From a virus: a stretch of 64,000 nucleotides of DNA. Positions within the stretch are counted from its first letter, which is position 1. Every line of letters starts with the position of its first letter. The stretch is taken from the IMG/VR virus record IMGVR_UViG_3300021400_000026, one strand, 5' to 3'. The notes under the pieces were generated by a model, which did no database searches, was not told where the DNA came from, and was given only the letters and a program-made list of their open reading frames with translations. Positions 1-64,000 of the stretch are shown in pieces. Both the position numbers and the translations under genes were made by a program.

Positions 1-212
1 TTGATGCCGATGGTTGCGCCCAGCGTCCACTGGAGCAGGTCGGGAGTCAGCATGTCCTCGGTGGCCACCTGTGCGCCGCCGTACTTCTCGGGCTCGGCCT
101 GTACCTGAGCGTCGCTGATGGAGCCGCTGACCTTGGGATAGATGCTCACGAGCTTCGTGCCGTCCTCATTGGCAAGCGAGATGCGCGAGCCCTCCAGCGT
201 CTCTTCGGCCAC
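1..212 (-). CDS. partial CDS (5' part, continues past left edge), hypothetical
   Basis: Minus-strand frame is open from GTG 212..210 to the window edge (VAEETLEGSRISLANEDGTKLVSIYPK...). It opens just after an in-frame stop. Codon usage resembles the neighbours. Confidence 0.3.
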   Translation of the reverse strand, partial: MAEETLEGSRISLANEDGTKLVSIYPKVSGSISDAQVQAEPEKYGGAQVATEDMLTPDLLQWTLGATIGI

Positions 213-219
213 GTTTAGA

Positions 220-240
220 GTCCCCCGCCAATCGGGGGAC
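220..240 (-). terminator. GC-rich hairpin downstream of HU-like gene
   Basis: GTCCCCCG-ccaat-CGGGGGAC, an 8-bp perfect stem, 30 nt after the stop at 271. No clear U-run. Confidence 0.4.
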
Positions 241-270
241 GGCTATAATGCAGGGGGAACGTCGAAGGCA

Positions 271-753
271 CTATCCTTCCAGGTCGCCGCCCTGCGTGTT
301 GCCGCCGGTCGAGCCGCCTGTCTGGGTGTTGTCGTCGTCGGTCACGGTGTTCTCGTCGGTCTCTGCCTCGGTAGTCCATGAGAGCTGGGCACCCTTCACG
401 GCTGCTGCGATGTCGTCGCCCGCCTTGTAGTTCACCTTGGGCTTTATGTCGGAGAGCTGGAGGTTGTCGGCATTCTCGTCCCACTTGCCGTTGACGGCGG
501 GGTAGAGTGTTCCGATCACGCCCAGGTCAACGATGTAACCCTCGCGCAGATTCTCGGCGATGCCGTCGATCATCATCTTGCAAGCCAACTCAGCCTCGCG
601 GAAGTCGAGCGTAGTATTTTTGCACGAGGCCTTCAGAATCTCTTCGAACGACTTCTTTCCATTTGCGATGACCTTGCCGTAGAAGCCTGATTTCTTAACT
701 CCTTCAATTTTGCGGACCATGCCGCACTTCTTAATTTTAATTTTGAGTGCCAT
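271..753 (-). CDS. HU-like (Bacteroidales histone-like) DNA-binding protein with acidic/Gly-rich tail
   Basis: 160 aa. The N-terminal ~95 aa fit the HU-like pattern (FYGKVIANG..., EGYIVDLGVIGTLYP). The tail ends GGDLEG, like paralog 36372..36893 (QPDLEG). Confidence 0.6.
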   Translation of the reverse strand: MALKIKIKKCGMVRKIEGVKKSGFYGKVIANGKKSFEEILKASCKNTTLDFREAELACKMMIDGIAENLREGYIVDLGVIGTLYPAVNGKWDENADNLQLSDIKPKVNYKAGDDIAAAVKGAQLSWTTEAETDENTVTDDDNTQTGGSTGGNTQGGDLEG

Positions 754-787
754 GTTAATAACTTTTTTATAGGGTTTATAAATACAT

Positions 788-872
788 CTCTTTTGAGAGT
801 TTGCCGATTCTCTTTTGAGAGTTTGCCGATTCTCTTTTGAGAGTTTCGGAAATGTCTTTTGAGAGTTCCTGC
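788..872. repeat. 4 tandem direct repeats, 22-bp period
   Basis: Core TCTTTTGAGAGTT starts at 789, 811, 833 and 855. The array lies 35-120 nt upstream of the HU-like gene start. Confidence 0.85.
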
Positions 873-908
873 AATACCAGCGGAATGCCGCCTTGGGTTT
901 ACTCTCGG

Positions 909-1619
909 TTATATTCTTCTGTCCTTTGTCACCTTATAGAGGTCGGCGAGCCCGTCGAGATTCATGCCGTTTACTAAGAGTTTCACGGCTTCGGGGGCGT
1001 TCTCGTAGTAGAAGAAGTCGCCGCGCTGCTTGTGTACTCTGAGCATACGCTTACAGGTGGCGGTGAAATTCATCACGGGCTTGCCTGCCGTGATACGGGT
1101 GAGCAATAGGGCTGCTGCCTGTCGGGATGCGGTGATGGTGCGGTCTTGCCCGAAGTGGAGGGTGTGGGCGCAATAGTACACCATGTGGGGCAACAGCCGC
1201 TTGACCAGATAGTCGTTGATGGCCGTGAGGTCGCCCGTCTGATGATAGTCGTAGAGCAACACGGCTTCCTCGGCGGCACTGACGATGATTTCGTCTATCC
1301 TCACGTTGTCATCCTTGCGCTGTTCCATGCGCCACCAGTCGGCCTTGTTGTCCGTAGGCTTAATCTTGCCCGTGCGTACAGCCTTCAGCCATTGCACGCA
1401 GTCCTCGCGGTCTTTCGAGCGGTGGCGGTATCGCTGGCCGCTGATGGTTATCTCGGCACGATAGCAGTCCTTGAACACGCGCTTGCCGTTTCGCCAGCCT
1501 TTCGATGCGGTGTCGTGGTAGATGGTGCCGGTTGTCACGATGTCGCCCTCAGTATTGCCCGTCCATCCGCAATACTCGCGGAGATTGGCCGATTGTGGGG
1601 TCTTGCTGATAGTTACCAT
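909..1619 (-). CDS. hypothetical DNA-binding protein (AP2-like motif)
   Basis: Track ORF 909..1673 trimmed to ATG 1619, which forms an ATGGTAA overlap with the methylase stop. Contains YRAEITISGQRYRHRSKDREDCVQWL. Confidence 0.55.
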   Translation of the reverse strand: MVTISKTPQSANLREYCGWTGNTEGDIVTTGTIYHDTASKGWRNGKRVFKDCYRAEITISGQRYRHRSKDREDCVQWLKAVRTGKIKPTDNKADWWRMEQRKDDNVRIDEIIVSAAEEAVLLYDYHQTGDLTAINDYLVKRLLPHMVYYCAHTLHFGQDRTITASRQAAALLLTRITAGKPVMNFTATCKRMLRVHKQRGDFFYYENAPEAVKLLVNGMNLDGLADLYKVTKDRRI

Positions 1620-2281
1620 AGCGTTGTTTGTTTGATGATGTGACCGTCTTTGGTGACGATTTCGCCCTTGCACTCACGATTGAAACGCTCACAGCCTTTG
1701 TCGAAGTATTCCTTGTCGAGTTCACAACCCACATAGTCGAAGCCCATCTTGTAGGCTGCTATGCGGCTCGACTGACTGCCCATCATGGGGTCGAAGATGC
1801 GGTCGCCCGGCTTGGCATAGTGTTTCAATATCCATGCGTATAACTCCACCGGCTTTTGTGTCGGATGGAACTTATACTCTCCCGTCGTTGGCGACTTGTC
1901 GAACTTCTTGGTCATGCCGTCGAATGAAGTCCATGCCATTTCAAACTGCGAGAAGTCCACACCATCGGAGAATTTCTTGTCCCATAAGAGCCAGCACGAT
2001 GCGTTTTGCCTCGGCAGGCTTTCGATGAAGTGGTTCGCGCCCCAAATGACTACGTTCTCCGATGTACGGAACAACTCGACAAAGAAATCATCGTCGGGCG
2101 ATGCGTTGTCCCACGTCGCTTTCTTGCGTCCGCTATGCTTGTCGCCCTTTCGCCTTCCGATGCTCTCGTTGATGTTTATCCCATACGGCGGGTCGGCAAT
2201 CGCCAACTGAAACGCCTTGTCGGGCTGGGTTCGCATGTACTCCATGCAATCCATGTTATACACATCGTTTGTCATCACCAC
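1613..2281 (-). CDS. DNA methyltransferase, N4/N6 beta-class
   Basis: 222 aa. Has the DPPY motif (IADPPYGIN) and the SAM-binding motif FDPMMGSQSS. Confidence 0.85.
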   Translation of the reverse strand: MVMTNDVYNMDCMEYMRTQPDKAFQLAIADPPYGININESIGRRKGDKHSGRKKATWDNASPDDDFFVELFRTSENVVIWGANHFIESLPRQNASCWLLWDKKFSDGVDFSQFEMAWTSFDGMTKKFDKSPTTGEYKFHPTQKPVELYAWILKHYAKPGDRIFDPMMGSQSSRIAAYKMGFDYVGCELDKEYFDKGCERFNRECKGEIVTKDGHIIKQTTLW

Positions 2282-3237
2282 AATGTTAATTGTACTGGTT
2301 TCTTTTCTTTCACTTGAACAGGGTCGGAAAGAGGTGTTTCAGGCGTGAAGTCTGAAACGCCACTTTCCTGACTCTGTTCCCCACCGCCGATGGGTAGAAC
2401 TTCCGTAGAATTGTTGCGGTCGGTGGGTTGTTCGTTGTCTATTGTCTTGCGGTCGGCACTGCCACGGAGAGCCCAAAGGCGAGTGGCAACAAACCGCATC
2501 GGGTCCATTTCCTTGCGGATGCTCGGCACGTTGGTGGGGAACGGCCACATGCTTTCGTTGACGATGTAACCCAGCCGCACCTTGTCGGGCTCGCAGAGTG
2601 AATCGTGGCAGATAGCCTCGCCAAAGCACCCATGCACGGCCATATTGATAGCCGCCATCTTCACGCAGTTGTAGTCCAAATCCTCGCACGAGATGTAAGG
2701 CCGTCGGGCTTCTGCCTGCTGCGGAGTGTAGCCCCAATCGTGCTGCATCTTGTGCAGTATGGAGCAATAGCCAGCCAACGGCATTCGCCCGCTACCCGCT
2801 GCGCAGTCGGCAATGGTGATGCGATGTCCGAACGGGGTGGGCTGTCCTGTCGGCTCGTCCCATCCCGCTATGTTCACGTCGGCCACACATTGCGCCACGC
2901 TCGGAGGTGTGAAGAACTGACCCTTGCCACCGCCTCCGGCATGTATCGCCATATAGAGGTCGCCAAACGGGTCGTACCACCTTCGCCGTGGTATCTCTTC
3001 CGAGTAGATGCGGAACACCGTCTGCATCATTTCGTGGAATGTCGGTGTGTCCTTGGGCTTGAACTTCCAGCCCTCAATCGGTTCGGGAGTGAGCGACGGG
3101 TTCAGATAGCCGATGATGTAGTCAAGCAATCCCTCAAACACCGCGTCGGGTGTGTAGCCCGTCTGTCCGCACATCTTCATCAGAATCTTGTGCAGCGGCA
3201 TGATCGCCGCGTCGCCCGTCTTGTCTATCTTTGCCAT
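2275..3237 (-). CDS. N6_Mtase-family methyltransferase-like protein
   Basis: 320 aa with FFTPPSV and DCAAGSGRM motifs. I could not find a canonical NPPY/F tetrapeptide. Confidence 0.6.
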   Translation of the reverse strand: MAKIDKTGDAAIMPLHKILMKMCGQTGYTPDAVFEGLLDYIIGYLNPSLTPEPIEGWKFKPKDTPTFHEMMQTVFRIYSEEIPRRRWYDPFGDLYMAIHAGGGGKGQFFTPPSVAQCVADVNIAGWDEPTGQPTPFGHRITIADCAAGSGRMPLAGYCSILHKMQHDWGYTPQQAEARRPYISCEDLDYNCVKMAAINMAVHGCFGEAICHDSLCEPDKVRLGYIVNESMWPFPTNVPSIRKEMDPMRFVATRLWALRGSADRKTIDNEQPTDRNNSTEVLPIGGGEQSQESGVSDFTPETPLSDPVQVKEKKPVQLTLW

Positions 3238-3264
3238 AGTTCTAATTAAGTGAAGAGTGAAGAA

Positions 3265-4089
3265 TTACCACCGCTTGACAAGTTTGCCGATGGGTTCCAT
3301 GCCCCAATGTAGGCGAATCTTGTCACGACGGATGGACTTGTTGCGTGTTGCCTGTGCCTTGGCGACGCGTGCCTTTCGTGCTTCGGGCGTTTCTTCCGAC
3401 ACACGGCGACGGGCATTGTCCTCACGGCTCAGCAGATAGAGGTTGGAGAGGTCGCAGTTCTGACGATTGCCGTCACGAAAGGCGACCACATAACCCTCGG
3501 GCACTTCGCCGTTGGCTTGCTCCCAGACGTAGCGGTGTTTCAGTACGCAACCGCTTTCGACGCGGAGATAGACGTACCCGTCACCATGCACGCACTCGGT
3601 GCCGATGTCTCGCTGATTGTGCGGTCGGTGTCCTGCCTTGAATCGGGTGCGGCTGCTCCGCTTGATGCCCTCTTCGCTCATGAACTCCTCGATGCGCTTG
3701 CCCTTGTTTGCTGGCGACTGGCCTTTGGCAAACTGATTAGCCTTTGCGCCCTCGGTCGATGCTACCAGGTGTCCCCATTGTGCAAGGAACTCGGGGCTTT
3801 TCTTCAGTCCCAACTTCGATGCCGTGCGCCATACGCTGCCGATGGTGTGCCGTACCTTCTTGGCGATGTCCTCTGCCTTCATGTCGGCATAGTGCTTTCG
3901 CAGGTAGGCGAGTTGTCGGTCAGTCCACGGCTCACGCTTATGCACCTTGCGCTGTATGCCGAGTATCTGGGCACGGCTTTTCAGTGCTGCCTTGCTCACT
4001 CCGATGCGCCCGGCCACCCAGTCGAGGTCACGCTTTGGGTAGTGCCTGCGAAGTAGGTTGTCACGTTCTTCGTTCCAAACTCGTTTCAT
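3265..4089 (-). CDS. HNH_3-type endonuclease with two N-terminal Myb/SANT-like HTH repeats
   Basis: Track ORF trimmed to ATG 4089 (ATGA overlap). Contains GYVYLRV...HRYVWEQANGEVPEGYVVAFRDGNRQNCDLSNL. Confidence 0.7.
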   Translation of the reverse strand: MKRVWNEERDNLLRRHYPKRDLDWVAGRIGVSKAALKSRAQILGIQRKVHKREPWTDRQLAYLRKHYADMKAEDIAKKVRHTIGSVWRTASKLGLKKSPEFLAQWGHLVASTEGAKANQFAKGQSPANKGKRIEEFMSEEGIKRSSRTRFKAGHRPHNQRDIGTECVHGDGYVYLRVESGCVLKHRYVWEQANGEVPEGYVVAFRDGNRQNCDLSNLYLLSREDNARRRVSEETPEARKARVAKAQATRNKSIRRDKIRLHWGMEPIGKLVKRW

Positions 4090-4313
4090 GCCTCCTTTGG
4101 TTTTATCTTGATAGTCGTTACCCTCTCGCATATCAGCGAAAAGTTCATCTTGCACATATTCCCGTCGGGGTCGCGCTCGATAATCATCTGCGTTTTCTCT
4201 TCCCAGAAGTATTCGCAATCATTCCGCAAGAATCTGCGAATGTCGGAAAGTATCACGTTCTTCGCTGCATCGGGTATTGCGTTCTTGTCAATCTTGATTA
4301 CACTCTTCGCCAT
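4086..4313 (-). CDS. hypothetical protein
   Basis: Track ORF 4086..4337. The internal start MAKSVIKIDK at 4313 is preferred. Overlaps the neighbouring HNH gene. Confidence 0.45.
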   Translation of the reverse strand: MAKSVIKIDKNAIPDAAKNVILSDIRRFLRNDCEYFWEEKTQMIIERDPDGNMCKMNFSLICERVTTIKIKPKEA

Positions 4314-4818
4314 AGTCGTAACGCTCTTTGAGGTCAATTCCTAATTCTTCAGCTTTCGCCTTCATCATTTCAATGTTCTTCCACGGGTTGCAATGGATTT
4401 CCTTGTGGCATTTGTGGCAAAGCATGACGATGTTCTCTCGCTTGTTTCGCAGTTCGGGGAAACGTGCCCAGGGTAAGGCATGGTGCGCTTCCATATCCTT
4501 GTGGCTCTGAAACTCTGTACCACATATCGGACACTTATGCCCCTGCGCCTCCCATACTGCGTTGCGGTCTTCGTGATACGTCTTCCAACCGCCCGTATAA
4601 GGTCGGGTGTCTCGCTTCTTCAACCGCGCGTTGCTCACTGCGAAGAAAAGTCCAAAAGCGTGCCACCGCTTAATCCATTTCTTCGGTTTCTGCATCGAAA
4701 ACGGCGGGTTGATGATTGTCACCTGCCCGCCGCTATGGTTCACCAACTCGCCAATCACCGCAATGGGTGTGTGGTAGGTCGGCTCTCCCGTTCGTCTGAA
4801 TAATTCGTTTAATGTCAT
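4288..4818 (-). CDS. HNH endonuclease
   Basis: 176 aa with HKCPICG...EAHHALPW...LCHKCHKEIH. Start has the AAGGAACTATG context. Confidence 0.8.
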   Translation of the reverse strand: MTLNELFRRTGEPTYHTPIAVIGELVNHSGGQVTIINPPFSMQKPKKWIKRWHAFGLFFAVSNARLKKRDTRPYTGGWKTYHEDRNAVWEAQGHKCPICGTEFQSHKDMEAHHALPWARFPELRNKRENIVMLCHKCHKEIHCNPWKNIEMMKAKAEELGIDLKERYDYGEECNQD

Positions 4819-4928
4819 AGTTCCTTAATAATTCGTTGTTTTTTGCCCTTAGGCTTACGCCGCTTCCCGTTTGTCGGGAACGCTCAAATGTTCTGTTCGT
4901 CTGTCATTTGTTCTTTGATTTTAATATG

Positions 4929-5175
4929 ATTCGTTGTTTTCTTTGCCCTTAGGCTTCCCCAAGCTCCGTAGGTGTTGGCTTTGCCCACCTCTGTCACGAC
5001 TCGGCCATGTCTGAGCAAGCTCACATGGCTCTCGCTGCTCCATCGGTTCAGTCGAGCGGAGCTCGGAGTCCGCCGCTTCCCGTTTGGCGGGAAGGTTTAG
5101 CTCGACGGCCCGCGCTCGGCATCCCGAAGGGTGACGCTTGCTACCAACGGGACGCAAGAAGGGGAAAGTCAATGC
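4929..5175 (-). ncRNA. candidate structured RNA (family unknown)
   Basis: No credible ORF. Nested complementary segments on the minus strand: TTCCCC/GGGGAA closing pair, GTCGAGC/GCTCGAC, CTTCCCG-ccaaa-CGGGAAG, GCCATGT..ACATGGC, GCTCCG/CGGAGC, and a CCC-UUCG-GGG-type loop. Confidence 0.4.
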
Positions 5176-5245
5176 TCAAATGTTCTGTTCGTCTGTCATA
5201 ATTCGTGTAATTTCGTTAAGTGAAGAGGGAAGAGTGAAGAATTTG

Positions 5246-5827
5246 CTACCAACCTTTGATGTCGTACAACATTTCGAGCGCATTGTCTATTCGGCTAATG
5301 CTACCACCACCTACGGAGCGGTACTTTCTGAAATTACGACGACCAATTCGCAGCAGGTCTCCCACGGTCTTGATGTCGTTGCTCTCGAATATCTTTCCGA
5401 GCCTTACACCATAGCCTGGATCGTAGCCATCATATCCGACGTGGGATAGAATGACGCCTACGGGTGCGCTGTCAACATTATCAGGCCACCATCGGTCGGG
5501 GTCTTCCTTTGGTTCCAACTGCGCAACACGTTCTTTCAGTTCGTCGCGTTCCTGCTCAATCTTCAAGTATTCGTCACGCATCTTGTTGCCCCACTCCCTT
5601 TGTTCGTCGAGCGATTTCATCAGCCGTTGGATTTCCGAACCTTCATCCTTCCACGATGTCGGCTGTGCGTCGTTGGTGTAGATGATACCCTCCACGTCCT
5701 CGATGTGGAAAAACACGCCTTTATCACCATAGACATTCACCACAGCCTTCTCTCTGTCGTGCTCAACCATTGTGACCGCCTTGTCGTTGATGAAGCGGTC
5801 ACCGTTCTTTGTCTTTACGATAATCAT
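5246..5827 (-). CDS. hypothetical protein with RpoA alpha-CTD-like helix-hairpin-helix C-terminus
   Basis: Trimmed to ATG 5827 (catagtt context). The C-terminus IKTVGDLLRIGRRNFRKYRSVGGGSISRIDNALEML resembles the alpha-CTD. Confidence 0.6.
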   Translation of the reverse strand: MIIVKTKNGDRFINDKAVTMVEHDREKAVVNVYGDKGVFFHIEDVEGIIYTNDAQPTSWKDEGSEIQRLMKSLDEQREWGNKMRDEYLKIEQERDELKERVAQLEPKEDPDRWWPDNVDSAPVGVILSHVGYDGYDPGYGVRLGKIFESNDIKTVGDLLRIGRRNFRKYRSVGGGSISRIDNALEMLYDIKGW

Positions 5828-5840
5828 AGTTTCTTGATTT

Positions 5841-6194
5841 TTAATAGTCCTCGTTATGACTGCCGTCCTCGTTGTAACTGTCTTCAAAACCTGAAGCACT
5901 GAATGGTCGGTAGGTCAGTTCCAGTTGTCCGTCGTTGAATGCCTCGGCAAACATGTGGTACTTCCCGCATCCGTTGTATTCGGGGTCTGCCTTGTGCTTG
6001 TCGTATGCCTCGGTCAGAATCTCGCGTGACACGGCGATGATTTCATCCACCGAAGGCGTGTGGCGTTCACCTTCACCTTTCAGTCCGTACCACTTAACGC
6101 CCATCAATACCATGATGGCTTGCACTTTCTCAAAGTCGAAGTCGCAAAGGATGTCATTAACCATTGCGTCTCTTTTCCTGTTGTCTTCGTTCAT
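5841..6194 (-). CDS. hypothetical protein
   Basis: 117-aa track ORF with the conserved AACTATG start context. Confidence 0.65.
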   Translation of the reverse strand: MNEDNRKRDAMVNDILCDFDFEKVQAIMVLMGVKWYGLKGEGERHTPSVDEIIAVSREILTEAYDKHKADPEYNGCGKYHMFAEAFNDGQLELTYRPFSASGFEDSYNEDGSHNEDY

Positions 6195-6288
6195 AGTTGC
6201 TTGAAATTTGTGTCAATTCGTGATAATTCGTGTTAAGAATCAGAAATCGGCGGCAAAAACCGTTGCCTGTCGCCGATTCCGTTAGAGT

Positions 6289-6870
6289 TCACTCAGCCGT
6301 TTCGGTGTCCGGCTCCTCGATGTCGATTTTGAGGTTCGCTTCCTTTGCCTCGATGCGGAGCCGCTGCGTCAGCACGTCCAGATAGTCGTGCATCGCCTGG
6401 TGCTGACGCGAGAGCAGCGTGCGCTTGTTCTCCGGCAGGTCCCTGAACGTGTCCGTCATCAGGAAGTCCGTCAGCCGCTCATACCTGCCGCGCAACTCGT
6501 CGTACTCCTCGGCCATGCGCTTCACGCGCTTCTCCTCGTCCGTCAGTTCCTCTTCGGGAGCGTCGCCCGCGTCCCCGTCCTCACCGTGTCCGAGGGTGAT
6601 GGTGCCATTGCCGTCCTTGACGGTCAGCGTCGCCGGCACGCCCTTGGTCAGCTGCTCCAGCAGTCCGATGACCGCCTTGCCCGTCATGTCCGCCAAGCGT
6701 CCCAACTGCCCCACACGATAGAGCGCGTAGGCCATCAGCGCGTCGGAGCTCGCCATCAGCACGTCTGCGATGCCGCCGAGCACGTCGCCCAGACAAAAGT
6801 TAATCACTGCGACCGTGTACATCGCCACGGCCAAAACCGAAAGAAGAATAATCACTGTCTTGTTCTTCAT
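6289..6870 (-). CDS. hypothetical membrane-anchored coiled-coil protein
   Basis: 193 aa with N-terminal hydrophobic helices and a charged helical C-terminus. Confidence 0.65.
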   Translation of the reverse strand: MKNKTVIILLSVLAVAMYTVAVINFCLGDVLGGIADVLMASSDALMAYALYRVGQLGRLADMTGKAVIGLLEQLTKGVPATLTVKDGNGTITLGHGEDGDAGDAPEEELTDEEKRVKRMAEEYDELRGRYERLTDFLMTDTFRDLPENKRTLLSRQHQAMHDYLDVLTQRLRIEAKEANLKIDIEEPDTETAE

Positions 6871-6925
6871 CTTGCTTGTTGTTTTTTTGATTGTTGAAAA
6901 ATAAATGGTTACTTAAAGTTGAGAG

Positions 6926-6981
6926 TTAGTAGGGATTCTCTCAGAAGATACCCTACTAAGTGCGACCCTCTTAGTAGGGTA
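6926..6981. repeat. TTAGTAGGG inverted + direct repeat element
   Basis: TTAGTAGGG-16 nt-CCCTACTAA forms a 9-bp stem. A third copy, cTTAGTAGGGTA, is at 6970. Homologous to 46454..46485 in inverse orientation. Confidence 0.8.
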
Positions 6982-7075
6982 AGTTTCGTCGTCTCGTTTC
7001 CCACGCTTTCAGAGCCTTGTCGCTTGCCGCCTTGCGGTTGCGCTGATACCACAGCCCTTGCTTAATCGTTGCCAT
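6971..7075 (-). CDS. possible 34-aa basic peptide
   Basis: Unlisted short ORF MATIKQGLWYQRNRKAASDKALKAWETRRRNLPY. Its ATG overlaps the end of the upstream gene, and its stop lies inside the TTAGTAGGG motif. Confidence 0.3.
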   Translation of the reverse strand: MATIKQGLWYQRNRKAASDKALKAWETRRRNLPY

Positions 7076-7682
7076 AAGGTTTCGTCATGCATCGGTCACT
7101 TCGATTGCTTCCATACATATCAACAACTACAGCGTACTCTGCTTCGGTGTATGTCTTTACCTTTGTGCCGTCACGCATGACAAGCGTTGCCTCTTCCTCT
7201 TTGTGCCACATGATACGCACAACTTCGTCGAGGTTAATGGTCTGACCTGCCACGTTGAAGAAATGAGTGCGTGCGATGGTGGTCAGCAGGCTTGCTTCTT
7301 TTTGCGCATTCTGTCTGCGCTTACTCCAATAGTCGCTTTCCGATTTGTCGTTAGCATGACAGCCAAGATAATCCTCGCGCTTGAAGTTAAAATCGTCAGT
7401 CGCATCGATGCGGTCGAGTTCTTTGATGAGTGCCATGCAAGTCTTCATCTTCTCGCGTGTCTCGTCATACTTGCGCTGTTGCGCTTCCTTTGCATCAGCT
7501 TCGGTGTTGTAGAACGTCTCGCCCTCATAGACGTGCATCCAATCATCGTCTTCGTCACAGGTGCCGTCCTCGTTGCAATACTGATAGCATACTACTTGCT
7601 TCTTCTCCATGTCGAAGAGAGCAACAATCTGTTTCACGCTCAGGCTGCTTTCCATCAGCCACATTGTTCTTTTCTCAATCAT
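7062..7682 (-). CDS. hypothetical protein
   Basis: 206 aa. Start has the AATCAAGGAACTATG context. Confidence 0.7.
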   Translation of the reverse strand: MIEKRTMWLMESSLSVKQIVALFDMEKKQVVCYQYCNEDGTCDEDDDWMHVYEGETFYNTEADAKEAQQRKYDETREKMKTCMALIKELDRIDATDDFNFKREDYLGCHANDKSESDYWSKRRQNAQKEASLLTTIARTHFFNVAGQTINLDEVVRIMWHKEEEATLVMRDGTKVKTYTEAEYAVVVDMYGSNRSDRCMTKPYGND

Positions 7683-7766
7683 AGTTCCTTGATTTTAATT
7701 TGTGAATAATTCGTTTAATTCGTTTAATTAATCCCGCTGTCGCGGTCTTGACTTTGCTCACGCTCG

Positions 7767-7793
7767 GCAATGCTCAAACACGTTTGGCATTGC
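7767..7793. promoter_or_regulatory. conserved 27-bp near-palindrome
   Basis: GCAATGCTCAAACACGTTTGGCATTGC. The same sequence recurs at 63491..63515. Confidence 0.6.
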
Positions 7794-7821
7794 TCTCGCT
7801 TACTCGCAAAGTTCGTAGTCA

Positions 7822-8190
7822 TTACTTGATTCTCTCTATTTCCTCCGCTGCCGCCTTTGAGATACCCATCATCGGGAAGTGGCGGGCGACGTAGTTCTCA
7901 ATCTGTGCGCCGCGTGACGCTCGCCAGCCGGGGAGCATCGCGATGCCGTCGGCACGGGTCATCAGCAGCAGAAGATCATAACAGAGCACCGCAGCATACG
8001 CCAGCCGCTTGCCCAGCACACACTCCATCGCCCTGTATATCCACGGCCACCGACAGGCCCACACCCTACAGGGGTTGATGCACCAGTACCCGTGCCGCCG
8101 CAAAATCCTCTCCGCCTCCCCGAACCGCCGCACATAGTCAGCCCGCTCCACCCCGGACATCCCGCCCGACAAATAGATTCGCCTTTTCAT
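7822..8190 (-). CDS. DUF4406-like (nucleoside deoxyribosyltransferase-like) protein
   Basis: N-terminus MKRRIYLSGGMSG...INP fits the DUF4406 pattern. Confidence 0.5.
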   Translation of the reverse strand: MKRRIYLSGGMSGVERADYVRRFGEAERILRRHGYWCINPCRVWACRWPWIYRAMECVLGKRLAYAAVLCYDLLLLMTRADGIAMLPGWRASRGAQIENYVARHFPMMGISKAAAEEIERIK

Positions 8191-8193
8191 ACG

Positions 8194-8619
8194 TCAATAA
8201 GGATTATTTTGTTTGCCTTTCTTCATGCGCTCCTTTTCATCCCGGATAGCGTCGTTCAGCGTTGCCTTCAGCTCACGCAGATGCTTGAAGGTCTCGGCAG
8301 GTGTTCGCGGACATCCCCGGACGAATGACCGCAAGTTCGGCGTGTCAAAGCCAAACTCCGAAGCGTCGCAGATGTACTGCTGCCACTCCTCGTACTGCTC
8401 ACGGGTCACGTCAGCCAACACGCAGTAGATGATGTCGTCCATGTTGATGGTGAACATCCCGTCGCCATAGTCGTACACGCCTCCCGTCTCGTCGCCTATC
8501 CAATAGCCGTAGTGAGCATCCAGTTCCCACATGCGCAGCAGCTCCACGAGGAAGCCGTTGCACGCCTGCTCCCATTGCTCTTTCAGTAGTCGCTTAATAG
8601 CGTCTTTTGTCTTTTTCAT
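8194..8619 (-). CDS. hypothetical protein
   Basis: 141-aa track ORF, tightly packed with its neighbours. Confidence 0.7.
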   Translation of the reverse strand: MKKTKDAIKRLLKEQWEQACNGFLVELLRMWELDAHYGYWIGDETGGVYDYGDGMFTINMDDIIYCVLADVTREQYEEWQQYICDASEFGFDTPNLRSFVRGCPRTPAETFKHLRELKATLNDAIRDEKERMKKGKQNNPY

Positions 8620-8718
8620 AATTCGTTAAGTTAAAAATGAAGAGTGAAGAATTAACGAAAAGAGCAACCGCCCGTCGTTGGGTGATTGCTCTTTTCGTGA
8701 TGTGTGATGTGTGATGTC

Positions 8719-8967
8719 TTATGTCAGACGTTTCAGCGGTGCAAGGTCTTGCAAGGCTGGGTCGATGATGTCAACCGTCATTCCGAGGGCTTCGGCGATG
8801 GCTTGCAGCGTCTCGATGTTCACGGCATACTTGCCGCCCTCGATGCGCCCGATGTGGGTACGTTGCAATCCGGCACGCTGTGCCAACTCGTCTTGCGACA
8901 GGTCAGCCATGAGGCGCAGGGCTTTCACTCGCTGGCCGATTCTTGTACGGGTTTCTTCTTTGTTCAT
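8719..8967 (-). CDS. XRE-family HTH transcriptional regulator
   Basis: Contains LSQDELAQRAGLQRTHIGRIEGG. The C-terminal ALGMTVDIIDPALQDLAPLKRLT is shared with 57218..57631 and 61581..61853. Confidence 0.85.
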   Translation of the reverse strand: MNKEETRTRIGQRVKALRLMADLSQDELAQRAGLQRTHIGRIEGGKYAVNIETLQAIAEALGMTVDIIDPALQDLAPLKRLT

Positions 8968-9155
8968 AGTTCTTTGAATATGTAAAAATACAAAATGTTC
9001 CCAAGTACGAATATAGTTATGATTACACCAACAATGACAAATATTACAGCAACCACCTTTTTGTCTTTGACACTACAAATAAGTGCGGAAACCATCGATC
9101 CGACCATTATATACATAAGGCATATATCTGCCATTAACCACTCTCTTATAGTCAT
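8964..9155 (-). CDS. small two-TM membrane protein
   Basis: 63 aa and highly hydrophobic. Its stop overlaps the start of the XRE regulator gene (8719..8967) by 4 nt. Confidence 0.5.
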   Translation of the reverse strand: MTIREWLMADICLMYIMVGSMVSALICSVKDKKVVAVIFVIVGVIITIFVLGNILYFYIFKEL

Positions 9156-9379
9156 TGCCTTTCGTCTAATAATGTTTGTATTATTGCCCGTTCCTGGGCG
9201 TAGATGTCAAGTTTGCGACTGACGCGAGGTGACATCTTGAAGCCGTTGAACTCTCGCGTCCTCAGTACCGAGGCTTTCTTCTCGATGGCCTCCAGTTCCT
9301 TCTCCAGTTGCCGCGTCGATTTCTTGCTCATCATCGTGCGGAAGTTGTCGAAGTCCGATGGGTGATTATACCTTTCCAT
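9152..9379 (-). CDS. hypothetical protein
   Basis: 75-aa track ORF, charged and helical. Confidence 0.6.
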   Translation of the reverse strand: MERYNHPSDFDNFRTMMSKKSTRQLEKELEAIEKKASVLRTREFNGFKMSPRVSRKLDIYAQERAIIQTLLDERQ

Positions 9380-9587
9380 TTGGCGGATATTGTTTGTCGA
9401 TTTTCTCTTTCAGTTCTCCGAACACCTGTGCAACCATCCGTATCTCGTCTTCGTTGCAAGCGGCTGGCTCACCTTTCCTGAGCAGTCCCCAATAAGCGTT
9501 GCCATTCATGTCGCCGCCTATCGTAATCTTATAGTCTTGATTAAATTTTGCCATGATTAACCATCCTTGAATAATTTGTCGTAACAC
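9366..9587 (-). CDS. hypothetical protein
   Basis: 73-aa track ORF. Confidence 0.55.
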   Translation of the reverse strand: MLRQIIQGWLIMAKFNQDYKITIGGDMNGNAYWGLLRKGEPAACNEDEIRMVAQVFGELKEKIDKQYPPNGKV

Positions 9588-9826
9588 TCTGCGCAGAAGT
9601 CATTGCCCTCGCTGTCGGTGCAGAAGTCTTCCACGTCTCTGATCACCTTTTTGCACTGGGTGCAAATACTGATGGCCTTATCCATCCGTTTCACCCACCT
9701 GATAGCAGCGTCCCAGCCTTGCCACCATACCGCTATCGGTATGGCGTGAAGCCTGCGTTTAGCCTGACACCCTATGCGGTATCTGGCTTGCCGCTCAAAT
9801 CTCTCGTCTATCTCGTTGATGTTCAT
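9557..9826 (-). CDS. hypothetical zinc-ribbon protein
   Basis: Trimmed to ATG 9826 (MNINEIDERF). Has CTQC...CAEC cysteine pairs. A GGGAGGG..CCCTCCC hairpin fills 9842..9892 upstream. Confidence 0.55.
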   Translation of the reverse strand: MNINEIDERFERQARYRIGCQAKRRLHAIPIAVWWQGWDAAIRWVKRMDKAISICTQCKKVIRDVEDFCTDSEGNDFCAECYDKLFKDG

Positions 9827-9899
9827 AATATCAAATGATTGTGGGAGGGTTTTTGCTTTGGCAAGCGGCCAAGGCCGAGCGGCCCCTCCCGTGTTAGTC

Positions 9900-10106
9900 T
9901 TAATTGATGCTGTACTCCTCAACCTTGAATGACTTCCAATCGGTATTGCGTACATGCTCAACGAATTGCTCTCTTGTCATTGGCTCAGGCTTTGAAAATG
10001 TACGAGTCTCAACATTGTAGCGTGGAGACATGTAACTTCTGCTATCAGAAATAATCTCACCTTCAAAACCCTTCTCTGTTGCGATTGCCTTAAAAAAAGT
10101 CTTCAT
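9900..10106 (-). CDS. hypothetical protein
   Basis: 68-aa track ORF, the first gene after the AT-rich promoter region. Confidence 0.55.
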   Translation of the reverse strand: MKTFFKAIATEKGFEGEIISDSRSYMSPRYNVETRTFSKPEPMTREQFVEHVRNTDWKSFKVEEYSIN

Positions 10107-10168
10107 AATCTTGTGCCGCTTATAGGTTGCCGCCCTGTTCTAAATTGTTATTGTTTTAATTTCTTGAT

Positions 10169-10177
10169 GCAAAGATA
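10169..10177 (-). promoter_or_regulatory. Bacteroidetes-type -7 promoter box (TATCTTTGC)
   Basis: Minus-strand TATCTTTGCATC matches TAnnTTTG. Sits in a ~180-bp AT-rich gap homologous to 58551..58760 and 62660..62825. Confidence 0.45.
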
Positions 10178-10288
10178 CGATATTATTTTGAATTGTGCAA
10201 ACATTTAGGCGTTTTTCTTTATTTTTGCCTAACTTTTTATACTTTATTTAAACTTTTAACCACGTTTTCTTTGTTTTCTGCCATAACA

Positions 10289-10687
10289 TTAAAACAGTTT
10301 TTGGTCTTGTGCTTTCAATGCACCGACGATATAATTCACATTTTCTAACATCTGGAGCTTATAGTCCGACCTGTTAAGCATGGCAATGAAGATGTCGCCA
10401 CGCAACTTGCGCCAGTATTCACGCTCAGCAATCTTGGCGCGATGGTCATCCTGTTCCTTTACGTCGAAGGTCTTCATGATGTCGGTCAGCGACTTCATCT
10501 GTTCGCTCTCTCCCATCATTGGGATAGCAGGCGGCAAAGCGTCACTCAGGTCGAGCCTCTCGATGTGGTACTTATTACCATTGATGTCAACGAAGAAAGG
10601 CGAACCTTTCTGGTCGTGCGTCACCATTACTCTCTCTCCCGTCTCATGCAAAATAGCATTGAGGAATGTTTTCTGTTTTCCTTCCAT
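10289..10687 (-). CDS. hypothetical protein
   Basis: 132-aa track ORF with the ACGAATTATG start context. Confidence 0.65.
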   Translation of the reverse strand: MEGKQKTFLNAILHETGERVMVTHDQKGSPFFVDINGNKYHIERLDLSDALPPAIPMMGESEQMKSLTDIMKTFDVKEQDDHRAKIAEREYWRKLRGDIFIAMLNRSDYKLQMLENVNYIVGALKAQDQKLF

Positions 10688-10731
10688 AATTCGTTAAATT
10701 TGTTGTTTTATAAAAATTCATTTCAATTCGT

Positions 10732-11052
10732 TTAGCCTTCCCTCCACGCTTTTATGAATATGTCGAAGTCATTACCGTCTATCCATATCATTTCATTGAG
10801 TTTCTGCTGATACTCGAACATAATGCCGAATACGACATCTTTTGTATTACTCTCTGTAATGAGGTCTGTCACGCACACCACCTTAGAAGTATCTACCCAC
10901 AGCGGCATGTTGTCGGGCTGTTGTGATACATATTCCTTCAACCCTTTGCCCACGAGAGCCTTTGCTAACATACCCTCAATACCTTCTGCATTGTCCATCG
11001 CCTCGGCGACCTTTGCCGAGAATGTCCTTCGTGTAACTTTAATTTTTGCCAT
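10732..11052 (-). CDS. hypothetical protein (paralog of 63045..63398)
   Basis: MAKIKVTRRTFSAKVAEAMDNAEG... aligns along its full length with the other copy. Confidence 0.7.
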   Translation of the reverse strand: MAKIKVTRRTFSAKVAEAMDNAEGIEGMLAKALVGKGLKEYVSQQPDNMPLWVDTSKVVCVTDLITESNTKDVVFGIMFEYQQKLNEMIWIDGNDFDIFIKAWREG

Positions 11053-11272
11053 AGTTCCTTGATTTTAATAAATTCCTTTCAATTTCTTTCAATTTCTTAA
11101 AACATTGGAAAGAATGGGAAATCTTGGGGGAATTTCCCATTTCCATTTCTCAATTCGTTTAGACGTTTAATCCGTGTAATCCGTGGTTTATAAAAAATGG
11201 AGGGGGCACCCCTTATCAGATACACCCTCCGCTCCTACATCTCAGACACGGATAAGCGTGTAATTCGTTCAA

Positions 11273-13315
11273 TTAGTAGTTACCCTCTATTTTTCCCTCG
11301 CCCAAATCGAAGCAATAGAGCGCGTCGAGCAGGGCGTGAACGGGGTCTATCTTGTTGCTGTGGCCTGCCCCTTTCACGATGCGCCTGATGGGTGGGTCGC
11401 CCTTGCTCTCTACGGCGCAGTTGCCGAAGCACCAGGGAAACAGGGGACTGTCGGAAAACTCCATCCATGCGTCCAGGCTTAGCATCTTCTCTTCCAGTTC
11501 GGTGATGCGGGGGTTCTGTGTGAATGAGGTCTGACTGACGGGTATCACCATGTGTTGGATAGCGTCGGCTATGTCCTTGGTTGACATACCCTCGCGCTTC
11601 TGGAAGAGCGTTTGGAGCCATGCCTTCAGGTTGTTAATCGGTGTGAGCGACTGCGCGGGGTCGTAGCCGAAGTAGTAGATGTTGATGCCCTTCTCCACCA
11701 ACTCCGCGATGCGGTTGATGGCGTAGGCACTGTCGAACACTTCACCTGGGCATACGTGCAACCATCCCTGCTCAATCCATTGCTCATAAAGCGGTTGGTT
11801 CGGGCTCTCCTTCATCGTCTTCTCCAGCACCCAGCAGTCGGTGTCAACAAAGAAGCGGCCCTTCATGGTGTCGCTCGGTAGCCAGTCCACAGCCATATAG
11901 GTAATGGCAAAGAGGTCATCTCCCGAAGAGAAATCGAGACCACAGAAGACGTGCCACCGCTCGCGGCCCTGCCCGTCGATGAACCGGCAGTCGTCTATGC
12001 GCTTGCCGCCGCTGGTCTGTAACTGTCGGATGCGGTCGCCGGTGATCCACTTCTGAATGCGCCCGGTCTGCCACATGTTGAAGTCCTTCGTCAGCACCTC
12101 CTGCTTGGTGTCCTCTGTGCCGGTGGCGGCTTCGTGAAGTCGCTCGCGGTAGTAGGTGGGCTGTACGGTGGTGCCGATGGAGCGGTTTACCTTCTTGAAG
12201 AGTTCAGGGTCATCGAGCTTCGTCAGGTCGTCGGTCAGTTCCCATTTGTCAAGTTGCAAGAGAAATGCGCACCATTTATCTTCTTCCGTGCGGCAGGGCT
12301 GTCCGAGGGGATAGTCCAACTCTTGCAACAGCGATGCTTCCACCTGCTCAATCTTGGTCTTGTAGGGGCCTTCCTTGATGCGTCCGGCGGTGGTGGTGTG
12401 CAGCAGCAGCTTTTCACGGCGCGGACCCGTTGAACCCCAACAGGTATCGACTGCCGCTTGCATGTCGGAGTGGGCGTTGACGTAACTCGCCTGTCCGTGC
12501 TCGTCGGCATGAACCACCGAGGCATAGAGTCCGTCCTTTGAGGTCTTGCCCGCTGCCATGCACTTGATTTCGCCCTTCATCGGATGACCTGGCTGCCAGT
12601 TCAGTCCGTTGCGGGTCATGCGGAAGTATTTGCCGCCCATGCGGTTCGAGCACGTGGGATCGACTTGCATGGCAAACTCGCGGATGGCTTTGTAGGCGAT
12701 TTGGCTCTGTTCGCTGCTGTTGGTGCAGATGAGAGCCTGCCCGTTCACGTCGCCGAGGAATCCCACCTCGGTGAAATCGACCGCGCCGCCCAGCTCTGTC
12801 TTTCCGCTCTTACGGGTCAGGAACCAGTGCGCCTCTTGAGTCAGCCGTCGCGTGTCCCACACCTCGCCGTCCTTCACCCACTCCGTAGGCAGCAGCATGT
12901 CGCCCTCGTAGTATTCGCGCTCCATCGGCACGTCCACCTTGAAGGCGTATATCTCGAAGATGAGCCACGCCTGAAACGGCATCAGTCGGACGTGCATCGC
13001 TCCGCGAGGGGTTGAGAACTTCAGTCCGCCCTTTACGTGTCGCCCGTTCTTCCACTGCCCCTCGATGGCTCGCAGCGACCGCTTCACCCGCTCGGGGTCG
13101 AGCTCGTAGGAATCCATCAGTCGCAGTTCCTTGCGGATGCCTAAGAGTTCGTAGAGGTTGGCATGACTGCCGTCGTTGCTGATAGCATCCTCGATGTAGA
13201 TAAGCAGTCGCGGGTCGAAGCTGTTCAGACGGTTCATATAGTCGGGCAGATGCGTCCGCAGATCATCGAGACATTGCGCCTTGGCTTGCCGCAGTTCTTC
13301 AAAGTCGTTGGTCAT
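11273..13315 (-). CDS. terL: terminase large subunit
   Basis: 680 aa with Walker-A-like TRKSGKT. Size and layout fit COG4626-type TerL. Overlaps terS by 4 nt. Confidence 0.85.
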   Translation of the reverse strand: MTNDFEELRQAKAQCLDDLRTHLPDYMNRLNSFDPRLLIYIEDAISNDGSHANLYELLGIRKELRLMDSYELDPERVKRSLRAIEGQWKNGRHVKGGLKFSTPRGAMHVRLMPFQAWLIFEIYAFKVDVPMEREYYEGDMLLPTEWVKDGEVWDTRRLTQEAHWFLTRKSGKTELGGAVDFTEVGFLGDVNGQALICTNSSEQSQIAYKAIREFAMQVDPTCSNRMGGKYFRMTRNGLNWQPGHPMKGEIKCMAAGKTSKDGLYASVVHADEHGQASYVNAHSDMQAAVDTCWGSTGPRREKLLLHTTTAGRIKEGPYKTKIEQVEASLLQELDYPLGQPCRTEEDKWCAFLLQLDKWELTDDLTKLDDPELFKKVNRSIGTTVQPTYYRERLHEAATGTEDTKQEVLTKDFNMWQTGRIQKWITGDRIRQLQTSGGKRIDDCRFIDGQGRERWHVFCGLDFSSGDDLFAITYMAVDWLPSDTMKGRFFVDTDCWVLEKTMKESPNQPLYEQWIEQGWLHVCPGEVFDSAYAINRIAELVEKGINIYYFGYDPAQSLTPINNLKAWLQTLFQKREGMSTKDIADAIQHMVIPVSQTSFTQNPRITELEEKMLSLDAWMEFSDSPLFPWCFGNCAVESKGDPPIRRIVKGAGHSNKIDPVHALLDALYCFDLGEGKIEGNY

Positions 13316-13674
13316 ACTATTCCGTCAATAAATTCGTTGAGTTTGTCGGTTGCATTGTTGCCAGCAGGGTCTTCGGGCTTGGCTGCTGCCTTTGCCGCCG
13401 TCATGCCCAGCATCTGTGCGTACTTCTGGCAGATGGCCTCCTGCTGGTAGAGCAGATTGCAAAGCGGGTGCTGCTTGTGGGTGGGCTGACCGTTGGAGCC
13501 AGGAACCCACTCCACGGCTCCCTCCTTGGTGATGGTGTCGCGGTACTGGTCGCGCACCTCCAGCGCACTGGCATAGTTGCGGATGGTGAGGTTCAGGTGC
13601 TCCGGCACCTTGCCGCCGTGCGAGTGCTTCACCTGTGCGCGGATGTCTTTTAGATAGGTTGCTGCTTTTGCCAT
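13312..13674 (-). CDS. terS: terminase small subunit (P27-like)
   Basis: 120 aa immediately upstream of terL. Pattern of helical N-terminus and C-terminus ...LGMTAAKAAAK. Confidence 0.6.
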   Translation of the reverse strand: MAKAATYLKDIRAQVKHSHGGKVPEHLNLTIRNYASALEVRDQYRDTITKEGAVEWVPGSNGQPTHKQHPLCNLLYQQEAICQKYAQMLGMTAAKAAAKPEDPAGNNATDKLNEFIDGIV

Positions 13675-14021
13675 TATTTCTTGAATTTTATTACAAGTTG
13701 GTTGCGCTGCTCAAATGGCAGCCGGTAGTGTAGATAGTTGGCATACGATATGCCGAACTCGCGGCCCGGCAGGGTCATCCATGCGTCCCATCGTGTGTCG
13801 CAGGGTCGGTGTAGTTTTCGGTTCTTCGCCTTGTATGCCGCCGCGCTGGAGTGTATGCCCTTCGATGTGATAGCCTCGCCGAGCACACCCAGACACACGT
13901 AACTCTGTCGGGCACCCTCCTGGCGTTGCTCCTTGGGTATCAGTCCGCACAGCGGGCAGGCCGCGCAACAGTCGGGCTGCTCGGCTGGCAGTTTCATCGG
14001 TACGATAGCTTGTCTTGGCAT
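13674..14021 (-). CDS. hypothetical Cys-rich protein
   Basis: 115 aa with a CCAACPLCG motif. Confidence 0.55.
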   Translation of the reverse strand: MPRQAIVPMKLPAEQPDCCAACPLCGLIPKEQRQEGARQSYVCLGVLGEAITSKGIHSSAAAYKAKNRKLHRPCDTRWDAWMTLPGREFGISYANYLHYRLPFEQRNQLVIKFKK

Positions 14022-14222
14022 GTTCGTGAATTTTATTTTTAATTATCGTGCGTTTCGCTTATATATTCCGATGTGGGATATATGTCCCGCTTTCCTTATC
14101 GGGATAAGTTATGTTAAGGCGTGGGAAAAAGTACCCCCTCGGGATGTCCTGTGTAGATAAAAGGGAGGGCAAGGAGATTTCGGAATCGAAGAGGGGTCGA
14201 AAGAAAAACGGTACGCCCGGAG

Positions 14223-14531
14223 TTATGATGTGACGGACTCGAATGATGTCAGCTCGATGGTCAAGCCTTCATCGGTTCGTTGTGCCTTGAAGGTGGCGCG
14301 TATCTTGCCTTGCTTGTTGTATCGGCAGTCCATGATGGTGTACTCAGCCGTCACGTCGTAGGGGTCGTGGTCGTCATCTGGTATCTGTGGACCTTTGCCG
14401 TCCATTGTCTTGCGGCTCAGCACGTCATTTGCGTGGTTAGTCACTGCGCTCTTGCGCTCATCCATTGTCATGTCCTTCAGCTTGTCATAGTTAAGGGTGC
14501 CGAATATACCCAATCGTTTGTTCTCTTGCAT
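14223..14531 (-). CDS. possible nested/in-frame separate product (102 aa)
   Basis: A perfect conserved initiation box AATCAAGGAACTATG sits at 14531, inside the HNH frame and in-frame with it. There is no intervening stop. Confidence 0.4.
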   Translation of the reverse strand: MQENKRLGIFGTLNYDKLKDMTMDERKSAVTNHANDVLSRKTMDGKGPQIPDDDHDPYDVTAEYTIMDCRYNKQGKIRATFKAQRTDEGLTIELTSFESVTS

Positions 14532-14945
14532 AGTTCCTTGATTGTTAATTATGAATTTACTCATGATGTTGTCCTTCCATCGCTCGTGCCTCTGCTCGGC
14601 TCGCTGGCGCACTATCTTCGCCGTGTTGCTTCCGAGTTCCTTATGGATGCGGGCATGGCATGACTTGCAAAGGCTCATGAGATTGTTCCAGTTGAAGGCA
14701 AGTCGTCGCATCTCTTCTTTGGTTCTTGCGGTCTCAATAGGAATGATGTGATGCACACATTCAACTGACTTGACGTAACCACCAGGGATGCCTATAGCCT
14801 CGCCGTCCTTGATGCACTGCTCACAGAGTGGATTGGCTCGCTTCTTCAATATGGTCAATTCCTTCCACTCACGCGAGTTGTATATCTCCTGCTTGTCCTT
14901 GGCTACCTTGTCAGATACCCCTCGCCAGTTTCGTTTCTTGCTCAT
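14223..14945 (-). CDS. HNH endonuclease (terminase-associated position)
   Basis: Track ORF trimmed to MSKKRNWRG (ATG 14945). Contains CEQC...VHHIIP...CKSCHARIH. Confidence 0.75.
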   Translation of the reverse strand: MSKKRNWRGVSDKVAKDKQEIYNSREWKELTILKKRANPLCEQCIKDGEAIGIPGGYVKSVECVHHIIPIETARTKEEMRRLAFNWNNLMSLCKSCHARIHKELGSNTAKIVRQRAEQRHERWKDNIMSKFIINNQGTMQENKRLGIFGTLNYDKLKDMTMDERKSAVTNHANDVLSRKTMDGKGPQIPDDDHDPYDVTAEYTIMDCRYNKQGKIRATFKAQRTDEGLTIELTSFESVTS

Positions 14946-15078
14946 ACCGTTTCCTCCATCCATTGCCGCATGAGGTCGGTCATGTCGTCGTGGCTGATGG
15001 GCAGCTGGCGATGGAAGCCCTCGCTGTCGGTCGTGGTGATCAGCCACATGTGACGGGTCTTGCGGTCTCTTGTTAGTT

Positions 15079-15882
15079 CTACCATTCCTGATCAAAAGGT
15101 TTGAATCCCATTTCCTTCTCCATATCGTCGGGGTCGGATGACAAGGTGTCGCGCTTCACCTCTTCATCGGCAGTCTCGCGGTCTTCATCCGTGAACACGA
15201 TGCGCTGCTGGCGCATGGCCTCGCCGTCGGGAGTGCGATGGTGCTTGGCCTTGGTGCGCTTGCCGTACTCGATGCGTCGGCCACTCTCGGAGAACTGGGC
15301 CTCGCCTTGCATCTGTATGCGGTCATCTTCCTCTCTGAGGTCTTTGCCCTGTCGCTCTATCAGTTCGAGCAGGATGTCGCTCAGGTAGTTGCACCCCATC
15401 ATTCCGCCGACAAGTCGCAAGCGTCGATAGATGCCGTGCATGGTGACTTCGGTCACGCGCTCCAGGATGTAGTCCACGTTCTCCGTCATCTGCGGGTCGT
15501 TGCGATGCGGGTCAATGTCGTCCACCTTTTCGGGAGCCTTGTCCATGAACGGCTTGTCTATCATCACGGCCCCGAAGCCTTTCTTGCCCTCCTGTTCGAG
15601 TATGAGGATGGCCTGTGCCACATGCAAATGGTTCGGGTTGGCAAGGTTGAAGGCATTGGCCCAGCCAACGTCGGTCTCCATGAGCGTCATGATCTTGCGT
15701 ATCTCCGGCGACAGTTCGTGCATCGGTGCCGCTGCCTTACATAAGGTATAGAAGAACATCTGGAATATCTGGTACGTGTTCACGCCCAGCGCGTCGCAGA
15801 TGGCATTCAGCAGCACGTACTGGTCGGGCGACAGCTTCACGCTCACTCCTTCATACTTGCGGTTCTCTCCGTTATTGCTCAT
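15079..15882 (-). CDS. hypothetical protein
   Basis: 267-aa track ORF. Overlaps the primase stop by 11 nt. Confidence 0.7.
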   Translation of the reverse strand: MSNNGENRKYEGVSVKLSPDQYVLLNAICDALGVNTYQIFQMFFYTLCKAAAPMHELSPEIRKIMTLMETDVGWANAFNLANPNHLHVAQAILILEQEGKKGFGAVMIDKPFMDKAPEKVDDIDPHRNDPQMTENVDYILERVTEVTMHGIYRRLRLVGGMMGCNYLSDILLELIERQGKDLREEDDRIQMQGEAQFSESGRRIEYGKRTKAKHHRTPDGEAMRQQRIVFTDEDRETADEEVKRDTLSSDPDDMEKEMGFKPFDQEW

Positions 15883-17179
15883 TGTTCTTTCGTTTGTTAA
15901 AGTTGTATCGTTGTCTCAGTATCTCGCGCCACATCCGCACCCGTGGGTCTTGCAACTCTATCGGGTCGAGGAATGGCTCGTCGGAGTGCCAAATCTCGGT
16001 GATGATGTCGCCTATCCTGACAGGCTCGTGGGCAGGGGTCGCGCCGCTTTGGTCGGAGGCCGTAGCACTTATTTCGGTCGCGCCCTGCCCTTTGCCTGTC
16101 TGTCTTGGCTTGTCACCTGTCCGCATCATGCGGATGGCGATGTCGGCAATGTCGGCCTTGTCGCCGTCTTCCTCGCGCCAACAGGTATCGAAGAAGTGGG
16201 TATATACTCGGCAATGGTCGTAGCCCAGTTTGTCGCACACCTCCTGCCAGTCGTTGCGCCCGTCCTTGTCGGGCCACAGCCAGATGGTGCGCCCTTGGTC
16301 GATGAGCGGCTGGAACTTGTCAAGCTGAAGCCACTGCAAACCGCCACAGGCGAGCCATATCTGAGAGTCGAAGTCGCCATAGTAGTTGGCCATGATGATA
16401 GCCGTCTTCTCGCTCTCAACGATGTTGATGACCGCCTTAGGGTATCTGTTCAGCAGGTGACTGCCGAAGAGCGGTTTCAAGATGGTGTGGTGGTCGGGGT
16501 CGAGCTGCTGGCGACATCCGTCTTGGTTATATATCCAACCAGGGTGTTGTGTCTTGTCGCGGTGGCCGTCGGGCATGTACTTCATCAGCTTGGCTGAGCG
16601 AGGCACGCCCGTGTGGTCTATTTGCCAGAATACGACGCGACCGTCCTTCCAACCGCCCACGCAGTACATCCAGAGCGTCTGCTGGAGTCTCGCCAGCTGC
16701 TCATCGTCCCACGGCAGACCGCACAGCCAATACAAGAATACCACGGTGCGCTCGGTTGCGATCTCCATCGTGCGACTGACATACGACCTCGGTATCTCCA
16801 GCACGGGAGGTGGTGGCGGCACTGGCTTTGGTGGCGGTGGAGTCCAGTTGAGCGGTACATTGTCAACGTCGATTGAGTACTTCTTGCCAAGGTAGCGGAT
16901 GGCATCTGGGAAGCTCATGTTCTCCGCCTTCATCAGGAACTGCACGGGGCCACCCTTCGCGTCGCAGACGAAACAGCGGTAACTGTTGCGCCCTGGCCTG
17001 TCGTATGATAGCGTCGATGGTCTGACGATGAAGTTGCCGTCGGTCTTGTCGTCGTGGAACGGGCACAGCCCTGTGAGGTTCACGCCAGCCTTGCGGAGGT
17101 CTACGAAGTCGCCTACGACCTCTTCAATCTTGGCGTGCTCGATGACTGAGCGGATGATGTCTTCGCTGATCTTTGGCAT
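15872..17179 (-). CDS. DNA primase (CHC2 zinc finger)
   Basis: 435 aa with CPFHDDKTDGNF...CFVC. Lies next to the ATPase and the putative origin. Confidence 0.8.
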   Translation of the reverse strand: MPKISEDIIRSVIEHAKIEEVVGDFVDLRKAGVNLTGLCPFHDDKTDGNFIVRPSTLSYDRPGRNSYRCFVCDAKGGPVQFLMKAENMSFPDAIRYLGKKYSIDVDNVPLNWTPPPPKPVPPPPPVLEIPRSYVSRTMEIATERTVVFLYWLCGLPWDDEQLARLQQTLWMYCVGGWKDGRVVFWQIDHTGVPRSAKLMKYMPDGHRDKTQHPGWIYNQDGCRQQLDPDHHTILKPLFGSHLLNRYPKAVINIVESEKTAIIMANYYGDFDSQIWLACGGLQWLQLDKFQPLIDQGRTIWLWPDKDGRNDWQEVCDKLGYDHCRVYTHFFDTCWREEDGDKADIADIAIRMMRTGDKPRQTGKGQGATEISATASDQSGATPAHEPVRIGDIITEIWHSDEPFLDPIELQDPRVRMWREILRQRYNFNKRKNNEQ

Positions 17180-17180
17180 A

Positions 17181-17550
17181 GGTCGGAAATGGTCGGAAAA
17201 GGTCGTATAGTATAAAGGGTGTCAACCGATATAGTATAAAGGGTGGCAAGCGATATAGTATAAAGGGTGGTTATCGGCTTAGTAGCCGATTTTCGATTCT
17301 TTGCAAACATTTCGGCAAATCTTTGCAAACATTTTGCGAAATCTTTGCAAAGAATGTTTTCGGAGTCCTCAGAAGCCGATTATCTGTAAAACCCTGACGA
17401 AAACCCCACAAAACCTGAATACCCTCCTCAATCCCCTATATATATTTATATAAATATATAGGGGTTGAGGGTTTCGGGGTTTTGCAAGGACTGTATAACC
17501 ATAACGCGCGTGTGTGTGCGCATGAGGGGTTTCAGGGTTTTTGAGGGTTT
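17181..17550. promoter_or_regulatory. putative replication origin / control region
   Basis: Contains 3x GGTCGGAAA; 3x 24-bp TATAGTATAAAGGGTG (17206, 17230, 17254); and 3x TCTTTGCAAA. An imperfect ~17-bp inverted repeat (17426..17470) flanks a pure A/T core, inside AAACCC / GGGTTT arms. Confidence 0.5.
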
Positions 17551-17555
17551 CTGAA

Positions 17556-17723
17556 TCATTCTACATCAAAGTGTGCGACCTCTTCAGCAGCGTCGGCCAA
17601 TATCTTTGCCGCATCTGCTACGTGCTTTGCCTCTTGGTGTACGCATTGGAAGGTGTTATTAAACTGACCTTTGCTTCCGGCCATGCTGATCATCGCCTGG
17701 AGTATAAATTCATTCTTTGTCAT
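17556..17723 (-). CDS. hypothetical protein
   Basis: Trimmed to MTKNEFIL, 4 nt after the ATPase stop. Confidence 0.5.
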   Translation of the reverse strand: MTKNEFILQAMISMAGSKGQFNNTFQCVHQEAKHVADAAKILADAAEEVAHFDVE

Positions 17724-17727
17724 GTCG

Positions 17728-18876
17728 TTAATCGTTGCTTGGTGCAAATGGTAAATCATTTAGTATCGCGTCGCATTGTGACGTGTTGAGAGTATATCGG
17801 CCATTGACAGGCAGACTGAAAACGCCCGCACTGTTGGCCTCGTTGAAGTATTCCTTGGCTTTCGTCTCGCCAACGTGCATCCGCTTCTTCAGTTCCTTCA
17901 CGATGTTGGAGAAGTACTCGCTATTAGGTGGAGAGAGGAACTCGAGCAGGCACTTGACAATCTGCTTCTTCAGTATCTCGCTGCTGTCGGCTGGTGGAGG
18001 AGGTGGAGTCGGTGTGTCGCTGATTTCCTGCGGACGGCCCCAACCTTCGACTGAGAGTATCTCGAAATCCCAGTCATCGACATCCTTTCCACGGGCTTTC
18101 AGTTGTTCGACTGAGAAATAGATGGGCGGTCGGTTGGGTTTCTTGTCTTTCTCCTTCTCGTTTTTATGCTTGCGGACGGCAAACACCTCGGTCACCTTGC
18201 GCTGGGCGATACTACCGAGTGATCCGACCATCTTCTCCGTGGTCGGGTTCTCATGCAGCACGCACCAGGTTGACATATCGTAGTGTGTCGCCATGATCAT
18301 CAGTTCACGGATGATGGGTGTGCATTCTTTCTGCTCGTTGTAGTCCTCGACAATATCGAGCAGTCCGTCGATGAACATCACGTCTGGCTTAATGACGTAG
18401 GCGAGCTTCAGAATTTGCTGCCATCGTTCGGCAGCTGTCACCGTGTCCCTGAGCCTTGCCACCTTGAACCGTTCGCACGGCTCATTGAATGGGATGCCAG
18501 CCAACGAGCAGACGCGGTTCTTTATGGCGATAGTGTCATCCTTACCCATCTCCGTGTCGATGTAGAGCACCACGGGCATATTAGGTGGCTCACCTTCGTA
18601 TTGCATATTACCGAACTTACCACAGAGCAGGGTGGCCATCACTTGCGACATGAAGGCCGTCTTGCCGTGTCCGCTCTTACCTGTTACGATGTGCAGTTCT
18701 CCACGGTTGGCGAATGGTGTGCCATTGTGCGAGAGCGTCCATCGTGGCGGGTGGTACGGTTCGGTAAAGTCGAGCAGTAAGCCTGACACATCGACACCGA
18801 ACCATCCTCGCTCTTTCAGGAAGTCGGGCACTAGCTCAGGTTGTCCTGGCAGTGGTATTTTATTATCTTCGTTCAT
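17728..18876 (-). CDS. RecA/DnaB-like replicative ATPase (AAA_25-type)
   Basis: 382 aa with Walker A GKSGHGKT and Walker B-like VMFIDGLLD. Confidence 0.75.
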   Translation of the reverse strand: MNEDNKIPLPGQPELVPDFLKERGWFGVDVSGLLLDFTEPYHPPRWTLSHNGTPFANRGELHIVTGKSGHGKTAFMSQVMATLLCGKFGNMQYEGEPPNMPVVLYIDTEMGKDDTIAIKNRVCSLAGIPFNEPCERFKVARLRDTVTAAERWQQILKLAYVIKPDVMFIDGLLDIVEDYNEQKECTPIIRELMIMATHYDMSTWCVLHENPTTEKMVGSLGSIAQRKVTEVFAVRKHKNEKEKDKKPNRPPIYFSVEQLKARGKDVDDWDFEILSVEGWGRPQEISDTPTPPPPPADSSEILKKQIVKCLLEFLSPPNSEYFSNIVKELKKRMHVGETKAKEYFNEANSAGVFSLPVNGRYTLNTSQCDAILNDLPFAPSND

Positions 18877-19073
18877 AGTTCCTTAATCATTTCATCGGAT
18901 ATTTGCTGCCATAATGATTTCGCCGCTTCATTAGATCGGCACTGAAATCTGAAATTGGACAGTGCATAGGTGGTACACACTTCTACAATCGTATCGTCGT
19001 CTGAAGGAATATGAACAGCCACGATTTCCTTGACTCTGATGGCTACCTCTCCGTTTTTGTATATTCTTGCCAT
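18873..19073 (-). CDS. hypothetical protein
   Basis: Trimmed to MARIYKNGE (catagtt context at 19071). Confidence 0.55.
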   Translation of the reverse strand: MARIYKNGEVAIRVKEIVAVHIPSDDDTIVEVCTTYALSNFRFQCRSNEAAKSLWQQISDEMIKEL

Positions 19074-19141
19074 AGTTCCTAAAGTATTAAAAGGGTGACG
19101 TGGAAGGCCAAGCATACCCGTCCAGCTTCTTATCGGATTCG

Positions 19142-19990
19142 TCACCCTTCTCTTTTTTCGTTTTCTAATTCTCTCAGTGTTTCGGCCTTCACCTCGGCTA
19201 TCTCGCGCTGCACCTTCTTCACAAAGCCTTTCGATGCGAATATCTCCTTGAAGTCGTCAACGGCTCCTGATGCCGACGAGTAGAGCAGTTCGGGATCGAG
19301 CCACGCCTCCATCAGCTGTTGCAAACCAAGGTCGATGTTTCGCTCTTCGACTTCAGACAGTTTGATGGGGTCCGTCTCAGGGGCGAGAAGCATCAGTGCC
19401 CGCATCCAGTCCTTTGAGACTGGCTTCAGCGAGAACTGACTGAACACCTCGTCGAGTACATTACGACGGAGCTCCAGCCCGTTCTCACACTCTTTCGTCG
19501 CACTCTCATACATGGCTCCTGCGAGGTCGAGAGCGGCCTGGGCGGTCATCACCCATGCGACGTGCTCCGCATCTTTCACGTCGTGCTGAATGAGGCTCAC
19601 GCGGTACTTATTCACCAGCGAAGTGATCAGTGGCTTTGTCTTGTGGTAGGCGACAACCCCTACACCCTTCCAGAACTCGTAATATTCCTCATCGCTGATG
19701 TTGCCATACTTGCGGCGCACGTCGTCGCTCATGTCAGCCACATGGAACATGCGATTTGTCGGAGTGGTGAGCAAGTGCCGCTCATACTGATAGAAGTCGT
19801 TGACAGCTCGCTTGAAGTACCAGCCGATTGTGTAGCCTCCTTTCATGCTCCTGCGGAATGCCTTGCAGCGTCTTGCATGGCCGTAGCCCTCCATCATCAC
19901 TACCCACGCGGCATTATTGCCAACGCCACAGACGAGCTTGAAGATGGCAGCGGCATTGCCGACGGCCTTTTGTATCTCTTCGTAGTTCAT
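19142..19990 (-). CDS. hypothetical protein
   Basis: 282-aa track ORF. Confidence 0.7.
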   Translation of the reverse strand: MNYEEIQKAVGNAAAIFKLVCGVGNNAAWVVMMEGYGHARRCKAFRRSMKGGYTIGWYFKRAVNDFYQYERHLLTTPTNRMFHVADMSDDVRRKYGNISDEEYYEFWKGVGVVAYHKTKPLITSLVNKYRVSLIQHDVKDAEHVAWVMTAQAALDLAGAMYESATKECENGLELRRNVLDEVFSQFSLKPVSKDWMRALMLLAPETDPIKLSEVEERNIDLGLQQLMEAWLDPELLYSSASGAVDDFKEIFASKGFVKKVQREIAEVKAETLRELENEKREG

Positions 19991-20047
19991 ACGCTCTCAT
20001 GATTGAGAGTGGTGACCTCTATCGGCCACCACTCGCAGAAATAGTCA

Positions 20048-20506
20048 TCAGAATGGCAGGTCATTTTCATCTGGATTGATAGGTTGAATTGGATTGCCGT
20101 ACTGGTCTACCTGCGGTGGGAATGGTGGCCGCTGCTGCGTTTGATACTGAGGTGTGGGCTGTTGTCCCACTGGCTGCTGAATCGCCTGCTGTGCGGGCTG
20201 ATTCTGTGCCTTTCTGACTGATTCAATCTTGTAGAGACGCATTTCGTTGATTGTGGTCTGTGTACCATCCTGCTTGGTGATGGTCTTGGCCTTGTGGCCG
20301 AATCCACATATAACCTCCATGCCTTCCTTCAGGTTGTCAATCACGTTGGTGTCGAATGTCTCCAGTATTACGCTGTCTGCGTATCGGTCAGACTCATGCT
20401 CGAAATACTCAAAAATAAATGGCAGCGACTTCCATTCGTTGCCCGTGCGCTGGCTCACACCCTGACGGATGGGCAGCAGCTTTGCTATACGTCCTTGAAA
20501 TTCCAT
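20048..20506 (-). CDS. SSB-like protein (DUF3127-type OB fold with acidic SSB tail)
   Basis: N-terminus MEFQGRIAKLLPIRQGVSQRTGNEWKS..., a Gln/Pro-rich linker, and a C-terminal ...ENDLPF tail typical of SSB. Confidence 0.7.
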   Translation of the reverse strand: MEFQGRIAKLLPIRQGVSQRTGNEWKSLPFIFEYFEHESDRYADSVILETFDTNVIDNLKEGMEVICGFGHKAKTITKQDGTQTTINEMRLYKIESVRKAQNQPAQQAIQQPVGQQPTPQYQTQQRPPFPPQVDQYGNPIQPINPDENDLPF

Positions 20507-20510
20507 AATA

Positions 20511-20699
20511 TTAATAATATGATGATTTTATTTTCTTTCGCTCTTCCTGGCGGCTGATGCCGTCGGCTGTCTGTTGGTCGAAGATGGTCTTGCGACTATC
20601 CGTGTCGTTCACTCTCGCCCGCATGAAATGGCGGTCAAACTTGTCATCGGGCACAAGCTGCTTGTGCCTCGATGCCATGATTGCATTCAAATGATTCAT
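20511..20699 (-). CDS. hypothetical protein
   Basis: 62-aa track ORF. Confidence 0.5.
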   Translation of the reverse strand: MNHLNAIMASRHKQLVPDDKFDRHFMRARVNDTDSRKTIFDQQTADGISRQEERKKIKSSYY

Positions 20700-20739
20700 A
20701 ATAAAAAAAAATACTTTGCTTCGCTACACTTCACTCAGC

Positions 20740-21165
20740 TGGACTCAACTGGGAAACAGCTATACTTTGCTATGCTTCGCTCCGCGTTGCTACGCTTGAC
20801 TAAATTGGGATATAACTTTGCTTGGCTCCGCTTTGCGCGGCTGTACTTTACTCTACTCTGCTATACTGCGCTGCGTTTGGATATAACTTTGCATCGCTCT
20901 TCTAAACTTGGCTCCACTTTACTCCGCTAAACTAAATTTGGATGTAACTTTGCTTTGCCAGACTGAACTCCGCTGTACTACGAGTTGCTCAACTTTGCTT
21001 TGCTCAACTTTGTTGGGATATAACTGTGCTTTGCATCGCTATACTTTGCTATGCTTAACTTCACTTTGCATTGCTGGGTTATGATATAACTTTGCTTCGC
21101 TTGACTTCACTCCGCTGATCAAGGCTTTTCTTAACTTGGCTTTGTTTGGATATAACTTTGCTGCG
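20740..21165. repeat. degenerate tandem array, >=6 units of 61-76 bp
   Basis: Conserved core TTGGATATAACTTTGC at 20805, 20876, 20937, 21013, 21079 and 21145. Strong T/C bias on the plus strand. No credible ORF. Confidence 0.85.
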
Positions 21166-21201
21166 CTCTGCTGCGCTATGCTCAACTTTACCATAATAGT
21201 C

Positions 21202-21540
21202 TTAACTGGACTGCGCAAATTTATTTCGATTTAATTTCTTCAATCTTATATCTTCGAGCCGCTTGATGTTCGCCTCGTTGCGTTTATGTAGCAGATTACG
21301 AAATTCTCCAAGCCATGCGTGGCGTTCATTGGCATTTGCAAAATTGCCCTTAAAGCGATTTTCAAAGAGGTGCGATTTCAGCACCTCTTCGTTCTTATAA
21401 TAACAGCCATAAGGCAGATAAACACATTCAAGTCTTCCCCATCTAAGAGTTACAAGACCAACCAAACGATTATTCATTCTTGCTTCATATTCTTCTGGGC
21501 AAGTTTGTTTTATCTGCTTAAATTTTATTTGGCGTTTCAT
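21202..21540 (-). CDS. hypothetical protein
   Basis: 112-aa track ORF. Confidence 0.6.
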   Translation of the reverse strand: MKRQIKFKQIKQTCPEEYEARMNNRLVGLVTLRWGRLECVYLPYGCYYKNEEVLKSHLFENRFKGNFANANERHAWLGEFRNLLHKRNEANIKRLEDIRLKKLNRNKFAQSS

Positions 21541-21549
21541 AGGCTATTT

Positions 21550-22128
21550 CTACTTAATTTCTTCAATTTTATATCTTCCATAGCACTGCCGATATGTCCC
21601 GATGCCGTATCGTAGCCCGGCATTGGTCATGGCCAACCACACCTCACTCTTATTGAGCTGACTCTCGTCGAAGTGCAGCTCGCCCTCCAGACTCCACTCT
21701 GGGATGATCATGCGGGCTGTCACCACCTTCGCCTTCATAATGCCGACAGGACGGATGTCAACGTATGTCTCGCTGTGGTTCTCCCAAAGCTCTTCAGGTG
21801 TGCAACCATTATCGGCAAACTTCAGGATGCCATCGTTGAACACGAACACGCTGCGCTGGAACTTTGCACCCAGCTTATTCTCCTTCGCACCAGCCTCGAA
21901 ACTCTTGGCAATCATATTGGCGGGAAGGAAGTATTGCCCTTTGTTGTTCCAATAGCACGATGCCAGGAACTTCAGGTGGAAGATTTCATTTTGGTCTTCG
22001 TCGGTCTTCTTGCGCTTCGATGTCAGTGCGCTGATGGCCTTCGTAAACTCATTCATTGGATTCACCGTCTGCGGGTTGTTCAACATCAGTGGACAAGTAC
22101 CCGTCATTCTAAACTTAATACTTTTCAT
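21550..22128 (-). CDS. hypothetical protein
   Basis: Trimmed to MKSIKFRMTG (ATG 22128). The longer track start would overlap the upstream gene. Confidence 0.65.
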   Translation of the reverse strand: MKSIKFRMTGTCPLMLNNPQTVNPMNEFTKAISALTSKRKKTDEDQNEIFHLKFLASCYWNNKGQYFLPANMIAKSFEAGAKENKLGAKFQRSVFVFNDGILKFADNGCTPEELWENHSETYVDIRPVGIMKAKVVTARMIIPEWSLEGELHFDESQLNKSEVWLAMTNAGLRYGIGTYRQCYGRYKIEEIK

Positions 22129-22163
22129 AATCTCTCTTTTTAAATTGTTAATATGGTTTATTT

Positions 22164-22523
22164 TTACGCTTGTAATGCTTTTCCCTTGGACTTCATCGGC
22201 CAGTCGTCGTAACCGTTGGTGATGACCATCTCGGGGATTGATGAGTAGTCGTAGATGTCGATGCAACTGCCCTTGCGACGAGAAAACCGCTCAGCCTCTT
22301 TCTTGCACCACGACAGGGGCAATCCGCGAGCGTCTTGCGGTTCGTCTAAGATGTCCCAAGGTGGCAAGCGGTATTTCTTATTGCCACGGTCGAATGCATC
22401 GATGTCTTCGGCTGTCAGCTGTTCGCACACCTTCACCGCGTGGCGCATCTTCTTCACCCACTCGGGTGGGAAGGGGCAGTGCCATTCGCCTCCAGCGTGG
22501 TATGGTCGCTTGCTGTAGATCAT
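22164..22523 (-). CDS. hypothetical protein
   Basis: 119-aa track ORF. Confidence 0.6.
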   Translation of the reverse strand: MIYSKRPYHAGGEWHCPFPPEWVKKMRHAVKVCEQLTAEDIDAFDRGNKKYRLPPWDILDEPQDARGLPLSWCKKEAERFSRRKGSCIDIYDYSSIPEMVITNGYDDWPMKSKGKALQA

Positions 22524-22660
22524 TACATGCCGCTGACGAGATGAGCGAGAAGACCGCCAAGATATACGACGGCCAAAAACGCGATGCCGAGAACGGCACC
22601 GAAACCAATCTGGCGCAAGATGTACTTCAATTCCTGCGCTTCGCTTTCATTCTGTTTCAT
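22523..22660 (-). CDS. possible 45-aa single-TM peptide
   Basis: Unlisted ORF MKQNESEAQELKYILRQIGFGAVLGIAFLAVVYLGGLLAHLVSGM. Its stop overlaps the next ATG (TAATG). Confidence 0.4.
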   Translation of the reverse strand: MKQNESEAQELKYILRQIGFGAVLGIAFLAVVYLGGLLAHLVSGM

Positions 22661-22698
22661 ATCTGATATATTTTAAAATGTGGATAATCTGTTGAAAA

Positions 22699-22869
22699 CC
22701 GTCAGAACCTCGCGGCGGTGACGGGTAGAAAATTCAAACTTGAATGATATAGAAAAATTTGCAAGAACCGTCAGAACCTCGCGGCGGTGACGGTGGATCA
22801 AAAAAAAATAATTAATAATAAAACAGTAAAGAATTCACAAGAGCCGTCAGAACCTCGCGGCGGTGACGG
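22699..22869. repeat. three identical 26-nt hairpin repeats
   Basis: CCGTCAGAACCTCGCGGCGGTGACGG at 22699, 22768 and 22844. A-rich spacers separate the copies. Confidence 0.85.
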
Positions 22870-22922
22870 GTGAATGCTGTAACAAACAAATTTTTTATGA
22901 AAACAAATCTTAAAGTCTTTCG

Positions 22923-22996
22923 TCGCCATAGATGGGCTCGAACCACCGACCTCACCCAATGCAAAGGGTGTGCTCTACCAACAGAGCTATACGACG
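22923..22996 (-). tRNA. tRNA, isotype undetermined, 8-nt anticodon loop UUUGCAUU
   Basis: Hand-folded cloverleaf. Acceptor CGTCGTA/TATGGCG; D arm GCTC-TGTTGGTA-GAGC; anticodon stem CACCC/GGGTG with an 8-nt loop; T arm GGTGG-TTCGAGC-CCATC. Confidence 0.65.
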
Positions 22997-23000
22997 GAAT

Positions 23001-23029
23001 AAAAAGCCCGCACGATTGCTCATGCGGGC
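23001..23029 (-). terminator. intrinsic terminator
   Basis: On the minus strand, GCCCGCA-10 nt-TGCGGGC followed by TTTTT, directly before the tRNA 5' end. Confidence 0.6.
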
Positions 23030-23361
23030 ACGTTCAATTTATCTATTCAATATATTAGTTTCGATTTTAGTCTCACTGCCTAATACCCAGCTCTACAACA
23101 TCTGGCACACGTGCCAACAGGTCTCCTTTGAAATGGTTTAGGTTCTGCACCTCACTCGCACCTCACGGCGGGAGCGTCCACCCGGTCTGATTACATTCTT
23201 ACGTTGCCGCAAGGTCCTTCATCAGTCGCCTCTCGTCCGGCTATGTATTGTTTTAGGGGCGTTGCCTTATTCCAGGGTCGCCATGATGGTCGGTCTTGCC
23301 GATTCCCCCTTGCCGTATCTGAGTACCCAGCAGTGCTGGTTTGTATAGTCATTGAATCTTG

Positions 23362-23450
23362 TGGAAGGTGAGGGACTCGAACCCCCGACGTACCTCGCGC
23401 TTTCAGCATTGCCTCACGTTCTTGGTGCCTTTCCTCTCGGCCAACCCTCC
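23362..23450 (-). tRNA. aberrant type-II tRNA-like element (possible pseudo-tRNA)
   Basis: Acceptor GGAGGGT/ACCTTCC, a TGGCCGAGAGG D-arm, and T arm GGGGG-TTCGAGT-CCCTC. I could not fold a canonical anticodon stem in the central 40 nt. Confidence 0.4.
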
Positions 23451-23612
23451 CAATATGTCTTATCCTGATTACTCTTGTTTAAGAAAACCAGCGAACTTCA
23501 CAGCGGGCTGGATAGTGTTTTACAATATGTTTAACTACGTATAAAAAGAATTGGCAACCGCCGTTGCATTGAAACAATCATTATAACTAAATACCTCTTT
23601 ATATCGCCTTTT

Positions 23613-23888
23613 TCAATTCACTTGCAGCCTCTTGATCCTGCCGTCTTCCATCATCTCCTGAATCTCATGCAACGGATAGAGCCAGCTGCCCGTGTGGTGA
23701 TTCCCATCGCGGTCGTCCCACTCCACCCTTGTACGGTTGAAGCATGAGCCGTTTCGCTTCAGCCAGTTCACGTTCAGCGTCTCGATATGATCTGCCAGCG
23801 TCTCAGCCGTCACCCACTTCTCAGAGTATTGCTTGAATGCCCTCCGCACCACGTCGAGTATCTTCACCTCTAATTGTTTCCAGTTCAT
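23613..23888 (-). CDS. hypothetical protein
   Basis: 91-aa track ORF. Confidence 0.6.
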   Translation of the reverse strand: MNWKQLEVKILDVVRRAFKQYSEKWVTAETLADHIETLNVNWLKRNGSCFNRTRVEWDDRDGNHHTGSWLYPLHEIQEMMEDGRIKRLQVN

Positions 23889-23891
23889 AGC

Positions 23892-24104
23892 CTACGATAT
23901 ACGCTTAATGATTACCTGCCTCTGCTCCACTCCGTCGATTGCTGGTGCAATCCTGGCACTGAACGATTTGCCGCTGTAGTTCTTCTGCTGGTTGGCGAAA
24001 CTCTGAGCAGAGCGTGCCACCTTCCAGTTCGGCAGGGTAAAGATTTTCTCTTCACCAACCACGAACGCGTTCAGGTCTTCCAATGTCACTTTTTCTTTCG
24101 TCAT
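23892..24104 (-). CDS. hypothetical protein (cro-position)
   Basis: 70 aa, the first gene divergent from the repressor-like gene. Confidence 0.55.
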   Translation of the reverse strand: MTKEKVTLEDLNAFVVGEEKIFTLPNWKVARSAQSFANQQKNYSGKSFSARIAPAIDGVEQRQVIIKRIS

Positions 24105-24287
24105 ATTATTAATCTATCTTAAATTATTGCTTGCATTAGTACAACTTGGCAGAAAAAGCCGTATATTTGCAACCCTACACTCTCGCAAAGTGTGTCACAA
24201 ACAGGCGGTTAATCCGCTTCGCTAAGACGGGTTTCTCGTCTGACGGCTATTTTCTTGCCCCGTTGTATGCTTGCTTGCTTTACGGGT

Positions 24288-24296
24288 GCAAATATA
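24288..24296 (-). promoter_or_regulatory. -7 promoter box (TATATTTGC)
   Basis: Matches TAnnTTTG on the minus strand, in the divergent region between 24104 and 24378. Confidence 0.4.
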
Positions 24297-24377
24297 CAAA
24301 CTTAAAATGAAACCAGTATAATTCTGGTGGATTTATGGTGTATTTTTAATATAATTTAAGAGAATTGTGGTGTAATT

Positions 24378-25049
24378 ATGGATGAATCAAAAAAAATCGA
24401 GGAGAAAAAGAAGTACAATGCACCCTTCTTTCGTGCCTTCGACCATCTGGCCAAAGACATGGACAAAAACCAACAGGAGATGGCCTTGCATATCGGTGCT
24501 TCGCCGTCACTTATATCCGACCAGCGCAACGGCAAAAAGCGGGTCGGCATGAAATACATGACAAATCTCGCCAAGGCTTTTAATGAATTCTACCAAGGCG
24601 AAGCTCACCTGTATATGAATTTTCTGCTGGGCAAAAGTCAGTACATGCTTGTTGAGAATGTCCCAGATTCCGAAATTTCGGAGAACCTATCACGCGAAGC
24701 CAATCCTGATTATGACGTGATGAAGGCTCAACAACAACAATCTTCACCTCATGATCAAGACTCTACTCTGATAATGTCGAAGATGTTCGAGTCAATGCTG
24801 AAGCCTATCGAGGCCGCACATGCCCAGCAAGTCGCAGCCCTGAATCAGCAGATTGCCGACAAACAGACCATCATCGATCTTCAGGCCGACAAAATCAAGT
24901 CCCAAGCTGACGAAATCGCCAGCCTACAAAAACTTATTGCCGAACTCCGCTCTATGCCGACATCTATCAATATTGAAGATGTCTTGAAGAAATACCCCTT
25001 CACCATCGGCGTTGCCGACCACCCCGACACCACCCGCGCACAGGTATGA
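24378..25049 (+). CDS. phage repressor-like HTH protein with coiled-coil C-terminus
   Basis: Contains NQQEMALHIGASPSLISDQRNGKKRV. Plus strand, next to the integrase. Confidence 0.65.
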   Translation: MDESKKIEEKKKYNAPFFRAFDHLAKDMDKNQQEMALHIGASPSLISDQRNGKKRVGMKYMTNLAKAFNEFYQGEAHLYMNFLLGKSQYMLVENVPDSEISENLSREANPDYDVMKAQQQQSSPHDQDSTLIMSKMFESMLKPIEAAHAQQVAALNQQIADKQTIIDLQADKIKSQADEIASLQKLIAELRSMPTSINIEDVLKKYPFTIGVADHPDTTRAQV

Positions 25050-25240
25050 ACATTATAATATATATAATAGCATTAACCGTGATAATAGTGGTGAAACTCT
25101 CCAATGTTTCCCCACACCAATACCATGAAGCACGGTTAACCTATTATAATATAACCACTTACGTCGAATCTTGCATAATCCCAAACGGATCACTTTTAGA
25201 CGTGGCGGGGTTATGCCGAAAATCGCGGCATCCGCCTTAA
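25046..25240 (+). CDS. possible small membrane protein
   Basis: 64 aa with an ATGA overlap onto the repressor stop and an N-terminal TM (IIIYIIALTVIIVV). AT-rich. Confidence 0.3.
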   Translation: MNIIIYIIALTVIIVVKLSNVSPHQYHEARLTYYNITTYVESCIIPNGSLLDVAGLCRKSRHPP

Positions 25241-25317
25241 ATAAAGGGATTAACGCTTAAATTGGGAGATTATGAAGAAATGCAAAATTGGCGCAAATCG
25301 GGACAAAAATGATGGAT

Positions 25318-25382
25318 TGTTTCCCCATTGTTACCCCAGTGGCAAAACAGGTGGGGAAACATTTCCAGGAAGTGGGGAAACA
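25318..25382. repeat. integrase-proximal short repeats
   Basis: TGTTTCCCCA at 25318, and its complement GTGGGGAAACA at 25351 and 25372. Confidence 0.7.
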
Positions 25383-25427
25383 GTATGACCAGGCTGAAGC
25401 GCATGAAACTAAAAAAACAAAAAATCT

Positions 25428-26663
25428 ATGAGCATAACAAAAGTAACAAGTGCAATCGTATGGGACCATCGGGGGCGTGTCGCCGAGGGTGGCAAGGGCC
25501 AGGTGGAGATCCGTGTGACGGTGGCCAGAAAGTCGTACCATTTCGGCACTGGTGTGAAGTGCTACAAGAACGAATTGGTGGCAGGGCAACTGTTAGACTG
25601 CCCTGGTAAGGATGAACTAAACCGCAAGATTGGAATCATATATAACAAGGTACTCGCGCTTGTGAATGCGTGCGTGGACGCGGGCGAACCTATTAATACC
25701 GAAGAGATACGGCGGCAGGTGTGGCAGACGGTGGAGGCGCAGTCGGACGAGCCTGTGTTCATGGACTGGCTGGCGGAGCAGGTGCCGGAGCTGGGCGTGT
25801 CTGAGGGTACACGGAAGCACTATGACCCGCTGCTGGTACGGCTGGAGGCTTTCGGGCGGATGAAGCGGTGGCAGGATGTGACCGTCGAGAATATCGCCAA
25901 CTTCGATGCGTGGTTGCATTGTATCACAAAGCCTTTGAGCGATGCCAGGCGCAAAGCTGGTGCCAAGCCTGAAAAGCTGAGCGATGCCGCTATTTATAAC
26001 TACCACAAGTGTCTGAAGGCTCTGCTCAACCGTGCGCTGTCGTTTGGAAAGATTGACGCAAACCCTTATGACCGCCTGAAGGGGAAGTTCAAGCGAGGTG
26101 AAAAAGAAAACGTGGAATATCTCACTGAGGAAGAAATGAAACGTTTCGAGGCTATCATACTGCCGAAAGGTTCAGAACTTGATGTCGTGCATGATCTCTT
26201 CATCTTCCAGATGTTCACGGGTCTGCCTTACTCTGATATGCAGGCCTTCGACGTATCAGATTATAAATGGGATGGCAAAGCATGGAAGCATGTCGGCGAA
26301 CGCATAAAGACTGGTGTGCCGTATGTTTCACAACTTCTCCCTCCGGCGGTGAAGATTCTCGAAAAGTATGGTTGGGAAATCCCGCAGTTATCCAATGCCG
26401 ACTATAACCGCCACTTGAAGGCACTCGGACAGATGGCTGGTATCAAGACACGGCTTCACTCACACCTCGCCCGTCACACCTTCGCCACCTACATGCTGCG
26501 CAATGGGGTGAAGATCGAAAATGTCTCGAAGATGCTCGGACACACGAATATCACGCAGACGCAACGCTATGCGAAGGTGCTGGCGGAGTCGGTGCATGAG
26601 GACTTCGACATGATAGCAGAGAAGCTCGAAACGAAGAAACGGAAAAGAATGTCTAACCCTTAA
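25428..26663 (+). CDS. int: tyrosine recombinase / phage integrase
   Basis: 411 aa. The C-terminal HLARHTFATYMLRNGVKIENVSKMLGHTNITQTQRYAKV carries the H-x-x-R ... H ... Y catalytic pattern. Confidence 0.9.
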   Translation: MSITKVTSAIVWDHRGRVAEGGKGQVEIRVTVARKSYHFGTGVKCYKNELVAGQLLDCPGKDELNRKIGIIYNKVLALVNACVDAGEPINTEEIRRQVWQTVEAQSDEPVFMDWLAEQVPELGVSEGTRKHYDPLLVRLEAFGRMKRWQDVTVENIANFDAWLHCITKPLSDARRKAGAKPEKLSDAAIYNYHKCLKALLNRALSFGKIDANPYDRLKGKFKRGEKENVEYLTEEEMKRFEAIILPKGSELDVVHDLFIFQMFTGLPYSDMQAFDVSDYKWDGKAWKHVGERIKTGVPYVSQLLPPAVKILEKYGWEIPQLSNADYNRHLKALGQMAGIKTRLHSHLARHTFATYMLRNGVKIENVSKMLGHTNITQTQRYAKVLAESVHEDFDMIAEKLETKKRKRMSNP

Positions 26664-26675
26664 AATATAAAAGCT

Positions 26676-27245
26676 ATGACACTATTTTTATTTGCACTGT
26701 TGGCCGTCTGTATCCTTGTGGCTTTTGCCGTGTTCAGTCATGGAAACAGTAAAACCGTCAAAGAGAATGTTAATCAAGATGAGGAATTGATTGCAAATGC
26801 CGTCGGATTCCTAACCAAAGCGGAAGCACTTCGGCAGGCTGAAGTTGCAGGGAATGAACTCGTGAGGGGTGCAATACTCAGCAATACCTACACGGGTCCA
26901 TGGCCTGAGCGTCGTGCTGATGGCGGTTATCTAAGTATCTTCGATAACCTCCGCATCCTGAAGGTGGCTGGCATGAATTTCAGGCATGGCATGAATCGTT
27001 ACAAAGGCTTTATCGATGCAGCTCTGGTGCCAGAACCGAAAAACGAGTACGATAAGAATGCCATCAAGGTAGTTTCTATCGACGGACACCACCTTGGTTA
27101 TGTACCAACCGAACAGACCGACTTCGTGCGCTCGCTCACTGCCAATGAATTTCCGTACAAATGCAAATGCGAGGTCTGTGAAGGTTTTGATGATGACGAT
27201 GAAAAGTGTTACTTTGGCTACGTCTACATCAAGCGGCTCGACTGA
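26676..27245 (+). CDS. membrane-anchored HIRAN-domain protein
   Basis: N-terminal TM (LFLFALLAVCILVAFAVF). HIRAN-like LVPEPKNEYDKNAIKVVSIDGHHLGYVP. Confidence 0.65.
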   Translation: MTLFLFALLAVCILVAFAVFSHGNSKTVKENVNQDEELIANAVGFLTKAEALRQAEVAGNELVRGAILSNTYTGPWPERRADGGYLSIFDNLRILKVAGMNFRHGMNRYKGFIDAALVPEPKNEYDKNAIKVVSIDGHHLGYVPTEQTDFVRSLTANEFPYKCKCEVCEGFDDDDEKCYFGYVYIKRLD

Positions 27246-27311
27246 AAAGGACAAAGGGGAGTGCTGTGTGCTCCCCTCCCTTAAATATAAACTATTTAAA
27301 ACAAAACGACT

Positions 27312-28226
27312 ATGAAAAAAGTGTTTAACCTGTCGCACCGCGACAAACTCGTTGTGAATCTCTTGCTGGGCGTGATTGCCCTCAGTCTCTTAAACCTCTG
27401 CCTTTCGTCGTGCAACCGCACTGACGGCGAAGAAAATGCTACAGCCAAAGTGAATGTCGCATGGGCTGACACGCTCGAAAAGAAAACCGTCACCTTCGAC
27501 TTCACAGGCTTGCGGGCAAAGACTCGCGCCACGCTGACGGAGCTCACGATGACAGACCTCTGGATTTTTGACTACATGGGCGATGTCTTCCAGCAATCCG
27601 TCCACCAAGCGAGCACAGATGCCACCTTCGGTTCTCCGTCGCTCTCGCTCGATTATGGCGAACACACCTTCTACTTCGTCGCCTCTCGCGGATCTGATCC
27701 CGTCGTTGATACCGATGCAAAGACTATCACATGGGGCAGTGTGCGTGATACGTTTCATGGCTCCCTGTCGCTCAATGTTCAACCCAATTCAGGCAGCAGC
27801 CAGCCTGTGTCGCTCTCGCGCTGCGTCGGTCGTCTGCGAGTCAGTGCGACTGATGTCGTTCCAGATGGGGCTGCAAAGCTCGTGGTGTCACCTTCCTCAT
27901 GGTATTATGGCCTGAATTATCAGTCGGGCGAATGTGTGGCCGATTCGCCGACACCTTTGGTCGTCAATATCCCCAGCAGCTATATCGGTACCACGAAACT
28001 CGCCGCCTCGTTCTATACCATCAGCAGCGCGTCACCCTGGCAGACGGATATGACCGTTGCGCTCGTGGCCACAGACGAGAGCACCATCGGCAGCGTGACC
28101 ATCTCTGACATGCCGATACAGCGTAACCATGTCACCTCCTACGCTGGTGGCATCGTCGGTGCTGGTCGCACGCTGAATCTTGGCAGTGATGATGAGTGGG
28201 TGGAGGACGAGACCGTCAACTGGTAA
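27312..28226 (+). CDS. lipoprotein (fimbrillin/Mfa2-like suspected)
   Basis: Signal peptide plus lipobox LSSC. 304 aa and beta-rich. Confidence 0.5.
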   Translation: MKKVFNLSHRDKLVVNLLLGVIALSLLNLCLSSCNRTDGEENATAKVNVAWADTLEKKTVTFDFTGLRAKTRATLTELTMTDLWIFDYMGDVFQQSVHQASTDATFGSPSLSLDYGEHTFYFVASRGSDPVVDTDAKTITWGSVRDTFHGSLSLNVQPNSGSSQPVSLSRCVGRLRVSATDVVPDGAAKLVVSPSSWYYGLNYQSGECVADSPTPLVVNIPSSYIGTTKLAASFYTISSASPWQTDMTVALVATDESTIGSVTISDMPIQRNHVTSYAGGIVGAGRTLNLGSDDEWVEDETVNW

Positions 28227-28310
28227 TAAAAACGGGGAGGCCGCTGCCTCCCCCAACTTATCACCATTTACAATAATAAGAAAAATTAAAATACAAACTA
28301 AACTATTACT

Positions 28311-28814
28311 CTATAATAAACCAAATATTAAAACTGTTGCAAAACATGTCATCTCTGCCCAGAACATGGCCGTGTGCCACTTTCCGTCTTTGGTGATCCA
28401 TACGAAGGCCACCAGCCAAGGCACCCATGCGTACATGAACCAGGGATTCGTCACGATGACGCAAATCTGTGAGAGTACCCCGCAGGCAATAGCAGCCCCC
28501 ATGTGGACGCCATAGGAGCCGTCGCCGTCGTCGGGATTGCCTGGCTTACCCATCAGCGGACAGACGGCCACGAAAGCGAGTGCTGCACAGGCAAGGAACG
28601 CCAGCCACTGGATGGCGGGAATGGTCTTCGACACGAATGGCGGGATGGTGCAAAGCGCGATGATGGCGATGACTGCCGTCCATAGCCATTGCCCTTTCGT
28701 AGGCAGGTAATAGACTGACTCGCTCAGCGAGTTCGGTATCTGTTTGTTGACGGCGATGACCACCGCCACGTAGATAGCCAGCACGAAGGCTGCAATGATG
28801 ATGAGTGTATTCAT
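28311..28814 (-). CDS. polytopic membrane protein (paralog of 37025..37537)
   Basis: 167 aa with ~5 TM segments. Shares LP.KG.WLWTAVIA and FWAEM.CFA motifs with the paralog. Confidence 0.7.
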   Translation of the reverse strand: MNTLIIIAAFVLAIYVAVVIAVNKQIPNSLSESVYYLPTKGQWLWTAVIAIIALCTIPPFVSKTIPAIQWLAFLACAALAFVAVCPLMGKPGNPDDGDGSYGVHMGAAIACGVLSQICVIVTNPWFMYAWVPWLVAFVWITKDGKWHTAMFWAEMTCFATVLIFGLL

Positions 28815-28887
28815 ATACCTTTTATTTCTTGTATCTGATAATCGTGCGTTTCATGTTCTTGGGTTTACTGGCGGCAGGAATCAGGGT

Positions 28888-30120
28888 TTAACTTTCTGGT
28901 GTAGGCCCGTCCGTCACTTGTGCCGTTTTTGCTGATGCGCCAGAACTGAAGAACACAACGCCAGAGAGCGTCACGATGGTCATTCGCGTCGACTTGATGT
29001 GACTCGAACCAGCAGAGCCGAAATCGTGGTCTGCCGTGCCTGCATAGCTTGAGCCTGCTGCAAGGTTTATTGAGTTTGTCAAGTCCTGCGTGTAGTCCAC
29101 TGTATAGTCTTCTTTCAGATACTCGATGGTCATCTTCGTGATGGTCACGTTGTAGTCGCTCATGGCGTTATCCAGTGTAAAGCTGTTGCGGATGATTCTT
29201 GGCTTCGACTCGTCTCTGTATGATGAGAGGAACAGCACTTTCACGTCTGCCCATCTGATTTGTATATGCACTCTTTGTGGCTCCACCAGCGCGATGTAGT
29301 TGCTTTGTGTGGTCGTAGTCGTCACCATCTTATAGATGTCGCGCTGATTTGGCGACTGTGATCCACGTATGATGTCCGCGCTGGCGAATGGGAAGATGTC
29401 GTAGTCGCCCTCTATCTGTGGGTCTTCAGTATAGGCGTGAACGCTTGCACCCATCTGCTGAAACGAAACCATCGTATCGTTCTGCGTGATGGTGTATAGT
29501 TTCTTCAGGCTTGCGCTTGTCTGTCGGTTCCACAGTGAAAAGCCGAAATACATGTTGTAGACCGAATATCCTCCCATCTGCAAGTCCTCGTATTTCACGG
29601 TCAGCCCTTCGCTCACGCCTTCCTCGTTCTTCTCGAATATGAATGTCATGTACCCGCCAGGCGATACTTCAACCGTCGAATACTTGAGATTGCCGAGCGG
29701 CTCTTTGGCGCGTTTGAAGTAGCCTTTCGAACTACTGTCAGTCGGGTCTTCAATCAGGTCGCTCAGTCTGAAGGCCGTCTGCGGTCGTGTGTAGCTCCAA
29801 TATTCGGGCACAACGCCTATTTCTGGCGCATTGCTTGGACTGGTGTCGATACCAAACCAGAAGTTGAGCATTCGTCCCAGTTGCTTCGTATTCCAATAGG
29901 GGATGTTCCCGATGCCGTAGTTCACCGACATGCGCTGGTATTCGTTCAGGGCAAATCCGTAAGGCCCGCTGAGGTAATACTCCACAGGCTTGTATCTCGC
30001 CCATCGGTTGATGTCGCCGTGCTTGAACAAGTCTTGCAAGTCGTCTGTCTGATAGTCAAACGCATCGCAAGCGTCGTCAAGCGTGTAAGGCAGCGAAATG
30101 ATGTCGTTACTGAATCCCAT
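28888..30120 (-). CDS. hypothetical virion (tail-tip region) protein
   Basis: 410 aa, the last gene of the tail block. Confidence 0.6.
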   Translation of the reverse strand: MGFSNDIISLPYTLDDACDAFDYQTDDLQDLFKHGDINRWARYKPVEYYLSGPYGFALNEYQRMSVNYGIGNIPYWNTKQLGRMLNFWFGIDTSPSNAPEIGVVPEYWSYTRPQTAFRLSDLIEDPTDSSSKGYFKRAKEPLGNLKYSTVEVSPGGYMTFIFEKNEEGVSEGLTVKYEDLQMGGYSVYNMYFGFSLWNRQTSASLKKLYTITQNDTMVSFQQMGASVHAYTEDPQIEGDYDIFPFASADIIRGSQSPNQRDIYKMVTTTTTQSNYIALVEPQRVHIQIRWADVKVLFLSSYRDESKPRIIRNSFTLDNAMSDYNVTITKMTIEYLKEDYTVDYTQDLTNSINLAAGSSYAGTADHDFGSAGSSHIKSTRMTIVTLSGVVFFSSGASAKTAQVTDGPTPES

Positions 30121-30865
30121 GATCTTTCAACAGTTTTTTGATTTCACGTAGTTCTCGGGCGACGGATATGACAGCTACGAGTGCCGCCGTGCCGTACTGC
30201 ATGGAGAGATTGCCTTCATGGTCTTCGCACACCACCTGTGGCATCACATCACGCCAGTATTGGGCGATGGTGCCCACGTGCTCGGTATCTCCCTGTCTGT
30301 CGCGCCACTTGAAGAGCACGGCTGGCGCATCGGCTATCTTGTCGAGGTCGAGCACCATCTCTTTGCTGACGATTTTCTTCCTTTCGTCTGACACGACCGA
30401 TACGGCTGAGTCGGCAAAGAAGTTTTCAGCCCTTACGGTCACGCCACTGCGAGAGCTCCTGCCGTTGCCGAAGTCGTATTCCGTGATGGCTGATGATAGC
30501 TGGCCACCTTGACGACTGCCGTAGTTGAACCACATCTTATTGCTGCTCGGTGTGGTGTCACAGATATTGAACTCGTTGGCACTTGGTGAGCCTGTTATCA
30601 CATCCTGCACGCCCGTCCAAGGCACTTCGTCGGCTTCGTCGGCATGAACCGCTTTAGGTGCCTTCTCCTGATTCTTCCACTTCTCATCAGTGGCGTTATA
30701 TACGAGCACGTCGCCGTCGGCCTCATTCTCTATCGCCGTGTCGCGGAGTTGCTTCAGCGATCTTACGCCCTCGCCTCCACCGCCTACAGAGTTGCCGCCC
30801 TTAGCGTTGCTCACGTAGGAGTTGTTTTTTCCTACTCGCTTGATGTACTCTCTCGAAATCTTCAT
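30107..30865 (-). CDS. tail fibre/spike protein with S74-like intramolecular chaperone domain
   Basis: Trimmed to MKISREYIK (ATGA overlap at 30862-30865). C-terminal SDERKKIV... segment. Confidence 0.6.
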   Translation of the reverse strand: MKISREYIKRVGKNNSYVSNAKGGNSVGGGGEGVRSLKQLRDTAIENEADGDVLVYNATDEKWKNQEKAPKAVHADEADEVPWTGVQDVITGSPSANEFNICDTTPSSNKMWFNYGSRQGGQLSSAITEYDFGNGRSSRSGVTVRAENFFADSAVSVVSDERKKIVSKEMVLDLDKIADAPAVLFKWRDRQGDTEHVGTIAQYWRDVMPQVVCEDHEGNLSMQYGTAALVAVISVARELREIKKLLKDHGIQ

Positions 30866-32817
30866 AGCTGCATGATTTTTAGTGTCGTGATATTGTCGCG
30901 CCAGCGGTGGCTGATGGCCACGGGGTAGAAGTCCGCACTTTCGAGGCTTACCTTGTAGTCGGGCCCTATGCTGTTTGTGAGGTTCGTCCACAGGTCTATC
31001 TGTAGGCTCCGTCGGATGGTTGAACCGTAGGCTGCAATCAGGTCGGCAACGTGCTGCTCTGGCTTCAGCTGTGTGGTGCCAAATGGGATTGTGTTTGCCA
31101 CGATGTTGCCGCTGTAGACGAGTCCATATCCAGCCTGGCATCTGAAAGTCTTCGCATTGACGGTATTGGTCTTGTCTGATGAGAAGATGGTGTCTACGTT
31201 CACGTCGTCTGGGAAGCTGCCGCCGTTGGCGGTGTATTCCTTGTCGTTCAGGTCGTCCTCTTCGCCGTTTCTCACAAAACCTATCTTGAAGTCCATCAGT
31301 GGGAAGTAGCCGTTCCAATAGTTCTGATTCCTGAATACATCATCGACGGCAAAATAAATCTTTCCTATTATAGGCGCGGTGATTGGGATTCCCATGCCGT
31401 CGTAGTCAGCATTATTGTAAATCGTGTCTGTGTTCTCGATTCCATTGTCCTTCATCGACAGCTTGAATTTGCTGGCAGTCGATGTCCACGCCGTGCCATT
31501 CCAGTAAAGGTCACCAATCTTCAGTGTGCATTGTCCGGCATGGTCTTCTGAAATTTCAGTATCTTCGTAGTCTGCACGGCCTGATATGTAGAGCACGCCG
31601 TCACCTAATATGACCGCACCCTGACTCTCCATCGAGAAGAGCGGAGTTGTGCTTCTTCTGTTGCCATAGTCCTCTGAGATGAAGCACTCATAGCATTTGT
31701 TCCAGCTGAATTTCTTCTTGTCATCTTCCGTATTGTCGTCGAAGGCTGCGAAACGACCATAGCACATCGGAATGCCTGCGCCTTCCTGCTGTTCTGCGTA
31801 TGACGTAATCTTTATCATCGCATTCTCATAGTTGATGACTCCGCGATACAGTAGCCACACTTCCGTTGGCTCTGTCGGCTCGTTTCTCCACCGCTCAGCT
31901 CTTGTCGGTGTGTCGTACTTATACGGCCTACAGATGTCGTCGTATGGTATTTCCATGATGACATCATAGGGATTCAACTCGGGGCTGACGGTAACTTTTT
32001 TCACGCCTGGAATGTACTCTTCGGAATGGTCGGTGCTGGCAAACATCGCGTCGGTCAGCGCGAGGCTCTTCATTGTGACGGGCGTGAACACAGGCGACGC
32101 GGCCTGCAACTGAGCCAACGGGCATGAGAGCCACCGCTGGTTGCGCAATCCGTCGGTGATGGCCGTGAAGTAGACACCGGCCCCACTCGTGCGGCACGTC
32201 CAACCGAAGAACTTGCACAGCTCCTGTAGCAGTCCCAGACATGTGAAGCGCGAGGTCAGTTCCACGCCGTTCTCTGTCAGGAAGTTGCGCCACGACAGCT
32301 TGTAAGCCAGCCATGCGCGAATGTCGTTGTCGGTCGATGATGATGCGTGGAAGTAGAAGGTGTAGCTCAGTCCAGTCAGCTTCGAGAAGATGTAATAGAG
32401 TAATTGTCCGAGCGTCACCATGTCGGCAGGCCCCGTCACTTCCACGTCGAATGAGTCGAGGGCTGACAGTCCGCAGATCAGCGGCAACTCAAACTCATTG
32501 TAGATGGCTGGGTAGGTCGTGCCGTAGGTTCCTGTCTGCACATAGCCCTGCCAGCGGATGGTGCTGCCCTGATAGAGCTTTACGGGCATGGCTGTTGCCG
32601 ACGATGGGATGAACTGCCGCCACGTCGTATTGTCTTCTGCCACCATACGGACGTAGCCGCTTTGCGTCCTCACTGGCATAAACATGTCAGTGTCGGCATC
32701 TTCCTGAGTCTCTATCGGTTCCGATGAGAGTTTTGGCGATGTCGCTGGCGTCACGCCTCCGATGTTCAGCGTGAAGGTTGTGCCGTCGAGTGCTACGAAG
32801 TTCTGCTGATATGCCAT
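30862..32817 (-). CDS. large tail-tip/baseplate protein
   Basis: 651 aa, in the position after the tape measure and a Dit-like gene. Confidence 0.6.
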   Translation of the reverse strand: MAYQQNFVALDGTTFTLNIGGVTPATSPKLSSEPIETQEDADTDMFMPVRTQSGYVRMVAEDNTTWRQFIPSSATAMPVKLYQGSTIRWQGYVQTGTYGTTYPAIYNEFELPLICGLSALDSFDVEVTGPADMVTLGQLLYYIFSKLTGLSYTFYFHASSSTDNDIRAWLAYKLSWRNFLTENGVELTSRFTCLGLLQELCKFFGWTCRTSGAGVYFTAITDGLRNQRWLSCPLAQLQAASPVFTPVTMKSLALTDAMFASTDHSEEYIPGVKKVTVSPELNPYDVIMEIPYDDICRPYKYDTPTRAERWRNEPTEPTEVWLLYRGVINYENAMIKITSYAEQQEGAGIPMCYGRFAAFDDNTEDDKKKFSWNKCYECFISEDYGNRRSTTPLFSMESQGAVILGDGVLYISGRADYEDTEISEDHAGQCTLKIGDLYWNGTAWTSTASKFKLSMKDNGIENTDTIYNNADYDGMGIPITAPIIGKIYFAVDDVFRNQNYWNGYFPLMDFKIGFVRNGEEDDLNDKEYTANGGSFPDDVNVDTIFSSDKTNTVNAKTFRCQAGYGLVYSGNIVANTIPFGTTQLKPEQHVADLIAAYGSTIRRSLQIDLWTNLTNSIGPDYKVSLESADFYPVAISHRWRDNITTLKIMQL

Positions 32818-32854
32818 AGTCTTTTTTTTCTGTCAATAAAACATTGTCGTGGGT

Positions 32855-33238
32855 TCACTCTGTATAGAACGGGCAGCGTCCCGTCCCCTTGAACTTGACC
32901 GTACCTTCGGCGAGATTGCCGACGGCTCCATTCAGGTCGGCCTGCTGACAGATCACCGTCCCCGTGCGCCGCTGGTCACCCACTACGACACTGATGGTGT
33001 ACTTGTGGCGCACCTTCAGCAGTCCCTCAAACGGTTCGCCGGCAGTCACCAGGTGATTGAGCGATACGCTCCAGTCGTCGCGTCCTGGCACATAATCGCG
33101 GGCTTCCGCCGTCGATGGGGATGCAGTCTCTATCAGGTCGGTCTGATAACTGATGCTGCACGTCTTGGCGGCTGCGATGATCTGGGTTGTCCCCGTCGAG
33201 CCCTGGTATATGAAAATGTTTTTCCCGAGAATTGCCAT
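32855..33238 (-). CDS. tail-tube-fold / distal tail protein candidate
   Basis: Trimmed to MAILGKNIF. Sequence pattern resembles the two tube paralogs at 38.4-39.3 kb. Confidence 0.5.
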   Translation of the reverse strand: MAILGKNIFIYQGSTGTTQIIAAAKTCSISYQTDLIETASPSTAEARDYVPGRDDWSVSLNHLVTAGEPFEGLLKVRHKYTISVVVGDQRRTGTVICQQADLNGAVGNLAEGTVKFKGTGRCPFYTE

Positions 33239-33255
33239 ATTTCTTCTGTTTATCG

Positions 33256-35613
33256 TTACTTCCAAGTCAAGATTGTTCCGCGACCAGTCCGTCGGGTATA
33301 GCGGTCAGACGACAGGAAGATGGTCTCGCCTGACAATCGCCCGAACACTTCTATCCGGCTGTTGCCGCCTTCACTCAGTGCGTTTGCTACCCCGCGCTGC
33401 TGGGCAGCGTTAAGCACAACCTCGCCTGCATTCAGACCGACGAAACCGCCTGCGCCTCCATCCACCATGCCTCCGATGTTGTCACCGCTGTAAGAGTTGC
33501 CATTGATGACACCACCCTGAGCGTAACCGGTCGAAGAGTGGATTTGTGAGATCATCGTTATCATGGTAGCGAGACCAGATACTGCGAAGGCTGCCCATAC
33601 CCACGGGTTGCCTGTCTGAGAGGCCGCAACGGTCGCTTGTGCATAACCGAGAGCGACGCTGGCGACAGCCTGCGCTATTGTGCCCATGACTTTGGCGGCT
33701 GGGTCTTCAATGGCATTGAAAGCGTCACCGATACTGCCTACCACGTCGGCTGTCATGCTGGCTGCTTTGGCAATGGCTTTCACGTCCTTCGTCGTTGTCT
33801 CAATGGGGATTTCTATCGGATTTAATTTCAAGTCAGACAATTTCTCCTGTATGCCAGTCATCCATGTTTCAAAGGCTATATCTGAACTGATAGGTATCTC
33901 AACAGCCTTGCCGTCTGGCGTATTGCCAAGCAGTTTGCCTGCGGCATTCTCTTTTTGCAACCCCATCTCGTTCTGCATAGACTTCAGCTTGGCTTCTGCC
34001 TCGACGAGTGGCTGAAGATATTTATCGCGTACACTTGCGCCGGATTCGTTCCATTGTTTTGTCAGGTCTTGCACCAACTTCTGCTGGGCAACGATGCTGT
34101 CTGAGGCATAGGTGACTTCAGACGTCGTATTGCTACCTTTGCCACCACCAGAACGACCGCCTCCGCCAACTCCTGAAGCAGTAGGCTCATAGGGCGATGG
34201 AACCTTGTTGTGTAATTCTTGTGCCCGCTTTACATATTCCTCCCTCATCTTCAGAGCTCCGTCGAGTTCAGTCTGAAGTTTTGCCTTTGCACTTTTAGCA
34301 ACGCTGCTGTTGTCGCCACCGTAGGCAGCTATCTGGAATCGTTTATTGTTGATGTATTTATCAAACTCGCCCAACTGTTGTTGATAGATGCTATATGCGC
34401 CTGCCGATTTACCGTTACCAAGTCGGCCTATCATTCGGTCAACCTTAGACCCTCCGCCAAGCCTGTTGAATCCTGCCGTAGATCGTGCGCCCTGTCCGAG
34501 TGCGCCTGCTTCCGAAAGTGCTTGGATAAGGGGTTTTACGGCGGTGTTCAGGGCATTCAATGCGCCAACCTTGATGGAGTTCCACAGACTATTGCTTGCA
34601 TCTGTCAGCGGTTGAAGCGTATTGCCCAGGCCTGTCATGGCGTTAGTCAATTCCACGTTGGCTTTTGTGGCCCTGTCGGCTGCGGTTTCCACGTAGTCGC
34701 CAGCCTTGGCCATCTGCTCACGGATAATGGCACCGACGGCCTTGGTCATGTCGCCCGTCTCGGCCATCTTATCCTTGACTTCGGTGGCACTCAGTCCGAG
34801 GTTATCAAGAATCATGAGCGACTTGCGGCCGAGACCTGTCACGATGGAGTCCACCATGTAGTCTACCGATTGCCCAGTGTCCTTGGCTTTCTGCTGGGCA
34901 AAGGCGAGCATCGTGCCGAGTTCGTCGAGCGGCAGCTTGAAGTCGTTGAACTTTACGGCGGCTTTCATCAGTTCGATGTCGGTCACGGTGCCGTGGGTAG
35001 CCTGGCGCAATCCGTCGAGGATGTCACCGCGCCCCAGTCGCTCGAAGGCGATGCGGATGCCCTCACCCTGCTTGGCCAGTTCCACGCCCTGCTTCACCAT
35101 GTCGCCCATCTCGCTGGCCAGCCCTGCAAGCATGCCGGCTCCTTTGGTCATCAGATTACCACCGAACACCTGCAAGGCTCCAGACATCTTGTCGCCTATG
35201 CCGGAGAGGAAGCCACCGCCTTTCATATCGGGCATTTTCATGTCGCCCAGCGACTTGTTTATGCCCTCCATTTCGGCCTTTGCCTGACGGAACTTTTCTT
35301 TGATTTGATCAATGCTATTCAAGTAGTCTTGACCGATAGTCTTCTTCTGGGCCTCGCTCATGCGGTTGTACTGCATGGTCAGTTGCTCGATGGTCGCCTT
35401 GTAGTCGTTCATCTGCCCTTTGGCGGTCTTGGCCGTCGAGTCCATCTGTCCCATCATCTGCACGAACTTCTGCATCTTCTGGCTCTCCTTGTCGAGAGCC
35501 TGCTGAAGTCCGCCGTTGGCCTGGGTGAAGTTGTCGAGTGCCGACTTCGCCTTCTTCAGACCGGCATCCCATTGGCCGGTGCCTACCGCCAGTTCAAGAA
35601 CTGATTTTGCCAT
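33256..35613 (-). CDS. tape measure protein
   Basis: 785 aa with a coiled-coil N-half, Gly-rich runs (GGGGRSGGGKG) and a hydrophobic C-terminal segment. Confidence 0.8.
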   Translation of the reverse strand: MAKSVLELAVGTGQWDAGLKKAKSALDNFTQANGGLQQALDKESQKMQKFVQMMGQMDSTAKTAKGQMNDYKATIEQLTMQYNRMSEAQKKTIGQDYLNSIDQIKEKFRQAKAEMEGINKSLGDMKMPDMKGGGFLSGIGDKMSGALQVFGGNLMTKGAGMLAGLASEMGDMVKQGVELAKQGEGIRIAFERLGRGDILDGLRQATHGTVTDIELMKAAVKFNDFKLPLDELGTMLAFAQQKAKDTGQSVDYMVDSIVTGLGRKSLMILDNLGLSATEVKDKMAETGDMTKAVGAIIREQMAKAGDYVETAADRATKANVELTNAMTGLGNTLQPLTDASNSLWNSIKVGALNALNTAVKPLIQALSEAGALGQGARSTAGFNRLGGGSKVDRMIGRLGNGKSAGAYSIYQQQLGEFDKYINNKRFQIAAYGGDNSSVAKSAKAKLQTELDGALKMREEYVKRAQELHNKVPSPYEPTASGVGGGGRSGGGKGSNTTSEVTYASDSIVAQQKLVQDLTKQWNESGASVRDKYLQPLVEAEAKLKSMQNEMGLQKENAAGKLLGNTPDGKAVEIPISSDIAFETWMTGIQEKLSDLKLNPIEIPIETTTKDVKAIAKAASMTADVVGSIGDAFNAIEDPAAKVMGTIAQAVASVALGYAQATVAASQTGNPWVWAAFAVSGLATMITMISQIHSSTGYAQGGVINGNSYSGDNIGGMVDGGAGGFVGLNAGEVVLNAAQQRGVANALSEGGNSRIEVFGRLSGETIFLSSDRYTRRTGRGTILTWK

Positions 35614-35616
35614 ATC

Positions 35617-36315
35617 TTATTCTTCATTAAATTGCGTTTCAATCCATTTCTCTACGTGCCCTGCGAGTGTCTGTCCCAGCTGCTGTGCTGCCTGTTCCAT
35701 GTCGCTGCTCATGCTGTGGAAGAATGAGCGTGGAGCGATATTGCCGCGTCTACCCCATGAAGCCCTTGAACCGTGTCCGGTTGGTCCGTAAGATTTTGCC
35801 GTGCGCACATCAGTTCCGTTTTCTAAAAAGCGCAAAATAAATGATCTATCTGGGCCATAATACTCATTGATGTCTTTGGTTCGTTTGCTAACATATCGGG
35901 GTTTGATTTTGCCTGGCTCATACAGGCGCTTGTGGCTACTAATCCGGCCTCGATTTCCTCCTATGTTTATATTGCCCCCGAACTCACCTTTATACATTCG
36001 GCGAAGCACGGCAGACGATGCGCTTCCAGCACCAACGCCACGGGCTTTCTGCACGGCACGGGCACGCATAATACCCAGCACCTTGCCAAGTTCTGCACGC
36101 ACCAGTTCAGAGAACCAACCATCGAATTCCTGCAACGACATGTTGCCGCCTTTGACCATTGCGACATTCTGAGTCACGCGGTCTTGGAGTTGTAGCTTAC
36201 GAAGCACACTATCGACAGCCTTTTCGAGATTCTTCAATCCAGAAAAGTCTGCCATCAAACCGTCGATACGGTTGTTGGTGACGTTGAGTCCTTTGAAACC
36301 ACTTACTAATGCCAT
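35617..36315 (-). CDS. hypothetical protein (HK97 gp10-like motif)
   Basis: 232 aa with FILRFLENGT...RGNIAPRSFF. Confidence 0.4.
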   Translation of the reverse strand: MALVSGFKGLNVTNNRIDGLMADFSGLKNLEKAVDSVLRKLQLQDRVTQNVAMVKGGNMSLQEFDGWFSELVRAELGKVLGIMRARAVQKARGVGAGSASSAVLRRMYKGEFGGNINIGGNRGRISSHKRLYEPGKIKPRYVSKRTKDINEYYGPDRSFILRFLENGTDVRTAKSYGPTGHGSRASWGRRGNIAPRSFFHSMSSDMEQAAQQLGQTLAGHVEKWIETQFNEE

Positions 36316-36354
36316 AAAAAATGCCCGATTAGCTGTTACACTAATCGGGCATTT
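36316..36354 (-). terminator. intrinsic terminator
   Basis: On the minus strand, AAATGCCCGATTAG-8 nt-CTAATCGGGCATTT (14-bp stem) followed by TTTTT. Confidence 0.75.
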
Positions 36355-36371
36355 CGCTTGTAGGGGTTTAC

Positions 36372-36893
36372 TTATCCCTCCAGGTCGGGCTGGGTGCCGC
36401 CACCCTCGCCGCCTTCTCCGCCATCGCCGTTGCCGGTCTTGGCAACATAGGCTTTGGTCTCGATGCCGACACGCTTCACCTGATACTCCTCCTTCTCCAA
36501 CAGGTCGGTGAATTTCTGCATACAGGTGGCACGGACGCGACAGGTGACACCGCCCGCCTTGTCGATCAGGTCGCCAGCGTTGTCCTCGGTGAGCTCGGTC
36601 ACCGTCGGGTCGAGTTCCTTGGCACGGGCAAGGTTGATATTGCCACCCTTGATGTGGATGTCGGGGAAGATGCGGATGGCCACCTCGTCGCCCGCGTTCA
36701 GCTGGATGGCAAAGCCCTCGGCCATCTTCTCGGCTGCGGCTTTGCAGAAGTTCTCCAGCACGGCTGCTGCCACCTGCTCAGGTATGAGCGCATTCTGATG
36801 CGAAATCTCACGAGCAAGTGCCTTCGTGTCGCAGGTACGGAGCACTTCATTGGCCGTAATCGTTTTCTCACTCTGTAGGGCTTCATTGCCCAT
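36372..36893 (-). CDS. HU-like DNA-binding protein, second copy
   Basis: The real start is taken as MGNEALQSEK (alternative at 36920). Contains ALAREISHQNALIPEQVAAAVLENF...GFAIQL. The track's 402-aa ORF is a read-through artefact. Confidence 0.55.
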   Translation of the reverse strand: MGNEALQSEKTITANEVLRTCDTKALAREISHQNALIPEQVAAAVLENFCKAAAEKMAEGFAIQLNAGDEVAIRIFPDIHIKGGNINLARAKELDPTVTELTEDNAGDLIDKAGGVTCRVRATCMQKFTDLLEKEEYQVKRVGIETKAYVAKTGNGDGGEGGEGGGTQPDLEG

Positions 36894-36944
36894 GTTCAGT
36901 TGTCCTTTGTAATCAATCATAAAATAAAGGTTTTTAGGGTTTAT

Positions 36945-37016
36945 ACTATAAAGGGTGTGACCCTTTTTACTATAAAGGGTGTGACCCTTTTTACTATAAA
37001 GGTCGGCACCCTTTTT
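36945..37016. repeat. 3 tandem 24-bp units, each with a 7-bp-arm palindrome
   Basis: ACTATAAAGGGTGTGACCCTTTTT x2 plus a variant unit. The core TATAAAGGGTG is shared with 17206..17269. Confidence 0.85.
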
Positions 37017-37024
37017 GGGGGTCG

Positions 37025-37537
37025 CTATTTTCCGAGTACCATCATATAGGCATAGATGAAGGTGATGGCGAAGCACATCATCTCGGCCCAGAAGGTCTGC
37101 GTGGGCCAATCGTGATTGTCGCGCGTCTTCCAGATGAACACACCCACCCACGGGAGCCACAGCAGGATCAGCTTCGGACGGTTGAATGCCACGAGTCCCA
37201 TAGCGCTGAGGGCGCAGACGACGGCCGAAACGAGGTGTACGCGGTAGGCCATGTCGCTCTTGTCCTTGACCAGCGGGCAGCCCGCCACGAAGAGCAGGCC
37301 TGCACAGGCAAAGAAAGCCAGGAACTGGGCACGATGGGCCGTGCCGATGAGTACGGGAGCCAGGGCGAAGACGACGGCTGCGATGACCGCCGTCCACAGC
37401 CACGCGCCCTTCCTTGGCAGGAAGAAAACGGAGGCCGAGAGAGAACGGGGGATGCCGTTTTGGGCACACAGGATGACGGTGTAGGCTATCAGCAACACGG
37501 CAGCGATGGTGATAAGGATGAAGAATGTTGTGATCAT
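37025..37537 (-). CDS. polytopic membrane protein (paralog of 28311..28814)
   Basis: 170 aa with ~5 TM segments. Confidence 0.7.
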   Translation of the reverse strand: MITTFFILITIAAVLLIAYTVILCAQNGIPRSLSASVFFLPRKGAWLWTAVIAAVVFALAPVLIGTAHRAQFLAFFACAGLLFVAGCPLVKDKSDMAYRVHLVSAVVCALSAMGLVAFNRPKLILLWLPWVGVFIWKTRDNHDWPTQTFWAEMMCFAITFIYAYMMVLGK

Positions 37538-37544
37538 TGTTCTG

Positions 37545-37589
37545 ACATAAAAAAAGAAACTCGCCGATTAGTCGGCTCACTAATCGGCG
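37545..37589 (-). terminator. intrinsic terminator
   Basis: On the minus strand, CGCCGATTAGT-6 nt-ACTAATCGGCG followed by a T-rich run. Confidence 0.7.
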
Positions 37590-37606
37590 GTTATAGTACC
37601 TGGGGT

Positions 37607-37941
37607 TTACTCTTCCGTCTGGCTGTTGATCGCATCCATCACGTCCAGCAGTTCTTCCACGTCTTCAGCAGAGATGGGCGGCTCGTCGTCGTCATCGTCG
37701 AAGTCGAAGAGCATGGGGAACATGTCGGCCACGGTCTTGCCCTGTGGGTCGCGCATGACGTGGATGGCGGCATAGACGCATTCAGCCATCAGTTGATGCT
37801 TCAGCAGGTCGCGGCGACGGTAGCCGCGAATAATACGGCGCACCTCCCAGAAGCGGAGGTCGTAGAGAAACTCACGGCGAGGGATTCCGATTTCGCCCAC
37901 TAACAACTGATAGATGTCGTGGGCGTTGCTTAGTTTTTTCC
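37607..37941 (-). CDS. tail assembly chaperone, -1 frameshift (T-like) extension
   Basis: The -1 frame is open from the slippery site through 37607 (KKLSNAHDIYQLLVGEIGIPRREF...). Confidence 0.65.
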
Positions 37942-38313
37942 CTTACCCTTTCCTTTCGCTGGCTTTTCGGCTGGCTCGCCATTGGGGATGTTATAGAACT
38001 TCGCCCAAAGGTTGATGATGGTGCCGAGAGCCTTGCCGAGTTCGAGGGGCGTAGTGTCGTTCATCAGGTCGGTGTCCTTGATAGGTGCGTCTTTGTCTTG
38101 GCTCTGATAGTAGGCCATGACTGCAGACAGCACGAGGTAGATGCTGCGCTTAGCGTCCGGCATCCGTGCGGGCTTGGCATTGACGCAGGCGATGGTCTCC
38201 TGGATGATGGCGGCAATGTCTTCGCCCGACAGGTCTTTGTAGGCGATTTCGGTGGCGTAGCAGTAGCCAAGTGTGACGGGCTTGCCTGCAAGTGTAATTT
38301 CTTCGTGGATCAT
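37930..38313 (-). CDS. tail assembly chaperone (G-like)
   Basis: 127 aa, downstream of the tube genes. Ends in the slippery site. Confidence 0.7.
   Translation of the reverse strand: MIHEEITLAGKPVTLGYCYATEIAYKDLSGEDIAAIIQETIACVNAKPARMPDAKRSIYLVLSAVMAYYQSQDKDAPIKDTDLMNDTTPLELGKALGTIINLWAKFYNIPNGEPAEKPAKGKGKGKN
37936..37942 (-). other. -1 programmed frameshift slippery heptamer G_GGA_AAA
   Basis: GGGAAAA lies 2 codons before the G-like stop. The -1 frame is continuous with ORF 37607..37906. Confidence 0.65.
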
Positions 38314-38405
38314 AGTTGCTTGATATTTTTGGGATTAGGGTTGCGATGGAATCGCAACATACTGAAAAAAGGAGAGGGCGGCTGTCCCGCCCTCCGCTGG
38401 CGGGA

Positions 38406-38849
38406 TTATGTGAGTGAGCCGGGCACCAGCGGGCCGTATCCGTTGATGGTGCCGCTGTAGGTGACCTGTTGAGAGACTTGGCCGGTAGCCTGAACGTTGG
38501 TCATCTTGCCATGACCAGAGCAAATGACTGTGCCCATTGTGCGGTTCTGTTCGCCGCTGGCGAGGGCAATCTTCCAGTTGATGATTTCGTCGTTCACCTT
38601 GCCTTCCATGTCAGCAAAGGTCTTGCCGGTGTCCGTGCCGCTGGCAACGAGGGCAGAGAAGTTGATGTCGTAGGTGCGACCAACCACGTCGTTCTCGTCC
38701 CATACGGCACCCGTGGAGTCGGTGGTGTCCTTGGTCGTGCTGTTCTCTGTCTGGGCTGAGCCATGAAGACTGAGTTCGGTGCTCATGGCGATCACCTTGT
38801 TGCTGCTACCTTCTACGATGAAGAGTCTGAGATGTTGTCCTTTTTCCAT
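38406..38849 (-). CDS. major tail/tube protein paralog
   Basis: 147 aa, called from position and similarity of pattern to 38870..39292. Confidence 0.55.
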   Translation of the reverse strand: MEKGQHLRLFIVEGSSNKVIAMSTELSLHGSAQTENSTTKDTTDSTGAVWDENDVVGRTYDINFSALVASGTDTGKTFADMEGKVNDEIINWKIALASGEQNRTMGTVICSGHGKMTNVQATGQVSQQVTYSGTINGYGPLVPGSLT

Positions 38850-38869
38850 TGTCGTAATGTTTTAGAGGG

Positions 38870-39292
38870 TTATGCCAAAGCTCCGCTGCCCATGTACTGG
38901 CGCGTCACCTGAATGTTGGTACGGTTGTTGGCCTGGATGGTGAAGTCATTGAGAATGGCCTGACCCGAGCGGGCGAAGGCGGCGTTGTTGGGTGTGCGGT
39001 TCTGGGAGCCTGCTATTTCCTTGGTCTCGTCCCAGCCGACGGTCACTTTGTTGTCGCTGACGAACTGCTGGATGACGGCGATGAGCGCGGCGGCGGTGGC
39101 CTCGTAGGAATCGACCTGCACCGACCATGAGCGCGAGGTCATCTGCTCCATGCCGAACGAGCCCTCAGAATCCTTGGTTTTTGCGTCTTCCATATTGCCG
39201 GTGATGCTCACCTGACAGCTGGAGGCTTCAGGGACGGCATTGCCTCCGACGAATGCACGGAAGTTCTGACCTTTAAGTTTCTTTAATGCCAT
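38870..39292 (-). CDS. major tail/tube protein paralog
   Basis: 140 aa, called from position. Confidence 0.55.
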   Translation of the reverse strand: MALKKLKGQNFRAFVGGNAVPEASSCQVSITGNMEDAKTKDSEGSFGMEQMTSRSWSVQVDSYEATAAALIAVIQQFVSDNKVTVGWDETKEIAGSQNRTPNNAAFARSGQAILNDFTIQANNRTNIQVTRQYMGSGALA

Positions 39293-39298
39293 AGTTGT

Positions 39299-39508
39299 TT
39301 ACTTTTTGGTGATTGTTACTGTCTGTTCGAAGCTGAAGGTGTCGGGGTGGTACTGGCAGATGGTGCGCGTCCACTTGGTGTCTTCGGGGAGAGAGTCAAC
39401 CAGTGTCTGGCACTGGCTGTAGATTTCCTCGCGGCTCTTGGCCGTGAGCGTCACGCTGCCCTTGCTGAGCAGCTCTTCGATGAGTGTGGTTTTGATGCCG
39501 TTATCCAT
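39299..39508 (-). CDS. hypothetical protein
   Basis: 69-aa track ORF. Confidence 0.55.
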   Translation of the reverse strand: MDNGIKTTLIEELLSKGSVTLTAKSREEIYSQCQTLVDSLPEDTKWTRTICQYHPDTFSFEQTVTITKK

Positions 39509-39510
39509 AA

Positions 39511-39933
39511 CTACTTATTGGTGTCGCATTGATAGGTAAGCAACTGATAGCAGCAGGGCTTGTCGGGGTCATAGTCCACGCGGCCCGCAGAGAACTGCCA
39601 ACCGATGGGGGTCAGCGGTTCGCCTTGGTGTGCTTCCCAATAGTCGCATAGCGTCTGGCGCACAAGTTCGGTCATGTCGCCAAGCGCGTCGCAGTCCTCA
39701 TGCACACACAGAATGCTGACCGTCACGCGGTCTTCGTCGCCCTCCACGCCGTCATCCTTCGTGTCGGCGTTGTTCTGCAAGCCGTCGAAGGTGATGATGA
39801 TGTAGGGGATTTTGTCTTCGTCCTCGTCCACCGTAGGGCGGGCGGGATTGAAGATGCGGTCATCCACGATGGCCGTCACATCTTCGCTCTGTGTCAGTGC
39901 GCTGTAGAAGAATTTGTCCGTGAGTAGGCTCAT
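39511..39933 (-). CDS. tail completion/terminator-like protein (DUF3168-like)
   Basis: 140 aa, called from position and pattern. Confidence 0.45.
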   Translation of the reverse strand: MSLLTDKFFYSALTQSEDVTAIVDDRIFNPARPTVDEDEDKIPYIIITFDGLQNNADTKDDGVEGDEDRVTVSILCVHEDCDALGDMTELVRQTLCDYWEAHQGEPLTPIGWQFSAGRVDYDPDKPCCYQLLTYQCDTNK

Positions 39934-39940
39934 ACTGCTG

Positions 39941-40336
39941 TCAGTTGCTTTGGTTAATAATCATTGTTACGACGAACTCCAGCAGACGACCACCGACGTA
40001 GCCCTGTAGGTAGGCCGCCTGTTCAGTGCCAAGCGTCACGCCGTAGTATTCGGCGACGTGGGCCTGTACGTGATCGGTCTCGTGGTCGATGGTGTTCAGG
40101 AACTCCCGCAGGCTGGTGGCTCGGCCAATACACACGATGCTTTCGCACCGACCCATCGAGGTGAGCGTATAGCCTGCGTTCCATCCCTGCAGGTTGCTGA
40201 CGGCATCTTCCACCATCTGACGCGGGGCACCCAGCGAGCGGAGCATTGCGCCCACTTCGCCGAGGTCTTGCGGCCATACGTCGTAGAGTACGGTCACGTC
40301 CCAGTAGCCTTCGATGGATAGATGCTGTGCTGTCAT
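39941..40336 (-). CDS. hypothetical protein with HExxH motif
   Basis: 131 aa with DHETDH. Confidence 0.5.
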   Translation of the reverse strand: MTAQHLSIEGYWDVTVLYDVWPQDLGEVGAMLRSLGAPRQMVEDAVSNLQGWNAGYTLTSMGRCESIVCIGRATSLREFLNTIDHETDHVQAHVAEYYGVTLGTEQAAYLQGYVGGRLLEFVVTMIINQSN

Positions 40337-40349
40337 TCGTCAATTCACT

Positions 40350-40697
40350 TTAGAGTTGGTTGCGGTTCTCGGCACCGTTGCGCCCGTAGGCATCGCGCTG
40401 GCCTTTCATGTAGGCTTCGCGCTCCTCGGGAGTCATGTAGTCGAGGTGCTGGCCTTCCATGTGCTTGTCGCGCATAGCCTGCTCGTAGCCCTCGCGGTAG
40501 CCGTCACGGTAGCCCTGTTCAAACTCACGGCCAACGGTCATGGTGCGGTAGTTACCGCCCGTGCCGCCCGTTCGGAACTGGTGGCGCATCTGTTCGCGCA
40601 TCTGTTCCTTCAGGTCTTGGCCGTCGTTGGTCAAAATGATTGTTCCGCTGTTTGGATCGTAAATCATTGCTTTATCTGTTTTTATCGCAGTCGCCAT
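40350..40697 (-). CDS. hypothetical protein
   Basis: 115-aa track ORF. Confidence 0.6.
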   Translation of the reverse strand: MATAIKTDKAMIYDPNSGTIILTNDGQDLKEQMREQMRHQFRTGGTGGNYRTMTVGREFEQGYRDGYREGYEQAMRDKHMEGQHLDYMTPEEREAYMKGQRDAYGRNGAENRNQL

Positions 40698-40699
40698 GA

Positions 40700-41251
40700 C
40701 TATGAATCCTTTTTCCCTCCCTTCGTTGCGGGTGTCGGTGTGCCGCCGCTCAGTTTCTCCAGCAGTTCGAGCGTCTTGGCCTGCATATCCTTCATGCCCT
40801 GGAGTTCGCCCTTCGTCGCTGCCAGTTCTGCCTGTAGGCTCTCAATGGTCTCAGCCTGCTTACGAGTGGCCGCATAGCCGGGGTTGATGACCTCCTTGCA
40901 CTTGGGGCCGTCCTGCTTCAGCTTCTTGTAGTAGTTGAGATTCTGGAGAATCTTGTCGGCTTCGCTCACCTTCTCGTCGATGATGCGCTCAGCCGTCTCG
41001 CGGTTGCCCGTGTAGATTTCCGGCTCACGGCCAGCCACTTCGAGGCCGACGGGTAGCCCTGGTACCAGCCTGTCTTGACCACCGATGTTCACGGTGAGGT
41101 CAACCAACTGGGAGTTGAGCGTGTTGTTCATCGGCCAGTAGGGTGCCGATTTGCCTTTCACTGTGCCGACGGCTACCTGTAAGCCGCCGTTGGTGCTGAT
41201 AACGTAGAAGTTCGCACCGATTGGGAGTTCTGAAAAATTATTCATAGTCAT
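40700..41251 (-). CDS. hypothetical head-associated protein
   Basis: 183 aa with the catagtt start context. Confidence 0.6.
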   Translation of the reverse strand: MTMNNFSELPIGANFYVISTNGGLQVAVGTVKGKSAPYWPMNNTLNSQLVDLTVNIGGQDRLVPGLPVGLEVAGREPEIYTGNRETAERIIDEKVSEADKILQNLNYYKKLKQDGPKCKEVINPGYAATRKQAETIESLQAELAATKGELQGMKDMQAKTLELLEKLSGGTPTPATKGGKKDS

Positions 41252-41282
41252 AGTTCTTTTGATTGTTAATACTCTTGTTAAT

Positions 41283-41657
41283 TTATCCTTGCTGATTTGT
41301 TGCAGCAGCGGCTGGTGCCGGAGTGCTCAGCAGTTGGAGGATGTTGTTGCCGAGGTCGTTGAACACTTCCAGTACGCCTGTCCCCTGAAGGTCGGCCACC
41401 GTCACGGGCTGGCCTCCGAAGAAGGTCAACTGGCGGGTGTTGCCGTTCAGCGAAAGCGTCACGGGCAGCGCGGCATCGGTTCCTGCCGGGATGGCCGTAC
41501 CGATACGGACGTAAATCGTCCCGGTCGGTGCTATGTTGCGGTCGCCCATTGAGAGGTTCACGGCAGTAGTCCCAACGGTGATGTTCGTCACCATCAGGTA
41601 CGGCACGTAACCGTCAACGAACGGCACTTGGTTACAATTACAGTTGCAGCAGTTCAT
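41283..41657 (-). CDS. hypothetical protein, N-terminal MNCCNCNCN
   Basis: 124 aa. A Cys-rich N-terminus is followed by a beta-rich body. Confidence 0.6.
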   Translation of the reverse strand: MNCCNCNCNQVPFVDGYVPYLMVTNITVGTTAVNLSMGDRNIAPTGTIYVRIGTAIPAGTDAALPVTLSLNGNTRQLTFFGGQPVTVADLQGTGVLEVFNDLGNNILQLLSTPAPAAAATNQQG

Positions 41658-41676
41658 GTCTTGCCTCCTTTCTCGT

Positions 41677-42561
41677 TTAGAAACCGCCGCGATAGCCGTA
41701 GGGATAGCCGTTGAAGCCGGGCCAGTTGCTGTTGGGTGTGTTGTTCACCACCTGAAGGTTCGGGTACTGAACGGGAACGGTGTTCGGCATCTTGTCGAGC
41801 ATCTCCTTGACGGTGGCCTGGATGGGAGCCAGCTGTGCGTTCACGTAGCCGATAATCTGTGAGGTCTGTGCGTTTATGTTGTCCTTCGTGCGCAGCTGAC
41901 TGATTTCGTCGGCCTGCTTGTCGATGATGGCCTGCATGTCGCGCTCGCGGGCATCGCAGAACTCCTTGATCATGGTGGTCTTCAGGTCTGCAATGGCATC
42001 CACCTGACGCTGGCCCTGTGCGTTGATGCTGCCCTTCAGGTCGTTGGTCTGCTCGATGGTCTGGATGCGTCCCTCGTAGCCCTGCTGGGTGGTCAGCAAG
42101 CGGTTGTCGCAGCAGCACTTAGCGAGCTGAGAAGCGAGGTTGCAATCACCCTGCTGGAGTGCGTTGATGACCTGGAGGAAGCCCATGCCGTTGGCACTTG
42201 CCAGATTGCTGATAGCAGCCTGTACGCCCATGACAGCTGGAAGCACGGTATTGTAGTTCTGACCCATCGACGTAGCGAGGTTCTGAATGGCTGCACGGCT
42301 GGCTGCACCCTCTGCTGTAACGGCCTGGAGAGCCAGTGCGCTGTCCACATTCGGGCAGTTACAGTTGCCACAACGGTTGCCGAACTGGCCGTTTCCGAAG
42401 ATGTTGGGGAAGATGCTGGCGACGATGGCGAAGCCGAACAAATCCATGAGGCTCGTCTGACCGTTGCCGAATGGTCCGCCGTTTCCGGCTACTGGGAGGA
42501 GCGTTGTTCCTCCATTCTGATTACCCCCGTTCTGGGGAAGCTGAATAATTTCACTTGGCAT
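41677..42561 (-). CDS. hypothetical Gly/Asn/Cys-rich protein
   Basis: 294 aa with RCGNCNCPN and KCCCDN motifs. First gene after the capsid gene. Confidence 0.6.
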   Translation of the reverse strand: MPSEIIQLPQNGGNQNGGTTLLPVAGNGGPFGNGQTSLMDLFGFAIVASIFPNIFGNGQFGNRCGNCNCPNVDSALALQAVTAEGAASRAAIQNLATSMGQNYNTVLPAVMGVQAAISNLASANGMGFLQVINALQQGDCNLASQLAKCCCDNRLLTTQQGYEGRIQTIEQTNDLKGSINAQGQRQVDAIADLKTTMIKEFCDARERDMQAIIDKQADEISQLRTKDNINAQTSQIIGYVNAQLAPIQATVKEMLDKMPNTVPVQYPNLQVVNNTPNSNWPGFNGYPYGYRGGF

Positions 42562-42745
42562 AATGCTTAGAAATTTTAATTGTTAAACTTATACATACGG
42601 CACCTTGCCGTACACTTACCTGTTGATTTGTTGTCTTGGGTTTACTCTTTTAAGAAAGCCCGCAGGCTCGGTCATGGCTGTTGCTGGTGCATCGCCGCCG
42701 TCCTGCGGGCCGATTATCAAGAACTATGAACTTGATGTGAGAGTG

Positions 42746-43981
42746 TTAGTCGCCAATCTCGTTGCTGCTGGAGCCGGTCTTGCTATAGACCACGAAGCCG
42801 TCGGCACCGTCCTTCAGCACGGTCATCGAGAAGTCGGCGTTGATGGTCACGATCACCTCGTCGGTGTCGGCTGCCAGTGCAGAGGTAGCATCAATCGAGA
42901 GACGGATGTTGCCGTGCTGCATGGTGGGCAGGTACTTGAAGTTTCCAAGTCCGATGTTGTGACCCTCGAGCGCACCCTTCTGGGTGGCGCGGTTGATGGC
43001 GTTGTTGGCGATGACGGGAATGCCCAGCAGACGGTTGTCGTTGCCGATGAGCATGATGCCAGAGCCTGCATCCAGCGGAGTGACCTTGGCCAGCCAGAAG
43101 TCGGCAGCGCCCATCACGAATACCACGTTGTCGAGCTTGATGTTACGAGAGGCGAGCTTGCCAATCATCTCAGCAGCGACTTCCTTGGTCAGCGTGGTGT
43201 AGGTGCCTGTCTGCTTGCCCGGCACGTAGCCAGCAGCGCCGTAGGTGCCCTGCTCGGCATCCTGTGCGAAACCGCCGTACAGAGTCTCGGTGGCCTTGGT
43301 GGTAGAGGCAGCGGCCCAGTTGATCTTGTCGCGCAGAGCGTTGGCGACGTGGGTAACGATGTAGCCCTGGAGGTCGAAGGCAGAGTTCTCCAGCACCTGA
43401 TTGCTGACGCGGACGCGCAGGGTCAGGCGGTTCTGGATAGGTGTCTGCTTGTCGAGCGAGATCTTGCGCTCGGTGGTCTTTGCCAACTCGTTGGCGAAGA
43501 CGGCTTCCACGCCACCGGCGAAGGCCCACTGAATCTTGTTGCCTACCACGCCCGTTGTCATGGGCACACCGGCGGTCAGCAGGATGTCGTCGTCCTTGCG
43601 CTCGGTGTCGATGAGGTCAACGACGGTGATGCCCTGCACGTAGGGAGTGGTGTCGGCGGTGCTCATGGCCTCTCGGTTCAGAGGCAGCATGAAGGAGTCG
43701 CCCTTCTTGGCGGTCTTGATGAACTCGCGCAGCTGGGTGTTCACGTCCACCTTCGGGGCAGAGGTCAGCGAGCGGTTCTGCTTCTCGTTGAGCAGCATCT
43801 TGGACTCGCGCTCCACGGCCTTGTACTCTACTTCGAGGCTTTCGCGCTCTGCGGTCTTGGCAGCACGCTCCTCGTCGGTCAACTCACGGTTGAGCAGGTC
43901 GTTCTCGACCACGCCCAGTTTGTCTGAAAGCTCGCGCTGGTATGCCAGAGCGGCTTCGACGTTTTCAAACTTTTTCTTCAT
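42746..43981 (-). CDS. major capsid protein (HK97-type)
   Basis: 411 aa directly after the prohead protease. N-terminal coiled-coil delta-like region. Confidence 0.75.
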   Translation of the reverse strand: MKKKFENVEAALAYQRELSDKLGVVENDLLNRELTDEERAAKTAERESLEVEYKAVERESKMLLNEKQNRSLTSAPKVDVNTQLREFIKTAKKGDSFMLPLNREAMSTADTTPYVQGITVVDLIDTERKDDDILLTAGVPMTTGVVGNKIQWAFAGGVEAVFANELAKTTERKISLDKQTPIQNRLTLRVRVSNQVLENSAFDLQGYIVTHVANALRDKINWAAASTTKATETLYGGFAQDAEQGTYGAAGYVPGKQTGTYTTLTKEVAAEMIGKLASRNIKLDNVVFVMGAADFWLAKVTPLDAGSGIMLIGNDNRLLGIPVIANNAINRATQKGALEGHNIGLGNFKYLPTMQHGNIRLSIDATSALAADTDEVIVTINADFSMTVLKDGADGFVVYSKTGSSSNEIGD

Positions 43982-44002
43982 GTCCTAAAACGTTTTAAGG
44001 GG

Positions 44003-44725
44003 TTAATAATTGAAGTTGTCTAATTCCATCTCACGGCGACGCTGCTCTTGCAGCATCTTGATTTTCTCGCGCTCCTGTGCCAGTTCCTTCTCGTGGCGTT
44101 CGCGCTCCTGCTGGAGTCGGGCTTCCTCGTCGGCCTTGCGCTTGGCTTCCTCGGCCTCACGCTTGGCAGTCGGGGTCTCGTTCCACATTTCACGCGCATT
44201 GACCTGTGTGGCACGGTATGCGGGGTCCATGCCGATGGTCAGTGCTGTGATGGCCTTGAAACGCTTGTGGGTGATGCGCACTTCCTTGTCGGCACCGCGC
44301 TCCTCCACTTCGTACTGGTCTGGGATGAACTCGAAGGAACATCCGCTGTAAACGCCCGTGCGTACCAGTTCCAGCGCACGGTCGCCGATGTCACACTTGG
44401 GAGCGTCGAACTCGAAGTTCACGCCCTTGCCGTCCACACTCAGCCTGAGTGAGCCGCGTCCCTCCTTGCAGCGTGCAAGGGTCAGCTGGCGGTCGTGCAG
44501 CATATTCAGCTTGATGTCCTGAGTGTTCAGGAATGCCATCTGTGCTGCCTCGGGCTTGATTATTTCCCGGAATCTCTGTCCCCAGTCGTCAAGCACCTCC
44601 GATTCAGAATTGAATACGATGGCTGTGCCTGTGATGGTGCGAGACTCGCCCTGCGAACCTTCTGCCGCTTCTCTAACGGCCAGCTCGCACTCAATAGTTC
44701 TGATTTCTCGTTTTGTTGCATCCAT
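44003..44725 (-). CDS. HK97-family prohead protease with coiled-coil tail
   Basis: Contains ITGTAIVFN...LNMLHDRQ...GCSFEF. Lys/Glu-rich C-terminus. Confidence 0.75.
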   Translation of the reverse strand: MDATKREIRTIECELAVREAAEGSQGESRTITGTAIVFNSESEVLDDWGQRFREIIKPEAAQMAFLNTQDIKLNMLHDRQLTLARCKEGRGSLRLSVDGKGVNFEFDAPKCDIGDRALELVRTGVYSGCSFEFIPDQYEVEERGADKEVRITHKRFKAITALTIGMDPAYRATQVNAREMWNETPTAKREAEEAKRKADEEARLQQERERHEKELAQEREKIKMLQEQRRREMELDNFNY

Positions 44726-44757
44726 ATCACTTTTTTAATTGATGGTTTACTTATTGG

Positions 44758-45549
44758 TTATTTTCCCATCTGGGGTTTACTCCACAATTCCTCGTTCTGT
44801 TTCAGCCATTCGGCCTGCTGCTTCAGGGTGGCATTCTTCCAGCTTGCACTGCCGAGGTGTACCACCATCGGACGGATGTCAACGTGCAGACCTTTCAGTC
44901 GTGGGCGATGGGTAAGCACGTCCTCCAGCAGGCTTGCGCCGGTGTCGTACCAGTTTTGAGGGTTGTCCTCACCCTTGTGGAGCATCCACGAGCGGTCGGG
45001 ATCGAAGTAGTTCACGCCCTCTGCCCGGAACTTCGGCACGTTGAAGTAGCACAGCATCGGCAGTATGCGACCACGCCCGAAACGGTTTCCGCGCTGCTGC
45101 TTCTGAACATAACCGCAGAAGGAATACTCCTCACGCCACAGGGTGCTGATGTCGGCTTTCACGAGGATGTCGCTCTCCACGAGAATGAATCCGTCCGGCA
45201 GCTGCTCCCAAAGTTTCTGCACGGTCATCATGTGACGGTCCGAGCCCCACAGGTTTACTTCGCCGTGCGGCTTGTGGCGGTCGGGGAAGGCCTGCAAAGC
45301 CTTGTCGAAGTCCACCTGCTGCCCCTTCGTATTGTCGATTATCTTCACGCCCTTCATGCGCTTCTTGAACGGGTGCGCCTCGATGGTGCGGGCAGGGAGT
45401 TCGTCACCGGCTGGCAGAGTCAAGTCCTGCGAATTGTCGAACACCACAATGGGCCACTCACAGCCGTGCTTCCTGATTGACAGGATGCAGCACTCCACCA
45501 GTTCCGGCGTGTTCAGGTTGATAATGGCGATGGTCTGTTTCTTCTTCAT
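44758..45549 (-). CDS. glycosyltransferase family 2-like
   Basis: N-terminus IAIINLNTPELVECCILSIRKHG...VVFDNS fits a GT-A fold start. Confidence 0.5.
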   Translation of the reverse strand: MKKKQTIAIINLNTPELVECCILSIRKHGCEWPIVVFDNSQDLTLPAGDELPARTIEAHPFKKRMKGVKIIDNTKGQQVDFDKALQAFPDRHKPHGEVNLWGSDRHMMTVQKLWEQLPDGFILVESDILVKADISTLWREEYSFCGYVQKQQRGNRFGRGRILPMLCYFNVPKFRAEGVNYFDPDRSWMLHKGEDNPQNWYDTGASLLEDVLTHRPRLKGLHVDIRPMVVHLGSASWKNATLKQQAEWLKQNEELWSKPQMGK

Positions 45550-46049
45550 AGTCCGAAATATTTGCGAATGTTAAACTTCCCGTCCTGGTCTTCCAGTCGG
45601 TTCACGGCCAGTTTATACACCAGCCTGAGCAGCCGCTCGTCGCGGTCGTTGGCGTGGATGGCCTCTTTGAGAGATTCGCCCTCGTCGCTCTGAATCATCA
45701 GCATCGTCGTAAGCAGGGCGTAGTGGTTGAAGTGTGGCGGCACGTCGGCGGGCAGTCCCATCGACTGAAGCGAGGCCGTGAGGCCCTGCATCGTCCATGT
45801 TGGCTGTGGCACCATCTGGGCCACTATGTTCTTGGCCTCCTGTTCGGTCAGCCGGTTGGCGTAGTCGGTGGCGGAGTCTTCGTCGAGCAAGGCGAGTGCC
45901 TGTGCGGCCACTTGCGGCTCATACTTGAACATCCACCCCATCACGCGCTTCACCATTGCGCCCAGACGCTCCATCTGGCGGGTGTCGCCGCTCTGGATGA
46001 TGCTGTCGTATCGGACGAGAAATTGTTGTTCCATCTGTTGCTTGTCCAT
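45546..46049 (-). CDS. hypothetical protein
   Basis: 167-aa track ORF. Confidence 0.6.
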   Translation of the reverse strand: MDKQQMEQQFLVRYDSIIQSGDTRQMERLGAMVKRVMGWMFKYEPQVAAQALALLDEDSATDYANRLTEQEAKNIVAQMVPQPTWTMQGLTASLQSMGLPADVPPHFNHYALLTTMLMIQSDEGESLKEAIHANDRDERLLRLVYKLAVNRLEDQDGKFNIRKYFGL

Positions 46050-46054
46050 AGTCT

Positions 46055-46387
46055 TTATTGTCTGATTTCTTGTGCGATGATTTGTATCTGATTGTCTTGG
46101 CGGTCTTCCTGGAATTGGAGTATCTGGTATGTCTTCCCGCCCGAACGCAGACGACAGTCACGGTTCACGATGTCGTTCCACCTCATGCGGATCATCACCA
46201 CGTCGTAGGCTTCCAGTGCGCCTTCCTGCATGGGTCGTGCACCCTTCGTCCACGTCACGGCAGCCCACACACAGGCGGCCGTCTCGAACACTGGCTCACC
46301 CGAGCCGCGTCCGCGTTCGCCGGAGGTTGCCCGCTGACGGGTCAATATCTCCACTCTGTCCTTGAGCATTCCACTTGAATATGCCAT
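46055..46387 (-). CDS. head-tail adaptor / head closure protein (gp16-like)
   Basis: 110 aa. The pattern ...VWAAVTWTKG...MIRMRW...YQILQ resembles the head-tail joining family. Confidence 0.5.
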   Translation of the reverse strand: MAYSSGMLKDRVEILTRQRATSGERGRGSGEPVFETAACVWAAVTWTKGARPMQEGALEAYDVVMIRMRWNDIVNRDCRLRSGGKTYQILQFQEDRQDNQIQIIAQEIRQ

Positions 46388-46453
46388 ACGCTATTCGGTT
46401 GAATTAGTACCTTGGGTTTACTGCATGAAACTTACCTACCTTTCTTTGTTGCT

Positions 46454-46552
46454 CTTAGTAGGGTATCTTTCGGAAGAATCCCTATATTCTTGTCGGAGAA
46501 TAACTATGTTCTTGTCAGAGAATAACTATGTTCTTGCCAGAGAATAACTATC
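46454..46552. repeat. TTAGTAGGG element + 3 tandem 22-bp repeats
   Basis: CTTAGTAGGGTATCTTTCGGAAGAATCCCTAT at 46454, then TTCTTGTCGGAGAATAACTATG x3 (46487, 46509, 46531). The last copy overlaps the portal stop. Confidence 0.85.
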
Positions 46553-47963
46553 AACTTTCCTCGCCCTCCTTTGGTGGTTCCTGCACGGTGTAACTGCCCG
46601 GCTTCAATTCCGTTGCGCCCTCGCTCTTGGCGATGAGAGCCTTCAGCGTCATCAGGTTGGCACTGGCCAGCGGCTCGTCGCCGTTCTCCACTGCCGGGCG
46701 GTCGTACTGCTGTCTGATCTCGTTGATGGTCGAAGCACCCGTCTGGAGCATAATCTGGTCAACCTTCGCCTGAGCCTCCTTGTCAAGCCGCATGAGTGGC
46801 TGTTCGCACATGTGGAACCGTCGCATTCCGAAGTCGTACTGGTTCAGCAGCTTGGAGTTGAACTCCTGCTCAATCTCCGTGATGTCGGGCTGAATGGTCC
46901 ATTGCAGCAACTCCATTCGTGCGTTCTGATAGGTCGTGTAATGCGAGTTGGTATCTTCCATCAGCAGCGGACGTTGAACACCGTAATACCTACAAACGTC
47001 GTTGATACCCATTCCTAACACCTCAATCATCTGCTGGTCTTGTGCCGACATGCTGATGTTGTGGAGGGCAGACAGTCCACGGATGCCCACCACGTCCTGC
47101 TGGTACATCTTCGTGTTCAGTTCCTTGGCGTAGGAGTCAATCTGTTCCTTGTTCAACAGTCCGAATGACAGCGTACCGGCACCCTGCGCCGGCTTCTCCT
47201 CACCGATGATGAGTTTCACGCGTCCGCCCTTCGCAGCCGTTTCCAGTGCCTGGTTCGTTTCCGTCTTGATGAGCGAGAGCGTGTCAAAGGCATAGTGAAG
47301 CGTGGAGATACCCCAGCCGTTGGTCATCTTGTAGGTGTTGGGGATGTGGATCACGTCCGATGCTTCCACTGCATCAATATTCATGATGCCCCGGCGGGTG
47401 TAGTATTGCACACGATATGTGCCGTTGGCTTCATTGTAGCCGGCACCGAAGCAGAGCCACAATGCCACGGGCCATCCCCGGTCGTCGCGCTCGATGTAGG
47501 CGATGCCGTTGCCGTTCTGGAGTTTCGAGATGACCAGCCCCTGCATGAAGGCCGAAGCCGTCATCATCGGGTTCGGACGGACTTGCAGCAGGTAGTTCAA
47601 CTGCTGCCCATAGGTGACATACTGACTGCACACGGCTCCCACTTCAGGAACGAAATTACCGCCCTTTTTGTCGAGTTTCTGATACTGGAGCATAAACTGC
47701 CCCTCCGTCTTGGCTATCAACCCGACGGCACGATAGACGGCGGGAACGGTCAGTGCTGCCTGTGGCGTCAGCACATGGCGGATGTGCGACTGGAACGAGC
47801 CGCTTTCGCCCGTAGCCTTGCTGCTGGTGGTTTCCGGCTCAGCCACATTCGTCTGGTCAGTGGTCTCGCGTACAGCCATTAACGGCATGTCGTCCACCGC
47901 CTCGCGCTGAAAACTATTGAATCTTGAAAAATTGCTCATATACGTCTTTTTCAAATCGGTCAT
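46551..47963 (-). CDS. portal protein
   Basis: 470 aa, called from size and position in the head module. Confidence 0.7.
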   Translation of the reverse strand: MTDLKKTYMSNFSRFNSFQREAVDDMPLMAVRETTDQTNVAEPETTSSKATGESGSFQSHIRHVLTPQAALTVPAVYRAVGLIAKTEGQFMLQYQKLDKKGGNFVPEVGAVCSQYVTYGQQLNYLLQVRPNPMMTASAFMQGLVISKLQNGNGIAYIERDDRGWPVALWLCFGAGYNEANGTYRVQYYTRRGIMNIDAVEASDVIHIPNTYKMTNGWGISTLHYAFDTLSLIKTETNQALETAAKGGRVKLIIGEEKPAQGAGTLSFGLLNKEQIDSYAKELNTKMYQQDVVGIRGLSALHNISMSAQDQQMIEVLGMGINDVCRYYGVQRPLLMEDTNSHYTTYQNARMELLQWTIQPDITEIEQEFNSKLLNQYDFGMRRFHMCEQPLMRLDKEAQAKVDQIMLQTGASTINEIRQQYDRPAVENGDEPLASANLMTLKALIAKSEGATELKPGSYTVQEPPKEGEES

Positions 47964-48015
47964 TTTGCCGTTATGGGTTTACCCGTCGGCACGGAGCCGA
48001 CGGGCACACGATGGA

Positions 48016-48360
48016 CTACACGTCGATGCTCTCGGCAAACTCATTGTAAGCCTTGAACTCGGCATATTCAGCTGAGTCATACTGCAACGTGGCCTTCAGC
48101 ACCTTGGCCAGCGTCTTGCGCAGGATTTTGGTTTCGTCGCCGTCGGGGTGAATCTCGCTGATGACGGAATCCTTTACCTTGTGCGGGTCGCGGGCGTCGG
48201 GCACCTGATAGATGTCGTACTGATACTCAGTGCGCTCTTCCTGTGTCTCAGGGTCGGTCACCTTGACCTCGCGCTCGTTGGTGAACACCTCACCGCTGTT
48301 GTCACCGGTGAGCTTGTGCAGGCCGAGTGCCTGCTTCTCAGGGAAATTAGCTGTGTACAT
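48016..48360 (-). CDS. hypothetical acidic protein
   Basis: 114 aa. Not Avd-like (acidic, no four-helix pattern). Confidence 0.6.
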   Translation of the reverse strand: MYTANFPEKQALGLHKLTGDNSGEVFTNEREVKVTDPETQEERTEYQYDIYQVPDARDPHKVKDSVISEIHPDGDETKILRKTLAKVLKATLQYDSAEYAEFKAYNEFAESIDV

Positions 48361-48368
48361 AATCGTTG

Positions 48369-49706
48369 TTATTTAGGGATATTGAATTGTTTGCGAATCA
48401 TTTCCTCTTCCTCGGCGTCGGTATATACCGTGCCGTCGTAATAAAAACCGCTCCAGTCGTGTACTATCTTCATGTCGCGCATGGGAATGTCATTCCGTGT
48501 CTTCGTGTCGAGATACTTGCATATCTTCTGTGCGCCCGTCGAATAGACTATCAGTCCCAGCCCGTCAGCAAGTGCCTGAATGTGGTAGTAACTGTCGCAG
48601 TCCTTCTGGTTGCTGCTGCGCTTCTGGAAGTCAACGATGGTGTGGGGGATGCCCTCCATCGTCTCAATCTTCATGGGTCGCCCGGCAAAGGGGCGACGGA
48701 TTTTCTCGCTCATAGTTCTGTTGTCTTGATATTGTACTCGTTTCTTCAGTTCCTTCGTGTCGGCTACTTCGATGATGCCCTTGTACGAGCCCATGCTGCG
48801 CTCACGATGACGAGCCTTCACGTATCGTTTCTTAGTGTCTTGTGTCAGGTGGACAAAACCGCGCCCGTACTGGTAGCCGCAGAAGATGATGGGCTGATAC
48901 TCTTTGCCAGGCTTAGCCTCGATGGGGCGCACATACATCGGCTTGTAGTGCAGTCGCATCTGTCTTGCCCATATTCGCATGTCGCGGCGCAGATTCTCCA
49001 GTGTCTTCTTGTCGCGGCTGAAGGCGATGAAATCGTCGGCAAAATTGACTACCTTGATACGATCGCCATATTTCTCTTTAGCCTTGCGGATGATGACGCT
49101 CATGTTCAGGTTGGCGATGAGGTGCGAGAAGGGGTCACCGATGGCGAGCCGCTTCTGGTTGAACAGATGCTGACGGATCACCGCCCTTGTGCGCTTATCC
49201 TTCACCTGTCGCTCTATCAACTTCATGCTGATTACGTTATCAACGTTGTCATAGAACTTGGAGATGTCGCCTTGCAGATAGTGCGTCAGGCTTCGGTCAT
49301 TCAGCAGCACTCGCATTCGTGCCACTACCTGGTGTCGCTTGTCTCTGGCGAGTACGCCGCAGCCGGGCAGACCGCCCAGCATGTCATCGGTCATCTGTCG
49401 CAGGATGAGCGGCTCGATGGCATCCTTCACAGCATTCTGCACACAGCGGTCTTCATAGGGCAGTACGCTGATGTCGCGTTCCTTCTTCTTGTCGCGCAGG
49501 CGGAAGTGGCGGTAGGGGCCAACGGCATAGGAGCCGTCACGCAGTTCAGCCTGCTTGCGCTGGCAGAAACCGTCCACGTCACGCATCACGCGGCGCACCT
49601 CGCGTTTCTTGCGCTGCTGTGCGGTCTTGGCCATGTATGCGTCGTTGGTTGCGGCATAGAGGCCGTTGACAGTGTTGTGCCATGTACTGATGCTCATACT
49701 CTTCAT
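48369..49706 (-). CDS. DGR reverse transcriptase
   Basis: RT motifs RDISVLPYEDRCVQNAV, LQGDISKFYDNVD, LAIGDPFSHLIANL and NFADDFIAF. The adjacent TR/VR pair shows A-specific mismatches. Confidence 0.9.
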   Translation of the reverse strand: MKSMSISTWHNTVNGLYAATNDAYMAKTAQQRKKREVRRVMRDVDGFCQRKQAELRDGSYAVGPYRHFRLRDKKKERDISVLPYEDRCVQNAVKDAIEPLILRQMTDDMLGGLPGCGVLARDKRHQVVARMRVLLNDRSLTHYLQGDISKFYDNVDNVISMKLIERQVKDKRTRAVIRQHLFNQKRLAIGDPFSHLIANLNMSVIIRKAKEKYGDRIKVVNFADDFIAFSRDKKTLENLRRDMRIWARQMRLHYKPMYVRPIEAKPGKEYQPIIFCGYQYGRGFVHLTQDTKKRYVKARHRERSMGSYKGIIEVADTKELKKRVQYQDNRTMSEKIRRPFAGRPMKIETMEGIPHTIVDFQKRSSNQKDCDSYYHIQALADGLGLIVYSTGAQKICKYLDTKTRNDIPMRDMKIVHDWSGFYYDGTVYTDAEEEEMIRKQFNIPK

Positions 49707-49911
49707 TTGTTTGTTCTTGACCTGCTGCGCCGATTGTCACTTTTGACTATGTGACAGCCTACCCTTTCCTTTGCTATTGCTTGCACGGTCGGCTGGTGGT
49801 CTTGGCACCTTTTCTTTGCGTTGTTTCGCTCTCCATCGTCAGCGAGGCTCTGCACCTGCCTCTTTGGTTGCAGGTCACAACCGCGAGGGCTTATTGGTTT
49901 TGTTTGCGTAT

Positions 49912-50024
49912 CAGTTGCCGAAGCCGATGTTCGTGTTCGCGTTCGAGGGCGAGTTGTTAGCGTTCATCGTCAACGGAGACAGGTTCGTGTTGTTAGCGTT
50001 GTTGCCGCGGCGAAAACCACGAAC
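49912..50024 (-). repeat. DGR template repeat (TR)
   Basis: 113 bp, 98/113 identical to the VR. On the coding strand it reads VRGFRRGNNANNTNLSPLTMNANNSPSNANTNIGFGN (AAC-rich). Confidence 0.9.
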
Positions 50025-50195
50025 CGACGGATCAGTGCAGCCGCCTTATCATTCTGTGAAAGAACTCAACCTCACCACCTGACGGGTACTCCGATTCCCT
50101 TGTGCGCTTTGGTCGGTGGCCTGGATTTCTGCATCAACGATGTCGCACCACATCTCCACACTATGCTGTCGATTCCTCGTATTGGGTTTACCAGA

Positions 50196-50237
50196 CAAAA
50201 AAACCGAGGCCACCCCACCATCGGGATGACCTCGGTT
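50196..50237 (-). terminator. intrinsic terminator between target gene and TR
   Basis: On the minus strand, AACCGAGG-20 nt-CCTCGGTT followed by TTTTTTT. Confidence 0.65.
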
Positions 50238-50403
50238 TCTGAATTTTCCACCCGCGACCTCCTTGAGGCGGTATCTTCACCCCTCCTTTCAGTCTGGGCC
50301 GCGCTGTCGCGCGGGTTTTCGTTTTCGGCCCTCACTACGTTCGGGCGGTTTACGTTTTCTTTTTCGGACGGGTCACTCACTTCGCTCGTGACGGACGTTT
50401 ACG

Positions 50404-52779
50404 TTAGCGAAGGCTGCAGCAGGTGCCGAAGCCGATGTACGTGCCCGCGTTCGAGGGCGAGGTGCTAGCGCCCATCGTCAACGGAGACAGGGACGTGAGG
50501 TTAGCGCAGGTGCCGCGGCGAAAACCACGAACACCCTTCTTACCTGCTGGTGCTGCGCCGCCCGTGAACCAATTGTACTTACCCACGTAGGTATGCAGAC
50601 CTGCGCCGGTCTTCAGGTCGTTGGTACGAGGCAGCATGAATGCACCGTCGAGATAGTCGCGGGCGCAGCCTTCGCCTGCTGCCACCTCCAGCACCATTGG
50701 GTAGCGATCTTCGAAATCAAAGGTGCTCTCTACATTGATGTCTCCTCTGACTGTCTTGAGCAGTTCGGCCTGGTTGCGCTCTAAGAAGCAGCGGTAGTTG
50801 CGGTTCTCATCCTCGGTCATCACCAGTCCGCTGACCCACCACGATGGCGACACTTGGGTGGTAACGCCGTGGAGCAGAGCCGTGGAGAAGATGAAGTCGA
50901 TACGCTTGCCAGTGAGATGCGTAGAACCGTCGGCGGGATCGATGGCGGCATTGGTGAACTGAGAAGAGAGTACCTTCCACACCACGCAGGTCATCTCGCC
51001 CTGGCCGGGGCCACGGAAGCCGGGCACGGAGCGATACTTGTACTTGTTGCCCTCGAAGACAAACCACTCCAGCTCTCCCACTCCCTTGCGCACGGCATAC
51101 GACACAGCCCTGTGAGCCTCCATCACGTGCCACGGATTGCGCCAAGAGTTGACCATCGCGCCCGTATATTGATCGGTGATGCCGAAGGCATTGTTGACGT
51201 TGAGATTCAGATACACGAGGTTATCCTGTCCGTTGACGTAGCGCAGGCCGTTGCGGGCTTCCGAGCCGGCTGCCTCAAACACGGCGGCGTTGGCTCCATC
51301 GTTGCTCGAGAATCCGCTGCCCATGAGCGCGGCATTGTGGGCATTGAAGGTGCCACCCTCCGCGAGCAGCAGAGCCTGGAGGTTGTTGCATGCCTCCGCC
51401 GTCTGGTTCATGAATGGCACGGTCTTGGTGGTATCGGGGTTCATGTTCATCGCCCGCTGCTCGCCGTCTGGCAGGCTGAGGTCAGTGGTATGCAGACCAC
51501 CTGCGCCGCCCAGTAGGGTGGCCTCCGAGTCGTATTCCTCGGTGATGGCTCCAGTTTCCTCGTTCTGATGGTAGATATACTTTCCGACCATCGCCACGGG
51601 GGCTGTATATGAGCCGTTCCAGGTCGGATTGTAAACTGAGTGCATGCGAGTCACGTTGTCGGTGTCCTGATGTGCCACGCAGTAGTCGGGTGACATGCCG
51701 CCACGGTCTATCTCCTCGGCATCGTAGCCGTGCCATGTGAACGGCTCGCGTGACATGAGGAACACGTCGTACTCCTGCCCCTCCACGGTGAAGTGGCCTG
51801 CCAGACGGTAGTACTTCTCGATGTTGCAAACCATCACGTCGCCCTCCGAGCCGTCGATGGCGTGCTGATTGTTTGCGATGTCGAGGGCATGGCCTGTGCC
51901 GTCCTCGTAGCCCAGCTTCTGTAGGACGAAAAGAACCTTGCCAATCTGGTCGTCGTTGCCAGAAAGCTTTGTGCCTACCAGACAGGGGTAGAAGATCGAG
52001 AATGCCGATTCGCGGCTGAAGCCTCCCTCCTCGTTGAACTTGTAGTGACGGTAGCTCAGCGCGGGCGATGACGAGCCGGCCACGCGCACGTATCCCTCAG
52101 CCAGCGTCTCGATGTCGGCCACCACGGACTGAAGAGCGGAGATGGCATCGGCATTGGCTTTCTCAGCAGTTTCTGCGCGGGTCTTCTCGGCAGCCACGGC
52201 ATTGCTGATAGCCGTGTTCATCTGCGTGGTGGTGCTATAAGACGTAAGGGCTTGGGCAATGGCGACATTCATCTGTGCTGTCGTCGAGTACGAAGTCAGT
52301 GCGGTGGCGATGGCGGATGATACCTGTGCGGCGGTCTGTTTCTGTGCCAGCAGGTTGTCCACTTGCGTCTTGTTATAGTATGACTCCAATGCCGTGCTGA
52401 TAGCCGTCGAAATCTGCGTGGATAGGTTCGCGGCCGTGGGCAGCGCGTCGAGCTTAGTCTTCAGCGCAGAAGTGAAGTCTTCGGTGGAGAGCTGCTTGCC
52501 GCTCACCTTGTCCACCTTGTTCGCCAGAAGATTGTCAGTGGCGGTCTTGGTGTAGTAGGCTGTCAGTGCGCTGGTGATGGCCGTACTGATGGCGGCGTTC
52601 ATCTGCTCGGTAGTAGAATAGGGTTCAAGCGCGGTGTTGATGAGCGTCTGCACCTGCTCGGAGTTTACGAATGCCTCGATAGCCTCCTGGATGGCGGCGA
52701 TGGCTTCGGCATGCTGCGGCACGAGGTTCAGTCGCTGCTGCACCTGTTCGCCGGTAAGGGTCAAATCGAAATCTGCCAT
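50404..52779 (-). CDS. DGR target: fibre-like receptor-binding protein
   Basis: 791 aa. N-terminal fibre-type repeats (TALTSYSTTAQMN...). The C-terminus ...VRGFRRGTCANLTSLSPLTMGASTSPSNAGTYIGFGTCCSLR carries the VR. Confidence 0.85.
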   Translation of the reverse strand: MADFDLTLTGEQVQQRLNLVPQHAEAIAAIQEAIEAFVNSEQVQTLINTALEPYSTTEQMNAAISTAITSALTAYYTKTATDNLLANKVDKVSGKQLSTEDFTSALKTKLDALPTAANLSTQISTAISTALESYYNKTQVDNLLAQKQTAAQVSSAIATALTSYSTTAQMNVAIAQALTSYSTTTQMNTAISNAVAAEKTRAETAEKANADAISALQSVVADIETLAEGYVRVAGSSSPALSYRHYKFNEEGGFSRESAFSIFYPCLVGTKLSGNDDQIGKVLFVLQKLGYEDGTGHALDIANNQHAIDGSEGDVMVCNIEKYYRLAGHFTVEGQEYDVFLMSREPFTWHGYDAEEIDRGGMSPDYCVAHQDTDNVTRMHSVYNPTWNGSYTAPVAMVGKYIYHQNEETGAITEEYDSEATLLGGAGGLHTTDLSLPDGEQRAMNMNPDTTKTVPFMNQTAEACNNLQALLLAEGGTFNAHNAALMGSGFSSNDGANAAVFEAAGSEARNGLRYVNGQDNLVYLNLNVNNAFGITDQYTGAMVNSWRNPWHVMEAHRAVSYAVRKGVGELEWFVFEGNKYKYRSVPGFRGPGQGEMTCVVWKVLSSQFTNAAIDPADGSTHLTGKRIDFIFSTALLHGVTTQVSPSWWVSGLVMTEDENRNYRCFLERNQAELLKTVRGDINVESTFDFEDRYPMVLEVAAGEGCARDYLDGAFMLPRTNDLKTGAGLHTYVGKYNWFTGGAAPAGKKGVRGFRRGTCANLTSLSPLTMGASTSPSNAGTYIGFGTCCSLR
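50420..50532 (-). repeat. DGR variable repeat (VR)
   Basis: Lies within the last 43 codons of the target gene. All 15 mismatches to the TR fall at TR adenines on the coding strand. Confidence 0.9.
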
Positions 52780-52801
52780 AATTCTTATGATTTTTTAGTT
52801 A

Positions 52802-53293
52802 CTAATTATTTTTCAAAACACGGAGCCGGAGACCGTTTACGTCGCGGAAGTAGTTCTGGAAGATGTCGCGCAGATAGCGGAACAGACTTCGCTTATCGCT
52901 GCGGAGCGTGCGCTCATAGGACACGTAGATACCCTGATAGATACCACCCTCGTCGCGCATCATCTGTGGCATCCTCGAACTGGTGTTCACGAAGCACAGC
53001 GGCTGCTGCTCCTTCTCTGTGCGGTAGCCGTCGGCATAGTCACCGTCGGGCACGTCGTAGGCACACTCCACCGTCACCACGCCAACCATGTCATTCGTCG
53101 GGAACGTAAAGAACCACTGGTCGGCCTCGTCTTTCATCATTTCCGACTTCTGTATCACGAGCGTCCGTCCCTGCATGCCCCATTTGAGGGTCACCGAAAA
53201 CGGGTTCTCTGACATGGAGAATCCTTCTCGCTCGATGGCGATGCGGTACTTTGCCTTCTCGCCTTGCTGAATGATGTTCTTGCTGTTGATCAT
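52802..53293 (-). CDS. hypothetical protein
   Basis: 163-aa track ORF. Confidence 0.65.
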   Translation of the reverse strand: MINSKNIIQQGEKAKYRIAIEREGFSMSENPFSVTLKWGMQGRTLVIQKSEMMKDEADQWFFTFPTNDMVGVVTVECAYDVPDGDYADGYRTEKEQQPLCFVNTSSRMPQMMRDEGGIYQGIYVSYERTLRSDKRSLFRYLRDIFQNYFRDVNGLRLRVLKNN

Positions 53294-53335
53294 ATCTAAG
53301 ATACTTTATATTTCACTTGTTTTGCCGTATCGGGT

Positions 53336-53626
53336 TTACTGCGGTATCCGTTCTTCAGCTGGATAGACCCTGAGAGCCTTGTCGCTGCTGTCGCGGAGCG
53401 TCAGCAGGTTCACGTCGCGGAGCGTCAGCATGCCCGTCTGCTGCACGATGGTGACTTGTGCCGAAGCCCGTCCGTCTGCCGTCCGTAAGGTAATGACTTG
53501 CTGGCGGTCACTGCCCAGATTGTCGGTGGTAGAACGAACGGTAACGACTCCATCACCTTGTCCGTCGTATGTCAGGATGATGTCGCCGTTGCCGTCGGTC
53601 CAGGGGATGGTGAGTGTCTTTGCCAT
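53336..53626 (-). CDS. BACON/Ig-like single-domain protein
   Basis: Pattern W..GNG...V....N.G..R...I. Confidence 0.5.
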   Translation of the reverse strand: MAKTLTIPWTDGNGDIILTYDGQGDGVVTVRSTTDNLGSDRQQVITLRTADGRASAQVTIVQQTGMLTLRDVNLLTLRDSSDKALRVYPAEERIPQ

Positions 53627-54249
53627 TACTCTACGGTCCAGTTGGTGTTACTTGTCACGTTGAACGATGCCGTCTTGCCCTGTGTGGCTGCATCCCAGTC
53701 GAGGTTGACGGTGGCCGGATCTACCTCCAATGTCGCGTCACCAGCTGCCTGCGTGATGGTACAGGTGGCGGAGTGTCCTGCCGCATCGGTCACGATGAGC
53801 TGTGCCGTGCGCTCAGTTACCACGGGATTCTTCGATATGCTGGCGAACTGAATGCTGAACGGGAACTCCTGCCCTGCTCCCGGGTCGCCTGCAATGGCCG
53901 CGCCGTTGTTCGTCTGTAGGGAGTTGGCCAGATAGGTGGCGGGAATTGTCAGCGGTAACGAACCGCCGGAAGCGAGGGCGAAGGTCAGCTTCGATGAGTT
54001 ACTGACGCCTTCGATAGTGAGTACCGTCACACCGTCCTTTGAGACGGCTGCTGCACTCTGAATGGTTACAAACTCAGGCTTGCCAGCCTGAATGACCGTG
54101 CGCACCACGTCGGCCACGTTCGCTGCCTTGAAGGCAATCTGTGTCTGTCGTGGACTGCGCCCGGTGTTATTGCTCACGGCGGTCACATCTACGGTGTCAT
54201 TGCCTGAGCCTGATGTCTTGCTTGGTAAAAGCCAATTTGCGTATGCCAT
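53626..54249 (-). CDS. BACON/Ig-like repeat protein
   Basis: 207 aa with two domains (...SGSGNDTVDVTAVSNNTGRSPRQTQIAF...; ...WDAATQGKTASFNVTSNTNWTV). Confidence 0.55.
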   Translation of the reverse strand: MAYANWLLPSKTSGSGNDTVDVTAVSNNTGRSPRQTQIAFKAANVADVVRTVIQAGKPEFVTIQSAAAVSKDGVTVLTIEGVSNSSKLTFALASGGSLPLTIPATYLANSLQTNNGAAIAGDPGAGQEFPFSIQFASISKNPVVTERTAQLIVTDAAGHSATCTITQAAGDATLEVDPATVNLDWDAATQGKTASFNVTSNTNWTVE

Positions 54250-54268
54250 ATCTTTGTGGTTTTAATGA

Positions 54269-54514
54269 TTATTCGATTCGCCAGTCAAGCGTTGTTATTA
54301 TCTCGTACCGCACCACATTGCCAGGCGTGACCCACTGAAGCGTCTGCGCCTTCTCGGGTGTGACCCTGATTGGCTTGTAGAGATTGCGACGCTCATCAAG
54401 TTGCGCGTTGACATAAATGCCGTTCGGTACGCTCCACGTTCGCGGATGTGCCTGGCATGTCAGCAGCCTAATGCCGCTATGAACTGAACCTGTGATGAGT
54501 CTTGCGCTGTTCAT
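54269..54514 (-). CDS. hypothetical protein
   Basis: 81-aa track ORF. Confidence 0.55.
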   Translation of the reverse strand: MNSARLITGSVHSGIRLLTCQAHPRTWSVPNGIYVNAQLDERRNLYKPIRVTPEKAQTLQWVTPGNVVRYEIITTLDWRIE

Positions 54515-55140
54515 CCTCGAATGGTGATGTGTGGGTTAATGCGAACAACTGACTTGCGGAACCCGCTGGGGAAGTCTTTATCTGGAATCTGGAACGTCAC
54601 CTTTACCATGAGCGTGCCAATGCCATAGTCGTCGGTGTTGATGATAACCACGTAGTCGCCTTCGTCGGTCAGTATGCACTCCGTCTTCTTGAACGTCTTC
54701 CTCTTGTCCTTGGCGTCGGCATTGACCACTTCCACGGTGAAGTCCACATCTTGCATGGTGAGGTCGTCCGGCAGTTCCGACGTGATGAGTATCTTCTCTT
54801 GCGAGCCGAGCGTGACGGTCTGCTGCCTAATCCCGCAAGGCTCAGAAGTCAGCCGCATGTACGGCTTGATGAGCATGTCGAAAGCGTAAGGCACACTACT
54901 CAGGTTCTGAGCCGACGAAGGCTCACGGTGCTGGTACGATTGTCCCACCAGCAGCATAGCGGCCTGAACCAGCGGGGCCGGCACTTCGCCGTAACTTTCC
55001 AGCAGATCATGGTAGTTGCGGTTCAGCAGGTTCAGCAAGGTGTCCTCTGCGGCCTTGCCATACTCGTCGAGTAAGGTGTCCTCTTCGCTCCAGTCTATAC
55101 GAAGCTGCTGCTTGATGTAATCCAATGTGAGAAATTTCAT
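54511..55140 (-). CDS. head-tail connector (gp6-like)
   Basis: Trimmed to MKFLTLDYIKQQLRID...; the N-terminal pattern fits the gp6-like connector family. Confidence 0.6.
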   Translation of the reverse strand: MKFLTLDYIKQQLRIDWSEEDTLLDEYGKAAEDTLLNLLNRNYHDLLESYGEVPAPLVQAAMLLVGQSYQHREPSSAQNLSSVPYAFDMLIKPYMRLTSEPCGIRQQTVTLGSQEKILITSELPDDLTMQDVDFTVEVVNADAKDKRKTFKKTECILTDEGDYVVIINTDDYGIGTLMVKVTFQIPDKDFPSGFRKSVVRINPHITIRG

Positions 55141-55213
55141 ATTTCTGCCTTTTTTACTTAGCGGCAGAAATACGTCTTGGGGTTTACCGCCTGCCGACAA
55201 CTGGGGCAAGCGC

Positions 55214-55239
55214 AAAAAAATGGGCGACCGCTGTCGCCC
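55214..55239 (-). terminator. intrinsic terminator
   Basis: On the minus strand, GGGCGAC-agcg-GTCGCCC followed by ATTTTTTT. Confidence 0.7.
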
Positions 55240-55324
55240 TACACTCTTTTACTAAATGAATAACTAACTACTAAAACAATTAATGATTTTATGAAAAAAC
55301 TACTGACTTTTGCCCGTCGCGGGT

Positions 55325-55768
55325 TTATCGTTTTAAAAGATTGTCGATAACTTGTCTGCGGTTTCGCCCATAAGGTGGAGCGACATACGAGACGTGAATC
55401 CAGTACGTGCCGTTGCGGTCGTGCTCCCAGATGAGTTGGTCGAAGTTCAAATGCGTCTTGATCCAGTCAAACCACTTGCGGCCTTTCTTCATATCGCCGT
55501 CGATGCAAAGGTCTGCCGCCTGCCCTTTCGTGTGCTGACTGTTCGAGACACCGCCAACGGCTCTGTTCAGCCGCTCGCAACGGTAGCCGCTGCTGATCCT
55601 GATGGGCTCGTTCATCGCCTCGCGGAGCGGTTCAAGCACGTAGGCAGCGAGATACACCAGACAGATGATTTGCTGTACGTTCGGTTTGTTGTCAATTCCC
55701 TTCGCCTTGGCGGTCGCGCTGGCGTAGAGCTCTTCAATCGTAAAGTGCATGGTTACGGGTGTGGACAT
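55325..55768 (-). CDS. peptidase M15 endolysin
   Basis: Contains SGYRCERLNRAVGGVSNSQHTKGQAADL. Confidence 0.85.
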   Translation of the reverse strand: MSTPVTMHFTIEELYASATAKAKGIDNKPNVQQIICLVYLAAYVLEPLREAMNEPIRISSGYRCERLNRAVGGVSNSQHTKGQAADLCIDGDMKKGRKWFDWIKTHLNFDQLIWEHDRNGTYWIHVSYVAPPYGRNRRQVIDNLLKR

Positions 55769-55821
55769 ATATTTATGTTCTTATTATCCAAAAACGTTAT
55801 TCTGTTACTATGTCTTTTTAT

Positions 55822-56397
55822 CTAAATCTCATTATCAGGCTCGATGTCATGCTGCTTCGCCTCTGGGCGGATGGTGTTCTCAATCTCCCCGCTTGGCGAG
55901 ATGGTTACGGGTACACGGATGGCGCAGCCGTTCCGTCCACACAGGAAAGGGCGCATAAAGGCAACCATTCGGCTGTTACGTGCCACCTCGAACTGCAAGT
56001 CCCTCATCGCCTTCTCCAGCTTGTCCTGACGTTTGCGCAGGTCGTCACGCTCCTGGCGTAAGTGTTGGCGGTCTTCTTTCAGCTCGGCGATGTACTGCTT
56101 CTGCTCGTCGTTGTACTGCTGTTGCGTTTCGAGGTTCGCCTTCAGGTCGGCTGTCAGCTGCTGATAACTGTCCTGAATCTCCTTTGTCAACTGGGCGTTG
56201 GCCTGCATCGCCTCGAACTTTGCCTTTTCCGCCTCGGCTTCTGCTGCCTTGGCTTCCGACTTGGCCTTCTTTCGCTGGTATCTCCATGTGAAGAATGCCC
56301 CGCCACCGCCACCCAGTAGAAGGGTCACGATAGCAATGATGTTGTCGATAGATAGGATGTCTGTCATTTCTTGATGATTTATAAACTTACAAATCAT
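55822..56397 (-). CDS. membrane-anchored coiled-coil lysis-associated protein (holin/spanin-like)
   Basis: An N-terminal TM followed by a long coiled coil. Directly upstream of the endolysin. Confidence 0.5.
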   Translation of the reverse strand: MICKFINHQEMTDILSIDNIIAIVTLLLGGGGGAFFTWRYQRKKAKSEAKAAEAEAEKAKFEAMQANAQLTKEIQDSYQQLTADLKANLETQQQYNDEQKQYIAELKEDRQHLRQERDDLRKRQDKLEKAMRDLQFEVARNSRMVAFMRPFLCGRNGCAIRVPVTISPSGEIENTIRPEAKQHDIEPDNEI

Positions 56398-56432
56398 GAG
56401 AAACGACGCTATGGGTTTACTCTGTGCTTTTC

Positions 56433-56483
56433 AAAAAAAATCCCCGAAGGCAAGAAAATGAAGTATTCGAACTGCCTTCGGGG
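56433..56483 (-). terminator. intrinsic terminator
   Basis: On the minus strand, CCCCGAAGGCA-20 nt-TGCCTTCGGGG followed by ATTTTTTTT. Confidence 0.75.
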
Positions 56484-56487
56484 TGCT

Positions 56488-56554
56488 CTCAATCAAGTGG
56501 ACAGGTCGCGTGATTCGCTAAACGATTGATCATGGACCTGTCCACTTGATTGAG
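56488..56554. repeat. long hairpin with conserved loop (copy 1)
   Basis: CTCAATCAAGTGGACAGG ... CCTGTCCACTTGATTGAG. The loop starts TCGCGTGATTCGCT, as in copy 2. Confidence 0.8.
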
Positions 56555-56555
56555 T

Positions 56556-56891
56556 TTATTTAAATAGTTGTGTAAAATATTCCATATTGACGGCCTTGCG
56601 AAGCAGGAATGGAATCTTCAGGCGCATGATGTTTTCAAGGTCTGTGGTGTCAGCATCGCCTTCATTCCAATGTTCCAACTCCTTGCGGACACGCTTCATG
56701 AGATATTCCGTAAGCAGTTCACTCTTTTGGTTGATGTTGCGGTCGATGTCCGTCTTTGCGATTTCGATGGGGAAAACCATATGCGCATATCGCTCATACC
56801 TGCCTACCTTGAAGCCTACGCCAATGGCCGCGTTGGTCATTTCGGTGTCTACCGTCTTAGCCACGCAGCCTATTATCTTTGCTTTTCTCAT
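56556..56891 (-). CDS. hypothetical protein
   Basis: 111 aa with the catagtt start context. Confidence 0.65.
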   Translation of the reverse strand: MRKAKIIGCVAKTVDTEMTNAAIGVGFKVGRYERYAHMVFPIEIAKTDIDRNINQKSELLTEYLMKRVRKELEHWNEGDADTTDLENIMRLKIPFLLRKAVNMEYFTQLFK

Positions 56892-56922
56892 AGTTCCTTT
56901 TATTTAATTCAAAAATCAATAG

Positions 56923-57111
56923 TTAATAATCAAAGCATCCGCTTTTTTCTGCATTACTGAGTAATTCATTGGCGATGTTGTTAGCATCTTCTGCCAGTTG
57001 TTTCTGAGCGGTTCGGTTGCCAATAATGCCGTCCGACTGCTCATCGTAGCACTTCACGAGTGCTGCACCGATATGTATCAGTGCTTCCTTCATAAATAAT
57101 GTCTTTTCCAT
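56923..57111 (-). CDS. hypothetical protein
   Basis: 62-aa track ORF. Confidence 0.5.
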   Translation of the reverse strand: MEKTLFMKEALIHIGAALVKCYDEQSDGIIGNRTAQKQLAEDANNIANELLSNAEKSGCFDY

Positions 57112-57217
57112 AATTCCTTTTTAATACTTTATAAACAAAGTGAGCAACCGATTTGTTCAGTTGCTCACTTCATTGGGTTAATGTTCTCTCGATGTCTTTA
57201 CGATGTCAGCCTTAATT

Positions 57218-57631
57218 TTATATAATACCAGATTGCTTCATGCGTCGGTATAATGTCCTTTCAGAAACGCTCATTATTTTTTCGAGTTCATTCTTTTCGT
57301 ACTCTAATATAGGCAACCTATGCTCTTCTTCTTCGATGTATTCCTCGATGGTTTCTTCCTTTGAGGTCGGTACCGGCTTTGGTGTCAGGCGTTTCAACGG
57401 TGCCAGGTCTGTGAGTCCTGGGTCGATGATGTCAACAGTCATGCCGAGTGCTTCGGCTATCTGCTGGATGGTGACGTAGGCCACGCTCACCAGTTTGCCC
57501 TTCTCGATGCGCCCGATGTGCTGGCGGGTCAGTCCGGCACGGTCAGCCAGTTCCTGTTGGCTGATGCCCTCCAGTTTGCGCAGGGCAGTGATACGCTGCC
57601 CCATGCGCTGTGCTGCTTGTTCTTTACTCAT
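57218..57631 (-). CDS. XRE-family HTH regulator with C-terminal extension
   Basis: Contains ISQQELADRAGLTRQHIGRIEKG and the shared ALGMTVDIIDPGLTDLAPLKRLT. Confidence 0.8.
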   Translation of the reverse strand: MSKEQAAQRMGQRITALRKLEGISQQELADRAGLTRQHIGRIEKGKLVSVAYVTIQQIAEALGMTVDIIDPGLTDLAPLKRLTPKPVPTSKEETIEEYIEEEEHRLPILEYEKNELEKIMSVSERTLYRRMKQSGII

Positions 57632-57945
57632 AGTTCTAATACGATGATGTTACCTTTCATTTCGGGTTTGTTCTCCAGTAGGATGTCCGTGTATATCTTG
57701 CACTGCTCACGGGTGCCTTCAAAGAGTGATTCCTGTGTCGAGCCGTTCACTATCGGATAGACGGCCATATAACCGAGCCTGCGGTGCTCGTCGCTTATCA
57801 TGTCCTTGACCTTTGCCAGCATATCGTGGAACGTCTGCCACTCGTCAGCGTTCTTCACGCTTTCCTTGCAACAATCCAGCAGCGAGTCACGTAGCGTCGT
57901 GAGCCGGTCGAGCTTGCTTATGTTCTTTATATTTGTCATAGCCAT
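57628..57945 (-). CDS. hypothetical protein
   Basis: Trimmed to MAMTNIKNI. Confidence 0.55.
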   Translation of the reverse strand: MAMTNIKNISKLDRLTTLRDSLLDCCKESVKNADEWQTFHDMLAKVKDMISDEHRRLGYMAVYPIVNGSTQESLFEGTREQCKIYTDILLENKPEMKGNIIVLEL

Positions 57946-57947
57946 TA

Positions 57948-58214
57948 TCAGACAGATTGTTTGTTTACCGCTTCCAATTTTGCCTGCCATGCGCTGGCTG
58001 CTTCACCAACCTTTACGAGTTGGCATCCGTCAGCGTCAGTTTCGCGTCCCAATCGCTTATATTCACGTTGAATCACATCAAGACACGCTTGCATCTGTGC
58101 CTCAGTGCCTACAGAGGCACCCTTTAGATTTTTCACCCAATTACGGGTATTCCCGTTCTGCCTGATTTTCATGTAACGTCCATCAGCTCTCTTGATTGAA
58201 AAATAAGTATTCAT
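57948..58214 (-). CDS. hypothetical protein
   Basis: 88-aa track ORF. Confidence 0.6.
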   Translation of the reverse strand: MNTYFSIKRADGRYMKIRQNGNTRNWVKNLKGASVGTEAQMQACLDVIQREYKRLGRETDADGCQLVKVGEAASAWQAKLEAVNKQSV

Positions 58215-58232
58215 AGTTCCTTATGCTTTTAG

Positions 58233-58517
58233 TTATAATTGTTCAACCTTTGAACCTTCAACCCATTCACTATCAAAGCGGTTGTCTTGATCAATCATTT
58301 CTTCAGTCGGTACACCGCTGAATGTCTCAGTATTCGGGTCGATGAAGTGAGGCACCACGTTCCAACGGGTAGTGATTTCGTCAAACATCGTCTTGGCACT
58401 CATGTTCTGCTTGCAGAAGTAGAAATTCAAAAAGTTATGGATAGCGTTTGCTGTATCTTCGTTGATGTCTTCATTGAAGGTTACCTTGTAGCCATTTTCA
58501 AGATCAATCTGTTTCAT
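58233..58517 (-). CDS. hypothetical protein
   Basis: 94-aa track ORF. Confidence 0.6.
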   Translation of the reverse strand: MKQIDLENGYKVTFNEDINEDTANAIHNFLNFYFCKQNMSAKTMFDEITTRWNVVPHFIDPNTETFSGVPTEEMIDQDNRFDSEWVEGSKVEQL

Positions 58518-58575
58518 AATCTCTCTGCCCTTCCGGGTCTTGGGGTTTAATTTGTTATTTGTTTCTTTTTCTGAT

Positions 58576-58584
58576 GCAAAGATA
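58576..58584 (-). promoter_or_regulatory. -7 promoter box (TATCTTTGC)
   Basis: Same GATGCAAAGATACGA context as at 10166. Confidence 0.45.
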
Positions 58585-58717
58585 CGACAATTATTCTAAA
58601 TGCACAAGTTTTTGTGCATTTATTTTGCGTTTAAGCATACCTTTTTATGCTTTTTCTTGCCATTTTGCATAAGATGACACCAAATTGTAACCTTAAATAT
58701 TACAAAACAGCCCCCCA

Positions 58718-58780
58718 AATCAAGGGGACAGGTCGCGTGATTCGCTCGAAATGAGCAATCATGAACCTGTCCCCTTGATT
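58718..58780. repeat. long hairpin with conserved loop (copy 2)
   Basis: AAATCAAGGGGACAGG ... CCTGTCCCCTTGATT. The right arm encodes the C-terminus of 58759..58947. Confidence 0.8.
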
Positions 58781-58947
58781 CTCCTTATGTTCTTATTATC
58801 TAAAAATTTTTGTGCCATACGTTGCAATTCCTCACATGTCATACTGCTTATCTTTTCTAAGTCGAGACCTTCTGATTCCGTAAATTGATCAAACTCGTCT
58901 CTCGATTTGAATGGCAGTATGCAATATTGTTTATTCATCATTTTCAT
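58759..58947 (-). CDS. hypothetical protein
   Basis: 62-aa track ORF. Confidence 0.5.
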   Translation of the reverse strand: MKMMNKQYCILPFKSRDEFDQFTESEGLDLEKISSMTCEELQRMAQKFLDNKNIRRIKGTGS

Positions 58948-58975
58948 TATCTTATGTTCTTATTATCTTAAAACA

Positions 58976-59383
58976 TCATCTTACCGGCAGAAATTTCTTC
59001 AGCTTCCACGCCACGATGACGATGACCACCATCAGTGCGATAATACCGATCCAAATCAGCACCTTCTGCCACCACCCCAGCGGCTTCTCCACATACTCCG
59101 TCACTGGGTAAGGCTGCGGAATGGTGTCGCGCACAGACTGGTAGAGCGTGTCGTGAACCTCGCGCTCCACAAACTTCGTGTGCCACTTCTCTATGCGGAT
59201 GGTGTCGCCATTCTCACTCATGCGGATTGAGTCGTGCAACCATATCGAGTCGCGCTGGTGCTTCGCCACATACGTCGTGTCGTGCGTCACCCGCTCCACC
59301 GTGATATACTCGGTTTTCGTGCATCCGCACACCACCGCCGTCACCACCACCGCAAAAAACATATTTATTGTCTTTGACCTCAT
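58976..59383 (-). CDS. lipoprotein with C-terminal TM (unimolecular-spanin-like topology)
   Basis: Signal peptide plus lipobox VVCGC. C-terminal TM LIWIGIIALMVVIVIVAW. Confidence 0.5.
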   Translation of the reverse strand: MRSKTINMFFAVVVTAVVCGCTKTEYITVERVTHDTTYVAKHQRDSIWLHDSIRMSENGDTIRIEKWHTKFVEREVHDTLYQSVRDTIPQPYPVTEYVEKPLGWWQKVLIWIGIIALMVVIVIVAWKLKKFLPVR

Positions 59384-59396
59384 AATCTTTTGTTCT

Positions 59397-59546
59397 TTAA
59401 ATACTAAATTTGAATCTTAACGAACTAAATAGCCAATGAAATGCTATAAAATAAGTTCTTTCATTTGATAGTTTAATACTATAAAAAGAGATTGTTGGTA
59501 TAATTATAAACAGAGGTTTCCAATTATCGTATTTAATATTATCCAT
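59397..59546 (-). CDS. possible 49-aa peptide
   Basis: Unlisted ORF MDNIKYDNWKPLFIIIPTISFYS...FHWLF... Resembles 60062..60235. Confidence 0.3.
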   Translation of the reverse strand: MDNIKYDNWKPLFIIIPTISFYSIKLSNERTYFIAFHWLFSSLRFKFSI

Positions 59547-59593
59547 ACTCTTTTGTCCTTTTGTTCTTATTATCTAAAAAAAACGTTATTATG

Positions 59594-60049
59594 TTACTCT
59601 GTCTTTCCATCCGCCCACGACAACCCATGCTTTGCCAGCAGATCGTCGAGGCACTCCATCGACTTCTTTCCTGAATCACGGAATTTCAGCCAGTCCATCC
59701 TACTGAGCTTCGTTAGGTCGCGCAGCGTCTCGATACCCTCACGTTTGCAGATTTTGTAAGCACGAATACTTAAGTCAGCCTTGCACTCCTCGATGGTCAT
59801 ATCCAGAAACGGATTGCAAACCGTCTCATCCTGTTCCTCGTCCTGAACCTCGTCAATATACAAGCCGATACGGTCAGGCCGCGTGCCGTCGATCACTCTG
59901 AGGCGCACTGTGTAAGTGTATTCCTCCTCATTATCATCCCCGTAGTGCAGCACCACCATGTCGCCAACGGCTGGCACCACACCACTCCAGTTCGGCCACT
60001 GCTTGATAAACTCGCCCGTGTCGTTCTTATAAAAGCTAATCTGTGTCAT
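59594..60049 (-). CDS. protein with RpoA alpha-CTD-like domain
   Basis: LSIRAYKICKREGIETLRDLTKLSRMDWLKFRDSGKKSMECLDDLLAKHGL fits the alpha-CTD helix-hairpin-helix pattern. Confidence 0.6.
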   Translation of the reverse strand: MTQISFYKNDTGEFIKQWPNWSGVVPAVGDMVVLHYGDDNEEEYTYTVRLRVIDGTRPDRIGLYIDEVQDEEQDETVCNPFLDMTIEECKADLSIRAYKICKREGIETLRDLTKLSRMDWLKFRDSGKKSMECLDDLLAKHGLSWADGKTE

Positions 60050-60061
60050 AGTTCCTTTGTT

Positions 60062-60235
60062 TTATAATTCAAATGCAACACTATACTGCCAGAACAGCCA
60101 ACTGACGGCCATATACACATGCTCACTGCTCCACCCAATCTCTATAGATGGAAGGATGAAAAACAATCGCCCGTCGCGCTTGTTTCCGAAAAAACTCAAA
60201 TATTCGGTATACATATTTCCCCATTTCTTGATCAT
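60062..60235 (-). CDS. possible 57-aa peptide
   Basis: Unlisted ORF with the catagtt start context: MIKKWGNMYTEYLSFFGNKRDGRLFFILPSIEIGWSSEHVYMAVSWLFWQYSVAFEL. Confidence 0.35.
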   Translation of the reverse strand: MIKKWGNMYTEYLSFFGNKRDGRLFFILPSIEIGWSSEHVYMAVSWLFWQYSVAFEL

Positions 60236-60330
60236 AGTTCTTGATGTTTTAATTTATTACTTAAACTGCCTTGCTTGCAGTTTCCTTTTGATTGCCCCGA
60301 CCTGTCCCATTGATTGTGTGATGGGTAGGG

Positions 60331-60855
60331 TTACAATTTCGATTTTGTATAACTCCATCCCATTTTCTTAGACAGAGTTTGCCATTGTATATGAGTCGCT
60401 TCGTCCATACTGACATTTTTCCCTGACTTAACAAGTTTGTCTATTTTCTTTATTGCCGATTCACTTGTTTTGTTATTGATGTCGTGAAGTTGCGATGCTT
60501 TTATTCCCCATCCTTTTTGTGGTCGTTTCAAAGAATAGACGATTCCACTCTGGGTGATAACGTGCATTTCGGACTGATTGGTTGATATTGCGGTTTCAAT
60601 ATCCCCATAAGAAAAAGTCGAACTTCCGGGATGATTGTGAACAGTTACACGATTTGCCGCCAAAGCGTCATCAAATTCCACATGCTTATCATCACCGTCA
60701 GCACGAAAAACTTCTTTTCCGTTCTTATCGAAAATAGAAACATGTTCATCGTAGCTGTTTTGTATTTCTTTCATTCGAGCTGACAAAGCCCTTTCAAGTC
60801 CACGTGAACCACTTCCCATGCCTCCGGCTGCTCCGCCTCCTGCTCTACCTCCCAT
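60331..60855 (-). CDS. hypothetical protein with JAB/RadC-like H-x-H...S-x-x-D motif
   Basis: VHNHPGSSTFSYGD, with one residue less spacing than canonical JAMM. Gly-rich N-terminus. Confidence 0.4.
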   Translation of the reverse strand: MGGRAGGGAAGGMGSGSRGLERALSARMKEIQNSYDEHVSIFDKNGKEVFRADGDDKHVEFDDALAANRVTVHNHPGSSTFSYGDIETAISTNQSEMHVITQSGIVYSLKRPQKGWGIKASQLHDINNKTSESAIKKIDKLVKSGKNVSMDEATHIQWQTLSKKMGWSYTKSKL

Positions 60856-60956
60856 ATCTATATACTTTTAATTGATTAAACTTACTACAATACGGCTGCA
60901 AAACCGCTGAGGGTTTACCATCCGTGTAATCCGTGTAATCCGTGTTTGTTTTTGGT

Positions 60957-61505
60957 TTACTTAAACTGTCTTGCTTGCATCTTGCGCTTGATGGCTTCGG
61001 CACGGAGGCGTTCCATGCCCTGCTGGAACTTCGCCACGGCCTTGTCGCGGTATTCGTGCAGGGGGTTGAGGGTGGGCATCATGGTGCCGTCCCGGCGGGG
61101 AATCGTAAAAGTGTCCTGATAGCCGGGCTGGTTCATTTGTTCGGTCAGGCGGTCGATGAACGTTTTCTGCTGGGCGAGTTCGTCGAGGTCGAGGGCGAGG
61201 GAGTCGGTCCAGAGGTTGTCGGCCTGGAGGGTGCGGCGTATCTGGTCGCGGTTCTGCTCGGTCTGCTGGCGGCGGCGGTCGGCTTCCTCGGCCTCGGTCT
61301 TGGGGTCGCGCTGCTGCTGCATCTGGAGGTTGAGCACGAAGGCGACGGCTTGCAGATCACCACTGAGAGCCTTTTGTACGATGGTCATGCCGATGGCGGC
61401 TTCGGATGTAACGATGTTGCCGTCTTCGTCGGTCATGTACTCCTGGGTGCCCTTGCGCTTCACGGGGGCAGAGAGTTGCTTGATGATGGTGTCCTTTAAG
61501 TCCAT
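60957..61505 (-). CDS. terminase-small-subunit-like protein
   Basis: 182 aa. N-terminal HTH-like GMTIVQKALSGDLQAVAFVLN, coiled-coil middle, C-terminus ...NPLHEYRDKAV... No terL follows. Confidence 0.4.
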   Translation of the reverse strand: MDLKDTIIKQLSAPVKRKGTQEYMTDEDGNIVTSEAAIGMTIVQKALSGDLQAVAFVLNLQMQQQRDPKTEAEEADRRRQQTEQNRDQIRRTLQADNLWTDSLALDLDELAQQKTFIDRLTEQMNQPGYQDTFTIPRRDGTMMPTLNPLHEYRDKAVAKFQQGMERLRAEAIKRKMQARQFK

Positions 61506-61515
61506 AGTTCGCTTG

Positions 61516-61559
61516 ATAAAAATGATAAGAGAGGCCGCTGCGTTGCGGTCTCTCTTATC
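61516..61559 (-). terminator. intrinsic terminator
   Basis: On the minus strand, GATAAGAGAGACCGC-6 nt-GCGGCCTCTCTTATC followed by ATTTTTAT. Confidence 0.7.
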
Positions 61560-61580
61560 GGTGGGGATGGTGGCGGGGGT

Positions 61581-61853
61581 TTACTCCGTCAGACGTTTCA
61601 GCAGTGCGAGGTCTTGCAAGGCTGGGTCGATGATGTCAACCGTCATGCCGAGGGCTTCGGCGATGGCTTGCAGCGTCTCGATGTTCAGCGAGTATCTGCC
61701 TTTCTCTATCCGCGATATGTGGGTACGTTGCAACCCTGCTTTCTCCGACAACTGCTCTTGGCTCAGTCCGGCATTCTTGCGCAATGCTGCGACACGCATT
61801 CCGATGCGCTGGCGTACTTCTTTGCGCTTCACGTTTTTTTCTTCTGTCTCCAT
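61581..61853 (-). CDS. XRE-family HTH regulator
   Basis: Contains LSQEQLSEKAGLQRTHISRIEKG. The 3' ~100 nt are nearly identical to 8719..8820. Confidence 0.85.
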   Translation of the reverse strand: METEEKNVKRKEVRQRIGMRVAALRKNAGLSQEQLSEKAGLQRTHISRIEKGRYSLNIETLQAIAEALGMTVDIIDPALQDLALLKRLTE

Positions 61854-61857
61854 GCTG

Positions 61858-62373
61858 CTAAAAATTAAAAGTGCTTGCCTTACGTTCCATTACTGACTTG
61901 ATGATGTGAAACATGCTGTTGTTCAACTGACGCGCCACATTGTCAATGTTGCTGATGGTGATGTTCTCAGCCCTGGCAATGCTCTGCACTTGGTTGATAA
62001 GACCGTTTGTGGTGTTGATGCCGACAAAATCAATATCCATCCTGCCTTCATTCAGGAGGTCGATGTACTCATTCTTCAGGTCTAACCCCACAATGAAGCA
62101 CTCGCCCATGTCTGTTTTCGCCTCCAGCACAATGTGCATACCCTTCGATTCGGTCTCACCGTCCTCTATCATCTCGGATGTGCGAACCTCCACCAGCCGC
62201 ATGAGGGTCGTGACTGGCTTCTTCGGATTCGCTAATCCGCAGCCGCTAACAAAACCAACGGCTCGCAAGCTGTCTGCCACCGTAGCCGTAATCTTGCTCA
62301 CCGGCTCAATAGTGTCTAACAAAACGAAGGTTTCCTTCTCGCCGTCTTTCACTGTGATTTTTACCGTTCTCAT
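61858..62373 (-). CDS. hypothetical protein
   Basis: 171 aa with the catagtt start context. Confidence 0.65.
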   Translation of the reverse strand: MRTVKITVKDGEKETFVLLDTIEPVSKITATVADSLRAVGFVSGCGLANPKKPVTTLMRLVEVRTSEMIEDGETESKGMHIVLEAKTDMGECFIVGLDLKNEYIDLLNEGRMDIDFVGINTTNGLINQVQSIARAENITISNIDNVARQLNNSMFHIIKSVMERKASTFNF

Positions 62374-62384
62374 AGTTCCTTGTT

Positions 62385-62654
62385 TTATGATAAGTGACCA
62401 TACTTGCGCTGTGCGCGTTTTACACTCTTCTGGAATTCCTTCTCAAACTCTTCGTGGCTGATGGGTTTCACGATGCTGATGGCAGTGTGCCTTGCCTCGC
62501 TGAACTCATTCCTGCCCAAACATGAACCAAAAGGATTCAGGATTTCAAGGTCAACGCCAAACGAAAGGGAGTGACCCGTTACCTTACATACGCCGTAGTC
62601 TTTGTGATCTACGATAGTGCCAACCGGCAGACTTCTTAACTCTTGCTGTGTCAT
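62385..62654 (-). CDS. hypothetical protein
   Basis: 89-aa track ORF. Confidence 0.6.
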   Translation of the reverse strand: MTQQELRSLPVGTIVDHKDYGVCKVTGHSLSFGVDLEILNPFGSCLGRNEFSEARHTAISIVKPISHEEFEKEFQKSVKRAQRKYGHLS

Positions 62655-62708
62655 TTTCTTTAAGCGTTGTTTATGCTGTTGCTCCCAGCTCTAATTGTTT
62701 AACACGAT

Positions 62709-62717
62709 GCAAAGATA
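62709..62717 (-). promoter_or_regulatory. -7 promoter box (TATCTTTGC)
   Basis: Third copy of the CGATGCAAAGATA context, in an AT-rich gap. Confidence 0.45.
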
Positions 62718-62825
62718 AGCCTTTTATCTGAAACGTACAAGTATTTATACATTTATTTGTGTTTTTGTGCCGCTTTTTATACTTTATTAACAGAAAAAGC
62801 GTAATATCTTATACATTTCAAAGGT

Positions 62826-63041
62826 TTATTCATAACTTGGTGGTTCATTAAAAAGTCCTTCCATATCTTTCTTCGCCTTTTGGATTTTCTCGTCAAGTTC
62901 TCTTTGGCGAGGCAATATCATTTCTAACCCGTCTTTCTTCATTACGAGTTTCATCCTTCCTCGCTTCTTTGGTTCTGTCTCACGAAACATCATCTGTCCC
63001 GTGGCAGGGTTTATCGCCCATTGTAGCTGTTTCTTCTTCAT
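62826..63041 (-). CDS. hypothetical protein
   Basis: 71-aa track ORF. Confidence 0.55.
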   Translation of the reverse strand: MKKKQLQWAINPATGQMMFRETEPKKRGRMKLVMKKDGLEMILPRQRELDEKIQKAKKDMEGLFNEPPSYE

Positions 63042-63044
63042 AGT

Positions 63045-63398
63045 TCACTCTCCTTTCCATGCTTTCATAAATACCTCGAAGTCCTTGCTGTCTATCCACA
63101 CAATATCGCTGATTTTCGGCTGATACTGAAACATGATGCCAAAAACTTGGTCATGCGTGGTTTCCTCTTCGGTGACAGCGGTCACACATACCACCTTGTC
63201 GGTATCTACCCACAGCGTTTGATAGTCTGGCTGTTCAAGCAGATATTCCTTCAGTGTCTTACCCATAAGGGCTTTGGTGAACATGCCTTCAAGTCCTTCA
63301 GCATTGTCCATCGTTTTTGCTACTGTAGCAGAAAAAGTTCTGCGTGTCAATTTGATTTTTGCCATAGTTCCTTGATAATTTATGAGAAATTCGTTCAA
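63045..63398 (-). CDS. hypothetical protein (paralog of 10732..11052)
   Basis: MAKIKLTRRTFSATVAKTMDNAEG... The start may be at the internal MAKIK (63361, catagtt context). Confidence 0.7.
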   Translation of the reverse strand: MNEFLINYQGTMAKIKLTRRTFSATVAKTMDNAEGLEGMFTKALMGKTLKEYLLEQPDYQTLWVDTDKVVCVTAVTEEETTHDQVFGIMFQYQPKISDIVWIDSKDFEVFMKAWKGE

Positions 63399-63496
63399 TT
63401 CGTGTTCATTTATTCTTTCCTCCCTCTATTGCCCTGTCGGGCTTCCTCGGTCGGCTCTCGGCCGCTCGGCTTTGCCGCTTGCCTAAGCAAGAATGC

Positions 63497-64000
63497 TCAA
63501 ACACGTTTGGCATTGCCCTCGCTCCTCCCTCGGTTCATATACTCCCCGATATGCACCACCTGCTTCGCCATGCACCAGTCGGCGATGTCCTTGCCGCCAC
63601 CATAGACCACGAGGTTCGGGCGGTCGCACTCGCTGATGCGGCGGGCCATCTCCAGGTGGCGGTCGAGGGTGGGCTGCCAGCCGCTCACGCCTCGGGTGAA
63701 GAAGGCGTTGTAGCCCTGGGGGATGCCGAGGGCGTTCCAGCGTTCAAGGTGGGGCGACACGTTCAGGTCGGCCCATACCTGTAGGCCGCACTCCTGAAGG
63801 TAGCGGGCGAGGTAGCGTTTGCGGTAGATCTGATAGAGGGCGATGGCGACGGGCGTCTGGTCGTGGATGCTGACGTTTGGCTCTACGACGGCGCGACAGC
63901 CGGACTGCAACAGCAGGATGGGGTTCTTGAAGAGTTGCTCGAATCGGTAGTCATCCACATAGAAGTGGTAGGTGGTGATGCCTTTCTTGTAGCGGCCTTC
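63497..64000 (-). CDS. DUF4417-like protein, partial (5' end outside window)
   Basis: The frame stays open to the window edge (...YHFYVDDYRFEQLF...). The track start is only an internal GTG. Confidence 0.6.
   Translation of the reverse strand, partial: EGRYKKGITTYHFYVDDYRFEQLFKNPILLLQSGCRAVVEPNVSIHDQTPVAIALYQIYRKRYLARYLQECGLQVWADLNVSPHLERWNALGIPQGYNAFFTRGVSGWQPTLDRHLEMARRISECDRPNLVVYGGGKDIADWCMAKQVVHIGEYMNRGRSEGNAKRV

Follow-up and report, generated by a model that had tools for sequence, protein, structure and literature searches.

The interval at positions 4819–5245 of the 64,000-nt viral DNA analyzed here (IMG/VR record IMGVR_UViG_3300021400_000026; this whole stretch is referred to as the window) lies directly upstream of an HNH endonuclease gene on the minus strand, and it holds the same short leader-like sequence twice, one copy being expanded by a dense set of hairpins. 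The question is what such a block is. An earlier note on this DNA had read it as an RNA serving the HNH gene, either catalytic or regulatory in cis, or, alternatively, as a small, structured, mobile insertion standing beside its empty counterpart. Comparison with related loci makes it rather likely that the interval is a non-coding spacer laid down in three layers, namely a boundary element, a tandem duplication, and nested inserts of miniature mobile hairpins. The block is probably a pile-up of mobile miniature hairpin repeats and not a regulatory or catalytic RNA specific to the HNH gene.

The 26-mer that had been noticed on the minus strand with starts at 5199 and 4907 was recovered by an exact search of the stretch exactly twice, at 5174–5199 and 4882–4907, and none of the shuffled sequences contained a match. 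Each 26-mer is indeed followed by the same hairpin and tail. The core hairpin with its GCGGCG lies at 5071–5093 in the distal copy (copy A) and at 4858–4880 in the proximal copy (copy B), the hairpin loops differing by one base, and the 15-nt tail lies at 4942–4956 and 4842–4856, respectively. The two insertions of the distal copy, estimated earlier at about 75 and 115 nt, measured 79 nt before the core hairpin (5094–5172) and 114 nt after it (4957–5070) relative to the proximal copy. The helices that had been named (TTCCCC/GGGGAA, GTCGAGC/GCTCGAC, and others) were found in the sequence, and the 427-nt interval folded moderately better than its shuffles (z = −2.3).

Read along the minus strand, the interval begins right after the stop codon of a 217-aa gene (5246–5899) that has no Pfam or PHROG match and lies outside the element. 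A CT-rich leader module (5200–5245) with TTCTTCACTCTTC-type heptads and then ACGAATT boxes is followed by the ATG plus 13 nt (5184–5199) that had been called a mini-ORF, and by the left end of boundary element A, ACATTTGAGC (5174–5183), with an A at −3 in 102 of 109 distinct left flanks. Next come the 5′ part of an insert, ins1 (5159–5172; 33 nt in total), a 46-nt hairpin element, M46, inside the ins1 loop (5113–5158), and the 3′ part of ins1 (5094–5112), delimited by alignment with other copies. After the core hairpin, TTCCCG/CGGGAA with GCGGCG, whose arms covary over 104 variants, stand the 5′ arm of ins2 (5049–5070; 41 nt when un-nested), a 72-nt rod-like hairpin element, M69, in the ins2 loop (4977–5048), and the 3′ arm of ins2 (4957–4976), again placed by alignment. 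The tail of element A, AAGCCTAAGGGCAAA (4942–4956), is repeated as the tail of copy B. The spacer at 4908–4941, which has an ACGAAT box and then a degenerate form of the standard translation-start leader, would have served the ParB-like gene whose second 16-nt stump follows at 4892–4907, within the second 26-mer. Boundary element B (4842–4891) has the basic 50-nt form of left end, core hairpin, GCGGCG, and tail, of which more than 140 instances occur elsewhere.

The HNH gene itself (4288–4818; Pfam HNH, 1.1e-7; PHROG HNH families) is preceded by its own leader (4819–4841), an ACGAATT box and AAGGAACT immediately before the ATG. Positions 3265–4218, further downstream, hold a second HNH gene. 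Because the first gene retains its own leader, it probably does not depend on the composite, and it has no specific tie to the block.

Copy A equals copy B plus ins1, M46, ins2, and M69. The suggestion of a mobile insert beside an empty counterpart was thus right in kind, but four nested inserts are present instead of one, each with a filled and an empty partner. For ins1 the filled site is L089 and the empty one L240, and for ins2 the filled site is L042 and the empty ones L246 and L307, the upstream gene being held in common in both cases. M46, which is missing from the ins1 of L089 and occurs elsewhere alone and inverted, is filled in copy A and empty in L089; it is also filled in the ParB-like gene of L254 and empty in that of L105 and L248. 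M69, missing from L042, L077, and L089 and found alone in L003, L180, L224, and L302, interrupts the terminase-small-like gene of L302 and L313 relative to L082, L105, and L077. A further pair lies inside the window, where a second M69-type element on the minus strand at 7761–7808, with host-type flanks, is uninterrupted, and a third at 63440–63535, also on the minus strand, carries M29, a 29-nt relative of M46 (63463–63491), which is inserted 3′ of TT at the base of the M69-type hairpin. In copy A the ins2 and M69 junctions are each one base off the nearest empty site (a T lost in one case, AGC against AAC in the other).

The alignment arranges these forms in a graded series, from the basic element through elements with ins2 (L042, L077) and with ins1 (L089) to those that have M46 and M69 as well (the window, L004, L006, L272, L279). 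At the end of the series stands L005, where a second M69 in tandem adds 74 nt. The number of copies also varies: L006 and L279 have A only, in the latter directly before an HNH homologue; the window and L005 have A and B; L272 has A and a B with a longer stump. These differences between relatives indicate that copy number changes by recombination between the repeats. The ends of the L006 contig (2960 nt) overlap by 26 nt in copy A, and it carries two genes and a terminator-like hairpin; it represents either two A copies around a cassette or a circular form.

The short reading frame MTDEQNI had been taken for a leader. In L272, copy A and the same spacer are followed by 19 codons (MTDEKNKVNIEVVDIDSLR) of a ParB-like gene before the element begins, and the window keeps only MTDEQN of it. 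A full-length relative of the truncated gene (L312, 123–1448) matched PHROG ParB-like families at 5.7e-17, and a Pfam search of this relative gave nothing. The ParB-like gene is truncated by the boundary element at four different points, and the left end of the element is often joined to other truncated genes, among them a sliding-clamp-like N-terminus (L239, L248) and HU-like genes (L063, L045, L239). On this sequence comparison, the mini-ORF is read as the first 5–6 codons of a ParB-like gene cut by the boundary element of about 50 nt. At L082, L105a, and L077 the ATG is out of frame with the TGA of TTTGAGC. As the mini-ORF is a stump and its ATG stands out of frame elsewhere, the leader peptide is an accident of truncation; a short frame that is kept and tied to one downstream gene was not found, since both the frame and the downstream genes differ between loci. 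Both copies carry the mini-ORF because a tandem duplication took in the stump together with the element and the ACGAAT tail.

When IMG/VR, JGI metagenomes, and GTDB genomes were scanned with patterns, 143 true instances of the boundary element with 109 distinct left flanks were recovered, and in rumen Prevotellaceae phages the element is common in the spaces between genes. In two scans of viral collections with 14–15-nt patterns, most matches were due to chance, and some real loci were kept after BLAST. A BLASTN search of the 1.7-kb region against 50,697 GenBank phages returned no match. The element is about 50 nt long and comprises the left end ACRTTTGAGC, a hairpin of 6–7 bp, GCGGCG, a GCC/GGC mini-hairpin, and CAAA. 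The flanks on its left side are unrelated up to −4 and are then followed by A (102/109), C/G/T, A/G, and TTTGAGC; the right end is GGGCAAA-like. The core hairpin is found as UUCCCG/CGGGAA, AUCCCG/CGGGAU, UCCCCG/CGGGGA, UUUCCCG/CGGGAAA, and GCCCCCG/CGGGGGC, the two arms covarying. The instances were recovered in phage contigs of rumen and gut origin and in metagenome-assembled genomes (MAGs) of Prevotella, Prevotellaceae, Alloprevotella, and Muribaculaceae, with 1–4 copies per genome in five related MAGs that were searched whole. In three MAGs, two of them labelled Prevotella, a copy precedes a lipoprotein-like gene in what is otherwise a normal spacer of the chromosome (genes read by eye).

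In the phage contigs that were inspected first, about a dozen and by eye, the element pointed the same way as the genes. For the larger set, ORF length and a codon model placed 34 instances in the orientation of the downstream gene and 9 in the opposite one (about 3–4 to 1), and since most flanks stayed unscored, these figures state a bias only. The Bacteroidetes −7 promoter box has the consensus TAnnTTTG. In the boundary element only AnnTTTG is conserved, the first-position T is not (15/109), and neither a −33 box nor a U-run after the hairpin was found. Given the orientation bias and the partial resemblance to the −7 box, the element may function in gene expression, or it may be a recombination point like the promoter-early/stem-loop (PeSL) cassettes of phages.

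Two further points concern the same element. The purine run after the GCC mini-hairpin (AAGGG, AGGGG, AAAGGG, or GGGGGG) varies with the hairpin arms and mirrors the 3′ arm, both at 4842–4891 and in an alignment of 105 elements, its length correlating with that of the C-run (0.80). Such a run could have the geometry of a purine-motif base triple, or of a pyrimidine-motif triple on the other strand, and it could also be a lineage marker. A CRISPR-repeat mimic was considered and rejected, as the genome matches were single or irregularly spaced and formed no arrays.

Three of the insert types obey a target rule. Fifteen junctions of M46/M29, ins2, and M69 were scored, and in every one AA directly follows the element on its 3′ side and is retained at the empty site; on the opposite strand the same rule reads as insertion 3′ of TT. 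The insert ins1, which is not among these types, sits 3′ of TT. No target duplication was seen at the filled/empty pairs, and the only visible target is the dinucleotide. M46 or M29 occupies 10 independent sites and M69 four or more, with AA on the 3′ side in all of them. The coding targets of M46/M29 are a ParB-like gene, one further coding sequence, a DUF4160-like gene that was entered twice, and, in four contigs, HU-like genes; its other targets are the ins1 loop, the CT-leader module, an M69 element, and two further spacers. Most targets are predicted loops or linkers, and M46 occurs in both orientations relative to the genes.

M69 folds into a rod-like hairpin with CGAG/CGAG tandem G·A mismatches and a small second hairpin. 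RNAalifold predicted 20 pairs from 20 phage-type copies, and 11 of the 20 showed compensatory changes; one pair was seen as U–A, C–G, A–U, and G–C, and one G·U pair was invariant. Three 5′-GA/3′-AG tandem mismatches and a bulge of one or two bases in the 3′ arm are kept. Covariation among homologs, which the earlier note had proposed as a check, is therefore present in M69 and also in the hairpin at the core of the boundary element. In 28 of 31 copies of M69 the forward strand was more stable than its complement, with RNA as well as DNA parameters. Host relatives of the M69 type number 2–5 per genome in each of four Prevotellaceae MAGs, the reversed control pattern giving 0 matches, and M69-type cores ranged from 0 to 5 copies per MAG over those counted.

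M46, M29, and phage-type M69 are 29–82 nt long, have lengths that are not multiples of three, and carry stop codons; most copies are intergenic. Several copies inside genes were seen in addition. In HU-like genes (L212, 5038–5470 and 3094–3300; L263, 7257–7700; L269, 3264–3420), M46 stands after codon 30 at a constant codon phase and brings an in-frame TAG; it measures 47 nt there, and 39 nt in one copy. In two of the contigs a long open C-terminal part follows and ends in M69. A small DUF4160-like gene of a Prevotellaceae MAG (L422, 1800–2350; G002, contig C87), assigned to its family by eye from a motif, has two 29-nt M29 elements and one inverted M69 within about 300 nt. Host-type M69 lies in open frame within a topoisomerase-III-like gene and one other gene (L419, 191–273; L420, 1376–1458; read by eye).

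From this sequence evidence we infer an order of events. The boundary element would have cut the ParB-like gene after 5–6 codons, producing the apparent mini-ORF, and the unit of stump, element, and ACGAAT tail would then have been duplicated in tandem. Into the element of copy A, ins2 and ins1 would have entered, followed by M69 into the ins2 loop and M46 into the ins1 loop. M46/M29, ins2, and M69 would act as miniature non-autonomous mobile DNAs that enter precisely 5′ of AA without duplication. Insertion may take place on single-stranded DNA hairpins, with an enzyme of the host or the phage, such as an HUH/Y1 enzyme or a different one, acting in trans. No transposase or other mobilizing gene was found in the window or in the element-bearing loci examined, and an HMM built from MAG Y1 transposases had no match there; Y1 transposase genes are present in the MAGs outside those loci. 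In a Muribaculaceae MAG (L408, 1340–1460 and 2070–2190), an IS200-like Y1 transposase gene lies between direct repeats of about 200 nt, whose hairpins show the CGAG/CGAG tandem G·A motif as in M69 and then a shared 8-mer, AACCGATG; the resemblance is weak.

A bolder version of the same idea holds that M46, M29, and M69 are undescribed single-strand hairpin mini-transposons active in phages and their Prevotellaceae hosts, whose copies inside genes (HU-like, ParB-like, terminase-small-like, DUF4160-like) are tolerated by ribosome hopping or shifting, as in T4 gene 60 or the mitochondrial byps. We give this very little chance of being correct. In coding genes the codon phase of M46 never varies, and each of its ends has a CGC codon; these would be possible take-off and landing sites. 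A hop of the gene-60 type that starts and lands on GAC or CGA was dismissed because the frame is not restored; by eye, and as speculation, only the CGC...CGC pair would restore it.

Could copy A instead be a dedicated structured RNA, such as a cis-regulatory leader, a ribozyme, or a small RNA gene, which controls the HNH gene and uses the mini-ORF as a leader peptide? We regard this as very unlikely. The many helices, including UUCG- and GNRA-like loops, the folding score of −2.3, the sense orientation directly upstream of the HNH gene, and the covarying helices and better-folding sense strand of M69 all speak for it, as does the conservation of the block, which is 96–98% identical in L004, L005, and L006 and also occurs in L260, L272, and L279. 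The surroundings of the block, however, are not conserved: upstream genes in L004, L005, L279, and L006 differ from that of the window, and the composite precedes four unrelated genes (HNH, head-tail-connector-like, a 707-aa gene, and a 175-aa gene). HNH homologues occur with and without the block; in L001 an upstream protein 85% identical to that of the window and an HNH homologue (58% protein identity) are separated by a short spacer with no block. The inserts also occur alone, M46 antisense to genes, and within coding sequences. In L005 a substitution disrupts the core hairpin and the extra 74-nt unit is present, and the mini-ORF, a gene stump, loses its frame at L082, L105, and L077. An Rfam family of riboswitches, ribozymes, or phage RNAs, which the earlier note had suggested looking for, did not emerge either: cmscan at gathering thresholds gave a tRNA-like match only over the whole window, and nothing at 4600–5500 even at E ≤ 10. 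The 83-codon ORF at 4921–5172 is present, as listed, and the doubt that it encodes a protein is borne out. Its frame is open here and in L272, but it has no Pfam match, starts with TTG within the element, is interrupted in L005 by the 74-nt unit (not a multiple of three) in its middle, and is built of modules that elsewhere are intergenic, read in a different frame, or lie on the opposite strand; that it is a real small protein gene is barely conceivable.

PeSL cassettes of T4-type phages are conserved and intergenic, flank variable accessory genes, and serve as recombination points (PMC2839356, PMC4122927). A regulatory cassette of this sort (a promoter, a 5′ stem-loop, or a terminator), shuffled only by homologous or illegitimate recombination so that the inserts are exchanged variants, is the next explanation to weigh. 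The boundary element does stand at gene borders beside accessory genes (HNH, methyltransferase, ParB-like), its AnnTTTG left end resembles the −7 box, and its orientation is biased toward that of the downstream gene. The A/B copy number varies by recombination, and L006, a 2.96-kb contig beginning and ending within copy A, looks like a cassette between two copies. We nevertheless hold a cassette to be unlikely. The T of TAnnTTTG is not enriched, the −33 box and the U-run are absent, and the element also occurs in the opposite orientation and in bacterial chromosomes. Recombination of cassettes, moreover, does not explain precise insertions of 29–82 nt in coding genes, always 5′ of AA. The elements here share with PeSLs their conservation between genes beside phage accessory genes, and differ in having no recognizable promoter and terminator pair, in belonging to another host phylum, and in their precise nested insertions, including those in genes.

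The preferred reading, a pile-up of miniature mobile hairpins, was compared with other known repeat systems. REP, REPIN, and BIME repeats with their RAYT transposases are short imperfect intergenic palindromes that form mosaics of units (Bertels and Rainey 2011, PMC3116915; Di Nocera et al. 2013, PMC3733652). The ends of REP-type repeats can supply stop codons and some copies lie within ORFs (PMC3733652); they are thought to move as single-stranded hairpins by a Y1 transposase acting in trans. The elements here are likewise short palindromes between genes, arranged in mosaics, with some copies within genes. Unlike REPs and REPINs, they have the GTAG/CGTC tag at no end of the boundary element or M69 (M46 contains GGTAGC and GCGTC internally only), they number 1–5 copies per genome and not hundreds, no RAYT flanked by these repeats was found, and they are shared with phages and nested in each other's loops. 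This low copy number also sets them apart from classical MITE families.

A survey of prokaryotes and viruses listed 41 MITEs in Prevotella phages (PMC11602168). Our elements resemble phage–host MITEs in being small, non-autonomous, and present in both phage and host genomes; classical MITEs are described by terminal inverted repeats and target-site duplications, and the absence of a duplication at any pair separates the elements from that description. Rickettsia palindromic elements (RPEs), as cited in PMC3733652, are palindromic repeats inside protein-coding genes. The host-type M69 copies in open frame within the topoisomerase-III-like and the other gene, as read by eye, are of this type, unlike M46, M29, and phage-type M69, whose lengths and stop codons do not fit and most of whose copies are intergenic.

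IS200/IS605 elements lack classical terminal inverted repeats and target duplication, recognize a fixed short sequence on one strand, and have strand-specific hairpins. Their miniatures, the palindrome-associated transposable elements, are comparable to the elements here in the lack of duplication, in the AA at 15/15 junctions, and in the strand-specific hairpin (28/31 for M69). The two differ in that only the TT/AA dinucleotide is fixed here, and no related full-length IS was identified, the IS200-like element of L408 being the sole lead. An integron attC site was also tried and rejected: the ends misfit the RYYYAAC/GTTRRRY core, and the tyrosine integrase of the window is 20 kb away. None of the families compared, REP/REPIN/BIME, IS200/IS605 miniatures, RPEs, PeSLs, and MITEs, is matched in full in the features that define it, be these tags, copy number, target duplication, or partner genes.

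For the search for RNA motifs in viral metagenomes, the locus carries a caution, as a structured intergenic stretch of a phage can be the sediment of tiny selfish hairpins and not one functional RNA. Several element families of 29–82 nt are now defined by boundaries and a target rule; they are common to rumen Prevotellaceae and their phages and could be used as markers of host linkage. The exchange or truncation of accessory genes (HNH, methyltransferase, ParB-like) also occurs at junctions that the elements mark.

Other repeated features were seen in the window. A separate intergenic module, GCGGTAGCCAA with TTCTTCACTCTTC-type heptads, occurs at about 5225–5245, 8640–8660, and 3250–3270 and in many contigs; it starts at the stop codon of unrelated genes and appears to supply the TAG itself. 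The start region of early genes is conserved, with two to three ACGAATT boxes per spacer at 9–10-nt spacing followed by AAGGAACTATG; boxes lie on the minus strand at, for example, 4800–4836, 5198–5206, 6221–6231, 7706–7723, 8618–8626, 10686–10694, and 63394–63403. There are 10 minus-strand copies of AAGGAACTATG, and ACGAATTAT occurs 7 times against 0.34 expected. In the middle of the window, a tRNA-like gene with an 8-nt anticodon loop (22922–22996), a tyrosine integrase gene (25428–26663; Pfam, 7.9e-18), and an Mfa2-like fimbrial gene (27312–28226) are found, and this region could represent an island that was inserted or the end of a prophage.

Follow-up and report, generated by a model that had tools for sequence, protein, structure and literature searches.

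The strand-specific octamer GGGTTTAC, which recurs at gene junctions of this viral genome, is best explained as the -35-like half of a bipartite late promoter class of about 36 bp that would be read by an alternative specificity factor, a reading to which we assign a probability of roughly two in three. It is favoured because the two conserved blocks keep a rigid -35/-10-like geometry, lie a short distance from the next ATG, remain linked to the downstream gene and frequently follow a terminator. The two-part signal is conserved directly before late genes in many rumen phages of the Prevotella type, a large group known only from uncultured members.

An octamer confined to one strand and to gene junctions

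The exact octamer GGGTTTAC occurs 14 times on the plus strand and never on the minus strand of the 64-kb window (the whole stretch of viral DNA analysed), and counting both strands agrees with the preliminary description at every coordinate. The estimate given there of about one copy by chance is borne out by 100 dinucleotide shuffles, with an expectation of 0.99 and a maximum of 4. The six one-mismatch copies listed there are also present, in a class that as a whole shows no enrichment (35 matches when the exact ones are counted in, where 30.8 are expected); among one-mismatch copies, only 32851 (GTGAACCC) scores above threshold, at 12.7 bits with the full 40-column matrix. Every exact copy is either intergenic or inside the final 23 nt of the preceding ORF, in line with the earlier placement at gene ends and starts, and about 10% of the window is non-coding. 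The genes adjoining these junctions are on the minus strand. The TAA of the exact motif doubles as a stop codon at 37607, 53336 and 61581; among variant copies the matching triplet is a TAA stop at 28888 and 55325, as already described, and a TGA stop at 32855.

With a density of roughly one site per 2-3 kb, 13 of the 14 exact sites fall within 28.8-61.6 kb, ahead of packaging, lysis, head, diversity-generating (DGR) and tail genes. A scan of 1-24 kb returned only the copy at 895, and the replication region (1.7-24 kb) contained none, which matches the claimed emptiness of the early half.

A second conserved block at fixed spacing

A second conserved block, overlooked in the preliminary description, lies exactly 17 nt downstream of the octamer. 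The coding-strand consensus is R-GTAAACCC-N17-GAtAAGTrAA, about 36 bp long, with rigid spacing and a variable spacer; when preferences within the spacer are included, it reads R-GTAAACCC-(cAgaC..AAwwC..CC)-GAtAAGTrAA. A matrix of positions 9-36 was trained solely on 189 non-window, non-orthologous sites, and in this cross-validated scoring all 14 window sites exceed the 99.9th percentile of the window background (Table 1). Positions C24, C25 and G26 are conserved, G26 being found in 13 of the 14 window sites and, when all sites are taken together, in 68 of 73. Every site gathered has GTAAAC, and the invariance of the octamer in these sets is partly by construction, since sites were gathered by exact 8-mer match; one relative (L105) carries one-mismatch variants.

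Table 1. Bipartite elements and a contrasting feature in the window, by descending coordinate
Feature	Coordinates	Strand	Context
Sigma-A -7 box TATCTTTG with upstream TTG	62710..62717	-	Canonical Bacteroidota promoter; contrast case
Bipartite element AGTAAACCC-N17-GATAAGAGAG	61550..61585	-	TAA is the stop of HTH gene 61581-61853; ATG of TerS-like gene 60957-61505 79 nt downstream; first site in the direction of late transcription
Bipartite element	60884..60919	-	Before gene 60331-60855, ATG 63 nt from motif start; downstream half weakest of all 14 sites
Bipartite element	56386..56421	-	Right behind T-rich terminator; likely ATG 53 nt from motif start; precedes lysis cassette (55822-56397 membrane/spanin-like, 55325-55768 endolysin)
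Bipartite element	55153..55188	-	Behind terminator 55239-55222; head-tail adaptor ATG 47 nt downstream
Bipartite element	53305..53340	-	TAA is the stop of 53336-53626; ATG of 52802-53293 46 nt downstream
Bipartite element	50157..50192	-	Behind terminator 50217-50205; between DGR variable repeat 50420-50532 and template repeat 49912-50024 with reverse transcriptase 48369-49706
Bipartite element	47948..47983	-	Before portal gene; true start (MSNFS...), judged from relatives, is the ATG 43 nt from motif start
Bipartite element	46387..46422	-	Before head-completion gene 46055-46387; in-frame ATGs at 34 and 52 nt
Bipartite element	44746..44781	-	Within final 23 nt of ORF 44758-45549; prohead protease 44003-44725 ATG 55 nt downstream
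Bipartite element	42611..42646	-	3' of capsid gene 42746-43981; ATG of 41677-42561 84 nt downstream
Bipartite element	37576..37611	-	TAA is the stop of 37607-37906; membrane-protein gene 37025-37537 ATG 73 nt downstream; -10-like CCGATTAG is the 5' arm of hairpin 37589-37562
Bipartite element	36337..36372	-	Directly past stop of second HU-like gene; ATG of 35617-36315 56 nt downstream, followed by tape-measure gene; -10-like CCGATTAG is a hairpin 5' arm, then T6
Weak variant GTGAACCC, poor downstream half	32824..32859	-	Possibly a weak site at most; ATG of 30862-32817 41 nt downstream
Bipartite element	28834..28869	-	54 nt before ATG of membrane-protein gene 28311-28814, a paralogue of 37025-37537 and the last transcription unit ahead of terminator 28253-28234
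Bipartite element	868..903	-	6 nt past stop of gene 909-1673; HU-HIG gene 271-753 ATG 149 nt downstream; kept at the equivalent junction in relative L014

Position relative to start codons, terminators and hairpins

Every window site stands at a junction, and the distance from the motif start to the next ATG is usually 41-84 nt, the exceptions being 895 (149 nt) and 50184, which precedes the non-coding DGR template repeat. The same constraint appears in related phages, where an ATG of a long ORF lies at 40-59 nt for 50% of 167 unique sites, compared with 14% of random positions, with a mode of 45-49 nt. At 46414, 47975 and 56413 the first in-frame ATG is inside or before the -10-like box, so the real start is taken to be the downstream ATG. 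The stretch between motif and ATG is A-rich.

Terminators are found immediately 5' of several sites; about half of the cases have the terminator upstream of the site and not downstream. The preliminary description had placed intrinsic terminators after the sites at 36.3, 37.6 and 61.5 kb. Hairpins are indeed present there; they overlap the -10-like box, and only a minority of sites have one.

These features can be combined into a mechanism in which the promoter would head most late units of a temperate siphovirus of rumen Prevotellaceae, namely those for packaging, lysis, head, DGR and tail and two membrane-protein morons. RNA polymerase carrying the alternative specificity factor, whether an ECF-type sigma of the host or a divergent protein of the phage, would bind GTAAAC(CC) as the -35 and CCGAt/GATAAG as the -10. 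Transcription would begin some 36-41 nt past the initial G of GTAAACCC, leaving A-rich and very short leaders (about 5-15 nt), and terminators just 5' of the sites would insulate the units from one another. Hairpins over the -10-like box would stop read-through transcripts, and would be unable to form in transcripts begun inside the hairpin. Early genes would be served by three ordinary sigma-A promoters, so that the motif would separate the late regulon from early transcription.

Conservation in relatives and at mosaic junctions

Related rumen viral contigs and metagenome-assembled genomes (MAGs) of Prevotellaceae carry hundreds of conserved copies of the element, nearly always on the coding strand, which answers the question of conservation in related phages raised by the preliminary description. 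Copies in portal-related loci are on the coding strand in 69 of 70 cases; in 47 IMG/VR loci that contain the 17-base bipartite pattern, 113 copies lie on the same strand and 1 on the opposite one; and TerL-related loci have 63 against 1. Multi-copy matches also occur in Prevotella, Prevotellaceae and Bacteroidales MAGs, and equivalent gene starts in related phages carry the element, as expected of a late promoter class.

Gene order differs strongly among relatives, yet each module retains its own element, and mosaic breakpoints fall at the element, on either side of it. At the portal junction the upstream flanks of relatives are unrelated and homology starts at the motif, whereas at 55180 a cassette of terminator, promoter and leader is nearly identical to the pre-portal cassette of relatives and the gene behind it differs. 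As judged from these junctions, the element stays with the downstream gene or travels as a promoter-leader cassette.

Comparison with known promoter classes

Bacteroidota sigma-A promoters have the consensus -33 TTTG / -7 TAnnTTTG (PMC7366714). TAnnTTTG is found at none of the 14 motif sites; in the window, the only coding-strand intergenic boxes of this type are at 62710, 58577 and 10170, the promoters at 58577-58584 and 10170-10177 being near-identical to that at 62710-62717. Like the element, sigma-A promoters stand before genes whose short leaders have no Shine-Dalgarno sequence, but they differ from it in consensus. By this comparison the element is not a Bacteroidota sigma-A promoter, and the earlier suggestion of a late-gene control signal outside the host consensus stands.

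In geometry the element resembles promoters of ECF (group 4) sigma factors. Examples are B. subtilis SigW (TGAAAC-N16-CGTA) and SigX (tGTAAC-N17-CGAC) and E. coli RpoE (GGAACTT-N16-TCAAA), and the primary transcription start of the ECF type lies 6-8 nt downstream of the -10 box. The element has an AAC -35-like box with 18 nt from the C of AAC to CG, and CGA(T) is commoner than CGT. It resembles ECF promoters in having a rigid bipartite layout, a highly conserved AAC upstream box with a C-G box about 17-18 nt further on, low tolerance of spacing and no likeness to the housekeeping consensus. The classical form is CGT(C/A) at 16-17 nt, whereas the element has CCGAt/GATAAGT at 18 nt. ECF sigma factors are often encoded nearby and autoregulated, whereas this phage and its relatives have no ECF sigma gene. 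A CGT -10 box has been given for a Bacteroidota ECF motif (PMC9723704).

Several phage systems offer further parallels. Sigma-like factors of phages include SPO1 gp28 and gp33/34 (late CGTTAGA-N18-GATATT), PBSX Xpf, phiEco32 gp36 and T4 gp55 (TATAAATA). Their promoters, like the element, have a private consensus before late units, are missing from early genes, are unlike the host promoter and divide the genome into temporal classes. The SPO1, PBSX, phiEco32 and T4 factors are recognisably or demonstrably sigma-like, whereas none is recognisable in this phage. T4 middle promoters combine a MotA box at -30 with a host -10 through sigma appropriation by MotA/AsiA. By analogy, a phage activator could read the upstream box instead of sigma region 4, and the candidate described below has DNA-binding modules; T4 middle promoters retain the host -10, however, and the downstream box of the element is unlike the host -7 TAnnTTTG. 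T7-like promoters are also strongly conserved, strand-specific sequences repeated at gene junctions, but each is one unbroken block of about 20 bp, start site included, that depends on a phage RNA polymerase, whereas the element is split by a free spacer. A promoter for a T7-like polymerase was rejected, as window proteins contain no RNA polymerase domain and there are two blocks and not one. Side by side with these likenesses, the implied leaders of about 5-15 nt, the three sites whose first in-frame ATG does not lie past the -10-like box, the 18-nt spacing and the CGA/GAT box are details that count against a promoter.

Candidate recognition factor

Neither a canonical sigma factor nor an RNA polymerase turned up in the window or in related loci totalling about 1.9 Mb, and the recognising factor is therefore hypothetical. 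Searches with RpoE and SigW (phmmer and jackhmmer) over 8240 ORFs from the window and all loci detected no ECF sigma in phage loci, the sole match being on an unrelated MAG contig (L104); Pfam and PHROGs scans likewise detected no ECF sigma. The gene at 909..1622 (minus strand) lies directly upstream of a motif site in the window and in three relatives (L018, L029 and L030). Its product is a highly conserved protein of 236 aa that combines a beta-sheet domain at the N-terminus with a four-helix domain at the C-terminus; it belongs to no Pfam or PHROG family and matches sigma significantly neither in sequence nor in fold. With low confidence, this DNA-binding protein may be proposed as a weak candidate for the trans-acting factor.

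Alternative explanations

The preliminary description had offered three options: a promoter element read by a phage factor, a site of antitermination or pausing, and an RNA processing site. The first is favoured here, and the other two are disfavoured by site density and by RNA structure prediction.

A signal at the RNA level, acting on long polycistronic late transcripts as a site at which a sequence-specific endoribonuclease or RNA-binding protein would generate defined 5' ends or as a translation enhancer for Bacteroidota mRNAs devoid of Shine-Dalgarno sequences, is unlikely, even though it would account for the strict coding-strand orientation, the fairly constant distance to the start codon and the A-rich stretch before the ATG; gene 60331-60855 is also faintly HicA-toxin-like (E 0.05). 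The 17-nt spacing is rigid between the two blocks, but their distance to the ATG ranges from 41 to 149 nt. RNAalifold on 59 diverse sites returned 0 pairs and no consensus structure, and an Rfam scan of the window gave a tRNA as its sole match. The terminators directly 5' of several sites also speak against such a signal, since many sites would then receive no transcription from upstream. To our knowledge, a split linear motif is not typical of known RNases, which weighs further against it.

It is improbable that the sites are stoperator-like operators, as in mycobacteriophage L5, at which the prophage repressor would block elongation or initiation in the late region during lysogeny. The phage is temperate, with an integrase (25428-26663) and an adjacent divergent module, and as in L5 short asymmetric sites occur in many oriented copies in short intergenic gaps; clustered GTAAACC-like iterons in two distant relatives (L035 and L037) indicate that such words can be protein-binding sites. 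L5 stoperators, however, each consist of one 13-bp site, are scattered across the early as well as the late region and have no -10-like partner. The element is bipartite and confined to the late region, leaving the early/replication half, where silencing matters most, without sites; its A/T-rich second block at promoter-like spacing and its constrained ATG distance are not stoperator features, and the sites move with downstream genes.

Known antitermination systems need one site per operon, whereas here there are 14 sites in about 35 kb, or one per 1-6 genes. An ops-, qut- or nut-like site for antitermination, pausing or loading of a processivity factor onto RNA polymerase from one or a few late promoters is improbable also in view of terminators that in about half of the cases precede the site instead of following it, of a bipartite geometry that suits sigma recognition, and of the window proteins, among which no NusG/RfaH-, Q- or N-like protein was detected. 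In its favour are a strand-specific signal within non-coding leaders and the proximity of many sites to terminators or hairpins.

Least probable is a recombination linker, a short boundary sequence that mediates module shuffling and has no direct role in expression: the breakpoints at the element and the modules that keep it through changes of gene order would fit, but shuffling by itself would not preserve strand specificity, a pair of blocks around a free spacer or a fixed ATG distance over several hundred sites, and the coincidence with breakpoints is more plausibly a side effect of promoters held in common.

Results

A strand-specific octamer and its downstream partner

The word GGGTTTAC occurs 14 times in the window and only on the plus strand, against a mean of 0.99 and a maximum of 4 copies on both strands together in dinucleotide-preserving shuffles. 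A recount on both strands recovered every exact plus-strand copy of the preliminary description at its original position. Minus-strand genes fill 1-23.9 kb and 28.3-64 kb, and because the genes there run on the minus strand, the coding-strand form of the word is GTAAACCC. The placement at gene junctions was likewise borne out: every exact copy is intergenic or lies in the final 23 nt of the upstream ORF, in a window of which about 10% is non-coding, and the TAA inside the motif is a stop codon, as had been noticed, at 37607, 53336 and 61581. The recurrence of the motif is real, very far from random and of biological significance. The one-mismatch copies reported earlier are present where they had been listed but show no excess as a class (35 matches including the exact ones, 30.8 expected). 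Only one of them, at 32851 (GTGAACCC), exceeds the threshold, with 12.7 bits over the full 40-column matrix, and copies with one or two mismatches and a good downstream half were not found in the window.

When the 14 window sites are aligned on the octamer, a second conserved block emerges on its 3' side, at a distance of exactly 17 nt. The 73 unique sites of the window and the portal-related loci give the consensus R-GTAAACCC-cAgaC-nn-y-AAwwC-nn-CC-GAtAAGTrAA, with G26 present in 68 sites and the rest of the spacer free. For a non-circular test, a matrix for positions 9-36 was trained on 189 sites from other loci only, leaving out every sequence that differed from a window site at 8 positions or fewer; all 14 window sites scored above the 99.9th percentile of the window background. 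In addition, the -10-like CCGATTAG forms the 5' arm of a hairpin at three window sites and in some relatives.

The bipartite element has a defined place ahead of genes. At twelve of the 14 window sites the ATG of the next minus-strand gene follows 41-84 nt after the motif start; site 895 lies 149 nt 5' of its gene, and site 50184 stands ahead of the template repeat and reverse transcriptase of a diversity-generating retroelement (DGR). At 46414, 47975 and 56413 the first in-frame ATG comes ahead of the downstream block or within it, so a later ATG must be the true start. For the portal gene, relatives bear out the later start, the conserved MSNFS beginning 43-47 nt after the motif. At half of 167 unique sites in relatives a long-ORF ATG follows 40-59 nt downstream, compared with 14% of random positions, and the motif-to-ATG distance peaks sharply at 45-49 nt. 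Intrinsic terminators lie directly 5' of several window sites (50217-50205, 55239-55222 and a T-run before 56413), and many sites in relatives also come straight after one; terminator scans showed no enrichment overall.

Conservation and mosaicism in related phages

Conservation in related phages, a check proposed in the preliminary description, was found in three sets of loci. Coding-strand and opposite-strand copies number 69 and 1 in 17 portal-related IMG/VR loci, 113 and 1 in 47 IMG/VR loci (352 kb) with the exact 17-base pattern GTAAACCC-N15-CCGATAAGT, and 63 and 1 in 41 TerL-related loci (453 kb) down to 47% identity. The relatives come from rumen metagenomes, and multi-copy matches in genome collections belong to Prevotella, Prevotellaceae and Bacteroidales MAGs.

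The relatives differ greatly in gene order, yet each module retains its own element. At the portal junction the octamer and downstream block are kept, with the spacer and the entire upstream flank varying. Furthermore, a cassette of terminator, GCTTGCCCCAGTTGTCGGCAAGCG hairpin, motif and leader at site 55180, ahead of an adaptor gene, is near-identical to the portal-gene cassette of three related loci, and the homology stops at the ATG (see table). This sharing between adaptor and portal genes indicates that putative promoter-leader cassettes mark mosaic breakpoints, and the three patterns together therefore assign the element to the 5' side of genes. By these sequence comparisons the element behaves as a portable cassette at mosaic breakpoints, and cassettes placed exactly there bear on module exchange between phages. 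Could the element be purely a recombination linker? Its occurrence at breakpoints is better read as a consequence of shared promoters, and a linker leaves the strand specificity and split conservation unexplained.

A putative late promoter

Two blocks held at a rigid distance by a spacer of free sequence are a promoter signature. Here such a signal lies on the coding strand a short way 5' of starts, frequently right behind a terminator, and is passed on together with the gene 3' of it. This anatomy and the comparative evidence give good support to a putative late promoter, with predicted transcription starts 36-41 nt after the first G of GTAAACCC; a transcript starting inside the -10-box hairpin would be unable to fold that hairpin. 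Among the readings first offered, a late-gene control signal or promoter element for a phage factor is favoured by anatomy and conservation, and the evidence speaks against an antitermination or pause site and an RNA processing site.

An RNA processing or translation signal would suit the position near starts, but RNAalifold predicts no consensus structure, so that the element does not fall among structured RNAs; its two blocks are fixed to each other and not to the ATG, and the upstream terminators would often block transcription of the site from upstream. Antitermination sites of the ops, qut or nut type are needed once per operon, whereas the element recurs every 1-6 genes, and their cognate protein was not found. 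Stoperator-like repressor sites should also occur in the early region and, unlike the element, have no -10-like partner. A T7-type promoter does not fit the element either, and no RNA polymerase is encoded in the window.

Which promoter class does the element resemble? ECF-type promoters include those of SigW (TGAAAC-N16-CGTA) and SigX (tGTAAC-N17-CGAC). The element resembles them in its geometry, which combines AAC in the upstream box with C-G-(A/T) some 18 nt beyond it, and on sequence it is a possible member of the class; no phage-encoded ECF sigma was found. A flavobacterial ECF-type motif is marked by a CGT -10 box (PMC9723704). The Bacteroidota sigma-A -7 box is TAnnTTTG (PMC7366714), and coding-strand intergenic copies of it in the window are confined to 62710, 58577 and 10170, away from the element, in keeping with the earlier remark that the motif is unlike a host consensus: it is not of the sigma-A housekeeping type. 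These three boxes head early-looking units and are probably early promoters; their shared flanks may hold operators.

From ECF-like geometry, strand, position, inheritance with the downstream gene and non-sigma-A type, we infer a late promoter class that RNA polymerase with an alternative specificity factor would read. In its proposed role it can be likened to the private late promoters of such phages as SPO1, PBSX, phiEco32 and T4. On this basis we classify the consensus as a putative, previously undescribed late promoter of an uncultured clade of Prevotellaceae phages; the searchable literature yielded no description of it and nothing relevant on late promoters or sigma factors of Bacteroidota phages. 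Bacteroidales hosts use an unusual transcription apparatus, and to our knowledge almost nothing is known about the timing of gene expression in phages of Prevotella and other Bacteroidales. A sharply defined 36-bp consensus for a putative late promoter, with several hundred copies across rumen viromes, provides a marker for late transcription units, helps to correct start codons in uncultured phage genomes, offers a way to isolate the factor that would reprogramme the host polymerase, and is a candidate orthogonal promoter part for Prevotella genetic tools.

Candidate factors reading the element

The window and about 1.9 Mb of related loci yielded neither a canonical sigma factor nor an RNA polymerase, in Pfam and PHROGs scans that covered essentially all window ORFs and in phmmer and jackhmmer searches with RpoE and SigW. 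A host ECF sigma is a possible reader. The alternative is a previously unrecognised phage-encoded specificity factor outside the known sigma families, with gene 909-1622 as candidate, to which we assign a probability of about 0.15; that this protein is the phage factor is, taken by itself, hardly less doubtful. The gene lies immediately 5' of a motif site in the window and in three related loci (L018, L029 and L030). It was listed as ORF 909-1673, whose real start is M18, giving 236 aa, and the protein is very strongly conserved (377 homologues with long invariant stretches) but fits no family in Pfam or PHROGs. Most loci with homologues cover early regions only, which limits what they say about co-occurrence with the motif; in L105, one of the homologue-bearing phages, the octamers of the bipartite elements each carry one mismatch.

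Structure prediction places a beta-sheet domain at the N-terminus and, with good confidence (pLDDT 84), a four-helix domain at the C-terminus. Foldseek matched nothing to the full-length AF2 model (pLDDT 66), the sequence had no match in the PDB, and the C-domain model had no significant Foldseek match in the PDB or BFVD. Among the Foldseek matches listed from the PDB, target-normalised TM-scores are highest (0.47-0.54) for region 2 of sigmaE from E. coli and of ShbA from S. coelicolor, though insignificant (E>6), as is a region-4-like hhalign match to RpoE (0.6% probability). In remote homologues each domain is also fused to HNH_3/NUMOD4 homing-endonuclease modules, which points to a sequence-specific DNA-binding protein and not a sigma factor. 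Should the protein bind GTAAACCC and redirect the RNA polymerase of Prevotella, Bacteroidota phages would have a late-transcription factor of a new class, and the promoter-leader cassettes that it reads would double as module-shuffling junctions; a reader that is a new kind of transcription factor would raise the interest of the finding.

Other words over-represented in homologue loci are not junction promoters: GGAACTATG is start-codon context, and GTAAACCA and TGTAGGACG are clustered iterons, dense arrays of which lie a few hundred nt to 3 kb 3' of the homologue gene in distant phages. Many early gene starts of loci L020 and L021 share the context aaGGAACTATG, a conserved context for translation initiation and not a promoter.

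The phage and its other features

Pfam and PHROGs scans of essentially all ORFs show, at the level of predicted genes, a temperate siphovirus with a Bacteroidales host. It encodes TerL, portal, S78 protease, HK97-type capsid, head-tail adaptors, tape-measure, M15 endolysin and a tyrosine integrase, together with the typical Bacteroidales domains HU-HIG, Mfa2, BACON and crAss001_48. A megablast comparison of the late region with 50,697 phage records gave no match, and the nearest cultured portal, of Bacteroides phage Bacuni_F1, has 28% identity. The DGR is complete, and motif site 50184, between its variable and template repeats, could drive transcription of the template repeat and reverse transcriptase.

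Coordinates of features in the window and, where a locus is named, in related viral loci
Feature	Location	Strand	Remarks
DGR	48369-52779		
DGR reverse transcriptase	48369-49706		
DGR template repeat	49912-50024		
DGR variable repeat	50420-50532		87% identical; 3' end of 791-aa gene 50404-52779
Sigma-A-type promoters	62710-62717, 58577-58584, 10170-10177	-	near-identical (..ACTTGTnC..N..TATCTTTGCATC)
Site 55180 cassette	55110-55330		
Portal-gene cassettes	L002:6590-6810, L006:9810-10030, L013:8050-8270		
Iteron arrays, GTAAACCA	L035:13340-13510, L037:13275-13445		
Iteron array, TGTAGGACG	L032:10990-11270		
Multi-pass membrane proteins	37025-37537, 28311-28814	-	paralogous
XRE-type HTH paralogues	8719-8967, 57218-57631, 61581-61853	-	C-terminal tail ..TVDIIDPxLxDLAPLKRLT
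RNA_pol_A_CTD-like modules (Pfam)	59594-60049, 5246-5899	-	E 5e-9 and 0.1
HU-HIG genes	271-753, about 36372-36893		
Repeats 5' of HU-HIG genes	760-860, 36925-37020	-	tcggcaaactctcaaaagaga and aaaagggtcacaccctttatagt
tRNA gene	22922-22996	-	8-nt anticodon loop (TTTGCATT)

The two membrane-protein genes each lie directly 3' of a motif site, and the mechanically listed ORF 36372-37580 is extended too far, running across the first of the two. The XRE-type paralogues share a near-identical C-terminal tail, and the stop codon of the last one lies inside the first late motif. The two proteins with a module like the C-terminal domain of the RNA polymerase alpha subunit may modulate host transcription. 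Each HU-HIG gene is preceded by two or three tandem 21-24-nt repeats and then tATAAACCCTAwAAAA, and these repeats resemble operator arrays that would belong to another control system. For the tRNA gene, ARAGORN gives a four-base anticodon, tgca, with no amino-acid assignment, and the Rfam tRNA score is 48.9 bits; the gene may encode an unusual phage tRNA, perhaps one that decodes quadruplets.

Follow-up and report, generated by a model that had tools for sequence, protein, structure and literature searches.

An apparently active, Avd-less diversity-generating retroelement targeting a fibre-like protein of a Prevotella-like (Bacteroidales) temperate phage

Introduction

The prototype diversity-generating retroelement (DGR), that of the Bordetella phage BPP-1 (mtd-avd-TR-brt), combines a variable repeat (VR) at the 3' end of its target gene, a non-coding template repeat (TR) upstream of the reverse transcriptase (RT) gene, adenine-specific TR-to-VR transfer, and a fixed 3' boundary (IMH). 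In its RT (bRT), residues R74 and I181 promote A-mutagenesis (PMC7826257), while characterised phage DGRs carry a hairpin 4-34 bp downstream of the VR with the loop consensus 5'-GRNA (PMC3240598). The avd gene is absent from about a quarter of DGRs (PMC5758913), as in the 'Lineage 3' DGRs known from Bacteroides and from crAss-like phages (Wu et al. 2018, PMC5758913; crAssphage LMMB, PMC7290462; cr6_1). A protein termed CH1 is confined to avd-less DGRs from relatives of Bacteroides (PMC5758913).

Here, we describe a cassette in a 64,000-nucleotide stretch of viral DNA (IMG/VR record IMGVR_UViG_3300021400_000026), hereafter the window. It has in common with BPP-1 the repeat layout, the adenine-specific transfer, and an IMH-like 3' boundary, and with the Lineage 3 DGRs the one-strand order target-VR-TR-RT, no avd, a TR about 35 codons long that contains some 28 adenines, a phage fibre-type target, and Bacteroidales hosts, a likeness of architecture and host rather than of tree placement. 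We are highly confident that it is an active DGR of a temperate Bacteroidales (Prevotella-like) phage.

Results

Template and variable repeats

The repeats lie on the minus strand as follows:
49912..50024, minus: TR, non-coding, 113 nt, 29 adenines (repeat search and alignment)
49928-50003, minus: mutable zone of the TR, containing 27 of its 29 adenines
50420..50532, minus: VR, 113 nt (repeat search, alignment, and cross-locus comparison)
50436-50511, minus: mutable zone of the VR, 76 nt (VR comparison over 17 loci)

An independent repeat search recovered the pair (D1; 113 nt, 87% identity), and on the coding strand we reproduced the gapless 113-nt alignment of the sequence-only reading, with its 98 identities and 15 mismatches; the translations given there for both repeats are exact, and the VR does end five codons before the stop of the target gene. 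All 15 mismatches fall on TR adenines upon recomputation (15/29 adenines; hypergeometric P = 4.3e-11), as had been claimed, though the one at 50423 is not a product of mutagenesis (see below), which leaves 14 mutagenesis-type changes in the 76-nt mutable zone. Each mismatch occupies codon position 1 or 2 and 14 of them are in mutable AAC codons, while the non-A positions are identical throughout (84/84). Sixteen codons are open to randomisation (12 AAC, three of ACG/ATG type, and one ATC), for a theoretical repertoire of ~7e15 possible peptides from the TR mutable zone. A search with every TR adenine degenerated to N gave no further copies in the window beyond the TR and VR (0 expected by chance).

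Transfer among related cassettes

Our comparison set of ~25 related cassettes was drawn from viral contigs and from Bacteroidales MAGs, and across it we observe the same anatomy and an adenine-specific, directional flow of information from TR to VR. The architecture with A-restricted mismatches is found in 17 loci derived from RT searches and in seven new ones derived from ORF114 (see below), two of these seven being identical. When the 17 are pooled, the cognate VR is changed at 281 of 465 TR-adenine sites (A->G 115, A->T 109, A->C 57) versus 22 of 1439 non-A sites. Moreover, locus-specific non-A polymorphisms of a TR are matched by its cognate VR in 654 of 674 cells, as compared to 62% for non-cognate pairs, and this mirroring points to ongoing TR-to-VR transfer. 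The expected VR heterogeneity across related genomes proved massive: in the three closest relatives, 44-52% of mutable-zone residues differ versus 3-6% elsewhere, and between near-identical phages divergence is about ten-fold higher in the VR than in the remainder. Where TRs are near-identical, 14-21 of the 27-28 A sites vary between the VRs; at the 76-77 non-A sites, three of the four pairs show no difference.

Reverse transcriptase

The RT gene lies downstream of the TR:
48369..49706, minus: RT, 445 aa (ORF; Pfam RVT_1 3e-16; PHROG RT 1.5e-41)

Residues 1-300 form the core and thumb, and an extra C-terminal alpha/beta domain of ~105 aa spans ~345-445. The key residues are R77, D147, I189-GDPFS-H195, and F222-ADD225. 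While the FADD box had been read correctly, the IG block, described beforehand as DGR-typical, is in fact IGDPFSH and not the canonical form ending in SQ. A signature motif ending in H rather than Q, and a catalytic box of FADD rather than YxDD, count against an active DGR. Nevertheless, both SH and FADD are invariant in 69 full-length homologues that are 71-94% identical, a constancy that implies purifying selection on a working enzyme; likewise invariant in these are the catalytic D147 and D224-D225, as well as R77 and I189, which correspond to R74 and I181 in bRT.

The RT has a clear affinity to DGR RTs. Its best PDB match by sequence is the Bordetella phage DGR RT (8ub7; E=9e-15, 27% identity; group II RTs reach 4e-6), and the predicted structure likewise matches 8ub7_A best (E=2e-15, TM 0.73). 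A tblastn search of GenBank phages placed the RTs of established DGR carriers, namely crAss-like phages and BPP-1 (brt), among the top matches. The proposed grouping with DGRs, and not with group II introns or retrons, stands on these matches, and scores under the NCBIfam models of group II intron, Drt3a, and retron RTs are all well short of cut-off. In comparison, the BPP-1 RT is shorter (328 aa), lacks the extra domain, and has SQ and YMDD in place of SH and FADD, whereas crAss-like RTs, which measure about 340 aa and carry the canonical IGxxxSQ and YADD, are only about 29% identical to ours.

Boundaries and hairpins around the VR

The following elements flank the VR:
50417..50435, minus: invariant, IMH-like 3' boundary of the VR, TCGGCTTCGGCACCTGCTG (comparison of 17 VRs)
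49909-49927, minus: TR counterpart of this boundary, TCGGCTTCGGCAACTGATA, with fixed-position differences
50299..50314, minus: GC-rich hairpin CCGCGC-GACA-GCGCGG, a candidate target-site hairpin or cruciform, 105 nt downstream of the VR
50197..50235, minus: terminator-like hairpin CCGAGG...CCTCGG with a T7 run behind it, downstream of the target gene

Boundary position 0 is an unvarying A in 17/17 VRs, and position +1 is C in 17/17 VRs, with A or C in the TRs. Because every one of the 17 VRs has C at the last mismatch (50423; TR AAC, VR ACC) and the A located two bases upstream of it is invariant, we regard this mismatch as a fixed VR/TR boundary difference of the IMH/IMH* kind, and not as mutagenesis. 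The GACA loop of the GC-rich hairpin agrees with the 5'-GRNA consensus (PMC3240598), yet this hairpin lies beyond the published distance, much farther from the VR than in BPP-1, and is absent from some relatives. The terminator-like hairpin is kept in two relatives that have lost the RT (L034 and L036).

Structured RNA around the TR

Covariation among the relatives reveals a conserved RNA structure:
50033..50047, minus: TR 5' flank, AAGGCGGCTGCACTG, pairing with 49846-49855 (helix 1)
49716..49895, minus: conserved structured spacer between TR and RT, ~180 nt
49866-49882, minus: hairpin with an invariant GACCUG loop
49846-49855, minus: spacer strand of the flank-spacer duplex, GTGCAG-A-GCC
49827-49844, minus: stem-loop CGCU/AGCG, then AAACAA
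49795-49809, minus: helix GGUG/CACC
49756-49794, minus: helix AGCCGACC/GGGUAGGCU
49736-49755, minus: helix GUCAC/GUGAC
49719-49724, minus: invariant segment CAGGUC

The model has 37 pairs, and 99.7% of cells are paired as opposed to 28-36% with slid partners; compensatory changes occur at 11 pairs, and the observed covariation was reached by 0 of 500 shuffles. Helix 1 accounts for nine pairs (99.4% of cells paired, with two compensatory changes in the L012/L014 lineage), and the stem of the GACCUG-loop hairpin takes at least five different sequences across relatives. Since GACCUG and CAGGUC are both invariant, theirs stays a candidate pairing. No Rfam match was found for the spacer RNA, whose core motif is limited to 21 IMG/VR contigs, all carrying this DGR cassette and 20 already recovered via RT or ORF114 searches. 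The general plan, a duplex of the TR-upstream segment with the spacer and then a stem-loop and adenosines, parallels the 'cPRT Stop' architecture of the Bordetella phage DGR (bioRxiv 10.1101/2023.10.23.563531), although the BPP-1 spacer is 140 nt and starts with a conserved Avd-binding stem-loop that the window cassette lacks.

Absence of Avd and the conserved ORF114

The cassette had been called complete, and target, VR, TR, and RT are all present; however, we found no Avd homologue, whether among the cassette ORFs or in the full set of window ORFs of 70-220 aa. A different small gene follows the RT:
48016..48360, minus: ORF114, conserved acidic protein of 114 aa (pI 4.7), starting 8 nt past the RT stop

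ORF114 yielded no Pfam, PHROG, NCBIfam, PADLOC, or PDB match. It could conceivably be a functional replacement for Avd, a dedicated accessory factor like CH1 of the Bacteroides Lineage 3a DGRs (Architecture E), though we consider this rather doubtful. ORF114 lies directly 3' of the RT in 22 of 22 RT-derived loci (spacing -4 to +13 nt), even where all other neighbours differ, and its family, with 239 members at 90% clustering, is similar in size to the RT family (267) and narrow (33 clusters at 50%). Like CH1, it is small, has a pI of 4.7, carries no recognisable motif, and is a conserved flanking gene (PMC5758913). Yet the likeness is one of description, and the sizes do not agree (CH1 160-169 aa, ORF114 family 111-119 aa); an acidic protein is, moreover, unlikely to bind RNA in the manner of Avd. 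More conspicuously, what sets ORF114 apart from CH1 is that it outlasts the RT: two independent deletions (L034 and L036) took out the TR, the spacer, and the RT yet left ORF114 with its start region in place, so it may be unrelated to retrohoming and meet another need, for example in assembling the target fibre, in the function of that fibre, or in the virion.

Target protein

The diversified gene is the largest of the cassette:
50404..52779, minus: target gene, 791 aa (ORF, homologues, AF2 model, BFVD fold matches)

Its product begins with a helical region (~1-225), followed by a beta-rich core (~260-640) and, at the C-terminus, a tail bearing the VR; it has more than 1000 homologues and no Pfam domain. 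BFVD fold matches are phage 'receptor binding complex', 'tail fiber', and 'tail collar fiber' proteins (best E=4e-25), the latter two terms also describing its crAss-like matches. From these models, the target is a fibre-like, probably receptor-binding protein with a putative virion location and ligand. As described from sequence beforehand, the cassette has the adaptor/BACON genes on one side and the portal on the other, at a distance from the tail block; the target gene belongs to the head/neck module.

The C-type-lectin fold holds nearly all known VRs. Such a fold had been expected here, but was not recovered: the VR tail is modelled with AF2 pLDDT<50 and gave no match to PDB by fold or by sequence, nor to Pfam. 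The target is not Mtd-like, nor does it share sequence similarity with crAss-like targets, whose lectin-type VR framework (GG...AGLFNL...NIGSRL) differs from that of the window (GFRRG-NN-A-NN-T-N-LSPL...NIGFG).

Discussion

We propose that the transcript would comprise a short 5' flank, the 113-nt TR, and the ~180-nt structured spacer, with flank-spacer pairing looping out the TR in a geometry like that of the Bordetella duplex, stem-loop, and adenosines. The adjacent RT would then copy the TR into cDNA, presumably by cis-priming, and misincorporate opposite adenines, while the invariant IMH-like boundary would set the 3' limit of replacement; the outcome would be randomisation of the 16 codons within the last ~35 residues of the target. 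The cassette may work independently of Avd, whose role we propose is filled by the enlarged RNA and the extra C-terminal domain of the RT.

Alternatively, the window cassette might be a recently inactivated relic whose VR was diversified earlier and is now frozen, for instance by an RT disabled through IGxxxSH/FADD or the lack of Avd. Decayed relatives do exist, with one cassette collapsed (L018), two without the RT (L034, L036), one with a degenerate RT (L045), and one with five non-A mismatches (L004), and the first four show that cassette loss is fairly frequent. We nonetheless find this improbable, for the RT ORF is intact and its unusual motifs are under purifying selection, the non-A positions of TR and VR agree fully, cognate VRs track non-A TR variants family-wide, and unrelated VRs are already present in phages only 3-6% divergent; working Avd-less DGR lineages are, besides, accepted in the literature (PMC5758913, PMC7290462).

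As for an ordinary duplication under diversifying selection beside an RT from an unrelated element (group II intron, retron, or defence RT), we give it next to no credence. The best-scoring NCBIfam model is indeed a group II intron RT/maturase, and PADLOC generic RT and DRT models match weakly, but the former reaches 72 bits against a cut-off of 300, scores for the Drt3a and retron models are also far short, and 47900-53000 contains no Rfam match to a group II intron or to a retron RNA. Set against it as well are the DGR RT as best match by sequence and structure, and the co-occurrence of RT, TR, and VR across different genomic contexts. Mismatches strictly at the adenines of one copy (P=4e-11), repeated in about 24 independent cassettes, are an adenine-specific and directional pattern that effectively refutes this explanation.

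The cassette, then, is a genuine and apparently active DGR, by which, judging from the repeats, a fibre-like protein appears to have ~25 codons rewritten at its tip. Although this type of system is well known, the version without the helper protein Avd is little studied.

Anatomy and boundaries of the repeat pair

In a repeat search of 47500-53500, the largest family comprised two 113-nt copies with 87% identity, these being the template repeat (TR) at 49912-50024 and the variable repeat (VR) at 50420-50532. On the coding (minus) strand, the two align without gaps, giving 98 identities and 15 mismatches. The downstream copy (TR) contains 29 adenines, and every mismatch coincides with one of them (P=4.3e-11 for all 15 landing on adenines by chance), all 84 non-adenine positions being the same in both. 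Our recomputation reproduces the TR/VR anatomy proposed in the sequence-only reading, whose ORFs and translations also proved exact. The TR is non-coding and lies in an intergenic region, the VR ends 5 codons before the stop of the 791-aa target, and the mismatches occupy codon positions 1-2 in 15 of 15 cases. A TR-derived probe with every A replaced by N matched the 64-kb window in just two places (0 expected), which leaves one TR and one VR there; no second VR or target was found with this probe in the window.

Features of the cassette and its surroundings
53336-54249, minus strand: two adjacent BACON-like proteins (207 aa, matched at 2.3e-6; 96 aa, weak match)
50404-52779, minus strand: gene for the 791-aa target, with the VR at its 3' end
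50299-50314, minus strand: GC-rich hairpin CCGCGC-GACA-GCGCGG, 105 nt downstream of the VR
50197-50235: terminator-like hairpin in the VR-TR interval
50033-50047, minus strand: 15-nt flank of the TR, GGC-GG-CTGCAC, pairing with spacer GTGCAG-A-GCC
48369-49706, minus strand: 445-aa reverse transcriptase (RT)
48016-48360, minus strand: 114-aa acidic ORF (ORF114)

Across 17 loci, the mutable zone extends from 87 to 12 nt upstream of the last A of TTCGGCA, which in the window corresponds to VR 50436-50511 and TR 49928-50003. Here, 27 adenines in 16 codons (12 of them AAC) make ~7e15 peptides possible, and no stop codon can be reached by a change of any of these adenines. The final A of TTCGGCA (position 0) is unchanged across the 17 loci, and the base after it (+1) is C in 17/17 VRs and A (or C) in TRs. 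Because this base is always C in the VRs, the 15th mismatch of the window (VR 50423) is a fixed difference of the IMH/IMH* boundary type, so that the earlier claim holds as to position, all 15 being on TR adenines, but not as to the nature of this one. The VR 3' end thus carries a boundary of invariant TCGGCTTCGGCA followed by fixed VR-specific bases, and we infer that, by analogy, these IMH/IMH*-type elements at the 3' ends of VR and TR would delimit the transfer. A TR/VR longer by 7 nt (CTGATAC/CTGCTGC, with two further 'A' mismatches) was rejected, since the VRs are uniform at these sites and the TRs are not, which puts the 7 nt outside the transferred region. Farther downstream, the GACA loop of the hairpin at 50299-50314 conforms to the rule of Guo et al. 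(PMC3240598), who described a GC-rich hairpin/cruciform with a 4-nt GRNA loop, but its distance from the VR is 105 nt as against their 4-34 bp. Similar hairpins with varied loops lie 31-182 nt downstream of the VR in most relatives, not in all.

Transfer from TR to VR among related loci

An RT search of the viral collection gave 22 loci, and an ORF114 search of genomes and viral contigs gave 11 further ones, the genome hits being Bacteroidales/Bacteroidaceae MAGs (one ruminal), with a protein-database match from a Prevotella MAG. A 113-121-nt TR/VR pair was present upstream of the RT in 17 RT-derived and 7 ORF114-derived loci (two of the 7 identical), and its mismatches were almost exclusively at TR adenines. 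When each TR was compared with its cognate VR and the 17 RT-derived loci were pooled, 281/465 A sites were changed as against 22/1439 non-A sites, with A->G (115) and A->T (109) outnumbering A->C (57). Moreover, where the non-A bases of TRs vary between loci, the same base appears in the cognate VR in 654/674 cells, compared with 62% for non-cognate pairs, which argues for an ongoing flow of information from each TR to its own VR.

In the three closest target homologues, 44-52% of the 25 mutable-zone residues differ, as against 3-6% elsewhere, and among loci with near-identical TRs the VRs differ at 14-21 of 27-28 adenine sites, with 0 of 76-77 non-adenine VR sites differing in 3 of the 4 pairs. 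Both the near-exclusive location of mismatches at TR adenines and the heterogeneity of the VR across related genomes, as anticipated in the sequence-only reading, are thus borne out by this cross-genome comparison. The VR is hypervariable among close relatives in which the TR is conserved, and the pattern points to a directional and ongoing TR-to-VR transfer.

Decay and turnover of the cassette

Several relatives carry cassettes in states of decay. The one in L018 (IMGVR_UViG_3300003523_000271) has collapsed at L018:1100-1600, where an unmutated TR-type repeat (GNNANNTNLSPLTMNANNSPSNSNTNIGFGN) is fused in frame to the end of the target gene and runs straight into the spacer RNA and RT, with no separate VR; this is the outcome expected of homologous recombination between VR and TR. 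Independent deletions, with window equivalents of ~50089->48411 and ~50039->48435, have removed the TR, spacer, and nearly all of the RT in two other relatives (L034:2900-3900 and L036:2500-3500), both of which still have a diversified VR, the final codons of the RT, and ORF114. In addition, the RT of L045 is degenerate, and L004 shows 5 non-adenine mismatches. These decayed relatives indicate that cassettes turn over, and the agreement between the window's TR and VR at every non-adenine position (84/84) is accordingly a meaningful sign of recent activity.

The reverse transcriptase

The 445-aa ORF at 48369-49706 is a reverse transcriptase, with matches to Pfam RVT_1 (3e-16) and PHROG 1423 (1.5e-41). 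Among all PDB sequences, its best match was 8ub7, the RT of the Bordetella phage BPP-1 DGR (bRT; E=9e-15), followed by a group II intron RT (4e-6), and a Foldseek search with the AlphaFold model (mean pLDDT 79.3) likewise placed 8ub7_A at the top rank (E=2e-15, TM 0.73 (TMt)). The scores for the NCBIfam models of group II introns (TIGR04416; 72 bits vs a cut-off of 300), Drt3a (29 bits vs 200), and retron St85 (27 bits vs 235) were all well below cut-off, and PADLOC DRT matches were weak only. No Rfam family was matched at E<=1 in 47900-53000, so neither a group II intron RNA nor a retron RNA was found there. Judged by sequence and predicted fold, the RT appears closer to DGR RTs than to those of group II introns, retrons, or other RTs, which agrees with the sequence-only reading; the low TIGR04416 score and the lack of an Rfam match argue against membership of the group II introns, and retron or defence RT (DRT, Abi) membership seems equally unfounded.

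The catalytic aspartates (D147, D224, and D225) are invariant in 69 homologues, as are R77 and I189, the counterparts of R74 and I181 in bRT, which favour adenine mutagenesis (PMC7826257). DGR RTs have the signature [I/V/L]GxxxSQ, and other RTs QGxxxSP (PMC7826257). Here, the motif I189-GDPFS-H195 begins with the DGR-type Ile rather than Gln, but its last residue is a His, corresponding to neither SQ nor SP, and H195 is also invariant in the 69 homologues. The catalytic box reads FADD. The model also has an α/β domain of ~105 residues at its C-terminus (345-445, pLDDT 73-88), predicted to follow the thumb and a disordered linker, whereas bRT lacks such a domain. Residues 341-445 gave no NCBIfam match, the full-length RT had no Pfam match there, and none of the tblastn matches to the nearest GenBank phage RTs reaches into it. 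These nearest RTs share at most 29% identity with that of the window and include those of known DGR phages (crAss-like phages and BPP-1); no close DNA-level relative was found among GenBank phages. A 28-nt complementarity between the RT gene (48917-48944) and the VR (50429-50456; 82%) or TR (49921-49948; 75%) was dismissed as chance, since relatives match at 8-19 of the 28 positions and synonymous sites vary freely.

A covarying spacer RNA

The TR-RT interval (209 nt) contains a ~180-nt core (49716-49895) that is conserved in all loci. Its structure of 37 pairs is 99.7% paired over 19 distinct sequences, compared with 28-36% when the partners are slid, and 11 pairs show compensatory changes, with 0/500 shuffles equalling the observed covariation. 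Helix 1, formed between the 15-nt flank just upstream of the TR and the spacer, comprises 9 pairs, and the L012/L014 lineage shows 2 compensatory changes in it; a competing AGGC/GCCU helix from RNAalifold was dropped in its favour, the flank-spacer duplex being the one with compensatory support. Next to helix 1 is a covarying stem-loop with a compensatory CG<->GC pair, and then AAACAA. In Bordetella DGR RNA, the cPRT Stop is built from an upstream:Sp duplex together with a short stem-loop and with adenosines of the A-minor type (bioRxiv 10.1101/2023.10.23.563531), and this order of duplex, stem-loop, and adenosines is mirrored in the window RNA. Another spacer hairpin retains an invariant GACCUG loop on at least 5 different stem sequences, and an invariant CAGGUC with the complementary sequence follows ~150 nt downstream. 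This complementarity makes a pseudoknot between the two possible, both segments being invariant and hence beyond the reach of covariation.

Among 2.9 million viral contigs, only 21 contain the RNA core motif. The searches with the RT or ORF114 had yielded 20 of these before, and the remaining one (L061) also carries the cassette, with an RT that is 57% identical. The spacer RNA has no match in Rfam. In some relatives (L005:5456-5715, L021:5753-6009, L011, L013, L019, and L022), an extra GC-rich hairpin (e.g. ACGGCGG-TACTT-CCGCCGT) directly follows the TR, where Bordetella-type DGR RNAs have their Avd-binding stem-loop; the window and many loci lack this hairpin.

Absence of Avd and the position of ORF114

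No match to Avd, the usual DGR helper protein (Pfam 23S_rRNA_IVP/Avd), was found in the cassette ORFs or in the 54 ORFs of 70-220 aa across the window. Avd is present in 74% and absent in 26% of curated DGRs, and is not strictly defining (PMC5758913); Lineage 3 DGRs of Bacteroides and crAss-like phages are entirely without it (PMC5758913, PMC7290462). A 102-aa ORF with a GTG start (50072-50380) was rejected as a candidate Avd, having no family matches and a tblastn similarity that reflects DNA conservation. We regard it as spurious because the VR-TR interval, which ranges in length between 184 and 432 nt in the relatives and has no conserved ORF inside, also holds the terminator-like hairpin.

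Alternatively, the part of Avd might be taken by ORF114, an acidic protein (pI 4.7) whose start is 8 nt past the RT stop. In 22/22 RT-derived loci, it lies directly behind the RT, with a spacing of -4 to +13 nt, where the portal, adaptor, and BACON neighbours vary, and this constancy speaks for an accessory factor of an Avd-less DGR. As a lead only, it also resembles by description the CH1 protein of Wu et al. (PMC5758913), which is likewise small and acidic with a pI of 4.7, has 160-169 aa rather than 114 aa, and is found only in avd-less Bacteroides-type DGRs. However, the deletion derivatives L034 and L036 retain ORF114 after losing the TR, spacer, and almost the whole RT, which weakens its case as a clear Avd substitute. 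The protein has no match in Pfam, PHROGs, NCBIfam, PADLOC, or the PDB, and it belongs to a narrow family, of 239 clusters when grouped at 90% identity and 33 when grouped at 50%. We therefore report ORF114 as linked to the cassette rather than as a dedicated RT accessory, and consider the accessory role to be improbable on balance.

The target protein and its genomic setting

The 791-aa target has more than 1000 homologues. A Pfam scan detected no domain in the target itself and none in 9 of the 10 homologues scanned. Its AF2 model (mean pLDDT 65.5) is helical over the N-terminal ~225 residues and has a beta-rich core predicted with confidence (260-640), followed by a poorly modelled VR tail (753-791, pLDDT<50). 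No PDB fold matched this weakly tailed model (best E=0.7), a profile search of PDB sequences gave no match, and no lectin-type Pfam family was present in 10 diverse homologues; the C-type lectin fold that the sequence-only reading expected at the target tip was consequently not recovered. The VR C-terminal end N-IGFG does resemble the lectin-type ...NIGFR, and Roux et al. (PMC8144416) remark that, where the VR domain of a phage fibre is uncharacterised, it may turn out to be a lectin variant not yet discovered. In a viral predicted-structure library, the target matched proteins whose annotation names are gut-phage 'receptor binding complex' (E=4e-25) and crAss-like 'tail fiber' and 'tail collar fiber' (E=2e-4 to 6e-3).

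The target gene is flanked by the head-tail adaptor and BACON-like genes (53336-55215) on one side and by the portal (46551-47963) on the other, with the genes for head completion, protease, and capsid downstream of it. From this location, it is plausibly a neck or head fibre. Directly upstream of it, between target and adaptor, is the BACON-like pair; these two could be decoration proteins that bind glycans and, in the closest relatives, accompany the cassette. The block of capsid genes is closely followed, on its downstream side, by a 124-aa ORF (41283-41657, minus), assigned to no family, that starts with a cysteine-asparagine repeat, MNCCNCNCNQ. The phage is temperate, with an integrase (25428-26663) and TerL (11273-13315). 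Elsewhere in the window are three XRE-type helix-turn-helix paralogues (Pfam HTH_3) at 8719-8967, 57218-57631, and 61581-61853, all on the minus strand, which have a near-identical C-terminal segment in common (...ALGMTVDIIDPALQDLAPLKRLT), and two small paralogous minus-strand ORFs ~52 kb apart (10732-11052 and 63045-63398; MAKIK[V/L]TRRTFSA...WIDG/S.DF..F.KAW). These repeated genes point either to duplication of a regulatory module or to the presence of two related elements on the scaffold.

Relation to known DGRs and significance

The testable defining features of a DGR are all present, with equivocal results for the last residue of the RT motif, the distance of the hairpin, and the lectin fold, and with Avd absent as a non-defining component. 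The cassette order of target-TR-RT, without avd, HRDC, or MSL, corresponds to the Lineage 3/Architecture A layout of Wu et al., and the RT of crAssphage LMMB has been assigned to Lineage 3 (PMC7290462). The window RT shares ~29% identity with crAss-like RTs and 27% with BPP-1 brt. The best-matching crAss-like cassette, that of phage cr6_1 (L046; NC_055894.1 89710-97422), is an avd-less DGR with an 88-nt TR/VR and 21/21 mismatches at adenines, and is conventional in having a 342-aa RT with IGNYLSQ and YADD motifs and a lectin-type VR framework. Since cr6_1 is conventional and its target is unrelated to that of the window, the present cassette does not appear to be closely related to the Lineage 3 elements described so far. 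Under table 11, the target and RT genes of cr6_1 are both interrupted by in-frame stops, a sign that this phage may recode stop codons.

The cassette is a DGR of a known kind. Its variant features are the additional domain at the C-terminus of the RT, the SH/FADD motifs, the extensive RNA with its covariation, ORF114, and a VR domain that fits no known class. The family might tentatively be read as representing a distinct Avd-independent DGR RNP, in which the scaffolding by the Bordetella Avd pentamer would be replaced by the RT-fused C-terminal α/β domain (~105 aa) and an enlarged multi-helix spacer RNA (one that may include the GACCUG/CAGGUC pseudoknot), with ORF114 as a third lineage-specific partner and with the VR carried on a fold not recognisably of the C-type lectin kind, in a fibre encoded within the head/neck module rather than the tail. 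We hold this to be a possible reading, and not the probable one.

One more DGR is unsurprising in itself. To our knowledge, however, DGRs are the only natural targeted protein-hypermutation machines in prokaryotes and their viruses. They are under engineering for directed evolution, and their mechanism is known almost entirely from the Avd-dependent Bordetella phage BPP-1. The present family provides a compact Avd-less example with ~25 sequenced variants, a structured RNA backed by covariation, and an RT with an extra domain, and it yields testable hypotheses on how reverse transcription is primed and bounded without Avd. Moreover, the fibre-like protein beside the portal and BACON genes, for which the cassette could in principle encode ~7e15 variants, is marked as an adaptive surface, probably a host- or glycan-binding one, in a group of phages of rumen and gut Bacteroidales.
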